Assembly (NCBI RefSeq): GCF_030684315.1
Contig: NC_081366.1
Coordinates: 18,047,410-18,111,409, forward strand
Source: Stegostoma tigrinum
Taxonomy: Eukaryota
Direction of reading: 5' to 3'
DNA length: 64,000 nt
The translations under genes and the position numbers were made by a program. Every line of letters begins with the position of its first letter. The first letter of the stretch is position 1. Below are positions 1-64,000 of this stretch, in pieces. The notes beneath the pieces were generated by a model that saw only the letters and a program-made list of their open reading frames with translations, was not told the origin of the DNA and searched no databases.

Positions 1-577
1 AAAGCACAAATTGACAAACATTATCCACCCCAGTCTGAAAGGGTCCTCACAGAAATTGAAGGCTACAGTGGCTCTGATGGCATTGATAGAACTTTGAATG
101 ATGATATCTTGAAACAGCATGAGGAGTGCATATTGATGTTTAAGATGAGACTTTCCTGGAATATCTGAGATCAGATCAGTATTAAATGCTGACTGATGTC
201 AAAATTTGCACACTTTGCACGCTTCCCATGCATTCACTGATACATGAATTATCACTCTATCAAATCTATTGATCAACACACACACGCTACCAGAAGGTGT
301 CGGCAATAAACATCTGCCAATTTTTCTGTGTGCCTGCTCCCCCAGTACTGAAACCAGCAGCACATTTCTGATACCATTAAGCTAATTTTATATGAATCTA
401 TCATGCTATCATAGAAAGCATAAATAAATTAGAATGCAATAAGCCTGAAGAACTGTAAGGAATTTAAAAAATGGCTATTTCTAATAAATGCTATTATAGT
501 ATTACTGACCATTACAACAACATTAAGGAATGTTGCAAGTATTTTGGAAAGACATCTTCAAATACAAAGGCCATTCA

Positions 578-808
<231 letters not shown>

Positions 809-1134
809 TTATGAATAAATCGGATCTGGCAATGCCTCTTAGGACTAAAATATGGTCAAGTATTTCAATCATGCAGTCTACAGCAAATCAAATACATTTG
901 GTCTCCATTACTTAAATTACGATTATACCTTTAGGCACCACAGTGATACTTTTGTGTTATTTATCCCCACAAAATTTTTCCTAATTTTGGAAATTTATTG
1001 GATTCATACCTTCACCGAATTTCCTTATTCCACTTGCAGAATCTACCAATCCTTTTGCAACCAAAACTCTAATTGTTCTTGCAATTCCAAGATATACAAT
1101 ATAGTAGAGAGGAAGAAACTGTCCATTGGCAGGA

Positions 1135-1487
1135 TCATGGAATCCCTGCAGAGTGGGAGCAAGGGTTCAGCCAATCGGCCCTTCGGGTCCACACAGACAC
1201 CTCTGAAGAGCATCCCACCCGGAGCCACCTCCTTCCCCTATCCCTGTAACCTCGCATTTACCCATGGCTAATCCACCTATTTTACATATCCCTGGACACT
1301 ATGGGCAATTTGGCATGGCCGATCCACCAAATCTGCATATCTTTGGATTGAGGAAGGAGACTGAAGCACCTAGAGGAAACCCACGCAGACTTGGGGAGAA
1401 TGTGCAAACTCCACACAGACAGTGGAATCGAACCAGGATCCCTGGAGTTGTGACGCAGCAGTTCTAACCATTGAGCCACCATGCAGC
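1135..1487 (-). mobile_element. HE1/V-SINE-type tRNA-derived SINE
   Basis: tRNA-like head GGTGGCTCAATGGTTAG...GGTTCGATTCC, core tgtgtggagtttgcacattctcccc, CR1-like tail. Confidence 0.85.
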
Positions 1488-2897
1488 TAAAGATAATTCT
1501 ATAGCATGTTAGGAGGACCCTCGCGACATAGTGGAAGTGTTCCTACACTCTTAGCTAGAAGCAAGTTCAAGTCTCACCTACTCCAGACATGTGCAATAAC
1601 ATCAGTAAGCAGATTAATAAGACATATCATTAAAAAAAAAATCAACTGTTTAGGGGCTCATAAGCCATAGTTGTATTGGCCCTGCCTCTGAACAGGAGTC
1701 CCAGGTTTAGGTGCCACCTGCTCTAGAATTGCAGACCAACGAGTTGATGATGCGGAAACATCGCTAGCACAGCAAGTGTTTGAAATGTACAACCAGATAA
1801 AGTGATGGACCAAATTCAATAGTAACTTTCAAAAAAAAACTTAGATGTACATACTTGAAAAGAGAAAATGTTGACAATTAGAAAAAAAAAGCAGTTGAAG
1901 ACTTTTTTGTTCACTCTTTCAAAAAGGCTGAGGAACCTCCTTCTAAACTCTGATTCAATGAATCACTGTTAATCCACCTTTTATATCAGTCTTCCTATTA
2001 TGGAACTCCTAAAGCTATACACAAAAATTCCCAAAGTGTGTTTACCGATGTTTTGTGTTCAATATTCCTTTGCGCAAAATTCTAAATTCTAGCTTGAAAA
2101 AAAGATGTTAACTTATATAGCATCTTTCGGAACCTCATGGCCTCAAAGTACAATGGAATGTGTTTTGAAGATAATCTACATCAGAAACAACGTACACACA
2201 GCAAGATTGCTCAAAACATGAGATCAGACAGAGGTTTGTGGAAGAGTAAATCCAGGAGGCAATTGAAAAAAAAAGCCTTACTTTTTCTAAAATAGAAGTC
2301 CCAAGGTGGTCAAAGGGGTTTGGCATAATTTCTCATGTAAAAGGTAAAACCTGTAACAATGCAACATTTCCTCACTTCTACACAAAAAAGTGCTTCTATT
2401 ATGGATTTTTCCACCTGTACTTTCATCATGAAATACATGTGCACCTGCATAGCTCAATCTATGGTCCTATTTAAAAAATCTGTTAAGTATATTAGTTTGA
2501 GTACACATGCTTTCACTGCTTCTTCCCCCACCCTCTCCCCTCAAAATCATTACCACAAGTTGCAACAGTCATTTATGTGCAATTCCACTGATATCCTCCG
2601 GCAAAATATTCTGATTATGTTAATTGTAAGTTATTTCTCAATTAGTAATGCCACAATAACTCATTAGAAAAAAAATGTCTTCATACCAATGACAGTACCT
2701 GGTAAGCCAACATCACCACAAAAAGATTATAGTTCACAATTGCACTCATCACTCACGGGACAATCTCATAAGTAACTGCTCTATAACTGGCAATATATAG
2801 AGAAGCTGCAAACCCTAATGAGCTAAACTCACACAATGAAGTGAGAACAAGATGCTGGTGAGACCGGGAGGCAGCAGAAAAGAGGAAGATCACTCAC

Positions 2898-2961
2898 CAT
2901 CTGCAGAGAATTTTTCTACAGCTTCACTCAGGGTAAGGAAATTCCCTGTAGATTTAGACAT
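2898..2961 (-). CDS. LARS1: LARS1 exon 22 (KMSKS motif)
   Basis: MSKSTGNFLTLSEAVEKFSAD. Confidence 0.96.
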
Positions 2962-3049
2962 CTAACGGAAACAGAAGTGGCACAAAGTGACAAAGTTAGG
3001 CGCCACTGTAGAGTACAGATTACAGCATAAAATTACAAAAGAATGGTGA

Positions 3050-3920
3050 TAGAGCAAGTTAATGAGCAAAACCGCAGTAGATGGCATTCAATGCAATCAA
3101 GGATGAGGTTATCGTTTTGGACCAAGAAAGGATAGATCACGGCATTTTCCAGATTTTCCAAAAATTCATTCTTGGGATGAGGGTGTCATCAGATAGGCCA
3201 ACATTTATAGTTGGCACAGAGTTAAATACAGTGGATGTCCAATGATACTTGGAGGTTTAGGTATGTAGATCTTTATTTTCTGCTTCTGCTCTGACATTTT
3301 AATCAGGAAAGCAAATGGAATGCTGGCTTTTACATCTTGAGGACTGCTATACAGGGATGCAGGTGTTATGTTGCAGTTATATACAAAATTCCAGGTAGGT
3401 GCCACTTGGAGTAACACAAATCCACGCAGCAGGAGGGAAATACTGGCCTTGTGGGGAACATAACTTAAGTTTACAACAAAGGTAGCAAGAATTCAGGGGT
3501 TAATTTACAAGCAAAGATTATACAAATTAGACCTGCTTTCTCTAGAAATTAGAAGGTTGAGGCGGTATCTGATTGAAGTTTTTAAAATATTGACAGGAAA
3601 AGACAAAATGATTAACATATTTGGAGATTCAAGAACTTGGGGGCATATCTGTGAATTATAGCCAAACTGCTCAGCGAGATGTTATGAAGTACTTCTACAC
3701 ACAGGTGGTAGATGCTTGGAAACCTCTTCCAAAAACAGCAGTGAATACAGGATCAGTTGTTAATTTTAAATCTGAAATGGATAAATGTCTGTTGTATTAT
3801 GATATTAAGGGGTATGGGCCAAAGGCAGGTATGTGGATTCAGGCAACAGATCGGTCATGATCTCATTAAATCGTGGAACAACAAACTATTCAGCTCCTCA
3901 AGTTTGTTCCTATGTTCCCA
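3050..3920 (+). mobile_element. Degenerate CR1 3' fragment
   Basis: Similar to the reverse complement of the 34077 element (gcaaatggaatgctggc, agaaggttgaggcggtatctgattgaa). Confidence 0.65.
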
Positions 3921-4035
3921 GAAGTTTATCTGAAACTTATGCATGTGGAACATATTAAATCCAATAATGTGTTAATTCGGTAGAAATCTTACACTTCATA
4001 AACTGTTTGTTAACATAGTAAAAATTATTGCGTAC

Positions 4036-4093
4036 TTTTTCTGAATTCAGTAGTAAGTGTCCATTTGCTCTTACAGCTCGAGGCCATTTTGAT
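4036..4093 (-). CDS. LARS1: LARS1 exon 21
   Basis: SKWPRAVRANGHLLLNSEK. Confidence 0.95.
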
Positions 4094-4526
4094 CTACAAT
4101 TTAGAATAAGAAGTTAGTTGCGCAGAAAAATATTTAAGTAATAGTCTCCACTCAAAAGCACACTTGTCCCCTTCAACATACTATTATTTTTAGTCAGGAT
4201 AACAAGGTTGCTGAAGTTCACTAACGACCCTCTACATTGATTTAAATCAATGTGCTTAAACATGTGAGACACCTATGGAACAGGTGGGGTTTGAATTCAG
4301 GTCTTCCAGTTCAGAAGTAGGAACCGTGCCACTACTCCACAAGAGCCCTACTCATGACTCTCAATTCCAAAAGATGTGCACTTTAAGGAAATGATCGACT
4401 CAAAGACAACCCCATTTACATTAGCAAATGTGTAGGCATTCCCGATAAGCAGATTGTTTGCAACATCATGCTCTTCCAGTCATGCAGCTCATATACAAAT
4501 CTTGTTACTGAACAATGTGATCTCAC

Positions 4527-4739
4527 CTATCACTGGGCCACATGGCTACATGGTTATACAGGTAGTAGGAGAGATGATTTGGAATCAAGTCTTTCCCAGA
4601 GACTCTTAAGTCTACAGGATACCAATATTCAAATTCTTTTTTCAATTGATCTAGATTCTGTTTTGGAATTGCAGTCTCTGGAAATGGAGCAGCCTTCAAA
4701 AACACATAATCCCAAACTTCTCTGGTCATCTGTTCTGGC
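4527..4739 (-). CDS. LARS1: LARS1 exon 20
   Basis: [13 protein letters not shown]...[33 protein letters not shown]. Confidence 0.97.
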
Positions 4740-5756
4740 CTGAGAGAAAAAATAAAAAATACATATCAATGCTGGCAGGAAGGTATGATTGTGGAAGGAG
4801 TGCATAATAAGTGCACTTTAAAAGAAAACCTGGCCGACATCACGAATTACGTTTATGACTATTGAAGATTTATTTCAAACACCAGTCATAGGAACATAAA
4901 CTGGATTTGAAATTAGATTTCACAGGTGAAATAACCGATAGATACAGCATTTAGTCCTTAAAATCATGAAGAAATAGCATTTATTAACTCCAACTTGTGG
5001 TGCTCAGTGGCACTAAATGGCTTAAGTATATTAATTGAAAATATTCTATTTATCTATGAAACTGCATAGACCGATTGGGAACAGGAATTGATGGGTCAAG
5101 AAATATCAGAATTTAATGTCTTTAAAAATAAAACAAAATCATGTTGCAGTCAGACTAGCATGAAAGGCTAGTCTTGCTTCGTTGACCTATAAACCAAAGG
5201 ATGACTCAGTTTGCATTTATCATTCGTTGTTCATTGACGAGGGGATAATAGGTTACTTCCTTGTAAACAACTGTGCTCCTGAGATGCTGCTTGGCCTGCT
5301 GTGTTCATCCAGCTTCACATTTTATTATCTTGAAATTACTGAGCTGGCCCCTTAAACTGCAATTGCTGTGACTTTGCAGTTCACAACAGTTAAAGGAGAG
5401 CAGATTTTCTTCCTAAAGTTTTTCACGACAATTTGATAGTTCCAAGATCATGAATTTTAAGTCCTGGCCTTTGGATTACGAGCCAATAACACAGCTACCA
5501 CATGAATATACTCTGGCTATTAAGGACAAACATGTGCACAGATAGCTGAATATTTTGGACTGCCGATCTAGATAGAATGGCTTCACTCAAACTTGAAATG
5601 GCTCCCCCTCATCAATCACCCTTCTGTTACAAATGCATAACCTTTGACAAAAACACTGCCTCTCACTGAATTGGGAATAAAGGAATAAAGGGAAATAAAT
5701 TGGGAATAAAATGAATTGGGAACAATATCTCCGACACATCTTTGGCATTGGAAGCA

Positions 5757-6270
5757 GTTCAGAGGAGATTTGTTAGCACAATTCGAGGGATAAAAAGGCT
5801 GTTGGATAAGGAGTGGTTGAATAGCCTGGGTTTGTACTCACTCGAATCCAGAAGAATGATAGGTGATCTGGTTGAGGTACATAAAATGCTAAAAGGGACA
5901 GGAAGTTGATAAGGCGAATGTTGGAAACAATTTCCTCCTTGTCGTACAGTCTCAAACAAGATGTCATAGAAATTGAATGAAAGCAGAAAGGTTTAGAAAT
6001 GAGATGAGGAGAAATTACTTCTCTCAGAGGGTTGTGGATCTGTGAAACTCATTGTCCAAGGGTGCAGTAGAGGCAGAATCCATCTAAAGATTCAAGAAAG
6101 AAATAGATTTGTTTCTGATGAAATGTGAGGTACAGGGCTATGAGGAGCAGGCAGAAAAGTGCAGTTGAGAACAGGATGAGATCAGCCCTGATCATGTTAA
6201 GTAGCAGAACAGGCTCGAAGGGCTGACATGCCAAATTGCCTACTCACACTCCCAATTCTGATGTTCTTAT
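5757..6270 (+). mobile_element. CR1 3' fragment
   Basis: gcagttcagaggagatt...agaagaatgataggtgatct...ttctctcagagggttgtg. Confidence 0.7.
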
Positions 6271-6469
6271 TTACCCTTTTGTGTCAGGCAGGTTCCTGAT
6301 TGGACGAGATTAACAGCCTCAAGCAAGGAACTCAATTTCAACTCGGTCCAGCTGGGCGACTTCGTTATATTCACAGCACGACTGCCATCAGTTCAAACTT
6401 AAAAATAGACTATTACTTGTTTTCAGCCTTTAAATTAATACCTTGTGTTTGCAAAATAATTATGTCATC

Positions 6470-6607
6470 GATAGTAGGAACTGCAGATGCTGGAGAATCG
6501 GAGATGGGTCTTTCTGAAAAAGGGCCGAGGCCCAAAATGTCAGCTCTCCGGCTCCTCTGATGCTGCTTGGCCTACTGTGTTCATCCAGTTCTGCAACCTG
6601 TTATCTC
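6470..6607. mobile_element. Mini PLE-terminus derivative (collapsed palindrome)
   Basis: Tail gggaactgcagatgctggagaatc-like sequence joined to the opposite-strand terminus; flanks attatgtcatc/attatttcatc. Confidence 0.65.
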
Positions 6608-6755
6608 ATATTATTTCATCCATTTGTTTACAGATAGCATTACATTCACTACATAATCAACCATAACTGCCAAATATTATTTTGAAAACCATGCATTATG
6701 AATTATAAGTTACATTACAAATTAAAATAATCATTTTGAAAACTCTTATTCCCAC

Positions 6756-6894
6756 CTGATTCCCAATGGGCCAGAGGTTTGACCATTTAAACATCCCTTA
6801 TGTAATAGATGGGCAACAGTGTAGTATGCCATATAAATTGAGGAATCAGAGAGAGACTCTATCAGCCATTGGTCATCCCATGGCAGTCGAGAAC
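6756..6894 (-). CDS. LARS1: LARS1 exon 19
   Basis: [31 protein letters not shown]...PLGI. Confidence 0.96.
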
Positions 6895-7362
6895 CTGAAA
6901 TGAATAAAAGAATATAAATTTATTGAAAAGCTGCAAAACTATTAGCGGATGAACAGTGCGTCCAATGTACAGCGAAACGTTGAAACACTATGTTGAGGAG
7001 GAGATATGATAAAAAACTGAAAAATAGGCAGATGGGGGCTGAAGGCACAAAGATAAGGGCTTTTGAAAGATGAAAGGAAAGTACTGCAGAAGATTCTGGC
7101 AAGGAACTTCAGCAGATGAGTAGAGTTTGCAGACAGTAGTCATCTTTGGGGATGAGCAGAGGTCAAAGTGTAGTCAGCTGATTCCAAATAGAAGAAGGGC
7201 ATATGTTATATCAAATTGAAGAGATTTCTAATGTTGAGTAGGGAAATTTAAAATTTCAGGCTAGAACCATGATGTCTATGATCATGCAAAATGGCAGCAA
7301 TCTTATCCTAACGTTAACTTCATCAGCTGAAAACATTACTTTAATTATGGTTTAAAAAAAAC

Positions 7363-8590
7363 GTGCTGGAAATCAGAAATTGCTAGAAAAACTTGGTAGG
7401 TCGAGCAGCATCTGAGGCGAGAAAGCAGAATTAACATTTCAGGTCCAGTGACCCTTCTTCAAAACTGACCGTAAACAGGCAAAGGTTAGTATATATGCTG
7501 AAGATGGGGTGGGTGAGGAAGAAGGAGTAAATGAAAGGTGGAGATAGAGAGACAGACAGACAAACATTGGGGCAGACTAAGGAATGGGTACAAGTCAGCC
7601 TGGGAAAACGAATAGCTGCTAATGGAGACCATTAGTGGCTGACGATGGGTTGTAAGTAGTAACAGCCCATGTGCTGACGAGGCCTAGTATGGTGGGGTGT
7701 TAGGGTAAGGACATGGGAAGTGGTGTGCAGGCCCTAAAATTATTGAACTTGATATCCAGAAGGTTGCAGGGTTTCTGAGCAGGAAAGGAGGTGTTGCTCT
7801 CCTAGCTTGCGCTGAACTTCGTTGGAGGACTGTAGCAAACTCAAGACAGAGACATTGACCAGGAAACACAATGGTGTGTTGAAATGGCAGGCTACTGGAA
7901 GCTCAGGGTTATTTTTGAGGACCGAATAGAGTTATTCTGCAGAACAGTCACTTAGTCTGCACTTTGTCTCCCCAGTGTAGTGGAGGCCACAATGCGAACA
8001 GTGAATACAGTACACTAGATTGAGTGAAGTGCAGCTAAATTGCCGCTTCACCCAGAAGGTATGTCAGTGACCATGAATAAGGAGGATGGAGGGAGGAAAT
8101 AAATGGGCAGACATTGTACCTTCTGCGACAGCATGAGAAGATGCCATGGGCATGTGGAGCCGTGTCCAGGAAGGAACGGTTCCTTCAGAAGGCTGACAAG
8201 GGAATGGAGGGGAATGTGCGCTGGTGGTGACATCCTGCTGGAAGTGGTGGAAACGGAAATGGATGTGGGCAGTGGTGGAATGTTAGGTGAGCACGAGGGG
8301 ACTCCTATCAGTGTTGTGGGAGTAAGAGATGTGGTGAGAGCCAAAGAGCAGGAGATGGGTGGGACACAGTGGAGGGCCTTGTCAACCACGGTAGTGAGGA
8401 ATCATTGGTTAAGGAAAAAGGTGGGCATTTCAGAAGCCCCCTTGGTGAAGTTGCAATCACTGGACTAGATGTGGCAGGGATGGAGGAACGGAGTGAATGG
8501 AATAGAGTCTTTAAAGGGAGCAGGATGCGAAAATGTGTAGTCAAGGTAACTGCTGGAGTCAGTGGATTTGTGATGGAAGTCCAGCTGATA
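7363..8590 (-). mobile_element. Degenerate Penelope-like element, second family (3' part)
   Basis: Frameshifted RT-thumb and GIY-YIG remnants; hammerhead-like remnant at about 7432-7462 (minus TTGAAGAAGGGTCACTGGACCTGAAATGTTAA). Confidence 0.75.
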
Positions 8591-9270
8591 GCCTCACTAA
8601 ATGAAATATAGCTGGAAGCCTACACCAGGTTGCAATTTATAAGAGACAGTATGCATACAGAAAAAAAACTGTCAAGTTGCTAACACGTGGCAAGTGCAAT
8701 GAGAAAAACCCTGTGCAGACACACACAATAGACACATTTTCAAATGTTGTATTTTTTCCTTCATCTGAATTGCTTCATTAATTCCTCTGGACTGAATGAA
8801 TGATGCAAGGTGCAAGGTTATAGTTCGGCTCCTCCCAAGCAGAAGGATCTTTAGAGAAAAACCTGTCATCTAGTCCTCATTTCCAAATAACCACTCAAAA
8901 TAAGATCAGTGAGTGCCTACAAATAGGTTGATATCTGCTTTAAAAAGTGAATAATACATAACATTATGAGGTGCTAAGGTGGGCACAAGTGTCTCTAGAT
9001 CTGACTTGCATCATTTGGGTTTTTGAAAACAAAACACGGTATCACTTAATCCATACTTTCAGATGTCCTTCATCTTTGCTTTATTCTTTTATAAACTTAA
9101 TTTGTACTAGGAGGATTTATCTGAAAATAAAATGACCTCAACAATCTTTCAAGGTAGGGTTGGTACTCAGAAAACATAATCTCCTTAGACATTAAAAAAA
9201 ACCTTTCCTTATACAGCATTTCTGTACAGCAAGGTCATGAAAAACAAAGGCAGTCAAGTGTTACACTAAC

Positions 9271-9353
9271 CAAGGCCATATGTTCTTGAACAGGCATGGT
9301 CCTGTAACCACTCAAGGCTGGCTTCAAAGTTCCTTCTAGTCTCCTCACAGTAC
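9271..9353 (-). CDS. LARS1: LARS1 exon 18
   Basis: [27 protein letters not shown]. Confidence 0.96.
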
Positions 9354-9939
9354 CTAGAAATTAAAAAGGATATATATTGCTAATATAATATTTATATTCT
9401 TGCAGATACTCTTTTGACCTTAGTAACAGGATACTGTTAAAAAGCAGGATATATGTTAAAAATGCCATTCAAATGGTTATCTTTGTTACAGCAGTCGTAG
9501 CTGTTGGCATTCATATCTCAGGGTACTATGATGCGTTTGGTCCAGACAACATGCAGGTTTCTTGAATCTTAGAGACTTGACCAGAGTGTAAATCCAATAA
9601 AATTCCAATATAAGTTCAGAGCCTTGCACTTTCATAAAAGCTGACTTTTTAAAAACATATATATCCTTTCTGAACAAGACGGGGGGAAAGGGGGTAAACA
9701 AAATTTCTAGTTCCCTTGAACCATAACTCAACCTTGCAATGTAATTAAAACACTGGTTGGGACCAGGAGTTGTAAATATGCCACAGACTAGATTAAATCC
9801 TCGATCCAGTTCATAGTGTGGGCATTCTGTGGAACTTGATCGACTAATTACTATTATTTCAAAAGTACAATGCATTCTCTCAATTGAGTGTGGGGAAGAA
9901 ATAACGAGACAGGAAGATAAGAGCTGAAAGAGTACATAC

Positions 9940-10005
9940 GTTTCTAGAGTTGAGAGGCAATCTACAGCCTGTTTCTTCCAACTTTCTTCACCATAATCCA
10001 GGTAC
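9940..10005 (-). CDS. LARS1: LARS1 exon 17
   Basis: YLDYGEESWKKQAVDCLSTLET. Confidence 0.95.
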
Positions 10006-10644
10006 CTACATTGAAAGTGAACATGATTAAAAGAAAGCTACTCTTTACACAAAATCATCAACATTTTCTCAATGTAGTTGAAAGAAACAAGTCTAAGTCA
10101 GCTCCAATGAAGAGTCATCTAGACTTGAAATGTAGCTTGCTCTCTCCACAGATGCTATCTGACCCACTGAGCTTTCCAGCATCTTTTGTTTTCAAGTCTG
10201 AGAAGCAGTTAGATGCTGTGATGGAAAGAAAAAATTACAACTGTAAAGAAAGGTGTAAGATGTACAATGAGGCCTTCTACATCTAGATTTGCTGGTATGA
10301 ATTTCATCAGCGGTGAGCTGCACAATGTTCAATAACCATAAAAACCAGTCTGCTATTTGTAAGAAGGGATGAAAAAGTCATTTAGGGCTCTTATCCTGAA
10401 TATTATCCAGCTGGAAAGTGCACAGAAATAGATTCAGCTGCCATGTTCATCGTGTTTCAAAGCACCCCAGACACTGCCAAAAAACAGCACGTGACGGATT
10501 CGTGAAGCACTGAAACACAGTTAACTTTGGATTCATTCAGTCGTTCGTTTGCTGGGTGGGGATGCGGGGGAAAAACAGCGAGAGCGAGGGAGCGAGCGAG
10601 AGCACGTGAAGATAGATAAACAAACATTTAAAATAAAAACTCAC

Positions 10645-10730
10645 CACTGGTCACACAGTGCTACAACACATTCATCAGCAGACCTAGATATAACTTGCTT
10701 CTCAGGTTCCATGTAGATCATGGCTTCTCC
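10645..10730 (-). CDS. LARS1: LARS1 exon 16
   Basis: GEAMIYMEPEKQVISRSADECVVALCDQW. Confidence 0.96.
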
Positions 10731-11152
10731 CTAGGACAATTATTAGAAATATGTTTTTTTTAAAATTGGGATAACCTCATATACTATGTTCTAGATTCAT
10801 TTTAACCTACTTTTCTTATCTTGCATTTCTGGCCATAGTTAGCTATGGTGTGCTTCCTGCAATGCCTCTGTTCAATCAGTGCATGAAGTATGCAAGAACT
10901 GACCGAAATACAGGCAATTATCAAATTGATGTTGTATCCCACACAAAAAAACTAGTCAAAGAAAAAGCTCAAACATGGAAACAGAGCCAACAGTTTAACC
11001 CTTTATCATAGCTTCTACAGTATGTAACGTAGTGCAGCAATTCAACGCAGCAAGGCGTTCATGCAAGGCTCATTACTTTAACATTACAATCAAATTTATG
11101 ACCTACCCTGCTGTTTTAATAAGTCATTAAATAAACCAAAAATGATACTTAC

Positions 11153-11230
11153 GTTATCTATCATTTTTCGTTGAATTGGTTTCTTGACTTCTTGAACTTT
11201 CTGCCCTTTGTAACCATCTACAAGCATTAC
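11153..11230 (-). CDS. LARS1: LARS1 exon 15
   Basis: [26 protein letters not shown]. Confidence 0.95.
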
Positions 11231-11282
11231 CTAGAAGACAATAGGTGTATGAATCTACAACCAAATGTAGATGTCTTTAATT

Positions 11283-11380
11283 AAACTGTTCAGACATGTC
11301 ATCACACATCTGTGGAGCAGATGGGACTTGAACCTGGGCCTTCTGGAACCAGAGGCAGGGGGACAATCACTGTGCTAGAA
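11283..11380 (-). mobile_element. Short tRNA-derived SINE (related copies at about 1515-1620 +, 1652-1740 +, 4260-4350 -, 30130-30210 -)
   Basis: Minus strand ...cctctggttccagaaggcccaggttcaagtcccatctgctccacag, with a B-box GTTCAAGTC. Confidence 0.55.
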
Positions 11381-11489
11381 CGGTCTTACATGTTTAGAAA
11401 TAATTTACAGTCATCAAATTGGCCTCACCTCAATCAAACAAATAAACTGAGCCAAACTGGCAATTATGAGTTCAAACCACACCCAAGGG

Positions 11490-11883
11490 TCTGATATCGA
11501 ATCTAGGTGGCCACTGGACTACATCGTATCATTACATCATGTCAGGAGAGCCTGGATGGCAGTCTGCACGGGGATCTCCCAGCATTGGAGACAGATCAAA
11601 TCCAGCCTGAGGGATAGATTGAGCCCTTGTGTGAAAGCCTAACATATAGCGACTGCACATCCATGGCTAAAGGAGGACTGCAATTTTGAACTTAACTTTA
11701 TTTCTTTGTTTACAACTTTATACAGAGAAGAACAGTAATGTTGCACTTTTAACCTATTTCTTTATTTTTCTACTTGTACCAATTATTTTTTCAAAACCTA
11801 AAGTGGCACTGGAAGTAGCGACTTTGTACATTTATCATTGTACTCCCTTATCTCTGTACGTGAGTACATGTGACAATAATACA
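11490..11883 (+). mobile_element. Retroelement remnant with a Rex1/L2-like 3' end
   Basis: Ends cattgtactc...gtacatgtgacaataa, a 3' terminus typical of this LINE group (recall). Confidence 0.4.
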
Positions 11884-12142
11884 TAACTCCTAAATGGGAA
11901 TTAAGAATACAGATACAAAAATATGGACAGTTGAAAGAATTTTTCATTTTAGAAGGTTGGAATAAAGCAGCACGTCAAGATCTATTTATCCTTGTCAGAA
12001 GCTTCAATTAGTGACCGTATTTGATTTTTGAATCTGTATGCAATGCCACACGCAATGAACTAGTACATTGATAAAATGAAACAATTCACATTTTTGTTTA
12101 AGATTTTTTTTCCCTGTGCAAGACCTTGAATACATTACAAAC

Positions 12143-12283
12143 CCCCTCATAAAAGCCTTTCAGGTAAACACGCTCTTTGGCCTCCACAAGCTTTTCCCGG
12201 TCATTCTGGCTTTGAATGTTCAGTTCGTCGCACACTGTTGGTGCAGAGAGATTCCCATACCCAGGGATTTCAATTATAGGAAC
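12143..12283 (-). CDS. LARS1: LARS1 exon 14
   Basis: [47 protein letters not shown]. Confidence 0.96.
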
Positions 12284-12795
12284 CTAGCAAACAAATAACA
12301 CCAAAAGAACAGCATTTACGAAAGACTGATTAACGTTGAATCTATGCAGTTCTCAACACATGAAGTAAAAGTCAATTTCTTTTCTGTCATGGTCTTGCTA
12401 CGAGGGCCTCTAGTGATTACCTTATTAGCTACAACACTTGGCGAAAACCTGCTGCATAACTACAGTGCAGGACGTTGAGACCACATCAAGCAAGACAAAT
12501 TATCCATACACACAAATTATGGGATACTGCTTTGCTGCTGAGGATTCAGACTTTGGATGAAAGAAGTAGTCAAGTATTCATTTTAAACATCCCTCCGCAT
12601 ATATCTAATTGTTAAAATTAATAAAAGCACACAGATATATCTGAGCAAAGTGAGAACTTGATTCGGTTGTCAAAACACTGTTGAAATTCTATTGAAAAAG
12701 CTGTATCCATATTTCAAATCAGGATCTACGTAAAGAAGTTTGATTGATGCCAACAAAACAAAATTATGCTTTCAGTTCCATTTAAGCATACTCAC

Positions 12796-12849
12796 TGGTT
12801 CAAACGGTAGGACCATTTCATCAGTAATTCCATACTTCTCCCTCAAAGC
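12796..12849 (-). CDS. LARS1: LARS1 exon 13
   Basis: ALREKYGITDEMVLPFEP. Confidence 0.95.
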
Positions 12850-13399
12850 CTAAAAAAGAAAAATTACTTTAAATTCTTTTAAACGTCAGAATATTGTAGT
12901 GTCGCAATTTTGAATGCCACAAATATAGGTCATGTCAGATTGGTGATGGCATCTACACAAATAGTAGCCCACACAGTAGACAATGTAAAGCACACCAAGT
13001 ACCTCATCAGAAATCTCAATGCTGAAGATGTATGGAAGCTTTATTAGATACACCCATGGCAAGGTTCTTCAGGAAGGAAATCTAAGTGACATTTGGGTTG
13101 CTGTAACAACTGCATAATTTCACTTATCAGTTTGTTTCCAGTTTGTTCATTAATATTAAACCAATTGCAAATGCTCAAATCATCCAAATGGAATTCAAAT
13201 TTGCATCAACTGATTAATTACTGTAGGCCTCAGTATTCATTACTCCAAAAACAAATCAATATCTCACTATCTATCACAGTGTTCCAAGCCGAACCATTTC
13301 TAGTTGCTTCAAAATTTACCTTCTCTCCAACGCAAGGTCAGAAGTCAGGATCGCTAGTGTTTGCACATTTTAGCACTATTCACAACTTTTGAGATGCTA

Positions 13400-14050
13400 A
13401 ACATGTTACATGTTGATAAGTAGCACGACCATAGAAAATATCCCAGTTGAACTGACAAGCGTCAAGTTATGTATGCATGACTGAAGTGCCAGGCAATGAT
13501 CGTCTTCAATAAGAGAGAATCTAACAATCTTCCTTTTACATTTAATGGTATCACCATCACTGAACCCCTCATTGTCAAAATTTTTGGAGTTTAGTGTGGG
13601 CCAGAAAGTGAACTGGATCAGCCAGATAAATGGCTGGAAGAAAATCAGTGACCAGGAGTTCTCTGGCTTCATCACCTGCCTTGCGAAAGCCTATCTACCA
13701 TCTAGAAGGCAGGAGTGCGATGGAATACTCTTAACTTGCCCACCAGCACAGCTCCAACAATATGAAAGAAGCTTGACGCCATCCTGCACAAAGCACGGGC
13801 TAGACTGGCAACCAATCCATCATCTTCAACATTCATTCCCTCCACTATTATCACCTAGTGGCAGCTCTGCAAATCAGCCACAAGGCACATTGTAGCAAGT
13901 CATCAAATTCAACAGCGACTCCCTAACGCACGATTTCTACAATCACGAACAAGAGAGAGTAGATGCATGTAATCACCACAACTGCAAGTTCCTCTTCAAG
14001 CCACACACCATCCTGTTTGGAACTATAAACTATAAAGTTCTTCCACAGAA
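13400..14050 (+). mobile_element. Degenerate LINE (second CR1-like family)
   Basis: Homologous to 37660-38095 (aagcttgac.ccatc...aaagca, ccactgcaagttcc). Confidence 0.55.
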
Positions 14051-14188
14051 TATTCACTGAGATTTCCATGGGCATCTGAATTTTGTGAATAGAATTAACA
14101 GTCACTGGGATCTCGCAAGGAATCAATGACTTCAGCATGGAAGAACAGTTGAAAGGCAATAGAAGTAATTAAAAAAGAGAACTTGTAC

Positions 14189-14265
14189 CTTCTTTTTCTT
14201 TAGGTCGCGGAGAGCTGCAATATCATCTGGGGCATCAGATGGAACACTGGTGACGATACCAGTGC
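14189..14265 (-). CDS. LARS1: LARS1 exon 12
   Basis: [26 protein letters not shown]. Confidence 0.96.
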
Positions 14266-14388
14266 CTGTGGAGTAGGTGAAAAAAAAATTCAACAATAAA
14301 ATGAAAGCAATCTCTTCTGATTGCTCTCGCTGCTTAAACCTACATTTAAACATTTACAGACCAAGTCCAGGCACAAGATATGAAATAC

Positions 14389-14476
14389 CTTTGTCTTCTT
14401 TAATGGTGAGCATGGGGAGAGCATAAATAATCTTGTAGGATGTCAAGGGAGCACTCAGTGAAACACCAAGGATGTC
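14389..14476 (-). CDS. LARS1: LARS1 exon 11
   Basis: [29 protein letters not shown]. Confidence 0.95.
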
Positions 14477-14632
14477 CTAATTTTAAAAAATAAAATCGAG
14501 AATGATGCAAAAATTTAAATAATAAAAATGAAATAAACAGGCCATTTCTCTTGCTTAGATTCAAAGTGAGAATGCAGAAGGTGACATTTAATTCAGAACC
14601 CATACAACAGTTTATGGTTAAGAAGAACTTAC

Positions 14633-14858
14633 CTCGCCAATAACTGTCAGAACCAGAGGTACTTCTCCATTCTCTTTGGTAAAACCCTGGAAGGACATGT
14701 TCCTTGCTGCTCGCTTTGTACAGATGAAAATGTCCCCATTTACTGTTTCAAAGGCAACATAATTCATGTCTGGGCGGACCCAGCAGTTAGTTTGACCAAA
14801 CATGGTCTCTGGTCTCAGCGTGGCTGCCACCAAATAAATGTTTCTTCCCTTAAAGCCA
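14633..14858 (-). CDS. LARS1: LARS1 exon 10 (CP1 editing domain)
   Basis: [30 protein letters not shown]...TVIGE. Confidence 0.97.
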
Positions 14859-15306
14859 CTGGAAGAAAGAGAACAGGGCTGATTACAGTGGACTACAACT
14901 CTTCTGCCATGTATAAAACCCTCTCCAATTGTATATTTCAGATGAATTTCATACCATGTCCTTTACCTGTCATTTTAAAATAGAGGCAGAAATATGACTA
15001 CATTCTGGTGTGCTTCATAAAAATAGGAGTTGATATTCTTTCCATGATGTAACTATATGTCCTTTACAGAATACTCACAGATTTAAAAAGGTACAATTCT
15101 TAATTTTTCCATCTGTAAGAAAATGCAAGGGGAAAGTGGTACAATGTAATGAGGTTTATGCATGTCAGACTCCATCACTATTGTTGGGGAACTTTATAAA
15201 TGGGGAACTGTAGGTCAGCATTGACCACATTCATTTTAAGTTTTTGTGAAGGTATTGATAAAAGGAAATTTTCACCTACTGGCAGATATTCAGCACTATA
15301 TAACAC

Positions 15307-15499
15307 AGACAGAAGTCACACAATACCAGGTTATATTCCAACAGGTTTATTTGAAATCACAACCTTTTGCAGCGCTAGTCCTTCATCAGGTGAACTGCTC
15401 AAAAAGTTTGTGATTTCAAATAAACCTGCTGGGCTATCACCTGGTGTTGTCTGACTTCTGACTTCCACCCCATTCCAACACTGGCACTTCCACATCATG
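15307..15499. mobile_element. Mini palindromic element, third family, with hammerhead remnant
   Basis: Arms agaagtcacacaataccagg..caggtttatttgaaatcacaa and ttgtgatttcaaataaacctg..cctggtgttgtctgacttct, plus a 3' tail; minus strand CTGATGAAGGACTAGCGCTGCAAAAGG. Confidence 0.7.
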
Positions 15500-15894
15500 A
15501 CTAAATAAAACTTCTGCATTTGTAGTAGAAAAGATTTCCATTTAGATAATGCCTTTCACAGCCACAGGACTTCTCAAATGCTTTACAGCCAGAAGTACTT
15601 CAAGTGTAGCCACCACTGCAGCACAAAAAAAACAAACTAAACTCTCCCAAACATTCATGTAACATAGAGGAAGAACTTTGTCACTCAGAGCTAACTGTAC
15701 TACCAACTGAACTACAGATGACAACCAAAATCTACATATAGGTCCTTAAATTAAGTGCACAGATCTGTAATCAAACAACTTTAGAGCAATTCAACAACAA
15801 CAAAAAAAAAAACCCTCTTTCCTTCATTGCTTAAAAGGATGATGATTTGGAGACATGACCTACTGTATTGGTCAGTGGCACTCTATAGCTGCCC

Positions 15895-17057
15895 TAAGGT
15901 GCGGGTGCATAGTTCCTTGGATGTGGAGTTGCAGGTAGAAAGAGTGGTGAAGAAAGCGTTTGGCATGCCTGCCTTCATTGGTCAGTGCACCGAGTTAGTT
16001 CGGATATCATGTTGCATCTGTACAGGACATTAAACAGGAATACTACATTCAATTGTGATTGCCCTCTTATATGGAAAATGTTGTTAAACTTGAAGAAGTG
16101 TTTGAAAATTTTACAGGAAGTTAAAACCGAAAGAACTGCGGATGCTGTAAATCAGGAACAAAAGCAGAAGTTGCTGGAAAAGCTCAGAAGGTCTGGCTAA
16201 ACCTGTGAAGAAAAATCAGAGTTAACGCTTCGGGTCTGGTGACCTTTCCTCAGAGCTGATGGTAGCTAGGAAATTGTCGGTCCATATGCAGAAAAAAGGG
16301 AGAGGGGAGGGGTAAGGAGTAAATGATAGGATAGAGCCCAAAAAGAGAGAAGAGTAGCTGGACAGACAAAAGGAGTTGATCTGGCTAGGAGGGTAAATGG
16401 GGCCTGTTAGTGGCTAACAACGGGCACTGTGTAATGGTAGACTATGTGGTAACAAGGTCTGATGTGTGGGCTAGGGGGCTAGGACGCTAGGACATGGGAG
16501 AGTTTAGGCCCTAAAATTATTGAACTTGATACTGAGTTCAGGCGGCTGGAGGGTCCTCAAGTGGAAAATTAGGTGTTGTTCTTCCAGCTTGTGCTGAGCT
16601 TCGCTGGAACGCTACAGCAAGCCAGAGACAGATGTTGCCTGGGGAACAGGATGGTGTGTTAAAGCAAAAGATTTGCAAGGATGTTGCCAGGGTTGGAGGG
16701 TTTGAGTTATAGGGGAAGACTGAATAGGTAGGAACTTTTTATTCACAGGAGCAACAGAGTCTGAGTGGTGACCTAAACTAGAGGGCATAGGTTTAGGGTG
16801 AGAGGGGAAAAGATTTAAGAGGGTCCTGAGGGGCAAATTTTCGTGCAGAGACTCGTGTGTATGGAATGAGCTGCCAGAGGAAGTGGTACAGATGGATACA
16901 ATGACATCATTAAAACACATAATGGATGAGTACAATGAGCAGCAAGGATTTAGAGAGATAATGACCAAATGCTGGCAAATGGGACTAGATTAGGATATCT
17001 GGTCAGCATGGACGAATTGGACTGAAGGGTCTGTTTGCATTCTGTGTGACTCTATGC
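15895..17057 (+). mobile_element. CR1 3' fragment split by a nested PLE
   Basis: QVERVVKKAFGMPAFI remnant; 3' end gggtctgttt...gactctatg. Confidence 0.75.
16098..16666 (-). mobile_element. Penelope-like 3' fragment (second family) nested in a CR1 LINE
   Basis: Terminus homologous to the 7363 element; hammerhead remnant at about 16222-16254; interrupts CR1 sequence. Confidence 0.75.
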
Positions 17058-17258
17058 CTCTAACTGCTTCCTGTGGTGTTGACTCTGATTTTAACTCCTT
17101 TACTGCCTTTCTTCAAACGAACATACAAGTATTCTGCTAATTACTTTTATTACTATTACAAAAACATCTGGTAGTGGCAATTTGGTTTGAGGTGAGAGGT
17201 TGCCTTTTGAGAGACTGAGGAGAACCATTTTGGACTGATTCATAAGCGATGCCTTTAC

Positions 17259-17326
17259 CTTAGTTTTGCTGGATATGGTTCAAGGATCTTCATTTTAATT
17301 AGTGTGTATTCTTGAGGACCTACACC
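17259..17326 (-). CDS. LARS1: LARS1 exon 9
   Basis: [22 protein letters not shown]. Confidence 0.96.
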
Positions 17327-17371
17327 CTGAAACAAAACCACACATAACATGAGGCAAGAGTAACAGATGAA

Positions 17372-19274
17372 GAGATAATGGGAACTGCAGATGCTGGAGA
17401 ATCCAAGATAACAAAGTGTGGAGCTGGATGAACACAGCAGGCCAAACAGCACCCGAGGAGCACAAAAGCTGACGTTTTAGGCCTAGAACCTTCTACAGAG
17501 ATGGGGATGCAGAGAGGGTTCTGAACTAAATAGGGAGAGGGGGGTGGTGGATCGAAGATGAATAGAGGAGAAGATAGGTGGAGAGGAGACAGACAAGTTA
17601 AAAGGGGCGGGGATGGAGTCTGTAGAGGTGAGTATAGGTCGGGGGGGGATGGACAGGTCAAGGGAGCGGGATGAGGTTAGGAGGAAGGGAATGGAGGTGT
17701 GGCTTGAGGTGGTGGCGGAGGGGGGAAAATAGGTGAGAGGAAGAACAGGTTAGGGAGGTGGGGACGAGCTGGACTGGTTTTGGGATGCAGTGGGTGGAGG
17801 GGAGATTTTGAAGCTTATGAAATCCACATAGGAACCCTGCAGCCCAGTGGTATCAAAGCGGAATACGAGTTGCTGTTCACGCAACCTTCAGGTGGCATCA
17901 CTGTGGCATGGCAGGAGGCCCAGGATGGACATGCCATCTAAGGAATGGGAGGGGGGAGTTGAAATGGTTCACGACTGGGAGGTGCAGTTGTTTATTGCGA
18001 ACCGAGCGGAGGTGTTCTGCGAAGCTGTCCCCAAGCCTTTGTTTGCTTTCCTCAATATAGATGAAGCCACAACAGGTACAGCGGATGCAGTATACCACAT
18101 TGGGAGATGTGCAGGTGAACATCTGCTTGATGTGGAAAGTCATCTTGGGGCCTGGGATGTGTGTGAGGGAGGAGGTGTAGGGACAAGTGTAGCACTTCCT
18201 GCGGTTGCAGGGGAATGTGTCTGGTGTGGTGGGGTTGGATGGGAGTGTGGAGCGGAGAAGGGAGTCCCGGAGAGAGTGGTCTTTCTGGAAGGTAGACAAG
18301 GGTGGGGATGGAAAGATGTCATTGGTGGTGGGGTCAGATTGTCGATGGCGGAAGTGTCTGAGGATGATGCTTTGTATCGGGAGGTTGGTGGGGTGGTATG
18401 TGAGGATGAGGGGGATTCTCTTTTGCCGGTTATTGCAGGGACGGGGTGTGAGGGACTTTCCCCTGCAACCACAGGAAGTGCTACACTTGCCCCCACACCA
18501 CCTCCCTCACACACATCCCAGGCACCAAGATGACTTTCCACATGAAGCAGATGTTCACCTGCATATCTGCCAATGTGGTATACTGCATCCGCTGTACCCG
18601 GTGTGGCTTCCGCTACACTGGGGAAACATAGCGGAGGCTTGGGGACCGCTTTGCAGAATACCTATGCTCGGTTCGCAACAAACAACTGCACCTCCCAGTC
18701 GCGAACCATTTCAACTCTCCCTCGCATTCCTTAGATGACATGTCCATTATGGGCCTCCTGCAGTGCCACAACGATGCCACCCGAAAGTTGCATGAACAGC
18801 AACTCGTATTCCGCCTGGGAACCCTGCAGCCCAATGGTATCAATGTGGATTTCACAAGCTTCAAAATCTCCCCTCCCCCCACTGCATCCCCAAACCAGCT
18901 CAGCTCATCCCTGCCTCCCTAACCCGTTCTTCCTCTCACCTATCCCCTCCTCCCAACTCAAGCCGCACCTCCATTCTCTTCCTCCTAACTTCATCCTGCC
19001 CCCTTGACCTGTCCGTCCTTCCCGGACTGTCCTATCCCCTCCCTACCTCCCCACCTATACAGGCTCCATCCCCGCCGCTTTAACTTGTCAGTCTCCTTGC
19101 CACCTATGTTCTCCTCTATCCACCTTCGATCCGCCTCCCACTCTCTCCCTACTTATTTCAGAACCCTCTCCCCATCCCCCTTTTCTGATGAAGGGTCTCG
19201 GACCGAAATGACAGCTTTTGTGCTCCTAAGATGCTGCTTGGCCTGCTGTGTTCATCCAGCTCCACACTTTGTTA
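17372..19274. mobile_element. Neptune-type Penelope-like element, inverted two-arm insertion (copy 1, degenerate)
   Basis: Left arm on minus to about 18452, right arm on plus from about 18455. Both carry Zn-linker CNRRKCYTC and GIY-YIG (VVYC..C..C...YI/YTG) remnants. 11-bp TSD TAACAGATGAA at 17361-17371 and 19275-19285. Confidence 0.9.
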
Positions 19275-19667
19275 TAACAGATGAAAACTTTATTTGGTTT
19301 AAAATAGCAGTTAGTTCCAGGAAGCAGAAGTTACACCAGTCACATTAAGTTTTATTCATATGAATTTCAATCGCACCAGAAGTTCAAATTTAGCAAATAT
19401 TTTTAAAAGAAGATCATGGGTAAAAGACAGAAGAAAATATTTGAAGCAATTACTTTTGATGAAGAATAGAAAGTTTTGGTCACATTCTTAGTAAAAAGTA
19501 GTCAGTATATATTTAGTACTGTATTATAGAATGCTATCACAAGTTACTTTTACCTGCAGAGTAGACCACTTGGTCTGTCGAACCTACTCTGCCAATGATC
19601 TGAGATAATAAAATGTGAGGCTGGATGAACACAGCAGGCCAAGCAGCATCTCAGGAGCACAAAAGCT

Positions 19668-19695
19668 GACGTTTCGGGCCTAGACCCTTCATCAG
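19668..19695 (-). ncRNA. Minimal type I hammerhead ribozyme motif (PLE-borne), sense to LARS1
   Basis: Minus strand CTGATGA-A-GGGT-CTAG-GCCC-GAAA-CG-TC: intact CUGANGA, GAAA and UH core. Confidence 0.75.
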
Positions 19696-19963
19696 AGAGG
19701 GGGATGGGGAGAGGGAACTGGAATAAATAGGGAGAGAGGGGGAGGCGGACCGAAGATGGAGAGTAAAGAAGATAGGTGGAGAGTGTATAGGTGGGGAGGT
19801 AGGGAGGGGATAGGTCAGTCTAGGGAAGACGGACAGGTCAAGGAGGTGGGATGAGGTTAGTAGGTAGCTGGGGGTGCGGCTTGGGGTGGGAGGACGGGAT
19901 GGGTGAGAGGAAGAACCGGTTAGGGAGGCAGAGACAGGTTGGACTGGTTTTGGGATGCAGTGG

Positions 19964-19970
19964 GTGGGGG

Positions 19971-20003
<33 letters not shown>

Positions 20004-20015
20004 GGGGGGGGGGGG
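19964..20015 (+). repeat. Near-pure poly-G run
   Basis: About 50 G with rare interruptions, inside the left arm of PLE copy 2. Confidence 0.9.
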
Positions 20016-21750
20016 AGCTGAGCTGGTTGTGTGGTGCAGTGGGGGAAAGGGACGAACTAGGCTGGTTTAGGGATGCAGTAGGGGAAGGGGAGATTTTGAA
20101 ACTGGTGAAGTCCACGTTGATACCATTAGGCTGCAGGGTTCCCAGGCGGAATATGAGTTGCTGTTCCTGCAACCTTCTGGTGGCATCATTGTGGCAGTGC
20201 AGGAGGCCCATGATGGACATGTCATCTAGAGAATGGGAGGGGGAGTGGAAATGGTTTGCGACTGGGAGGTGCAGTTGTTTGCTGCGAACTGAGCGGAGGT
20301 GTTCTGCAAAGCGGTCCCCAAGCCTCCGCTTGGTTTCCCCAATGTAGAGGAAGCCGCACCGGGTACAGTGGATGCAGTATACCACATTGGCAGATGTGCA
20401 GGTGAACCTCTGCTTAATGTGGAATGTCATCTTGGGGCCTGGGATAGGGGTGAGGGAGGAGGTGTGGGGACAAGTGTAGCATTTCCTGCGGTTGCAGGGG
20501 AAGGTGCCGGGTGTGGTGGGGTTGGAGGGCAGTGTGGAGCGAACAAGGGAGTCACGGAGAGAGTGGTCTCTCCGGAAAGCAGACAGGGGAGGGGATGGAA
20601 AAATGTCTTGGGTGGTGGGGGTCGGATTGTAAATGGCGGAAGTGTCGGAGGATGATGCGTTGTATCCGGAGGTTGGTAGGGTGGTGTGTGAGAACGAGGG
20701 GGATCCTCTTAGGGCGGTTGTGGCGGGGGCGGGGTGTGAGGGCTGTGTTGCGGGAAATACGGGAGACGCGGTCAAGGGCGTTCTCGATCACTGTGGGGGG
20801 AAAGTTGCGGTCCTTAAACAACTTGGACATCTGGGATGTGCGGGAGTGGAATGTCTTATCGTGGGAGCAGATGCGGCGGAGGCGGAGGAATTGGGAATAG
20901 GGGATGGAATTTTTGCAGGAGGGTGGGTGGGAGGAGGTGTCTTCGCTCCACACTGCCCTCCAACCCCACCACACCCGGCACCTTCCCCTGCAACCGCAGG
21001 AAATGCTACACTTGTCCCCACACCTCCTCCCTCACCCCTATCCCAGGCCCCAAGATGACATTCCACATTAAGCAGAGGTTCACCTGCACATCTGCCAATG
21101 TGGTATACTGCATCCACTGTACCCGGTGCGGCTTCCTCTACATTGGGGAAACCAAGCGGAGGCTTGGGGACCGCTTTGCAGAACACCTCCGCTCAGTTCG
21201 CAACAAACAACTGCACCTCCCAGTCGCAAACTATTTCCACTCCCCCTCCCATTCTCTAGATGACATGTCCATCATGGGCCTCCTGCACTGCCACAATTAT
21301 GCCACCCGAAGGTTGCAGGAACAGCAACTCATATTCCGCCTGGGAACCCTGCAGCCTAATGGTATCAATGTGGACTTCACCAGTTTCAAAATCTCCCCTT
21401 CCCCTACTGCATCCCTAAACCAGCCCAGTTCGTCCCCTCCCCCCACTGCACCACACAACCAGCCCAGCTCTCCCCCCACCACCCACTGCATCCCAAAACC
21501 AGTCCAACCTGTCTCTGCCTCCCTAACCGGTTCTTCCTCTCACCCATCCCTTCCTCCCACCCCAAGCCGCACCCCCAGCTACCTACTAACCTCATCCCAC
21601 CTCCTTGACCTGTCCGTCTTCCCTGGACTGACCTATCCCCTCCCTACCTCCCCACCTATACTCTCTCCACCTATCTTCTTTACTCTCCATCTTCGGTCCG
21701 CCTCCCCCTCTCTCCCTATTTACTCCAGTTCCCTCACCCCATCCCCCTCT

Positions 21751-21778
21751 CTGAAGAAGGGTCTAGGCCCGAAACGTC
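21751..21778 (+). ncRNA. Minimal type I hammerhead ribozyme motif (PLE-borne)
   Basis: CTGAAGA-A-GGGT-CTAG-GCCC-GAAA-CG-TC. Confidence 0.75.
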
Positions 21779-21894
21779 AGCTTTTGTGCTCCTGAGATGC
21801 TGCTTGGCCTGCTGTGTTCATCCAGCCTCACATTTTATTATCTTGGAATTCTCCAGCATCTGCAGTTCCCATTATCTCTGCCAATGATCTGATC

Positions 21895-22990
21895 TGATTA
21901 TTCCACATTCCCACATACTCCCAAAAACTTTTCACACTTTGCTCATCACGAATCTAGTCACTTCTGTCTTAAAAATATTCAAAGATTCAACTTTGCGGAA
22001 GTTCTAAAGACACTCCACACAAGGGAAACAAAAACAAAACATCCTCATCTTGCATGGGTAACTCTATACTTATAGACAATGACCTCTCATTCTTGTTTCA
22101 TCCACAAGAGAAATCATCTTTCCCACATGCATCCTGTCGAATCCTCTCAGTATTTTGTGTTTCAATTAAGTTAAACAAGGAGTGTCTTTGGAATTTGCTT
22201 CTTCAAAGTTGAATCTTTTAATATTTTTAAGATAGAAGTGACTAGATTCTTGACGAGCAAAGGGTGCATGTGGAATAATCAGATCAGTCATAATGCTGTT
22301 TATTGGCAGAGCAGGTTTGATGGACCAAGTGGCCTATTCCACGTGGACTCTCACTAGTTCCCTGCATAACCGAGTCTTGATCTTCCTACTTTTGTATTCA
22401 ATTCCCTTCACAACACATGGCATAATTCTGCTTGCTTTCTTAAGTGTTTGCGATTTCTGTATTCTAGCCTTTTGTAAATCCACACGAGGACACTCAGAGC
22501 CCTCTGTATTTCAGAACTCAGATTTCTCATCATTTAGGTAAATTGCATATTTTACTTTTCCTACCAAATTGGACAATTTCATATTTTGTCCCATTATACT
22601 CCATTTACCAGACTTTTGTCCACTCTTAATCTATTTAAACCCCTTTGCAGCTTCTTTATGCATCACAAATTTCTTTCTTACTTCTTTTTGTGAGATCAGC
22701 AAAATTTAGTTACCATACTTTTGGTGTCTGACCAGCTCCACATCTATTGACTCCAGCTTCTCGCATCTGCAATGCTTACTGTCTCCAAGCTGTTTAGCCA
22801 CAGCACATTAATTCCTCAAAAAACTCAAATAAGTTTGCGAAACATGATACTCCTTACACAAAGCCACGCTGACTCCACCTGATCACCATTAACTTGTCTG
22901 AAAGCCCTGTTATTACTTGTTAAATAATTGTTTCTAACATCTTCCCTATGACTGACATTAAGCTAACTGGCCTGCAGTTTCCTGCCTTCT
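21895..22990 (-). mobile_element. Old CR1 fragments
   Basis: Patchy similarity to CR1 RT and 3' region. Confidence 0.5.
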
Positions 22991-23192
22991 GATATCCTGC
23001 CTCATTGAATTAGTTAGCTCCAACAGTATGTTTTTGGTCGAAAATGGTAACTTTAACAAAATTATTTCCAAAAAGTGTTTCTTAACAGCTCACTGGGTCA
23101 AAGACTGACCGGCTGGGAGATGTCATGGAATTATGCCTCCATTAACAGCCATATACATGGTGATAATTGTCGTTTAATTGTTGTTTAAAAAA

Positions 23193-23480
23193 GATTCATA
23201 CAAAGGATGCAGGCATCACTGACTACGCCAGAACTCATTGCCCATCCCTAATTGCCTGGAGGGCAGTTAGGAATCAATGGCATTGCTGTGGGTCTACAGT
23301 CACAGTCAGCTAGACCAAGTAAGGATGGCAGTGAATCAAATGGCTTTTTCCTGACAATCGACAAGGTTTCCTTCGTCGTCATTAGACTCTTAATTCCATA
23401 TCATTTTATTGAATTCAAATTCCACCAGAAGCCTCAGAATTAATAGTCTAATGATAATTCCACTGGGTCATTGCCCTCCT
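23193..23480 (-). mobile_element. SacSINE1-like SINE
   Basis: Reverse complement of the 44224 family. Confidence 0.65.
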
Positions 23481-24200
23481 CTGGATTAGACACAAAGAAG
23501 AACTGCAATTAGCTTTGGTGCATGATATTAGAGCTATTGAGGATAAGTAGACCATAATTCATGCAGTTGGACAAATTTGGGGTCAGGAATAAGACCATGT
23601 GCAGCCTTTGTCGGAATTAGTAGCCATTCAGAGCTGTCATGGCTTGTGGCAGATGGGAAATTCTGTAATGAGCGATCAGTCAGCCACCAAATACACGGAT
23701 CTTGTGTTTATGTTCAATTTTAGAATTAGCCTCAGTGCAGAGTTGAATATATTATTTTCTATACTACAAAAATCAAATAAGTATGTATCATTACTAGTCA
23801 CTGATCTGTTAACTGCCTGTAATAAATACTGGTCTAAAGCATGGTCTAACAACATAATGTTTCTCCCCTTCAAAGCTGGGAAATCAAGGTGATGCACGAC
23901 ATATCCAGTAAAATAAACTAAACTTGCAGCAAGGCTGTCAAATATAATCCTGCAAACAATAAAATGGTATCAATTATTGTGTAAGCAAATGTACAGCCTT
24001 GAGGCCTCCTTCATAGCAGTAATCTGTAACACCGAAACAAAGGAAACTAATGTAAAAATAGCAAATATCTGAAGTATAGTGCAATCTTTTCTGCACTGAT
24101 ACATCCTTAAATTATTTCACCCAACTGCTCCAAGCAAAAATGGTATATTACAGTAGTTTAGGCCAGCAGTGCCTCCCAAAGGTCATATGTTTTTCCTTTA

Positions 24201-24350
<150 letters not shown>

Positions 24351-25786
24351 CTAAAGAACACTGATCATCTAAGAGGATTATGATTCTTTAGAACTCCTTG
24401 CCACAGAGAACTGTTGGGGGTAGAGTCCTTGTGTGCATTTAAGGCTGAGTTAAGATAGATTCTTGATCAGCACAGGAAATCAAAAGTTATGGGGAAGTGC
24501 AGTAAAGTGGACATGAGAAATGTAAATTCAGTCAATATACTATTGAATGGCACAGCAAGCTCAAGGGGCCAAACACCCAACTCCTGTTCCTGTTTCCTTC
24601 TGGTCTTGTACTCCATTTAAAAATGACAATCATAAGGATATACTCCCAGACTTCTATTCACTAACAAATATAAACCACTGATAAAGAAAAACAAAGACAA
24701 CATTGTTGAAATTGAAACCCCCAATGGATTTAGGATTATGTAATTATTGTGAAGAAAACAGATCATTTGCAAATACCGAGATGTAGAAGTATTCAATACA
24801 TGCAGATTTTTCTGGAGGCCTGTCTCCACTTTACTTGCAGGGCCAGTTGAAATTACTGCTTAATGCCTTCTGCCTTGCGAATAGAACCAGAACCAGTCTT
24901 TTTGCTCTCTAAGAATCCGTGCCTCTGGTTTAAACTCCTTCAGTCATTCAGCTGTTACCTCAAGCTAATTCAGGAGACATAGAATATCTTTCTGATGCAT
25001 AATTCACAAGCTCAGTGCTCTCCACCCTACCTGCATCTACTGCAGTCACTAACTATGCATCTGCATCCTTCTACGTTCCATGTGTCCTATTAACTCTAAA
25101 ATGTTATTAGATTTGATTGGGCCTTTAGTACCTTGCATAATTGCCATCCACCAACTATCAAGATACCATTCCTCTTTTTCAGTTCTGTTTAATATTCAGT
25201 AATTTTCTTCAAAGCATATTGCAACATTTTCCTGCACACAAGGAGCTCTACAGAAATCCAGGTTCTAACTGCCTAGTTATGTAATAATTAAGGATAAAAT
25301 TAATGTTATCCTGTTATCTTTTTGTTAGCCACCCATCAGAAAATGGGAGTATTCCAGCATCAGCAGGATGAGAGAAGGAACTGAAAAAAAAAGGACTGAT
25401 TGTTCCTTGTAAACTATGCTACAATTCTCCCCTTCTGTACTAAGTGTCTGGCATCTCAGCAGCAACTTCCCAGAATTATGTCAGAAATCAGGAATATACT
25501 ATGTGAGCATTACAGTAACAGATTCAAATACATCATTGCTTGCTACAGCACATGTACTGTTTACAGAAACTAGAGAAGTAGATTCATAAAAAAAATACTA
25601 CTTATGATTGGGGCATTGAATAAAAGGGCAGAAATAATCAGAAAATATTACCGGCATACCTTCACAAACCTAATGAAGCGATTCTTTAAAGTCTTAAAGA
25701 AATTACTTACCATGAACAAGCATGTCAAAAATTAGTTCAGAATGGCACATTTTAATGGGAGCAGGAGCAACGTCAAAAATCCATAC

Positions 25787-25899
25787 CTTTTACCAAACTT
25801 GACTTTCTTCTTTTCTTTTAAAATCACAAATTGCCATTTCACAAATGAATCATAAAAGGGGTTTACATCGGTGGTGATGAAGGAGCGTCGCCAATCAAT
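25787..25899 (-). CDS. LARS1: LARS1 exon 7
   Basis: [37 protein letters not shown]. Confidence 0.96.
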
Positions 25900-26571
25900 C
25901 TGTTAGAGTTCAGACAATATGAAATTAAATTCCACAATGTTGAATCTAGATGGCTTAAAAACTATGAAATCTTTATGAAACCTTTATGAAACAAACAAAT
26001 TTTCAGTTACTGATCAGTGAGTGTAATGAATCATTTTGTATTTTAACTCCCACTAGAAACTCCTATCCCAACGAGGATCGGAGTTAGGATTTAGATAACA
26101 AATTTATTGACCTCATTGTTGTTTCAGAATCAGGATTTTCAGTAGGCCCTCACTGAGTCAGATTGCAGAGGAAAGTTCTTTCTACACTCTCCAACTATGT
26201 TGCTCAACTTCAACCAAGTGATAAAATTCCATACTCTATCAGCAGCTTTTGTTCCCATCTTTCAGATAAGTCATTCTCAAAAGCCAGGTTGCCAATTTGT
26301 GAATATTGGAACTTGTGTGGGGAAACTTATACCCACTTAAAAATCAGATTAACATAGATTCCTTCCTTAGGGAGTGAAGTGCTTTTCTATTAAGATCCAC
26401 TTCGAAGTCCCAATTAAAATATGACCACATACAAACTCAAATGTCTGTTTTAAATTCCTGACTTATATCTGGGTTTTATTACCTTAAAAAAAAGACATTT
26501 AAATTATTACAAGGGAAGACAATAAAAGTTCAGAGTTTTATGTTTAATCCGTCGAGAGGCACAAGACATAC

Positions 26572-26733
26572 TTTTAATCCCATTTTCTTCAAATCCTGGA
26601 TAGCCATCACTGGAAAGTAATCAAGCCAATATTCAGCCTCTGCAAACTTCACAATCTCTTCATCAGATAGACCCAGAGATTTCATGATGATCCACTGGAA
26701 CTTAGCTCCACCACTCTTAGCAGCAGCTTTACT
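26572..26733 (-). CDS. LARS1: LARS1 exon 6
   Basis: [22 protein letters not shown]...DLKKMGLK. Confidence 0.96.
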
Positions 26734-26949
26734 CTGAAGATTTGTGGAGGAAACATAAATGATGTCAACCAAAGATAACACCAGCAGCAAATCTTCAAAA
26801 CATAGGAAAGCCAATTCTAACTTTTCTCGTCTTGGTTTTCAGTGGAGTTAGTAATGTTTATTGTCTATGCATTTAAATGAACAATATTAAAAAAATGAGA
26901 AATCTTCCATTTTGACAGGAAGAATTTAAAAAAAGAGCCACATTGCCAA

Positions 26950-27665
26950 AATTGAGACAGATTGGAAAGCTCCAAGAGGGTATCCCAATATCTGAAGCAC
27001 AAAAACACAAGTATGCAGCTACAGCAAATGATTAGAAAATCTAAAGGAACGTTTTCAACCATTGTAAGGAAAAGTGAATACAAAAGTACAAAGAACATAC
27101 TTAATTTATACCAGGTATTGGTGATAGCAAATCTGGATTGCCACACAGAGTATTGGTCTCATTTACCAAAATAGTTAAATACATTGGAAGCAGTTCAAAG
27201 GAGATTGTATAGACTGTTATCTGCAATGTGTGAGTTATCTTTTGAGGAAATGTTTGACAGGCTAGGTTTGTCTCCAACGAAGTTTAGAAGAATAATGGAC
27301 GCTACTGATTCAAATATACAAGATGAGGGGTCTCAACATAGTGGATCTGGAAAGGATGTTTTCCTTTATGAAAATCTAGAACAAAGGGTCACCATTTGAA
27401 AAAAAAAACGGATCGTCCATTTAAATGAGGAATGAGAACAACTTTCCTCTTAGAGGGTGAGAGTCTTTGAAGCTCTTCCTCAGATGGCAGTGGAAGCAGA
27501 ATTCTTGAATGTTTGAAAGATAGAATTAGATACATTCTTGGTAAGCAAGGTGATGAAAGTTTATCAAAAATAGATGGGAATGAGCGGTATTCAGATCTTC
27601 CAAGATCTTACTGAATGGCAGAAGATGCTCAAGAGATCATGTGACCCAGTCCTCCTCTTAATTCA
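26950..27665 (+). mobile_element. Degenerate CR1 3' fragment
   Basis: EAVQRRLYRLL...EEMFDRLGL remnant. Confidence 0.7.
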
Positions 27666-28203
27666 TCCGTTTATCAAATCTTAAAGATTATTTAGTGAAG
27701 ACCAGAAATATGTAACATCACAGGATAAATTCCACTATTATAAATGATTTTAAAACATTAATAATAGTATTCTGAAATTACCATTTCTACCTCAAAATAA
27801 TTTATCTTCATAGCTAGTTACGTAAAACCATCGTACAAGTTCAAAACATATCAACATAAATTAAATCCTCCCCAATTACACCTATTAGCACTCACCCATC
27901 CACTTAAAATCTCTATTTCCGCTCTTCGGGGTTTTTCTATAAAATTGCCTGGTCTGTGATATGTAAGCAATCTACTTCCAGACTACTGCTACTGTAAACA
28001 GCTTTTGGAGGTATTCCTTGCTGTTCAGAAGAACTCAACTAAAGCTGTGATCAAGGAATTCATTACACTAATGTGCATTGTATTTCTAGATGTTTAATTT
28101 AAAGATTAAACATGAGATTTTCAGGTTTGAACATTTTAATGAAATATCAACACTTTTTTGGTAAATCAATCAATAATCAATTAATAATGATTACATTGCA
28201 TAC

Positions 28204-28344
28204 TTTTTTGGCCTTTGCCTTGTCCTTTATAACAGTTTCTTCCTGATTTTTTGCTGGTGTCTCTTCCGCCTCCTCGACCTCCTCTGGAAATTGAGGTGGG
28301 TTACCATACAGCTCCAGCTCCCGCTTCAGTTTATCAGCACAGGC
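28204..28344 (-). CDS. LARS1: LARS1 exon 5
   Basis: [20 protein letters not shown]...KDKAKAKK. Confidence 0.96.
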
Positions 28345-29231
28345 CTGGCATTTCACAAAAAAAGAGAAAGCCACTCATGGCATACATTTAACTCATAACA
28401 TCCAAAGTCTCGAAAGTCAAACTTGTACAAAATTAGAAAATGTTGGACATGTATTAATACATCAAATCCTGACAAAGGATGATGCATGGAATATAATGAT
28501 ACAGCTTGGTGTTTCAGTAATTTTTACACTTTTCTTTCCCCATTTTGAGTATCCCAGGTAGTGCTTGCTATTCAAGTTTGCTTCTCATTAAAAAGTTGTA
28601 ATATTCTTAAGGTGCAGCACCCAAAAGCTCCAACTGCAGGCTACAGCATCATCAGATATGAAATTGCTTGGATTTTTCGAGATGGTTATTTCTTAGATCA
28701 AATATCCCCTCTGCTGGAGGGAACAGAAAACTCCTCTTCTCAATCTAATGGGTTCCAATCACAGGGAAATTCTTACCTAAATGGTTCAGCATCCCAACGA
28801 ATGCTACATTTGCCCACAGTAGCATTTAAGGATGTCAGAAGACAGGTGTACTTCCAACTTAAATTATGTTTATGGCAACAGGTCTTATACTGAGTTTTAC
28901 AAATTTAATCAACCCCAGGTTAAACTGTGGTCAGTGTTTGAATAGCTAAGTCAACGTAAGCTGATGAAATAGTGTCAATACTGTAAGCTAGCCATTTCTG
29001 ACAGTTAACAGGCTATGTCTGCAGCAAACTGAGCATGTGCTTGCAAATAATGAATCCTGAGTACACAGCTGGAGACAACTCTCTGGGTACAATCAAATAG
29101 CTCAGTGTTAGTTGTATATATTGGTATATGAAGAATAGCAAATGGTTGCAATCCTCTGTCTAATTCTACCAGAGACTCAATTTATTTTTAATAAGAGGAC
29201 TCTGAACAAAAAAATTCCAAAAAAACTTGAT

Positions 29232-29293
29232 TCTGGTTAGCCAAGTCACATTTGCAAAGCACTTTGGTTAGCTAAGTCACATTTGTGAAGCAC
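29232..29293 (+). repeat. 31-bp tandem duplication
   Basis: tctggttagccaagtcacatttgcaaagcac / tttggttagctaagtcacatttgtgaagcac. Confidence 0.85.
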
Positions 29294-29538
29294 ATCAAAC
29301 TTAAAATTCACCATTTTATTCTTCTGACTGAACGGAATATCCAAATGCAATTTAAACTACCCATTTTCATTCATCTTTTTGATCTGAAACTCAACATCTC
29401 AAACTCTTAATTAATGTTTTAAGGTTTTCGGGACCATATATGGAAAACTAAAAGGCTGTTAACAAAATTAACATTAACTAAGAGTAACTAAAACAATGAA
29501 AAATGGAATGTTTAACACATTTAGCCATATGATCGAAC

Positions 29539-29619
29539 CTTGATGGGCATGCCAGTGCAATGTAATCCAAAAGGAAACAGGCATCTTCTTCCCTTTAAAC
29601 GGTGAAATCCTACAGCAAA
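29539..29619 (-). CDS. LARS1: LARS1 exon 4
   Basis: [27 protein letters not shown]. Confidence 0.96.
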
Positions 29620-30904
29620 CTGGAAAAAGGATGAAAGATAAAAAAGATTTAATTGATATTTGTATGTACCCCAATCAAGTCCACTCCAATACTGCACAGC
29701 AGGTTGCTGTTCATCACACTTAATTACATCCACCACCCAGCCCATGACAACTAGAACTAGCATTTATGTTAACCTTTATCTTTACACCAGGAGTTGAGGG
29801 ATAGACCAGGAAGTTAAATCTTTACTTGCTTTTATATTTATCCACAAAGTGACTCATTGCAAACGTAAACCTCCGAAACTTGCAACTCATTACCAATATC
29901 ATTCACATCTCTTTTCTTTTCTCACCAGATGCCATACTCAAAGAGAGGGCACTGGTGTCAACTGACATTAGTCCATGATTTTGCTTTGTAAAGTACTTCA
30001 GGGGTTTGCCACTGTCTTCCACAGGATGCATGACCAGGAGAATTTCCCACTCTTATCAACTGCCATCCACCGTATTAGAAAGATTTTCAGGTTAATAATC
30101 AAACTGCTTGGCTACGTTATGAAGTAACATGGCCATCAAATCTTGGAGAGTAAATTGAATCCAGAGCTTCTGTTTCAAAAGCAGGGACACGACCTATTGT
30201 TCTAGAAGATTTCCGCTCACAATGTTCTACCCAGGATCAAACTGGGCTATGCAGGTCAGCAACAAACTGTCTCTTTGTATTTCTTTTCAACAAAATAAAA
30301 AAGGAATTGAGTTAATTAACTCATGAACCACTCCTTAAAGGAAGGCTGTTTAAGATTTTAACTTCACTAGCTGCCATGATGGTTTTGAATCTTAAGGCTG
30401 CAAAGCGGAGGTCGAGCAAGTGGATTACTAGTCCAATGACATTAGCACTATGCCACTACATGTGCAGCTATAAAATGACTGTGTCTCACTTGTACACATT
30501 TAACCTAAATTATGCAATTAATCTAGCCTGCCAATTCACAAAGTTTCCTGAATGGCCTATTCTGTTAACTTTCATGTTCCCACTTTACTGAAAATCAAAA
30601 TATGATCAGGTAGTATGGAAGTGCACCTATGAAAGTTTGTTCATTTACAGATTAGGTACTAGGAATCAAGCAGTAACGTGGCAATGCCTTGTTCTTTTCA
30701 AAACCTCCTGGTGACACTATCAGCAAATACTGCAAACATAAAAGTGTCCTCAGTTTAACTGCATTTGTACAAAAGTCCTTCAATATGACTGCTCTCTCGA
30801 CTATTTCTGTTATTAGAGAAGCTGTCTTTCTGATGTGTTTGGTAACCCTGTTCATATTGGGAGAAAATAGAAACAATGCATTATTCAATACCAATAGAAA
30901 CTTT

Positions 30905-31990
30905 GGAACATGATTAGCCTATTTAGTCCACAGAGCCTGCTTAAACATTCCAAATCATGGCTGATTTATCTCCTCAATGCCATTTAACCCTGTACAATCT
31001 CCATATCCCTGGAAGTTTAGTCTCCGTGATACCAGCAACTTCTGTTTTGAACCCTACTGAATGAATACTCCAAAGATTCATCACCTGGGGTGACGAAATT
31101 CCTCATCCCAGTACTTAAATTGCCTGATTATCCTGAGATAATGTCCCTGGTTCTAGAAATATATTCAGAAGAAATATCTGAGATAACAAGGTGCAGAGCT
31201 GGATGAACGCAGCAGGCCAAACAGCATCTGAGGAACAGGAAAGCTGACGTTTCAGGTCCCGACCCTTCAGGAAATCTTTTTTCTGAAGAAGGGTCGGGAC
31301 CAGAAATGTCAGCTTTCCTGTTCCTCTGACGCAGCTTGGCCTGTTGCATTCATCCAGCTCTACACCTTGTTATCTCAGATTCTCCAGCATCGGCAGTTCC
31401 CACTATCTCAGAACAAATATTTCATCTTTTTTCAATGTGTGATGCCCTATAAGATTTCCCTAAGTTTCAATGAGATCACCACTCGTTCTTGAAAGAGAAC
31501 ACAGAATACAGACCCAGTTTCCTCAATCCCTCCTCAAAAAACATCGTCATTCTCAGGATTAATCTGATGAACCTCCATTTAACTCCCTCTACGGCAAGTA
31601 TATCCTTCCACAGAGACCAAACTAGAGAAAGTACGGAGGTCCCACCATGGTTCTATACAACTGCAACAAGACATCTTAACTTCAGTACTTAAATTCCCTT
31701 AAAATGAATGACAATGTATTGTTTGCTTCTCTAATGGTTTGCATCTGTCAGTTAGCTTTCAGTGACTCAGACAATGGCACCTAGATTGTTTTAGACATTT
31801 GCACTTTCCAATGACTTACAATTTAATAAATAAACTGCTTTTTTTGTTCCAAAGTGAATAATGTCATGCTTATTTACATTATATTCTGTTTACTATATTG
31901 TAGTCAATTCACTTAACTTGCTACATCCTTTTAAAACCTCATTGCACCTGCTTCACAATTTGTGTCACCAACCAATTTGATACCATCAGC
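30905..31990 (-). mobile_element. Old CR1 fragment hosting the 31178 mini element
   Basis: Patchy CR1 3' similarity. Confidence 0.55.
31178..31407. mobile_element. Mini palindromic PLE derivative
   Basis: Two inverted termini, each with a hammerhead remnant, plus a tail on one side; 13-bp TSD tcagaa(g/c)aaatat. Confidence 0.8.
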
Positions 31991-32639
31991 AAGTGTGGAG
32001 GTTTGTTCTAGAATTCAGAACAAGGAGAGAGTCACAGTAGCCTCGAACATTAATTCTAGTTCTCGCTCCATAGGTACTGTCAGACTTGCTGTGCTTCTCC
32101 AGCACTTTGTGTTTGTTTCAGATTTCCAACATCTGTTGTGTCTTGCTTTTAATTTTATATATGACCTCTTGCATCATTCCTCATCAGAAAAGGTTTTTGA
32201 ACGTCCAAATATACATCAACTGGTTCTCCTTTGTCTATAGTACAAGTGACATTTTCAAAAATTCCAAAAAAAGTGAAATAAGACTTCCCTTTCTGAAATT
32301 CATTCTGATTCTTCCTGATTTTGCAGTTCATTTCTTAATGCTTAGAATCTATACCAAAGAATGTGAAACTAACATTTTCCCTCCTGTGAGAATCAAGTGA
32401 CAATTTTTATCAATCTGTGCTCCTTTAAAATTGTTGGAGGAGCTGCCTACTCAATGTACGCAGTTTTCAAACAAGAATACAACTCCACCTGTTTTTGTCC
32501 CTGGTTTCTGGAAAGAAATATTCCTTCGAGATTAGAAAACAAAAGGAACAGTTTGCCAACATTCCAGCATGTTTTTAGGCAGAATCTCTATCACAAGGAC
32601 TCTAGGCAAAAAAATGAAAAGAATAAAAGTAAACCATAC

Positions 32640-32727
32640 CTCACATTTGGACAAAGAGAAAGAATGCCCCAGATGAAGTCGCCCATTCATGTATGGATAG
32701 GGAAAAGTTACCATGTACTTTGGCTGA
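32640..32727 (-). CDS. LARS1: LARS1 exon 3 (HIGH motif)
   Basis: [29 protein letters not shown], canonical splice sites. Confidence 0.97.
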
Positions 32728-34076
32728 CTGTAAAATACAAAGACAAAGAGCAAGAAATTAGGAAAATCTAATCACCAGGAACTCTGCAATACAATCCAAT
32801 TAAAAAAGGTATTTGACAACATCAGGTGGAATATCTGGAGAACCACATGCCTTAAATCTTACAAGATTTCACGTATTACTTTACAGGATTCTTTCAAACT
32901 GTCCTCAAAATTTTCTTCTGATGAGCTCTGTGCAAGGGAGTATCATCTCAGAATTCTAACTCAAGCTCATGCTATTAAGTTTGAACTGTGTTAGGTATAG
33001 AACCTCACACAAGGCTTGTAGCCTTATTGTGTGGGGAAACTATTTTTTTGGGGGGAAGCAAAATAAAAACACTCTAACCTTAATATTCTGCTCACCAGTG
33101 CTAAAGGTTCTGCCAGGAACACATTTCCAGAAGTCTTTACAGTCTTGACCCATGAATAAAACAGCTGAATTTCTGAAGCAAGCTTACAGTGACCATTCCT
33201 CACATCAAGGGCAAGTATCTGTGCAAGAGTGCCATCAAGGAGCTCTCATAAAATTGAAGCCAATGGCAATCAGTGTCAGCGGGGTGAAAATCTTTAGAAT
33301 AGTGGGAGACACACCTATTACAAAGGTAAGTGTGGTTGTTGGAGAGCAATCATCTCAACCCTAGGAGTAACAAACTTCTTCAACAGCATCTTATTGATCT
33401 TGCTTCCAATGCAAGGGTAAAAGATGGCATACTCTTTGATGGTTGGAGTGTTCAGTTCCATTCAAATAATGGAAGTCTGTGTACTCATGCAGAAAGATCT
33501 GGAAAATAGTCAGATTTGGACTAATAAATGGGATTCAACATTTGTGCATTAAGGGTGCCAAGCAATGACTTCTTTAAAGAGAGAGTGACTACTCCCCTTC
33601 TTATTCAATGGCATTACCATGACTGGATTCCCACTACAACATCCTGGGAATGGCTGATAATAAAAAACATAATTGGACAAAACACAAATTCTGCAGCCAC
33701 AAAAATGATAGAGGTCAGGAATTTTGCAGTGAATACCTTGTCTCTCATCTCCCAAGAGACTTTTCACCAATTATAAAGCACACACACACAAACAAAATAT
33801 TGCATCAGTGTTGCACGTTTAAAAGAAAATTGAGGTACTTCCCATCAATTTTACAAGAAAACTTCGGCATGAGGCTACACTCCACAATATTAATGCAGAT
33901 GGCTGAAAACTTGGTCAAAGAGGTATGTATTAATGCACACCTTAAAGAATGGAAGAAATCTTTTTTGTTCACTTGTGGGTATTGTTGGTTGGGACAGCAT
34001 TTGTTGCTGTCCCTAGTTTCCCTTGGGGCCAGCTGCCTTCTTGAACCACTGCAGTCCATGTGCTGCAGGTGACCCA

Positions 34077-36247
34077 TAATAGAACATAGAACAGTACAGC
34101 ACAGAACAGGCCCTTCAGCCCACAATGTTGTGCCGACCATTGATCCTCATTTATGCACCCTCAAATTTCTGTTACCATATGCATGTCCAGCAGTCTCTTA
34201 AATGACCCCAATGACCTTGCTTCCACAACTGCTGCTGGCAACGCATTCCATGCTCTCACAACTCTCTGTGTAAAGAACCCGCCTCTGACATCCCCTCTAT
34301 ACTTTCCACCAACCAGCTTAAAACTATGACCCCTCGTGCTAGCCATTTCTGCCCTGGGAAATAGTCTCTGGCTATCAACTCTATCTATGCCTCTCATTAT
34401 CTTGTATACCTCAATTAGGTCCCCTCTCCTCCTCCTTTTCTACATTGAAAAGAGACCAAGCTCAGTCAACCTCTCTTCATAAGATAAGCCCTCCAGTCCA
34501 GGCAGCATCCTGGTAAACCTCCTCTGAACCCTCTCCAAAGCATCCACATCTTTCCTATAATACGGCGACCAGAACTGGACGCAGTATTCCAAGTGCGGTC
34601 TAACCAAAGCTTTATAGAGCTGCAACAAGATCTCACAACTCTTAAACTCAATCCCCCCGTTAATGAAAGCCAAAACACCATATGCTTTCTTAACAACCCT
34701 GTCCACTTGGGTGGCCATTTTAAGGGATCTATGTATCTGCACACCAAGATCCCTCTGTTCCTCCACGCTGCCAAGAATCCTATCCTTAATCCTGTACTCA
34801 GCTTTCAAATTCGACCTTCCAAAATGCATCACCTCGCATTTATCCAGGTTGAACTCCATCTGCCACCTCTCAGCCCATCTCTGCATCCTGTCAATGTCCC
34901 GCGGCAGCCTACAACAGCCCTCTATACTGTCAACGACACCTCCGACCTTTGTGTCATCTGCAAACTTGCTGACACAACCTTCAATCCCCTCATCCAAGTC
35001 ATGAATAAAAATTACAAACAGTAGAGGCCCAAGGGCAGAGCCCTGTGGAACCCCACTCACCACTGACTTCCAGGCAGAATATTTTTCTTCTACTACCACT
35101 CGCTGTGGCGAAGCAATTTCATTTCACGCTTCCCAAAGCAGCCGAGGACAAATCTGGTCCAGGCCTGGCGACTTGTCAATCTTAATGTTTGACAAAATTT
35201 TCAGCACATCAGCTTCCTCTATCTCTATCCATTCCAGCATGCACACCTGCTCTTCAAAGGTTTCATTCACTACAAAGTTCGTTTCTTTCGTAAAGACAGA
35301 AGCAAAAAACTCATTAAGGGCTTCCCCTACCTCCTCAGACTCCACACAAAAGTTCCCTATGCTATCCCTGTTCGGCCCTACTCTTTCTTTGACCATTCTC
35401 TTATTCCTCACACAAGTGTAAAATGCCTTTGTGTTTTCCCTGATTCCTTCTGCCAAGCCTTTCTCGTGCCCCCTCCTGGCTCTCCTCAGACCTTTTTTGA
35501 GCTCCTTCCTTGCCTGCGAGTAATCCTCTCTAGCTGAACTTGACCCTAGCTTCCTCCACCTTATGTAAGCTACCTTCTTCCTTTTCACAAGAAGCTCCAC
35601 CGCTCTCGTCATCCAAGGTTCCTTTATCTTACCCCTTCTTGCCTGTCTCAGAGGGACATATTTACTCATCACTCGCAACAACTGTTCCTTAAACAGTCTC
35701 CACGTGTCTATAGTTCCCTTACCATGGAACAATTGCTCCCAGTCCATGCTTCCTAACTCGTGTCTAATCGCGTCATAGTTTCCTCTTCCCCAATTAAATA
35801 TCCTCCCATTTTGCCTAATCCTCTCCTTCTCCATAGCTACGTAGAATGTGAGGCAGTTATGGTCACTATCACCAAAATGCTCTCCCACCACAAGATCTGA
35901 TACCTGCCCCGGCTCGTTTCCGAGCACCAAGTCTAGAATGGCCTCTCCCCTCGTCGGCCTGTCAACGTACTGAGTTAGGAAACCCTCCTGAACACACCTT
36001 ACAAAAACAGCTCCATTCAAATCTTCTGCTCGAAGCAGGTTCCAATCAATATTAGGAAAGTTAAAGTCACCCATTACAACAACCCTACTGCGACCACACT
36101 TTTCCAAAATCCGTCGACCTATGCTTTCTTCAATCTCCCTGCTGCTATTGGGGGGCCTGTAGTAAACCCCTTACGAGGTGACTGCTCCCTTGCTGTTCCT
36201 AATTTCCACCCATACTGACTCAGTAGGCAGATCTTCCTCGACAATGG
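34077..36247 (-). mobile_element. Young CR1-type LINE, 5'-truncated with an internal deletion
   Basis: APE endonuclease C-terminal part (VVMGDFNFPNIDW...SDHNCL, ORF 35124-36107), RT C-terminal part (GVPQGSALGPLLF...KFADDTK, ORF 34440-35099), and a (TTCTATG)n-like 3' tail. Confidence 0.92.
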
Positions 36248-38200
36248 TAATGCCCTAACAGAACAAGGATTTTGACCCAGCCACAGTGAAGGAACAGCAA
36301 CGTATTCCCAAGTCAGGGTGGTGCGTGGAAGGGAATTTGCTGGTGTTCCCATGTTTCTGCTGCCCTTGTCCTTCCAGGTAGAGGTGGTCATGGGTTTGGA
36401 AGGTACAGTTTAAGGATCTTTGGTGAATTTCTGCAGTGCATCTTGTAAATAGAAGCAGCAGTGTCTAAAGTGTTAAGGGATGTTTGTGGCTGTAGTGCCA
36501 ATACAGCAGTCTTCTTTGACCTGCACGGTGTCAAGCTTCTTGAGTGTTGTTAGAGCTGCACGGAAGGAATTTCAAAGCTTATGGGTGAAGCAGCTGAACA
36601 GTCCACCAAGCTCTACTTGGAACATCTAGGGAAGCGTGATAAATGCCAGTCTTGACAGTGAACTCTACATCACGAAAAAGTCAGCCATGATCTCAATGAA
36701 TGGCAACGCAGACTTGATGTGGTGAATAGCCTACTCTGATCCTACATCTTATGGTGTCAATGAAAAATACATCAGAACTAATCAAACTAAATTGTTAAAA
36801 GCTTTCAGACATTAAGAATGCAATTTGTATTAATGGTGGTAAGAGAAAAAATGACCTGATAATTTTTATGAAGTTTATAAAATCATGAGGGGTGCAGATA
36901 AGGTTAATAGCCAAGGATTTTTCTCCCCAAAACTGAAGGGCATAGGCTCAACATGAGCAGGGAAAGGTTTGAAAGGGACCAAAAGGGTTTGTTACTGTGC
37001 CGCATGATTATGACTGTCCTCAACATCAATGCAGCACTTAATTGTGTCTGGCATCAAGGGACCCTAGCAAAATTGAAGTCAGTGGGAATCAGCTGAAAGC
37101 TGTTTGGAATCAAGCTTAACACAAAAGACAGATAATTGCGATCCTTGAAGACCAGTCAATGCAGTCCAAGGACACCATTGCAGGAGTTCCTCGGTGTAGT
37201 GTCCTAGATCCAAATCACCTTCAGTTGCTTCATCACGCAATCACAAGTCCGCATGTGGGGATATTTGCTGATGATTGCAGAGTGTTTGAAACTCTTCCCC
37301 ACTCCTCAGATACAGCACCAAGAGCCAGAAAACATTTAGCCTGAACTGATCGACTAATAAATAAATAGTCAATCACAGTGCTGTGGGTCTGGAGTCACAT
37401 GTAGTCCAGAACAGGTAAAGATAGCAGTTTCCTTCCCGAAAGGGCATTAGTGAACTAGACAGGTTTTTCTCACAATCGACAATGGATTCATGGTTGGCAT
37501 TAGACTTTTAATTCCAGACTTGTTTTTATTATTGAATTCAAATTTCACTATCTGCCTTGGTGGGATTTGCACCTGCATCCCCATAACATTCCCTGGGTCT
37601 CTGGATTAACAGTCCAGCAATAAGTACCACTTGTGCAGGATAAGTGTAGTTCCAACAATAGTCAAGCTTGACACCATGCAGGCCAAAGCAGCCTGCTTGA
37701 TTGGCACCACATTCAAAACATCCACTCAATTCACCACCAATGCTCAGTAGCACCAGTGTGTACCATTTCCAAGAAACTGCTGAAATTCAAAGCTCCTTCA
37801 ACAGCACCTTCCAAACCTGCAACCACTTCCATCTAGAAGACCAAAGGCAGCAGGTAAATTGGAACATCACCACCTGCAGCTTCCCTTCCAAGCCACTCAC
37901 CACTCTGACTTGGAGATATAACCGCCCTTCCTTCAATATTACTTGGTCAAAACCCTGGAATTCTCTCCTTAATGCCATCATGAGCCTACCTGCCATACAG
38001 AAAACAGTGGTTCAAGAAGACAGCTCACCATTGGCAACTAGGGATGAGCAATAAATGCTGGCCAGCTAGCATGCCCATGTCCCACAAGTGAATTTTAAAA
38101 ACAAACAAGAATGTGATAGAATATTCTCTAATTCCTTGTTGACTGTAGCTTGAACATTTAAGCTTGAAACCATCCAGAACAAAGCAGTTTGCTTGATTGG
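36248..38200. mobile_element. Cluster of degenerate LINE fragments of mixed orientation
   Basis: AGVPRCSVLDP...GIFADDC RT remnant (37159-37344) and a 3' end gggatgagcaataaatgctggcc near 38041. Confidence 0.6.
37370..37632 (-). mobile_element. SacSINE1-like SINE
   Basis: Reverse complement of the 44224 family. Confidence 0.65.
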
Positions 38201-38810
38201 CACCCGATTCACTGCAGACACTGGCTGAGGAGGTTGGCTCTCTCAAAAAGTGATGTACCCGGTTCACCTGGAAAGCAGAGAACCAAGAACTAAAAGATAA
38301 CTAAAATGTTTGCCACTGTTGGCGGTCCAAGAAACCACCTGACCAATCATGATCTCAGGCTAAAAATGTCTATATAAAGCACTCGTGAAGGACTCTGAAC
38401 TGTATATTCTTCTATTCTCTTTTGTTCTGGATACTATCCCCTTTTAACTTTGTACATTCATTTCTAAGAGTGACTGCATGAGGGTCATATGATTATTATT
38501 TTCCTCAAACTTACTTAGCAGATAATAAATTTGTTCACTTTCATTCAATAAAACCTTGTGATGAGATCCTCACTGCTTACACTAAAAACAATTAACCACA
38601 TTTAACTGGAGAAAGTTATCAGTTTAAGTTCTTTACAGCATGAGCTGTTGCAACCAACTGAGAAGTTTGATAAAGAAGGGAATAAGTTCATCCATCGCAT
38701 TTCAATGTTGTACATGCCTTAATCCAGGTGAACTTAATCCAAAAATCAAAAAGACAAGAAACCTTGCAAAATGGCTAGTAAAACAACTTACCTAACCAGT
38801 ATTATCTTAC

Positions 38811-38932
38811 CTACTCTCTGCACTCCCTGGGTCTACAGCATCAATTTCAAACAACTTGTTTTCGTCCCATTTTTTCTGGATATCCTTTTCAATCCTCTTC
38901 AGATAATCAACCTTAGCTGTTCCTTTGCGATC
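38811..38932 (-). CDS. LARS1: LARS1 exon 2
   Basis: [32 protein letters not shown]..., aatag| acceptor, |gtaaga donor. Confidence 0.95.
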
Positions 38933-39494
38933 CTATTGTGGGGAAAATTTTAAAAGGCATTAAATGTTATTAGCCTTCCAAATCTGTAACTTGCTAAAGA
39001 TTTCTCATTCCTTAGATCCATAACTTAACAGCTCTCTGTAAGTCAACAACTGAGTTAGACAGAAACAGGCTGCCTTCAGTGAGCAGACAATTACTTAATC
39101 AGAAAGTTTTGGGTTCAAGTACCTCTCTAGAAATTTCAGCACATAATGGTACGACAGTTCCATCAGAAACTCAACAGCACTGCCTGAATAGGGAGGGTCT
39201 GCCTTGATTTCTGTGCCCTGATCTCTGGGCCAGAAGCCACATGATAAAGTTTTGACAGAGTGCGACTGCTACTGAGCCCAACAAACCATCCCATTTCCCT
39301 GCAGCATGCAACCGTCCTCCTTCCCACGCCCACTATAAACGAGGTCACAACCCTGCCAGCAGATATCCTCATTACATCCCAACACCCACTGCTGCAACTC
39401 CGCAGCAGATATTTCCTTAACCCTCACCAACCCGGTCATAACCCTCCCAGCAGGAATCCACATTCCTGGAACAGCTGGTGCCATGTGAGTTGGA

Positions 39495-39690
39495 GACTTC
39501 AAAAACTGCAGATGCTGGAGTCAGAGTCAATACAGCGTGGAGCTGGAGGAACACAGCAGGTCAGGCAGCATCAGAGGAGACGTTTCGGATTTACACCCTT
39601 TATCATCAGAACTGATGAACGGTCGGCTTTTCTGCATCTCTGATGCTGCCTGAGCTGCTGCGTTCCTTCAGCTCTACACTGTACTGACTG
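39495..39690. mobile_element. Mini palindromic PLE derivative in LARS1 intron 1
   Basis: gagctggaggaacacagcaggtcaggcagcatcagag is inverted against ctctgatgctgcctgagctgctgcgttccttcagctc. Confidence 0.7.
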
Positions 39691-39699
39691 GACATGTCA

Positions 39700-40370
39700 G
39701 TATCCGCGGGCCTGTCTCACACAGTGAGGACCGCACTTTCTCGCTGACACCCTCATGTCCATGTGTGAACCAGCTTATGCCAGCGTACAGGAACGGTGAC
39801 CCCTACCGCAACAAAAATATCAGTTAAGGCTCCGGGTGGCTAAAACTAACCGTCATGTTCAAACGTATCACAAGCAGCCGGCTTCCCCAAGCCTGCTCAC
39901 CCTCAAGTCGGACGCAATAGCGCGAATCTGCTACGCAGAATGCTGGGAGGTGTAGTCTTTCTCCCGCGGCGCAAACACGTCATCGGGCAGTCCGCCTGAC
40001 AGGAACATGCCTACAAATCCCAGACTACTCAGCGAAACGTCCAACGCCTCTACCCTTCCCTGTGTCTCATCTTCCATTCATTAAGTTCCTAGTCCTCGCC
40101 CCCGCCCCCGGGAAAATAAAATCCCCACCACAAACCAACGATCAGCTCGCCGGTAGGGTCCTCAAAGGCACTAATTTAAATGGTTGCTGGATATTTCCAC
40201 ATTGTTAATCCCAGTTTTCAAGTGGAAGGCGTTTGTTCTGATAGAGAGAGAGGGAGAGAGAGAGGGGGAGGGAGGGAGGGTGCGCGTGTCAGGATTTTGT
40301 GACAGTGTCGTAAAAGTATCCGTTTCTGTCAGGGGAGGCGAGGCTGGGATGAACCTGAGAGAATCTCACA
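39700..40370. promoter_or_regulatory. CpG island, bidirectional promoter for LARS1 and NUDCD2
   Basis: CpG-rich in an AT-rich background. ZNF143/Staf-like motifs ACTACACCTCCCAGCATTCTGCG (minus, 39934-39956) and CCTACAAATCCCAGACTACTCAGCG (plus, 40010-40034), CACGTCA CRE-like site near 39976, GC boxes near 40095-40110. Confidence 0.8.
39851..39856 (-). CDS. LARS1: LARS1 coding exon 1 (ATG ACG, M-T)
   Basis: Minus strand reads GAAC ATG ACG|gttagt inside the CpG island; phase 0 fits exon 2; human LARS1 also has a 2-codon first coding exon (recall). Confidence 0.85.
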
Positions 40371-40464
40371 TGTGAATTGAAAGAGTAAAGGAAGGCTTTG
40401 TGGCCTGATAGGAACATCTTAAAGTAATTCAAGGATGGCATTTTGACCAGATGTTGAAGTTAAT

Positions 40465-40885
40465 TAGATATTTTCTCTAAAATACTTATCTATTAATATT
40501 GTAGAAGGTAAGATATTAAGAAAGACTTGTTTGAGGTGTACAAAGTTATGAGGGACACAGGTGGGCAGAAATCTTGTCCCCCTCAAAGGGATCAAGAAGC
40601 AGAGGTATACTATTAAGGGAAGAAACAAGAGGTTAAGAAGAGATTTAAAGACAAAATAATTTTCATTCTGACGGTAGGGTGAGTACCTGGAACTCACTTT
40701 CTAAAAGGGTGGTCGAGGCGAGACCCTTCAAGACATTCTGAAATATTTAACTGATCACTTGAAACACTATATGAGGGTATGGTCTAATTGATGGAAAATG
40801 GGATTAGAGTAGATTGATGCTTAGTGACTATCGAGGGTATGATGGACCAAAGAGGCTCATTGTGTTCTGTAAAAACTCTGTGACT
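40465..40885 (+). mobile_element. CR1 3' fragment
   Basis: gaggtgtacaaagttatgaggg...gggattag. Confidence 0.6.
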
Positions 40886-40944
40886 GTAAATGCTGCTTAG
40901 GATTTTTGGCCAGACTTTTCTTCTGGACTTGTCTGTTGGAGCCA

Positions 40945-41217
40945 GCGCGATGGCTCAGTGGTTAGCACCACTGCTTCACAGCCCCAGGGACCCAGTTTGA
41001 TTCCAGCCTTTGGTGACTCTCTGCGTAGAGTTCTTCTGTGTCTGTATCAGTTTCCCTTGGGTGCTTCAGTTTCCTCCCGCAGTCGAAAGGTGTGCAAGCT
41101 GAGTGGATTGGCTGTGGATAGTGAAGAGTTATGGAGATAGGATGGGGGCTTGAGTCTGGGTTGGATACTCCTTGGTGCAGACTGGAAGGTCGAATGGCCT
41201 CTATTCTATGCTTGCTT
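40945..41217 (+). mobile_element. HE1/V-SINE-type SINE
   Basis: tggctcagtggttagcacc...gtttgattccagcc head plus core. Confidence 0.8.
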
Positions 41218-42517
41218 CCATGATGTATATGGGTCAGAGAATAATTTTCATGCTCTTCTTCCACCTAAGCCCTGCACTCCTAATTGGATCTTTTCACTTT
41301 GTCTATTCTCTCAGAATACTACATGTTTTGTACTGAGTGGGATGGCGAGTATAAATGCTGTGATAGACATGGGCCAGAAATTTTAGGTCCAAAGTTCAGG
41401 GTTAAAAATGAGCACTGGGAGCTGGTGTCCTGATTCTGCTGCTCCTGCTGCTAATTATCCTGTTGAAGAAGGCACCAGGCAACCTGCAAATTTGGGAATA
41501 ACACCACTTAACCTTCTTGAGCTCACTGCCAGCCAGCCTTGAGATTTTGGCAGGTAAACATGGGCTACAAAGTGGAATAGGGCTAGCCCAAGTGCATGGA
41601 GACTGAGCATCACAGGGATAAAGTCATGGTCGTACTATCAGCTGAGGTGGGCCTGTAAAAAGGAGCAAAGTTAAGAGATATACTCAGCCATTGGTAGCTG
41701 GGTACCATTTGTTGTGTAGATATCATGGAGAAGGGTGACTCTACTGTTGGGAAGACATAGAGAAAAGTTTCTGACATTATTTTGGATGCAGTTGAGCATA
41801 CCTAAGACACCAGCTGGCATTAGGAGCAAGGCCACTGATTCTTCATTCACCTTCATCTAGCTGAGGCCCTCACAGGTGAAAAATGTTGTGTATTCAACAT
41901 TGAATTTTTCTAAATACAGGGTATTGTCCATTTCATGCATGTGGCTACCAAAGCACCAAGTGACTGGCCAGTAAGATTCATCAACTAAACCAACTAATTA
42001 GCTTTCAGTCCCCCAAAGTGTAACTGGTTTGTGACAACAACAACAACAGCTGCATTTTCTGCTTCTCTATTTGATATCTGTCTTTCTGCCTGTCTCTTTC
42101 TTGTTTCCTGCATTTACCCAATGGCTACCCTGGTATTTTCTCTGTCTGTCCCACTTTTTACCTCAATCTCCTATCCATGAATTGGACTGCAACCTGTCTC
42201 AGCCAAGTAGTACACTATCTCCACAAAAATCACAAGCTGTGACTACTTCTCACTTCCACTCTTCCCATCCATTTCCTGGGGTAGGATGGGGAACTGAACT
42301 GGTCTCAAAATCGTTTTCCCGATTTTGGAGGGAAAATCCTCCCAAGATATGGGATTGGTTGGATAGGCAAGAGGATTTTTACCCATCCATCATTATTTCC
42401 TGTATGTGTCATGGTTGAATCTTATTTCTTGTAGCAAATAAATAGTTGAGGAATGGTTGTAGAGTGTAACAAAATAGTAATATGCAATATGATCTTCATT
42501 TCACTACTAAAACTGGT

Positions 42518-42613
42518 AAAAGTCAGAAATCACATTGCACCAGGTTATAGTCCAGCAGGCGCCGTGCGATTTCTGACTTTGTCCACCCCAGCCCAACACC
42601 GGCACCTCCTCAT
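42518..42613. mobile_element. Collapsed palindromic element, third family
   Basis: aaagtcagaaatc...gatttctgacttt with the same tail as the 15307 copy; flanks TAAAACTG at 42508 and 42614. Confidence 0.65.
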
Positions 42614-42829
42614 TAAAACTGAGAAAGGATTATTCCATATGTAAATGTGTTTAATGTTGAATAATAATAATACATTTAATAAATATAAGGAAATCGCCAT
42701 TCTAAAATTATGTAGCTGGGATTAGTTGGTTGCTGCTTAATTTTCTGGTTACCTTGCTCTAACATTTTTCATAGTTCAATATCAATGTGTCCTTGTTTGT
42801 AAAATGCTAATCTTTTCATTTTTCAAGCC

Positions 42830-43018
42830 ATGTCAGTTCATTTTGATGAAAGAAGTGGGACTGTTCGCTGCAAGACCCCATGGGGTGAATGGTATCAGAC
42901 CATGGAAGAAGTTTTCATTGATGTCCATGTTCCAGTTGGAACATCTGCAAAAGAAATCAAATGTAGTCTGGGGAGTAAAGATATAGCATTGTCTGTTAAG
43001 GGACAAGTGATATTGAAG
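42830..43018 (+). CDS. NUDCD2: NUDCD2 coding exon 1
   Basis: MSVHFDERSGTVRCKTPWGEWYQTMEEVFIDVHVP...ILK|gtaaag; CS/p23-domain NudC family. Confidence 0.96.
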
Positions 43019-43500
43019 GTAAAGATCCCTTTCCTGTCACCTTTTCTCCACTTCAAATGAGTCTCACTAAATTTTTAAAAATCTATCATTGATAATGCAT
43101 TTCCTTAAATGAATATAGTTGTATACTTGGTTTAAAGAACTTTATCTCCAATGTTCTGATAATAGATCTGTCATCACAGCTTTCATTCCTAAACATGAGA
43201 TAATGTTGCCTGAGACACTGAATTGACAACCAGATATTTGGACAGGACTATTGAAACATCAAGTGAAGATTTTATAGCTTTTCTGAGGAAATTCTGAGAT
43301 GCATGCTATGTATTTTCAGATGTTCAGTTCTTATTTCACAATATTGTATTTAAACAAAGCTTAGCAGTTGGCTGTTGATCAATATTCATGTGTTTGTCTC
43401 TCTGGCAAGACTTGCAACAATTGGAGTCCACATGCCAGTCAATCAACACTCTTCTCTCATACAATATAAAGATTGGTTTCCCCCTTTAATTGGTATTGTC

Positions 43501-43525
43501 CTGATGAGTACAAGATGAAAAGCTC
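43501..43525 (+). ncRNA. Minimal hammerhead-like motif of a separate repeat family
   Basis: CTGATGA-GT-ACAAG-AT-GAAA-AGC-TC, with flanks ttgtc/aacaa able to form stem I with one mismatch. Confidence 0.5.
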
Positions 43526-44135
43526 AACAAAATGCCTTTTAAAGGCAACATTCAGAACTATATTTTTCTCACTTCAATTTATGTTAGGAAGGAATAATTA
43601 TTCAAGAAAATTATTGTTGGAACTCGAGCATCGATCTGAGCTCTGATCTGTTTTCGACTTTTGGTAATTCTGCAAGCTAACAATTGAATATGGCATGCCC
43701 AGAGAAATCCAGAAATACTTTAAAGAAGCTTGTTTGTTTGAATAAAAATACAAGATACTGCGTTTGCAGGCAAACATTTTAGAGAGCAATTCTAATAGCA
43801 GGTGAAGGAAGAAGAAAGAATGAGCATTTATAGAATATTTCATGTTCTATGTCCCAAAATGTTTCATAGACTGCTTTTTGTTTTTAAAAAGAGTGTATCC
43901 CTGAAACTTGACACCAGTGACAATGATGGAATCTCCCAATGTTATTCTGAAGTGCTGGATTGTTTTCAAGCCCTAATCTGGGTTTTGAACGTTCAGATTT
44001 TTGTGTCAAGCAAGATTGGTGGCATGAACTAACATAACATTCACGTAAAGTTAAAGACAAAGAATGTAGTGAGTTGAATTTTTATTTTTGTGCAGCAATC
44101 CAGATTGTTACTGGCAAATCTTACTTAATTTTCAG

Positions 44136-44184
44136 GGGAAGCTCTTTGATTCTACTGTTTCTGATGAAGGAACATGGACTCTAG
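44136..44184 (+). CDS. NUDCD2: NUDCD2 coding exon 2
   Basis: GKLFDSTVSDEGTWTL, ttcag| acceptor, |gtaggc donor. Confidence 0.95.
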
Positions 44185-44223
44185 GTAGGCAACAATCTTA
44201 AATTAAAATGCTTCCTTCATAGC

Positions 44224-44572
44224 GGAGGTGATGGCCTAGTGGTATTATTGCTGGACTGTTAATCCAGAGACCCAGATAATGTTCTGGGGACTCGGGTTTG
44301 AATCCCACCATGGTGGATGGTGGAATTTGAATTCGATAAAATATCTGGAATTAAGACTCTAATGTTGGCCATGAATCCATTGTTGATGGTTGGAAAAACC
44401 CATCCTTCACTAATGTCCTTCAGGGAAGGAAATCTGCTGCCCTAACGTGGTCTGGCCTACATGTGACTCCAGACTCGCATCAATGTGGTTGATTCTTAAC
44501 TGCCGTCTGGGCAATTAGGGATGGGCAATAAATGCTGCCTAGCAGTGATGCCCTCATCACATGAATGAATAA
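44224..44572 (+). mobile_element. tRNA-derived SINE, SacSINE1/Deu-like
   Basis: tggcctagtgg A-box, ggtttgaatccc B-box, core ggtctggcctacatgtgactccagac, LINE-shared 3' end gggatgggcaataaatgc. Confidence 0.75.
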
Positions 44573-44741
44573 AGAAAACAAAACTATATACCTTATTTTT
44601 CTTTTTTTTTTAATGTTTCATTGTAAGAATGTGTACCATTCCTTTACTCTATTTTCTGACATAAGAAATTGGAGAATTAAAAAGTGTACACTTTCAACTC
44701 TTATTTTGTTCCATCTCTAAGAAGATTTTGCTTTCTGGCAG

Positions 44742-44893
44742 AGGATAAGAAACAGATCAGTATAGTTCTAAGGAAAAGTAACCGAGAAGCTGGGAACTGC
44801 TGGTCTTCATTGCTGGAAGGGCAGTATCGTGCTGACCCCCTGCTGCAAGATGAAATGCAGAAGAAACTTACACTAGAGAGGTTCCAAAGGGAG
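44742..44893 (+). CDS. NUDCD2: NUDCD2 coding exon 3
   Basis: EDKKQISIVLRKSNREAGNCWSSLLEGQYRADP...LERFQRE. Confidence 0.96.
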
Positions 44894-45479
44894 GTAAGTA
44901 ATAGTACCATATGAAATAAAGTATACTACTTGGTTAATAACAGTGGATTGCAACTAGATCTGTTCTGTTGTGCAAATATCTGAAAGAAATATGATAAGCA
45001 GAAGATGCAAAGCAAATATGTTAGCAAGCCAGTAGAGAAATTACACAATCTTCTGTTGACCAGAAGCTAATCTTCCCTCAAAGTATTTATGAGTATCTGC
45101 AGCTTAATAATCAGACAAATTTTTATAATTTATTACACTAATCACACCCATTATTACTGGCAATGTCCTTGAAATCTGTGCAGAATGGCTTAACTTATGC
45201 AGTTTTTCTAGGAATTTACTGCAGAGTGGAAATAGCCCTTTTTGTGAGTGTAAAGCACACAGTTTGACTTGTCAACATTGTAACTTGAATCTTCTGGGAT
45301 GGCTGCAATGCTCTTGGTGGTCAATAGGCTACTGACAGTGATAACACTCAAAATAAAGAATGACCACTTGAGTGAAATACCAGAAACTGTCAATTGTATT
45401 TCCCTTTTATCCTCTTCTGAGTATCACCTCATTCTAAGGCTAAAAAAATTTTTTTTGACAGGATAAAAAAAATTGCTGA

Positions 45480-45862
45480 TTTTGAGTTTAGAAGAATGAG
45501 AGGTGACTTTATTGAAACATGCAAGATTCTTAGAGAACTTGACCAGATAGATATGGAAAGGCTTTTTTTTCCCTTCTGAGAGAGTCGAGGACCAGAGTCC
45601 AAAATCTCAGAAGAAAGGTTTGCCCATTTAAAGCAGAGGTGAGTAGCAGTTTTTTCAGTGGTTAGTGAATCTGTGGCATTCTCTCCTGCAGAGAGCTGTC
45701 AAAGCTGGGTCATTAAGCATACTCAGAGCTGAGATAGATTTTTAACCAATAGGGAATCAAGGGATGTGAGGAAAAGCAGTAAAACAGAGCTGACGATGAT
45801 CATGTCTGTGGTCCCATTGAATGTCAGGACAGATTCAATGGACTGAAAGGCCTACTTCTGCT
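45480..45862 (+). mobile_element. CR1 3' fragment
   Basis: agaagaatgagaggtgactttattgaaac...ggcctacttctgc. Confidence 0.7.
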
Positions 45863-46280
45863 GTTGCATCAAAGACATTGAAATAAATCACTTGATAGCC
45901 CTGTCCAGCCAGGCAGAGTCTGCAGAAGGTGAAAGAGGGGAGAAGTTATAGTTGCCTTAACGTTACAGGAAAAAATATGAAGACCACGAGCGAGATAAGA
46001 GACAGGGATATCCAACTGAAATTTGGCAGTAGAATGTGGGCCTGTCACATTGTTGTGACTGAGGGTGTATTATTTCTGAAAAGTGAAATGGTTACACTTG
46101 GATGCACAAACTAAGATACCTTGCAGATGATGTGTGAGATTGGAATCTTTGGTACTGCATATGGCAAGTGAGATTCAAAGTAATGCTATTGCAGCAATTA
46201 AAGAGTTCACAGGCTGAAAAATTGCTTTACTTTTCAAAAATTGATGTTCCCTAATTGATACTTATCCTACCAAAGCTTTG

Positions 46281-46632
46281 AGGTGGCGCAGTAGCTGTGG
46301 TTAGCACTGATGCCTACAGCGCCAAGGACCTAGGTTTGATTCCAGCCTGGGTGGACTGTCTCTGTGGAGTTTGCACATTCCGTATCTGTGTGGCTTTCCT
46401 CTGGATGCTTCTGTTTCCTCCCACAGTCCAAAGATGTGCAGGTTAGGTGTATTGGCCATGCTAAATTGCTCACAGTATCCAGGGGCGTGTGAGCTAGGTG
46501 GATTAACTATTGGAAATGCAGAGTTACAAGGATAGGGTAAGGAAGTGGCCTGAGTGGATGCCCTTCAGAGGATTGGTGTGCTCTGGATAGGCAGAATAGC
46601 CTGCTTCCACACTATGGATTCTATGATTCTAT
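46281..46632 (+). mobile_element. HE1/V-SINE-type SINE
   Basis: Full head, core and tail ending in attctatgattctatg. Confidence 0.85.
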
Positions 46633-46800
46633 GAAATATTTTAATCATGCTAGAATTTCTTCGGCATGATAAGCCGTGTGACTAAGTAGCATGATTCAAG
46701 ATATCACGCCGAAAACCATGTGGATTGTTCTCATTTGAATAATCATTAGACATTTAGAAACTTCATCACGCTAATGAACTTCCGCTTTCCTCTTGCACAG

Positions 46801-46884
46801 CATCCTGGCTTTGACTTTAGTGGAGCTGACATTTCTGGAAACTATGGTGGTGGCGGTCCAGATTTCTCAAATTTGGGAAAGTGA
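46801..46884 (+). CDS. NUDCD2: NUDCD2 coding exon 4 (terminal)
   Basis: HPGFDFSGADISGNYGGGGPDFSNLGK*; total CDS 474 nt = 157 aa. Confidence 0.96.
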   Translation, partial: HPGFDFSGADISGNYGGGGPDFSNLGK

Positions 46885-47734
46885 AGACAATTCAAAGACG
46901 CAATTGCCTAATACTAGACTTTGAGAATAAAAGTGCAGAATACAAGCTGTTGAAAATGCCTCCGAAGGACTCAGTGATCCAAAACTTGCTGGGAAAATAA
47001 AGATGACTTGGCAGAGCACACTGTTATTAGTTGTAACCAACCCAGGAATTTGCATTTTTGAGGAAAAAAATACACCATGAGTTGTGAATCATTGCAAATT
47101 GCTGTACGATTTGAAATGCACCCCCACTGACCTTGCATAACAGATCTTGCTGTTACTGACCCTGTGATTTTCAAGGAGTTGCTGAATTTACATCATTAAT
47201 ATAATGAAACAAGTTGGTTAAAGTTAGGACAGCTATTGAATATTGTAAGCACACTTTAAATGGAGTGACTAATTGTCTTGACATGCCACTCAACTTTGGA
47301 AATTCAGAAAGAGAACAGTTAAAACTGGAGTTTGTGGAGGCTTATCAAGTGAATGTCTCATGCATTTCTTTTGTGGTCTCACTCTCAATTTAATCTTTAG
47401 TCCTGATACTGTTTCCTGCCTTTAATTTGACTCAATTTCATCCTATTCTGTATCAATCTTTTTTTTCCTCTTCATTAGAACAGTGAGATCAACTGAATAG
47501 TTCTAACGAAAATGCCCACTTTTTAAATTAAAGATACCCACAAAAAATCCTCCTTATAAAAAGGAAATGTAAATTAATTCTGAATATTATCTGCAGTCTG
47601 GAGAAAGCAATCTTTGTAGAATGCAACACTTAAGAGAGGCCTCAAATGTACTGCTGGACACTGCTTCTTCCCTGGCCTCAGATGAGAGACAGAGAGTGTG
47701 ACCACTTCACACTGTTCATACCTTTTTCGTTCAC

Positions 47735-47740
47735 AATAAA
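47735..47740 (+). terminator. Candidate NUDCD2 polyadenylation signal
   Basis: AATAAA followed about 25 nt later by a GT-rich tract (ttgctgctgttgcattgtgcttg); other AATAAA at 46926 and about 46996. Confidence 0.45.
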
Positions 47741-48377
47741 CTGTTAGTCCTGCAATTTACCACATTGCTGCTGTTGCATTGTGCTTGATTGTAGTCATTT
47801 CTAGCACTAAAATAATTGGAACCTAGGGCTGAGAAGGAAGTTATAACTTGGATTTTTGACACAAAATGCTTGCCACCAGCAAATTCTGGGTCACAGATAT
47901 GCACGTTTTAAGATGCATATATCTGCTTTAAAAATAAAATTCTGTATAACCTTCTGCATATGTTGAAGGCAGTTCCTTCCTTATGGTATTTACAATTTTG
48001 AAGCACACACTGGAATTGAAAGTGAGACTCTTGTTAAACCTGTAGTGATAATTTGATTGTTTCATTTGGCTTCAGTGCCTTAGATTTTTATTTCAGATCA
48101 AATAGCAAAGTTTGAGTCATTGGAGAGTTTTATGAAAGTAAGATATATCTTTGGTAAGTATGTTAAAATTGGAATTGGTTGTGCTTATTCCATTAATATT
48201 TGAGTGCAGGTGATGAAAAATACAAGAGTTAAACTCGTCATCAAGGGTTCCAAATTTGAGTCCAACCCAGACTAATAAACTTGAAAACCTTTTCTGTCCA
48301 TTGGCTTCAAGTGGTCTATGTCAAACAAGTCTGGAAATCTACAAGTTAATTTGCAAACAATGTAAGTCCATAGTATC

Positions 48378-48571
48378 AGAGATAATGGGAATGGCAGATG
48401 CTGGAGAATCTGAGAAAACAAAGTGTGGAGCTGGATGAACACAGCAGGCCAAGCAACATCTTAGGAAGCACAAAAGCTGACGTTTCAGGCCTGAAGGGTC
48501 TCGGCCTGAAACGTCAGGTTTTGTGCTCCTGAGATGCTGCGTTCATCCAGCTCCACACTTTGTCATCTCTC
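48378..48571. mobile_element. Mini palindromic PLE derivative
   Basis: Inverted termini; flanks agtccatagta/agaccatagta. Confidence 0.8.
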
Positions 48572-49239
48572 AGACCATAGTAATAATTTTTTTTTTAAAA
48601 ATCATTTGTGGATGTGAGTCATTCATAAGGCCAACCTTTCATTGTTCATACTGAATTACCTTTGATGATCTTATGGAGATCAAAGAAGTGCTGGTTTTTG
48701 AAAATATTTAAAATTACATTGGTGTTTGAAGGTTCAGATTGAGACGCTGTGGGGTTAGGTAGTATTCAACTTGAATTATTGGGCACTCCTTCTAAAAAGC
48801 AGTTAAAACGAAGCTGAAGGAAGACATCTATAAAATTCCTGCTGTCACCCATTGCGACTGCTGACTAGCAGGTTGTGCTTCTGGGCTCTTTATTTTGGAA
48901 AATGTCAGTTTGGTGAGAGTTATGGGGAGGCAGTTACCTGTCCAATAGCAGTAAAGCAGCTGTGAAGGTATCAGTTAGGACTTATTCAGGCTACTCTCCT
49001 AATATCATCTGGAAGTGCCTTCCCTTTTCATATACATTTGCAGCACCCATCCTTTGTGGTGGAGATGCTCGCCACTCAAGGCTGTTTGGTTCAGTAGGCA
49101 CAATATGCTGCCCTGCCCCGCACAGCACAGACAGCATTACAGTCTTCACTGTACGGCATTGTTACAATATTTAAAAGATATTTGGTTAAGTACGCGAAAA
49201 GGCAAGCTGGTGGGACTAATTTGACCGAAGTTGTATGAG

Positions 49240-49480
49240 TCTATGGCACAGGGAGCCCGAAGCGCTGCGTTGTACGGCAAATGAAGTCCCAGGCGCCACG
49301 CTTTGCGACACTCATTTCCGCCGGCCTTTGCCGTACGGCGACGTTTACAGGATGTGACGCATTTCGCCGGAAGCTAGGTGCCGGCGAGGAGGAGGGACGG
49401 CGGCGAAATGTCGGATCTGTTCGTGAAACCCGGTGAGAACCGAGCGGGCGGTAAGGGGCTTCGTGTGGGAAACGGCAGCC
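49240..49480 (+). promoter_or_regulatory. SRA1 CpG-island promoter
   Basis: Dense CpG, ETS-type CCGGAAG at 49367-49373 and a TGACG half-site just upstream of the ATG. Confidence 0.75.
49408..49432 (+). CDS. SRA1: SRA1 exon 1 (steroid receptor RNA activator protein, SRAP)
   Basis: MSDLFVKPG|gtgaga; resembles the vertebrate SRAP N-terminus (M.ELYVKPG). Confidence 0.9.
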
Positions 49481-50817
49481 AGAGTTCAAAGTGACCCTTC
49501 CCTCAGAAGGGTATGGAGGGAGGAGGGTGGTAGAGCTGCCTGGGGAAACAGGGCTCGGATTGATACCCTGGTTTACGTGGCACTCAGGCTGGAGTCAGCA
49601 GTGGGCGGATCATTTTGATCACGTCAGTACATTTAAACCTGCTTTACAGAATAAGCAGCACCCAGACCGTATTGTAAAGGTGATTAATACATTTAATGGA
49701 AGGAAAATTCTATTCCCCTCGCTGCTAAGCATACCATGTTTAAAGTGCAGAATGCTGGGGAGGAAATAGTCTTGGTCTTTCCTTGAAATGACATCTCCTG
49801 GTCAGGAGAGATGATGCTCATTGTCTTTTGCATCAGACACGTTTTATGTAGCTGCCAGTCACGTTCACAGTACAGAATTACCACTTCTGTGGTATATATT
49901 TACATAACAGTTTAAAACGTGTGTCAGATGGGTACATTGAAGGGGAAGCTAGGTAAACGCGTAACAGAAACAGGAATGTCAGCGTGTGGAACATTAACGT
50001 CAACATAAACCACTTTGGCTAAACGCTGTTGCTGTGTTAAAGTTCTCTGACTGAAAGTTTGCAATGCAAAGATTGACAGGGGTCTAATAATGTTTCTGTG
50101 GCTTTTAAGCAGAGTAAGATGAACTTTACTGTCATGTGACCATTGGAGAAATGCATTTCAATGACCACTGATATTCTTACTTTGAAATACATAAGCTGGG
50201 ACAAAATTGATTTGATCATTTGTCTTTTTAAGAAAGTAATATTCCACCACTTGTCGAGGGGTTATGTGCCCTTGCAATGAGAGTCATGTTACAGGATGAG
50301 TGTTTCTTATTTGAGGATTTGATATCAAGTGCATTGCAACAGGTGAAAAAATGTTTTCTATAAATTAAGAGAGTGATTTTAAAAAATAGTAAATAAATTG
50401 AGTGTTGCTATGATGGAGCTCCTTTATTTTGGAAGTAGTAGGGCAACTTTCATTTACTCAAGTATTCTGCTTGCTCATTGTTAGGAGCTGTCAATATCTG
50501 TCTGTGCCCTCTTGTCCACAACTGACAATGACTTCAATTTACACTTATTTGTGGTTTAATATTTAAAACAAAAAAGACTGTTTCCCTTGCTTGTTAAGGA
50601 AATGCTAATAAAATCACACTAATGGTTGGCTTTAGTGAATAATTGTAATTGATCATTGCTTACGGAGAAATTCAGTTTCTTTTGAAAAGAAATATTTGGA
50701 AAGATATTCCAAGCATTCTCTATAAACTGCATACATTTCAGGCTTGAAGTGTTCAGTATGTTTAATTTTGGTATCATCACTTATGTGGAATTACTTAATC
50801 ATTTTTTTTTAAACCAG

Positions 50818-50946
50818 GAAATCAGGAGCGAGGCTGGAATGATCCTCCCCAGTTTTCATATGGTTTGCAGACACAAGCACAGGTAGGTCCCAGGAAACAT
50901 TTTCTGACGAAGAGGGTACCGGCACCTCAGCTGGATAAACCAAAAG
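50818..50946 (+). CDS. SRA1: SRA1 exon 2
   Basis: [20 protein letters not shown]...LTKRVPAP, the SRAP signature. Confidence 0.95.
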
Positions 50947-51670
50947 GTGAGCATTAATTACCACATTACGCATTCAGCCAAAGGCAGAATATCAGTTTGG
51001 TATTGGTAATCATAAATATTTGAATTATAGTTACATCAGATTTGAGTGTCAGTTTTTTTGTGATCAAATTTCCCTTTTTGAGACTGTATCTGCTTAGCTA
51101 TTGACAAAATGAGGAGCAAGTAAGGATTGCTATTTACTCAAATCTGCACTTGCTATTTCTTTGGGGCTGCTTAATAATACAGCAGTGTTAAAATACTTAT
51201 AACGCTTAGGTGCTCGTGTGTTTTAATCTCATTTTCTAATGTGAATTTTCTGAAGTGTTTTACTGTTTGTTCTAAGGAGATGGGCAGGCAACCCCTCTGT
51301 AGGGTGATCCCTTGCCTGTCATTAGGGCTTCTACAGTAGTAAACTGGATCATTTCCTCAATGTAATAATCTCCTGAGACTTGCCATCTGTGCTTTGCTCT
51401 GTATTTGCTTTGCACTTCCTCCGAACCACAAATGGGAATTGATCACATGGGAAAATGAGCTTGGGAAACTGCCTCCTACCATTCTGCCCATGATGTAGAT
51501 ATCTGGCAAAACGTTAATTTTGCAGTATTGATTTAATTCTGAAATTACTCCATTCCTGTCTAGTACAAAATGTTATTCTTCTGTGAAGTTCTATCAATTG
51601 CATTTATTGTCAGTTTCAGAGTTTTTATTCCCAATGGCTTGATTCTACTAATATATATTTTCTCCTGTAG

Positions 51671-51888
51671 ATTATAGGCTAGCTGGAATTCAGTCTGCAA
51701 TTATACCATCATGTCCTTCTGTAACCTGTGAGAAGAAGCCACTGCCACCACCTCCGAAGCACTCTGGTTTATCGAATAATTGTAAGCCAGTGCAAAACAC
51801 TACAGCCATGTCTGATTATGAAGTAAATTTGGAAGATGTTTTAACTCCATTAAATAAAACATTGGAGACTTGTAGGAAACATATAAAG
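51671..51888 (+). CDS. SRA1: SRA1 exon 3
   Basis: Open frame with a Pro-rich linker, ending EDVLTPLNKTLETCRKHIK|gtaagt; phases fit the neighbouring exons. Confidence 0.9.
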
Positions 51889-52509
51889 GTAAGTGGAGAA
51901 TGAATGAAATTATTTCAAAAATTAAGAAATTGCTCCAGGCTTAAGAAATCTCATCTGAGTAGGTTATAAAAATGCTACAGATACAATGCTGTATGACGAG
52001 AAGTGGTCAACATAATACTATATAGATATGCACTTGCTCAAATCAGCCACAGATGCAACATTAAACACTTAGCACAACTAAGTACCATAATAGAGAGAAA
52101 ATGTTGATTCAGGTAACTATTTAATTGCAACTGAGTTTTGTGCCTCAGGAATACTGAACATTAGTCGAGAAGTTCCTCATAAAATGAGAAGATCACTCCA
52201 GCATTTCCACACTCCTCACAGCACTTCATTGTAGAGTTAATTTGACAGTTGTGGAAGCTTGGAGGAACAACTTTGCATACACATTCCCAGAGTATCGAAT
52301 ATCCGTGCACACTAGCAAAGTTGATGTATGGAAAAAACACAAATTTTCTACTTTTGTAGAAAAAAATCTCATTCCTCTCTTGAAAACATTCCAAAGGTAA
52401 TTCACACACAGCAATCATTTGGTATTCCATTGTTAAATTTGCATGTTGGGTAGGCCTTATGTTGACACTTGGGCGCTGCAAACCACAATGAGATGGATGC
52501 CACATTTGT

Positions 52510-52815
52510 AGAATGTAGAATCCCAACAGTGTGGAAAGAGGTCATTTGGCCCAGAGTCCATAATGACCCTCCAGATTATCCCCCCCAGACCCATAACTCC
52601 ACTTTACCACATTCTGCCCATCCCTGAACAATTGAGCATGGCCAATCCACCTAATCTGTACATCTTTGAACAGTACAAGGAAACTGGAGCACCCAGCTGA
52701 AACCCACACAGACATGGGGAGAATGTGGAAACTCCGCACATAATTACTTAAGACTGGAATTGAACATGGATCCCTGGCGATGTGCGGCAACAGTGCTAAC
52801 CACTGTGTCACCATA
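52510..52815 (-). mobile_element. HE1/V-SINE-type SINE
   Basis: Reverse complement of the same family. Confidence 0.8.
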
Positions 52816-52844
52816 TCACACAGAACTAAGTAGATTTATTTTTT

Positions 52845-53157
52845 AACACTGTGCAGCTGGAGGAACACAGCAGGCTGGACAGTATCAGGGGAGCACGAAA
52901 GCTGATATTTTAGATTGGGGCCCTTCTTCTGAAATGGGGGAGGGGGAAGGGAGCTCTGAATTAAATAGAGAGAGGAGGGGTGCGGATGGGGAAGATAGGT
53001 GGGATAGTGATAGGTGAGTGTGGGTAGGCAGCAGTGGGGATTGGTCAATTAGATGGGAGAGGAGACACAGGCCAAGGAGGCGGGGATGAGAGGAAGGGTT
53101 GGTCATGTGTTGCTGGGGTGGGGAGATTTTGAAGCTAGTAAAGTCCACATTGAAACC
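52845..53157 (-). mobile_element. Older Penelope-like terminal fragment
   Basis: Encodes FNVDFTSFKISP, followed by a purine-rich terminal region and a degenerate hammerhead. Confidence 0.75.
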
Positions 53158-53159
53158 CT

Positions 53160-54240
53160 TCCTATTCATATACCCATCCAGATGCCCAGAGATGTTGTAA
53201 CTGTACCAGCCTGCACCACTTCCTCTGGCAGTTCATTCCATATATGCAGCACCCTCTGCATGAAAATCTTGCCCCTTAGAACCCTTTTACATCTTTCCTT
53301 CCCCCCCCCCCCCCACAAACCTTAAACCACCCCACTTCAGGGAAAAATCCTTGTATCTTCACTGTATTCATACTACTCATGATTTTATAAACTTCTCTAA
53401 GGTCACCCCCTCATCCTCTGATGCTTTGGAGAAGATAGCCGCAGACTATTCAGCCTCTCTCTATAGCGTAAACCCTCCAATCCTGGAAAAATCCTTAAAT
53501 CTTTTCAGAACCCTTAACTTTCATAATATCCTTCCCATAGCAGGGAGACCAGAAATACATGCAGTATTCCAAAGTGGCCTAACCAATGTCCTGTACAGCT
53601 ACATGACCTTCCAACTCCTATACTCGATGCACTGACTAATGAAAGCAAGCGTACCAAACTCAGTCTTCACTATCAAATCTACCTGTCACTGCACTTTCAA
53701 GGCTTCTTTGTTCAGCAACATTCTCTAGAACCTTACCATTAAGTGTATAAGTCCTTCCCTGATTTGTCTTTCCAAAATGCAGCATCTCATATTTATCGAA
53801 ATTAAACTCCATCTGTCACTCCTCGGCCCATTGGCCCATCTGTTTGAGATCCTGTTGTACTGTGAGGTAGCCTTCCTTGCTGTCTAATGCACCACCAGTT
53901 TTGGTGTCATCTGCAAACTTATTAACCATACTTCTTATATTCACATCCAAATCATTCATATAAATGACAAAAAGCAGTGAACCCCGCACTGATACTTTTG
54001 GCACACACTGGTCACAGGCAACCTGTCTGAAAAGCAATCCTCCACCACCACCCTCTGTCTTTTACCTTCGAGCCAGTTCTTAATCCAAATAGCTAGTTCT
54101 CTCTGTATTTTGTGTGAGCTAACTTTGCTAATCAATCCACCATGATGAACTTGTTGAACACCTTACTGAAGTCCATATAGATCACATTCACTGCTCTGCT
54201 CTCGTCAGTCCTCTTTGTTAGTTCTTCAAAAAACTTAATC
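53160..54240 (-). mobile_element. CR1 LINE fragment in SRA1 intron 3
   Basis: LLFVIYMNDLD...KFADDTK remnant and CR1 3' region. Confidence 0.85.
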
Positions 54241-54555
54241 AATCACAATGTGTCAGTGATCACAGATCTTCATATCCTAAATGTTTAAATTTAGTCTGTT
54301 GCAAAAGCTATCGTTAATGAATTGACTGATCATGCATAGGAATTAGAGTAGTGCATATGGATATTAAATTAACTGGTAATATAATGGTGGAAACTGTTTT
54401 TCACAAGAATGTCAAATTTTTATTTTAAATCAATATTTTGATGGTCACTGTCAAGCTGCATGAAGAATATTGCATCATTTTGAATGTGCAAAAGTTTCAA
54501 CGTTCAGTGGCAGTAACAGCTAATCATTGAATTTCTTCTCAAATTTTGTATGTAG

Positions 54556-54664
54556 AAACAAGTTTGTGATGATATTGCCAGAAGGCTACTAATGCTTCAG
54601 GACATGTGGCAATCAGGAAGGCTTTCTGTATCAGTCCAGAATAGGATGCATCTGCTCACGCAAG
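54556..54664 (+). CDS. SRA1: SRA1 exon 4
   Basis: KQVCDDIARRLLMLQDMWQSGRLSVSVQNRMHLLTQ. Confidence 0.95.
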
Positions 54665-55731
54665 GTAATCTTTCATGATGTCCTATGCTTTGTTCAGTTT
54701 CTTATAGAGATACCAGAATAGAATGTGCTGAGAGATTTCATAAAATGCTCTACAAATGTGAGTTGCACTTGTAAAGGCTTCAAAGTCTCAATTTTAAGCA
54801 TGAGTGAGTGTAACTGTGAAAGCTGTGGGTATAAGGACAAACTTGTAATTTTTTAACTAGAACGTGACTTGAGCAGAAGTAGACTTTGCCCCACCATACT
54901 CTGCCTTTCAATTCAAATTCACTTTGCTAACAGACGCCATTTACTTTGGTTCCCTGAGTGCTCAAAGATATGTCTACCTCATCCTGAAATATATTCAATG
55001 GTGGAGCCTCTACGTACTTCTGGGTAGATAATTGCAAAAATTTTCAATCTGAAGTGTGAACAGTAAAGAAATTTCTTCTCATCTCAGTTCAAATGGACTG
55101 TTAATAAAGGCACTGGCCAGAAAACAGATGCTTTATTCTCCACTAAAGAAGGTAAAATCAGTAAGTAATTAATTCAGCTCTAGTTCTATTAATTTCTGAG
55201 CAACTGAAATAGAATTAATGTTTCAGATTGAAATTTCTTCAGAACTGGGCTGAGCTAGAAATAGAATAGGTGTTAAGTCGGGCAAATGTGGGGGATGATA
55301 GCAAAAGATTTGTTGGAATTTCGAAATATATTTGTCAAGAAAAACTATTATAAAATGAGAGCCCTTTACAAAATCTCTAATGATGAAATGCTTATTTTAG
55401 TCAACTTTTTAGATTAAGTCCTCCATCATGAAATATAGAAACATCTGCCATTTTACTCATGGGGCTTTCATAGTCATAGATCCTGGCAGTGGAATGCAAA
55501 CAATTCTGTCTATTTTATGCGTTTCTTTTTATTGCTCACTTGTTCGTTTCACTTCACACTGACATCTAGTTCCCCTTCACCTATTCTGCTCTGAGTCACC
55601 AAGAGGTGGAATGTGCAACATTTCACCATCTCCTTTCCTTGTCGTCTTCAGCATATCTGTATTGTTGTAAGTAGCATTTGGTTAATGACACATTTAAGTT
55701 CTAAGAACATGTTGTATATCTTTGTTGACAG

Positions 55732-55886
55732 AAATGGAGCACCACAATTGGGATTCTGCCGATGAAATCCACAGATCTTTGATGGTTGACCATGTGAATG
55801 AAGTGGGACAATGGATGGTTGGAGTGAAACGCCTCATTGCTGAAACCAAAAATCTACCATCTGACCTTACTGACTGTACAAATTAA
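55732..55886 (+). CDS. SRA1: SRA1 exon 5 (terminal)
   Basis: [38 protein letters not shown]...*; total 636 nt = 211 aa. Confidence 0.95.
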
Positions 55887-57999
55887 AACTGAGACATAAA
55901 GAACTGAGGCACTATGTTCAAAATGTTGATGACGGTCCAGTGAGTGTACTGTTCTTCAGTGAAAATGCAGCAATGGATCAAAATTAGAAAATATTGACAG
56001 AAGGAATAACAATAACACTTATTAATGATTCCTGTATTCAGCAGGAAAGAAAGCATGTATTCAGGCTGTACTCTATTTTAATACTGTTGAAGAGTTTACA
56101 AAAGCACTTTAGCCTTAAAAAAAATGGACTGAGCTTCTCAATGACTTGATCATTCTTGAGCTGCCAGGAAGCTGCTACAATTGTCAAATCTTGTTTGTGC
56201 GTTCTGTTTGGAAGGCAAGTGTGTTGACTATATAAGTTTCCTCTGCCACAGGGAATACGGTGAAGCTTCAATGCTACAAACACATAGGACTCTTCCAGAG
56301 AAGAGTTTCATCTTTTACTTGGCTTGTCTTCCTGACATCTATAGAAATGAGCTTTCGATTTAATTTTGCTCCAAGTGATTCAAAACTTGTGGCTTTCCTG
56401 CTGCATTTTATATTTTTAAAATGATTATTAAAGATTCAAGGTGGAGAGTCATCTTGAAAATTTTGGGTTGCTGTGTGTTTAAAGTGTTTCCCTTTATAGG
56501 AGAAAAACTTTTTCTTTCATTCACGTTCATCTGTGTATGCCATTTTCCTTATTTGGAAAGTGTGATTGAATGTGATGAGGTTAGCTGCGTGATTGGCCTA
56601 ACCAGAGTTCCATTTAAGGTGAAGGTTGTTTTCCTTCCCTTTTCCTAATCAAACTTAGCTTTGGATGTACTGTGGAAAAGTTAGGAGCAAAGCATTGCCC
56701 TCTTCTTCTGAAAAATCTGTCCAGATATTTTCTTGCAATTAATTGTAACTGTACAACTGCATTTTTAACCTTTTAACTGTTTTCATAATTACTCAATTTA
56801 TGAAGTCACTTGTAATGTAGGATGCTGATACTTTCATAGCCAATTTCCCACCATTCCTGGCCTTGGATGTAGAAGAAGGATTTGTCTCCTTGCTCTCCAT
56901 CCCTGACCAAGAATAATGTCATTGCCTTTTCAATTAATAAAAGAAGAATGTGGTTAGTATTTTCTTATGATTCCTGCGAGAGAGGCTTTGCAAAATGCAA
57001 TCAGAATCCTCATCACAATTAAGTGTTCTTTGAATTTTTGTTCATATCATAGTGATCATGTTTCTAATTTTGCCAGATAGCAAAAGAACAAAATGGTTGT
57101 GGGTTGAATGTATTAGCGAATGTGCTGTATCTGAGTATCCTGGATACATGGATAGGGAAAGGGAGCTGGCAATAAGGGTCAGTCTATCTTCATTTTATCC
57201 TGAAGTTGTGAAAGTGATATCGAGTGTATATTAACACGTCAAAGGGATATTTATTTCATTCTCTTCCATGAAGTTGAGGAAGGCAAATCTCTACCGGTCC
57301 ACACAAACACGTACATTGTAGCATAAGTCTGCAATTCCATCAGAAGTCTGACTCTTTATAGAAAGGATGAAGAAAACCTGGCCTTATAGCATTAACTACA
57401 GCTCTACATCCAATTGAGGTTATTGAACATGGATTAGTTTTAAAGAAATGCAATGGATTCTGGCCTTTGGACTTCTTTGAAGCCTTTTTAATAAATAGAT
57501 CAGCATAAAAGCTATGCTCATGCATGTCAGTTATTAAGAAATTCTATTGAGCTTAAGTGACCAATGGAGAATCCTATTTAGTTTGAATTGATCACTTTTT
57601 AGAGTTTGATTCAGTTTAGTATGTTTTTCTCAGATTGAATTTAAACATTGAACAAAATCAATTGATAAAATTTATCGTTAACCCTGGAACATTTGAAATT
57701 TCAGGAATTAGGTTTTATCCAGTGACCATAATACATAGTAAGAACTTTGTTATCTTGATTACTTTTCAACAGCAAATATGACCTGATCTGTTGAGCCTTG
57801 CTCATATCCAGTGCCATTCATTTTCAGTTGTGTTTCTAACTTGAGGCATTGTGTTTTTGTTTTTCTCCCAGCAGAAACAAATAGCTGCACATAATTAGTG
57901 ATAATGGGAACTGCAGATGCTGGAGAATCCAAGATACGCTGCACATATTTAGATTTTTTTTCTGTAGTTTGCTACTTTTGCTGCTGCCGTCTCACTTTT

Positions 58000-58125
58000 T
58001 TGTGAGGAAGGGTCACTGGACCCGAAATGTTAACTCCGATTTCACTTCACAGACGCTGCCAGGCCTGCTGAGCTTTTCCAACAATTTCTGGTTTATAGCA
58101 TCTGCAGTTCTTTTTGGTTTTTATC
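58000..58125 (+). mobile_element. PLE terminal fragment (second family)
   Basis: GTGAGGAAGGGTCACTGGACCCGAAATGTTAAC hammerhead remnant plus terminus. Confidence 0.6.
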
Positions 58126-58489
58126 TCACTTTTCTTTTGCTGGATGTTGATGGTTAAACTTCATAGAATGGATCCCTACCCAGAAATGAATGCTGTCAGT
58201 GGATCATGGTTAGGTTTTAGATTAAATTAAGGATCAAACTTTCTCATGGAAAGCTGTGTGTCGTGTTTTATTTTATGCGGGGGGTGGGGAGTGGTGGCAA
58301 TCTGAGGCGTGTTGAAATGTTGGGCTGTGTGACCTCATTTTATGAAGAAGTGCTGGGTTGACGCTCAGCCTTCCTGAGGCACAAAAGTCTGCAATGAAAG
58401 CGACACCTGAAGGAGACTCCTGTCTCTATTATAACATATTATAGGCCAGTAAATGATGAATGGGAAATCTGGTGCAAGATAAAAGCCCA

Positions 58490-58900
58490 TACAGAGAGGG
58501 CAGCGGGTGTGGTTAAAGAAGGGACTGGGAACCTTTCTTCCGGGTTGCAGCGGGTGGGCCGGACTGTTTTGTGCGTTGGGGTGGGAAACTGGATTAATAT
58601 CTTAGATGCGCGGGGAAGATGAACAGTTTGACGTCGCGGTTTAACTCGCTGTTGGCCTTCACAGTGATGGTGATGGCGGCGCTGACCTTCCTGGTGTTCC
58701 TGAGTACAGTATTCCAGCAATCCCGGGTACCAGTCAGCATCCGTGTGAGCGGCATCTCTCTGTGAGTGTGCTATCCAGCAACCAGGGCCCGCTAGTTTAG
58801 CTCCTCACCCACACACCATTACCCGGGAGGGGTGGGGATGTGTGGACTCTTCTCCTCTGGACCCCAGTGCAAACCGGGCCGTGGACCTTGCCCTGTACCA
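58490..58900 (+). promoter_or_regulatory. CpG island over the first exon of the SPCS3-like gene
   Basis: Local CpG and GC enrichment around the ATG at 58619. Confidence 0.6.
58619..58761 (+). CDS. SPCS3: Exon 1 of a signal peptidase complex subunit 3 (SPC22/23)-like gene; remaining exons not found in window
   Basis: MNSLTSRFNSLLAFTVMVMAALTFLVFLSTVFQQSRVPVSIRVSGIS(L)|gtgagt, 143 nt ending in phase 2. Aligns without gaps to the recalled SPCS3 N-terminus (MNTVLSRANSLFAFSLSVMAALTF...VPV..VS.I.L). Confidence 0.82.
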
Positions 58901-58996
58901 TTTTCATCCCGGTCACAATTGTGGGCAAAGGCTGAAGAGCTTTTCTTCCTTTCAGGACGAAGGCTGGCCTAAAACAGGCAGCTTTTCAGACTTAGA

Positions 58997-59341
58997 AGAT
59001 AATAAAATGTGAGGCTGGATGAACACAGCAGGCCCAGCAGCATCTCGGGAGCACAAAAGCTGACGTTTCAGGCCTAGACCCTTCATCAGAGAGGGGGATG
59101 GGGAGAGGGAACTGGAATAAATAGGGAGAGAGGGGGAGGCGGACCGAAGATGGAGAGTAAAGAAGATAGGTGGAGAGTAGAGTATAGGTGGGGAGGTAGG
59201 GAGGGGATAGGTCAGTCCAGGGAAGACGGGCAGGTCAAGGAGGTGGGATGAGGTTAGTAGGTAGATGGGGGTGCGGCTTGGGGTGGGAGGAAGGGATGGG
59301 TGAGCGGAAGAACCGGTTAGGAAGGCAGAGACAGGTTGGAT
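58997..59341 (-). mobile_element. Young Penelope-like terminal fragment (same family as 19604-21875)
   Basis: Nearly identical to 19604-19943. Confidence 0.9.
59062..59089 (-). ncRNA. Minimal type I hammerhead ribozyme motif (PLE-borne)
   Basis: Minus strand CTGATGAAGGGTCTAGGCCTGAAACGTC. Confidence 0.7.
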
Positions 59342-59344
59342 ACA

Positions 59345-62300
59345 GACTCATCCATGTGCATCAGATGTTGAAAATTAATCTAGTCCCATTTGGCCCATAA
59401 CCCTCTTTCAACCCTTTGCATTCATATACTCGTCCAGATGTCTTTTCAATGTTGTAATTGTACCAGCTTCTACCACTTCCTCTGGCAGCTCACTCCATAC
59501 ACGCACCACCTTCTGTGTGACAAAGTTGCCCCTCAGGTTCCTTTTCTTTCAAATCAGACCCCTCTCAACTTAAACCTATGCCCTCCTCTACCCTGGGCAA
59601 AAGGCCTTGGCTCTTCACCCTACTGATGCTGCTCACCATTTTATAAACCTCTATTAGGTCATGCCACAGCCTTTGACACTCAAGGGAAAAAGGCCCAGCC
59701 TATTCAGCCTCACCCGATACCTCAAATCCTCTAATCCTACTTGAAACCATTCCTGTAAATCACTTCTGCCCCCTCTCTTTCCAGTATATTCACATCCTTC
59801 CTGAAATGTGGTGTCTACAACAATAGACAATATCCCAGCTGAGTTCTAATAAGGATCTTCTACAAATGTGCTTCTAAGACTTTGCTGATTTACATTTATA
59901 AAGCATTAGAATTATTTTACAGCACAGAGACAGGCTATTCCCTTGACACTAACAGATTCAACACAAAATAATTTTTTGTATCCCTCCGCATATCTCTTTA
60001 TTCCCTCACACGTTTCTCTTGCTTCCCCTGAACACACACTATTTGTCTAGACCACTCTATTTAGGAGTGAGTTCCATGTCCAAACCACTGGTCTGAATAA
60101 AGAGGTTTCTTCTGTGTTTCTCATTAGATTTATTTGTATCTCATGTTTACAACCTCATCCACAACTGGAAAAAACTTCTATCTAACATATCAATCTCCAA
60201 CAAAACCTTGAAGAGCTCTCTCAGGACTCCTTCTGCTAGTTCTTTTCTGGAATATACAGCGTCAGACTGTTCTGTTTATCCTGTGATGGTCTCAGAATAG
60301 TTACAAAACAGAATGAGGCCATTTAGTCCTAAATCTGTACTGACCTGCTCGAGCAACTCCATAAGACCGTAAGATACAGAAACTGAATTAGGCCACTTGG
60401 CCAATCATGTCTGAACCACCATTTGGTCATGTCTGATATGTTCCCTACCCTATTCTTCTGTCTTCTCTCCAAAACTCTAATTCCCCTTAATAATCAAGAA
60501 CCTATCTATCTTTCTTAAAGACACTCAATGACTTCACCTCCACAACCATCTGCGCCAATGAGTTCCACAGATTCGCCACTGTCTGGCTGAAGAAATTCTT
60601 CCCCATCTCAGTTGTAAAGCCCTTTGGTCCTAGTATTTCTACTTGGGAAACATTTTCTCTACATTCACTGTATCCAGGCCTCTTAGTATTCTGCAGGTTT
60701 CAATCAGACACTGCCCCTGCCCCCCCACCCCATCCTTCTAAACTGCATCAAGTACAGACCTCGAGTACTCAAACTCTCCTCCTTTGAAAAGCACTTCATC
60801 CCAGGATGATTCTTGTAAACCTACACTGGAACCCTTTTAATTCCAGCACGTCCTTCCTTAGAAACGGGGCCCAAAACTGCTCTCAGTATTTCAAATGCAG
60901 TCTGACCAGAACCTTATACAACCTCAGCAGTACATATCTGCTCTTGTGTTCTAGTCCTCTTGAAGTGATTGCTAACATTAAATCAGCTTTCCAAAATGCA
61001 AACTGAACCTGCCTGTGAACCTTAAGTGAATCCTGAACTTGGAATCCCAAGTCCCTTTAAGCTTCAGATATCTGAACTCCCTCATTGTCCTGCAATTTCT
61101 TTCTCTTTCATTCCCTTTTAGAAGCCTCAGTTGACCCTGGCTCCACCACACTCCCACACACTACATTCAGCTCCCAACTGCTCATTGGATAATAAGTTTT
61201 TTTATCCTCACCTTACCTTTGATTCTTTCGTCATTCACCTTAAATTGATATCCTCTGCTTCTCAACCCTTCCATCAATGAGAATCATTTCTCTCTATCCA
61301 GGCCCTGCAGGATTTTCAGCTCATTGTTTGATCAAATTTCCTCTTGAAGGGGGACAGTCCCATCTTTCCCAGTGAACCAGTACAAATTAAGTGGATGCTT
61401 TTTAATTTTGATTATTTAGCATCAAGGCAGGTGTCTCATCCACATAATGGTGGAGCAGGGACCTTGTGGCAAAGTTGTACAGCATGGAAACAGACCCTTT
61501 GGTTCAACTCGTCCATGCTGACCAGATATCCGATACAGATCTGGTCCTATTTGCCCGCATTTGACCCCATCCCTCTAAACCCTTCCTATTCATATACCCA
61601 TTCAGATGCCTTTCAAATGTTGTAATCATACTAGCTTTCACCACTTCCTCTGGCAGCTCATTCCACACATGCACCACCCTCTGCATGAAGAACATTGCTG
61701 CTTAGGTCCCTCTTATGACTCTATTCTCCCTGTCACCTTAAACCTATGCCCTCTAGTTTTGCACCCACCCAAACCCAGGGAAAAGACCTTGTCCCTTTAC
61801 CCTATCCATGCACCCCATGATTTTACAAGCTGCTATAAGGTTGCCATGATTTTATAAGCCTCTATAAAGCTCCCCCTCAGTTTCTGATGCTCCAGGGAAG
61901 ATAGCCCCAGCCTGTTCAACCTCTCCCTATAGCTCAAGCCCTCCTAAATAGATTAACTGGATAGATGATGTTTCTATTTGTGCAGGGTCCAAACCCAGAG
62001 CCCACAAATACATCTTCAATAATTAACTCAGGAGTCATACCAAGGAATGGTAGACTAGATACTTGCTGCTGCAAGAAATAAGACCATAAGGCATAGGAGT
62101 AGAAATAGAACAGTCAGATCATTGAGTCTAAAGTGCTGTTCAATGAGATTGAGGGTGACCTGATAATCCTCAACTCCAATTTCCTGTCTTTTCCCCATAA
62201 CCTGTTATTCTCTTGCTGATTAATAACCTATCTCAGCATTGAATGGACTCATTGACCCTGCCTTTACAGACTTCTGCGGTAAAGAATTCCACAGAATCAG

Positions 62301-63320
62301 TACCCTCTCAAAGAAGAAATTCATTCTCATTTCTATTAAATGGGTGACACCTTACTCTGAGAATATGCCATTTGGACCTAGACTTTCCCAGAAGGGGAAA
62401 CGACATTGCTACAACTACGCTGTCAATTCCCCTAAAAATTGTGAATCTTTCAATAAGGTCATGTCTCATTTTTCAAACCCTGATGAGTACGGGCTCAGCT
62501 CACTTAATCTTGCAATATGGTCCCTCCAACATCTGGGGGCAAACTACTGAAGCTTCTCTGGATTGCCTTCAGTACCAGTTTGTTTTTAATCAAAATTGAT
62601 TTCTTTATTAAATCAAAAGATGAGGCAAGGATGAACACCTTGATGAATGTGTTTCCAAAGCTGTTAACTGTGTTACAATTGGGGAGTAGGTATCAATCCA
62701 CCACTTTGCACAAATTTCAGAACTCACTCAGACAAAATTTCAACCATTAGCAGTCTGCCAGAAGTTACTGCTGAAACATCCAATATCTTTCCTTAGATAA
62801 GGGGAACAGAGGTGTTCACAGTACTCCAGCTGTGATCTCATTAATGTACTGCATATTTTAGCAAGGCTTCCCTATTTTTACAGAGATAGCGAGAGCTGCA
62901 AATGCTGGAGTCAGTGTCAAAACAGTGTCGGAGCTGGAGAACCACAGGAGGTCAGGCAGCATCAAACGAGCAGGAAGGTCAACATATCAGGTCAACAAAC
63001 CTAAAATGTTGACCTTACTGCTGCTCTGATGCTGCCTGACCTCCTGTGTGCCCCCAACTCCACACTATTCCCTATTTTTATACACTATTCCCTTCGAAAT
63101 AAAAGCAAACATTCCATTAGCCTTACCTATTAACGACTGAACTTGTCTGCTGGCTTTTTGTGAAGCATGCCCAAGAACCCCCAAATTTCTTAGTGTTGCA
63201 GATTTCTGTAGTTTTTCCACATTTCATAACATCCAGCTCTTATTAAATAACATTCTTCCTGTCAAAGTGCATAATCTCATAATTCCCCTTATTTTATCCA
63301 TCTCCCAAGCTTTTGTCCAC
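59345..63320 (-). mobile_element. Pile of CR1 3' fragments in the putative SPCS3-like intron 1
   Basis: Repeated ccacttcctctggcagctcattcc motifs; FFMQRVVHVWNELPEEVV remnant (61504-61695). Confidence 0.75.
62881..63067. mobile_element. Mini palindromic PLE derivative
   Basis: Inverted termini; perfect 13-bp TSD TTCCCTATTTTTA (62868-62880, 63068-63080); inserted in a CR1 remnant. Confidence 0.8.
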
Positions 63321-63414
63321 AATTGAGATGCAACCAGCTTAGATACCTTTTAAGGGGAAATTAAGTAAGGAGATGAGGGTGAAAGGAATAGAGTGAAGTA
63401 TTGTTACAGTAAAA

Positions 63415-63605
63415 TATTGCTGTAAATCTGAAATAAAATACTGGAGCAACTCAGCAGGTCTGGCAGCATCAGTAGAGAGAGAGAAAGAGTAAATGTTTCA
63501 ATTCCGATATCACTTTGCTATGTATGCTGAAGAGGCATATCAGAGTTGGAACAGTAACTCTTTTCTCTCTCCACAGATGCTGCCAGACCTGATGAATTTC
63601 CCTGG
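63415..63605. mobile_element. Mini palindromic PLE derivative (second family, old)
   Basis: caggtctggcagcatc is inverted against gatgctgccagacctg. Confidence 0.6.
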
Positions 63606-64000
63606 AATGAAATGTTAGTCAAGTGAATGAAGTAGGTTGGGGGATGCTAGCATAGACCAAATGGCGTGTTTCTGGGTATTCTGTTTTTAGTGCTTCTTTT
63701 TCTAACACAGCATAGCTGACTTATTATTTTGATTTCAATTTGAATAACCTGATAATTTAGAAGACTCTTTTATGTAGGGTTTGATGTGGGAGAGCTTCTA
63801 AAAGTTAATTCTGATCAAATTTTTAATATCTCTGCATCATAACTTCAAGGTTATAGATTTATGAATTTTAGTATCCCAGTCATTAATAACTTGATACCTT
63901 TCATGTATGTCATCATTCATAATACGGTTCTGACTCAGGACAGGAGAAACAGAAATTCTGTTAGATTTTGTTTTGCACAACTTTGAGAAATAAGTTACGT

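Follow-up and report, generated by a model that had tools for sequence, protein, structure and literature searches.

Short head-to-head inserts in the introns of a shark gene as probable run-off products of Penelope-like element integration

In L1 twin priming, two nicks each prime a cDNA, and retroviral minus-strand strong-stop DNA is a short cDNA that runs from an internal start to the 5′ end of the RNA. The insertion unit of EN+ Penelope-like elements (PLEs), as far as the available text of the papers describes it, carries an inverted, 5′-truncated copy and a tail of 30-40 nt on one side only (PMC8557442, PMC3846280, PMC2377424), and in the accessible parts of two accounts the origin of the inverted repeats and of the one-sided tail is stated to be open (PMC8557442, PMC11167929). 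For the Anolis element PAc, the available part of the in vitro study reports that both strands are cut and extended and that reverse transcription begins at two sites bounding the tail (PMC11167929). PLEs also carry minimal hammerheads that are dispersed in thousands and have been read as truncated PLEs, with opposite-strand pairs ~100-700 bp apart in Schistosoma, according to the text available from Cervera and De la Pena 2014 (PMC4209133).

The window analyzed here is a stretch of 64,000 nt of Stegostoma tigrinum (NC_081366.1, 18,047,410-18,111,409, forward strand), and all coordinates are positions therein. It contains short mirror-image inserts set in the introns of one shark gene. The original prediction named eight of these (6470, 15307, 31178, 39495, 42518, 48378, 62881 and 63415); its list did not include 57897, where only a tail is inserted, or 58000, where one arm stands alone with its tail. 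Insertion boundaries were placed by eye on alignments, and arm-end coordinates count from 21879 = 0, with the long copy 19601..21879 as reference. The features are as follows.

6467..6609: family A stub, a tail-only arm at 6467-6506 (-) plus an untailed arm (+) that starts ~5 nt 5′ of the hammerhead core
15309..15498: family B palindrome, the untailed left arm with a whole minimal hammerhead (core 15389-15361, -), the tailed right arm starting within stem II
17371..19276: long head-to-head copy of family A, with ~1.08 kb in the tailed arm (-) and ~0.83 kb in the untailed arm (+)
19601..21879: long copy of family A, young, with ~1.34 kb in the untailed arm (-) and ~0.94 kb in the tailed arm (+)
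20944..21420 (+): remnant of the 3′ end of a PLE ORF, with a CX4CXXC linker and a GIY-YIG endonuclease
21717..21723 (+): TATA-like box, its first T 34 nt before hammerhead C3, promoter role predicted
21747..21750 (+): favoured 5′ boundary among copies, where transcription is predicted to start
21751..21778 (+): core of a minimal type I hammerhead up to the predicted cut site, 0 mismatches to the definition in the available text of PMC4209133
21844..21879 (+): 36-nt tail between two 3′ termini (21843 and 21879/80), from alignments and public contigs
31176..31410: family A palindrome whose untailed arm ends at ~-124 and whose tailed arm ends at ~-130
39497..39689: older family A palindrome, both arm ends near the hammerhead start, the right arm with an internal deletion or fold-back centre
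42520..42613: short-armed family B stub lacking a hammerhead, with a perfect duplication of 8 bp
48378..48574: family A palindrome of the long copies' subfamily (88-90%), whose tailed arm ends at -115 and whose untailed arm ends at -124
57897..57936 (-): insertion of 40 nt made up of the tail only, with a significant duplication of 15 bp with 1 mismatch
58000..58128 (+): lone family C arm with a tail, its start at the 5′ edge of the hammerhead, flanked by a perfect and significant duplication of 10 bp
62882..63067: older family A palindrome, both arms ending in stem II, at ~-113 and ~-111
63410..63598: decayed family C palindrome, both arm ends near the hammerhead start

The PLE origin of family A is established by its long copies, both of which tblastn places on protein relatives of 889-894 aa that bear PF00078; identity is 94% to a Stegostoma protein and 91% to a Rhincodon protein, and the GIY-YIG domain matches PF01541 with an E value of 3.6e-4, just under the curated cut-off. 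With a GIY-YIG domain after a PLE reverse transcriptase and a CX4CXXC linker in its ORF remnant, family A is probably a Neptune-type EN+ Penelope-like element, the CX2-5CxxC linker before GIY-YIG being found also in Nematis and Naiad (PMC8557442, in the part available). The inserts had been assigned to three unrelated families, which holds for family B (15307 and 42518) but not for families A and C, whose profiles match each other's copies with E values of 1e-12 to 1e-5. Family B has four arms and no ORF in the window, and a PLE origin is suggested by its hammerhead and its 37-nt tail. In all, the eight minis derive from at least five subfamilies.

The description of the arms as hammerhead-bearing fared poorly: a descriptor allowing up to 2 mismatches, loose enough to give 3-7 matches per shuffle, matched only 2 of the 16 mini arms (31283, +; 15389, -), and there is no hammerhead sequence at 42518. 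Cores with 0 mismatches are present at 21751, 19695 and 59089, so a minimal hammerhead does lie in the terminal repeat. The Rfam scan returned sub-threshold matches and none to a hammerhead; 7 of the 10 weak matches are to miRNA models on the palindromes, all below threshold, which calls for caution against annotating microRNA hairpins here. None of six sense termini folded into a significant structure (z -1.5 to +2.2). Pattern scans returned 0 viral loci, and their 1 metagenome and 36 prokaryote loci were dismissed as chance, the longest extensions being 22-37 nt and the metagenome locus a 21-nt match in prokaryote-like sequence.

A head-to-head design, predicted for all eight minis, was recovered at six (15307, 31178, 39495, 48378, 62881 and 63415), where a scan for local pairs with arms up to 900 nt found inverted pairs of 78-237 bits, against 0 in 10 block shuffles. 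The arms at 42518 are short, with ~40 nt of body on one side and ~15 nt plus the tail on the other, and 6470, where one arm is tail only and its partner has no tail, is no real palindrome. Among the nine local inverted pairs of that scan, there was no PLE palindrome with arms of intermediate length. The tail, predicted to be one-sided in most minis, is so in all eight, in decayed form at 39495 and 63415, and the minis do mirror the 2-kb copies at 17372 and 19604, both of which are head to head with a one-sided tail and perfect duplications of 11 and 17 bp, respectively (the latter overlapping the tail in part). Direct repeats of 8-13 bp, expected at most loci, were compared with 3000 placements at random, each allowed an equal slack of +/-6 nt. 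They are significant at five of the eight loci: 6470 (11 bp, 1 mismatch; 6459-6469 and 6610-6620), 31178 (13 bp, 1 mismatch), 42518 (8 bp, 0 mismatches), 48378 (11 bp, 1 mismatch) and 62881 (13 bp, 0 mismatches, perfect as had been stated). Those at 15307 and 39495 are marginal (p = 0.073), and the test found none at 63415; overall, the repeats exceed chance (P(≥5 of 8) = 9e-10). Across insertions, duplication lengths are 8, 10, 11, 11, 11, 13, 13, 15 and 17 bp. The traits of an EN+ PLE insertion unit are present, namely an inverted shortened copy, a tail of 30-40 nt at one end, and a short duplication.

The 5′ ends of the arms are not scattered. In the six palindromes, every one of the 12 arms stops between ~-111 and ~-133, a span of ~22 nt at the hammerhead, where family B was rescaled to its own hammerhead and positions in older arms are approximate; with one draw per element, the clustering has P = 1e-5 if ends fall uniformly over 60-400 nt, and 5e-4 if they fall over 60-200 nt. 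Public contigs from four sequencing runs agree; the comparison is by number of contigs and not by contig depth, which gives no copy number. Two runs (X1 and X2) come from a single study, in which the sample behind the window may be among those sequenced, and their counts are minima; the other two (X5 and X13) are from two separate studies of a related organism. In all four, 21750 is the largest 5′ loose end among those listed (at least 1396 and 1393, then 565 and 361 contigs), compared with at least 981 and 973 at 21843 and at least 770 and 786 at 21880 in X1 and X2. The sequences beyond 21750 have mixed flanks (agreement 0.36-0.37; median length 255, 255, 255 and 133) and are A-rich, as against the C/T-rich upstream PLE sequence, and the exact value 21750 is fixed partly by subfamily mismatches just upstream. 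Hammerhead self-cleavage was rejected as the cause of the pile-up, the cut site 21778 lying ~29 nt downstream, and so was a 3′ splice-like AG at ~21728, which is 21 nt from the pile-up with mixed flanks. In 3 of the 12 entries listed, with 335 further entries in the list, 21747 or 21749 has an additional G in front of it; such a G at a 5′ junction, which we take to be a signature of cap copying, is possibly a copied cap, and has other readings, for example microhomology.

Position 21750 lies ~30 nt past the TATA-like box, and a motif of this kind stands ~30 nt upstream of the boundary in families A and C. Seven of eight long arms score at least 6/7 for it at offset -33 to -36 (shuffle P 0.0005-0.043), the arm at 16253 lacking it (P 0.58); the motif is thus conserved, these eight arms being kin of ~4 lineages. 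The stubs have no upstream box, apart from one chance-level score at 15307 inside the opposite arm. In Drosophila virilis Penelope an intron of 75 nt reaches up to the hammerhead and the start lies 46 nt ahead of that intron, showing that a PLE start need not abut the ribozyme.

Our results make it probable that the stubs are insertions of PLE ends, made singly by two reverse transcriptases that run off the predicted 5′ end of the RNA. This is in agreement with one option of the original prediction, the shortest products of inverted PLE integration, which is supported together with the PLE origin of family A. Sister arms, moreover, are each other's nearest match in five of seven pairs, the other two pairs sharing a subfamily. 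The two enzymes would be primed at two staggered nicks, one per strand, with one nick priming at the tail end and the other, we infer, at the body end. Since the transcript would start at ~21747-21750, cDNAs begun at the upstream copy of the two internal sites would be limited to ~130 and ~95 nt, and those begun at the downstream copy would yield kb-long arms; the two cDNAs would then join head to head. Tail-only arms could form where extension from the tail primer ends on reaching the second start site, and stubs without the box would likely be dead ends, the promoter having been left out. Arms would stop just past the box because the enzyme likely runs off the RNA 5′ end there, which would explain stub formation. 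Retroviral strong-stop DNA offers an analogy for these short upstream-start cDNAs. More broadly, we put forward, as a tentative reading, that PLEs may integrate a strong-stop class of cDNA, with the mRNA starting at the hammerhead behind a TATA box, each enzyme pair firing one time at the tail site and one time at the body site on opposite nicks, and the genome recording head-to-head stubs, single arms, and tail-only inserts. If true, this would explain in full geometric terms how the inverted pLTR and the tail on one side arise.

The pile-up might instead mark a point of stalling or processing at a folded or protein-bound hammerhead, the stubs still being made by two primers, which we find rather unlikely. 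Approximately 4 of the 12 arms do stop within stem II, leaving 13-17 nt to the start of the core, suggesting that the reverse transcriptase stalls, and the PAc protein affects hammerhead folding (PMC11167929, available part). However, the main pile-up is 5′ of the entire core, by which point the structure has been passed; it is also ~29 nt away, on the 5′ side, from where the cut is predicted, and a TATA-like motif stands 30 nt upstream in two families.

It is improbable that inversion arises when one template folds back and primes itself, a route proposed for rotifer PLEs with an antisense template (PMC3846280), although small palindromes occur at the centres of 48378 and 39495 and palindromes at inverted junctions are reported in the available text of the same paper. 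If a single tailed cDNA folded back, the arm with the tail should always be the longer, but among the 10 two-armed copies the untailed arm reaches further 5′ in five, the tailed in two, with three about equal, and this free order fits two independent primers. Nor could it join a tail-only arm to a long untailed one, as at 6470 and in the 21750/21849 joint found in three of the four runs (at least 4, 5 and 4 contigs); a tail-only arm also stands at 57897. These objections apply to the one-cDNA version and less to the antisense-template version.

A self-propagating, non-autonomous palindromic class, retrozyme- or SINE-like and mobilized by the PLE protein, is very improbable. The original prediction took one shared junction as the mark of a family and random junctions as that of truncation; neither applies, as junctions cluster at the hammerhead 5′ edge and are unshared. 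Similar sizes at six loci (185-235 bp) would suit such a class, as would the 21750/21787 joint in all four runs (at least 7 and 7, then 8 and 4 contigs) and the head-to-tail joints of 21880 to 21748 (at least 9 and 9 contigs). Yet no two of the eight minis share a centre, the source subfamilies are several, and the flanks of 21750 loose ends agree at only 0.36. Among the best 15 of 129 joints, no shared junction dominates and head-to-head joints reach at most 8 contigs. PAc requires RNA beyond the tail (PMC11167929, available part), which the stubs lack, as they lack the TATA-like box, and their hammerheads are mostly broken and on opposite strands, making a tandem dimer impossible. The suggestion of a self-propagating MITE-like or retrozyme class is thus not supported. 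For the run-off reading itself, the 21750/21750 joint it leads one to expect is absent among those best 15 of 129, and it accounts with less certainty for the commonest joints listed, opposite-strand pairs of 21842-47 with 21876-80 (at least 152 and 148 contigs); if real, they could, on the strong-stop reading, be tail-to-tail pairs of a body end and a tail end where the staggered overlap fails to separate. DNA-transposon MITEs have symmetric terminal inverted repeats and a fixed duplication length, and their being the source of these short palindromes with flanking direct repeats is scarcely credible and is refuted for families A and C, given one-sided tails, asymmetric ends, duplications of 8 to 17 bp, and family A arms that run on into a GIY-YIG/RT PLE ORF in long copies.

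Together, the fixed 5′ boundary behind a TATA-like box, the tail-only arms, and the free arm order make the question of PLE inversion directly testable. For annotation, such stubs belong under PLE debris rather than MITEs, microRNA hairpins, or retrozymes. The non-random 5′ ends are the part for which we did not find a precedent in print: neither a preferred PLE 5′ boundary nor strong-stop stubs appeared in a literature search that left aside Arkhipova 2006, Evgen'ev and Arkhipova 2005, Repbase, Dfam, and the perhaps relevant figure supplements of PMC11167929 on genome coverage of the PAc end.

An inverted copy with a one-sided tail is already published PLE architecture, and the inserts resemble the EN+ PLE unit, as far as the available texts describe it, in their head-to-head copy, single-end tail, 8-10 bp duplications, and non-coding pLTR-flanked inserts (PMC8557442, PMC3846280, PMC2377424). 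They differ from those units, with their variable truncation, in having stub arms of 40-130 nt, no ORF, and clustered 5′ ends. As for the Poseidon element PAc, two internal start sites bound the tail, both strands would be cut and extended, and targets are AT-rich, whereas family A is probably Neptune-type; the accessible part of the PAc account assigns no one site to each nick and offers neither an explanation of inversion nor run-off stubs (PMC11167929). The hammerheads of PMC4209133 come, in the part available, without analysis of anatomy, tail, or boundary, and the shark cores abut or are cut. Non-LTR retrozymes are likewise short, non-coding, and pLTR-derived with a type I hammerhead, but are described in the available texts as head-to-tail tandems with an intact hammerhead per unit, unlike these inverted singletons with broken cores (PMC7229834, bioRxiv 10.64898/2026.07.22.740005). 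Tandem units with complete hammerheads, the mark of a retrozyme, are not what the window holds, 2 of 16 arms passing the descriptor. Finally, unlike in L1 twin priming and strong-stop synthesis, both primers would here copy one and the same segment, yielding a palindrome, and the short cDNA would be integrated.

Six of the eight short insertions (stubs) proved palindromic, as the original prediction held, their inverted pairs lying far beyond chance (0 in 10 shuffles), whereas two depart from this design, the arms of 42518 being short and 6470 joining an untailed arm to a tail-only arm. The restriction of the tail to one side was borne out in all eight stubs and in both long copies (17372 and 19604), and the expected flanking direct repeats were significant at five stubs (P 9e-10), marginal at two, and absent at one. 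The arms had been called hammerhead-bearing, but a descriptor allowing 2 mismatches matched only 2 of 16 stub arms; among the three supposedly unrelated families of PLE termini, B stands apart but A and C are related to each other. The first two features below were absent from that prediction.

Further PLE features in the window
57897: tail-only family A insertion with its own duplication
58000 to 58128: single tailed family C arm with its own duplication, 60 nt from the 57897 insertion
5272-5337: short single PLE arm
10098-10195: short single PLE arm
32015-32138: short single PLE arm
22724-22785: short single PLE arm
7360-8600: longer one-sided PLE arm
16131-16560: longer one-sided PLE arm
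52842-53160: longer one-sided PLE arm
58996-59340: longer one-sided PLE arm

Arms 10098 and 32015 seem to start near the hammerhead start, and the window holds no matching long copy; arm 58996 shares 96% identity with the 19604 copy but breaks off at 59340. The 19604 copy is nested in another repeat (19541-19600, 21880-22340), which forms an inverted pair at 21933-22266 and resembles the 3' end of a CR1-type LINE. Elsewhere, positions 34161-36170 contain the remnant of a LINE RT.

The proposal of a self-propagating class fails, as no two of the 8 stubs share a centre and the joints listed (two element positions meeting within a contig) show no dominant shared junction. Contigs of four public runs (X1 and X2 from one study, X5 and X13 from two studies of a related organism) were aligned at 80% likeness to positions 21560-21900, the end of family A; head-to-head joints reached at most 8 contigs each among the best 15 of 129 joints listed, and the sequence preceding 21750 agreed at just 0.36-0.37. 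Sister arms have subfamily variants in common and are mutual nearest matches in 5 of 7 pairs. Because X1 and X2 counts are lower bounds and near-perfect young palindromes assemble poorly, a small family with a shared junction may exist. Head-to-tail joints ran from 21880 to 21748 (a 133-nt unit, at least 9 and at least 9 contigs) and from 21880 to 21778/21779, the unit here opening where the hammerhead is predicted to cut and having 1-3 added bases (at least 3 and at least 4 contigs); these may be infrequent tandems of the retrozyme type or may have been copied from self-cleaved RNA.

The 5' boundary of the arms is non-random. With the tail end of the 19604 copy as 0, the 12 arm ends of the six palindromes cluster at about -111 to -133, on either side of the hammerhead start (-128; P 1e-5 to 5e-4, depending on the null), about 4 of them stopping in stem II; long-copy arms span 0.8-1.3 kb, and the inverted pairs of the window include no arms of intermediate length. 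Position 21750 (-129) was the largest loose end in all four runs (at least 1396, at least 1393, 565, and 361 contigs; best 24 of 1488 listed), outnumbering in X1 and X2 those at either 3' end (counts being lower bounds). The continuations beyond 21750, long, mixed, and A-rich, are flank or inverted arm, not PLE upstream sequence; subfamily divergence points have another appearance (agreement 0.58-0.9, mostly short continuations). No 21750/21750 joint occurred in the best 15 of 129 listed. Plurality letters are A-rich ahead of the 5' boundary and T-rich past both 3' ends; a symmetric preference for targets could account for this, as could partner arms left unaligned.

A TATA-like motif lies 33-36 nt ahead of the hammerhead core in 7 of 8 long arms, which are mutually related, as the top match within 150 nt; the eighth lacks it. 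The motif is common to A and C, whereas the intervening sequence differs, and about 30 nt 3' of it lies, in A, a start-like motif rich in pyrimidines and, in C, a motif resembling an initiator. If these elements act as such, the predicted PLE transcript would start at ~21747-21750; an extra G ahead of 21747 or 21749, in 3 of the 12 contig rows listed, may be a copied cap. At 21720-21728, the six long arms of family A all conserve an AG behind a pyrimidine tract; it is splice-acceptor-like and overlaps the TATA-like box region. The literature searched, with subscription papers and repeat databases outside its scope, yielded no description of a fixed PLE 5' boundary behind a TATA-like box. Such a boundary makes the PLE inversion problem testable.

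In the available text on the Anolis Poseidon element PAc, studied in vitro, the protein cleaves each of the two strands and extends it, initiates synthesis at a pair of internal sites flanking the tail, requires RNA beyond the tail, and acts independently of hammerhead cleavage (PMC11167929). We infer that each nick would use one of two such sites. This model fits the one-sided tail, the fact that either arm may be longer (untailed in 5, tailed in 2, and equal in 3 of 10 two-armed copies), and the tail-only arms seen at 6470 and 57897 and, among the joints listed, as 21750/21849 in 3 of 4 runs. A start at ~21747-21750 would leave only ~95 and 130 nt between the cap and the upstream start sites; run-off from these would yield the 185-235 bp class, and starts in the downstream copy would yield kb arms. 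The best-supported joints, opposite-strand pairs of body end (21842-21847) and tail end (21876-21880), occurred in at least 152 (X1) and at least 148 (X2) contigs, with none for X5 or X13 in those rows and no body/body or tail/tail joints in the best 15 of 129 listed. A staggered cut that failed to separate could have left them as tail-to-tail pairs, or they may be tandem units in the same direction; alternatively, the element may have inserted into its own end, or the joints may be a quirk of how contig ends are reported. The stubs terminate just 3' of the TATA-like box and also miss the RNA beyond the tail; lacking both, the latter a PAc requirement, they should not move further and are predicted dead ends.

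The window is an intron-rich part of a cytoplasmic leucyl-tRNA synthetase gene (exon 26560-26721, E 7e-22). Its PLE protein remnant shares 94% identity with a Stegostoma protein and 91% with a Rhincodon protein, which makes a carpet shark the likely host; P0001, annotated in Stegostoma as an "uncharacterized protein", is itself a PLE remnant, with a reading frame that crosses the 3' untranslated region and enters the hammerhead, and the gene model is likely mis-annotated. In the long copies, family A arms are continuous with a GIY-YIG domain that has a CX4CXXC linker ahead of it, and full-length relatives contain RT. Such a linker marks Neptune/Nematis, as excerpted in PMC8557442. For family B, a PLE origin is suggested by hammerhead and tail.

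The 5' layout of Drosophila virilis Penelope, as far as its available description goes, is unlike that of family A, a point against the model, as are the arm ends in stem II, the long arm without the TATA-like motif, the kinship of the eight long arms, and the absence of a 21750/21750 joint among those listed. The stubs themselves are real objects of an already known kind: the published PLE insertion unit, in the available text of its sources, has the same inverted truncated copy, 30-40 nt one-end tail, and short duplication (PMC8557442, PMC3846280, PMC2377424), and hammerhead pairs in opposite-strand arrangement are on record in the excerpted account of Schistosoma (PMC4209133).
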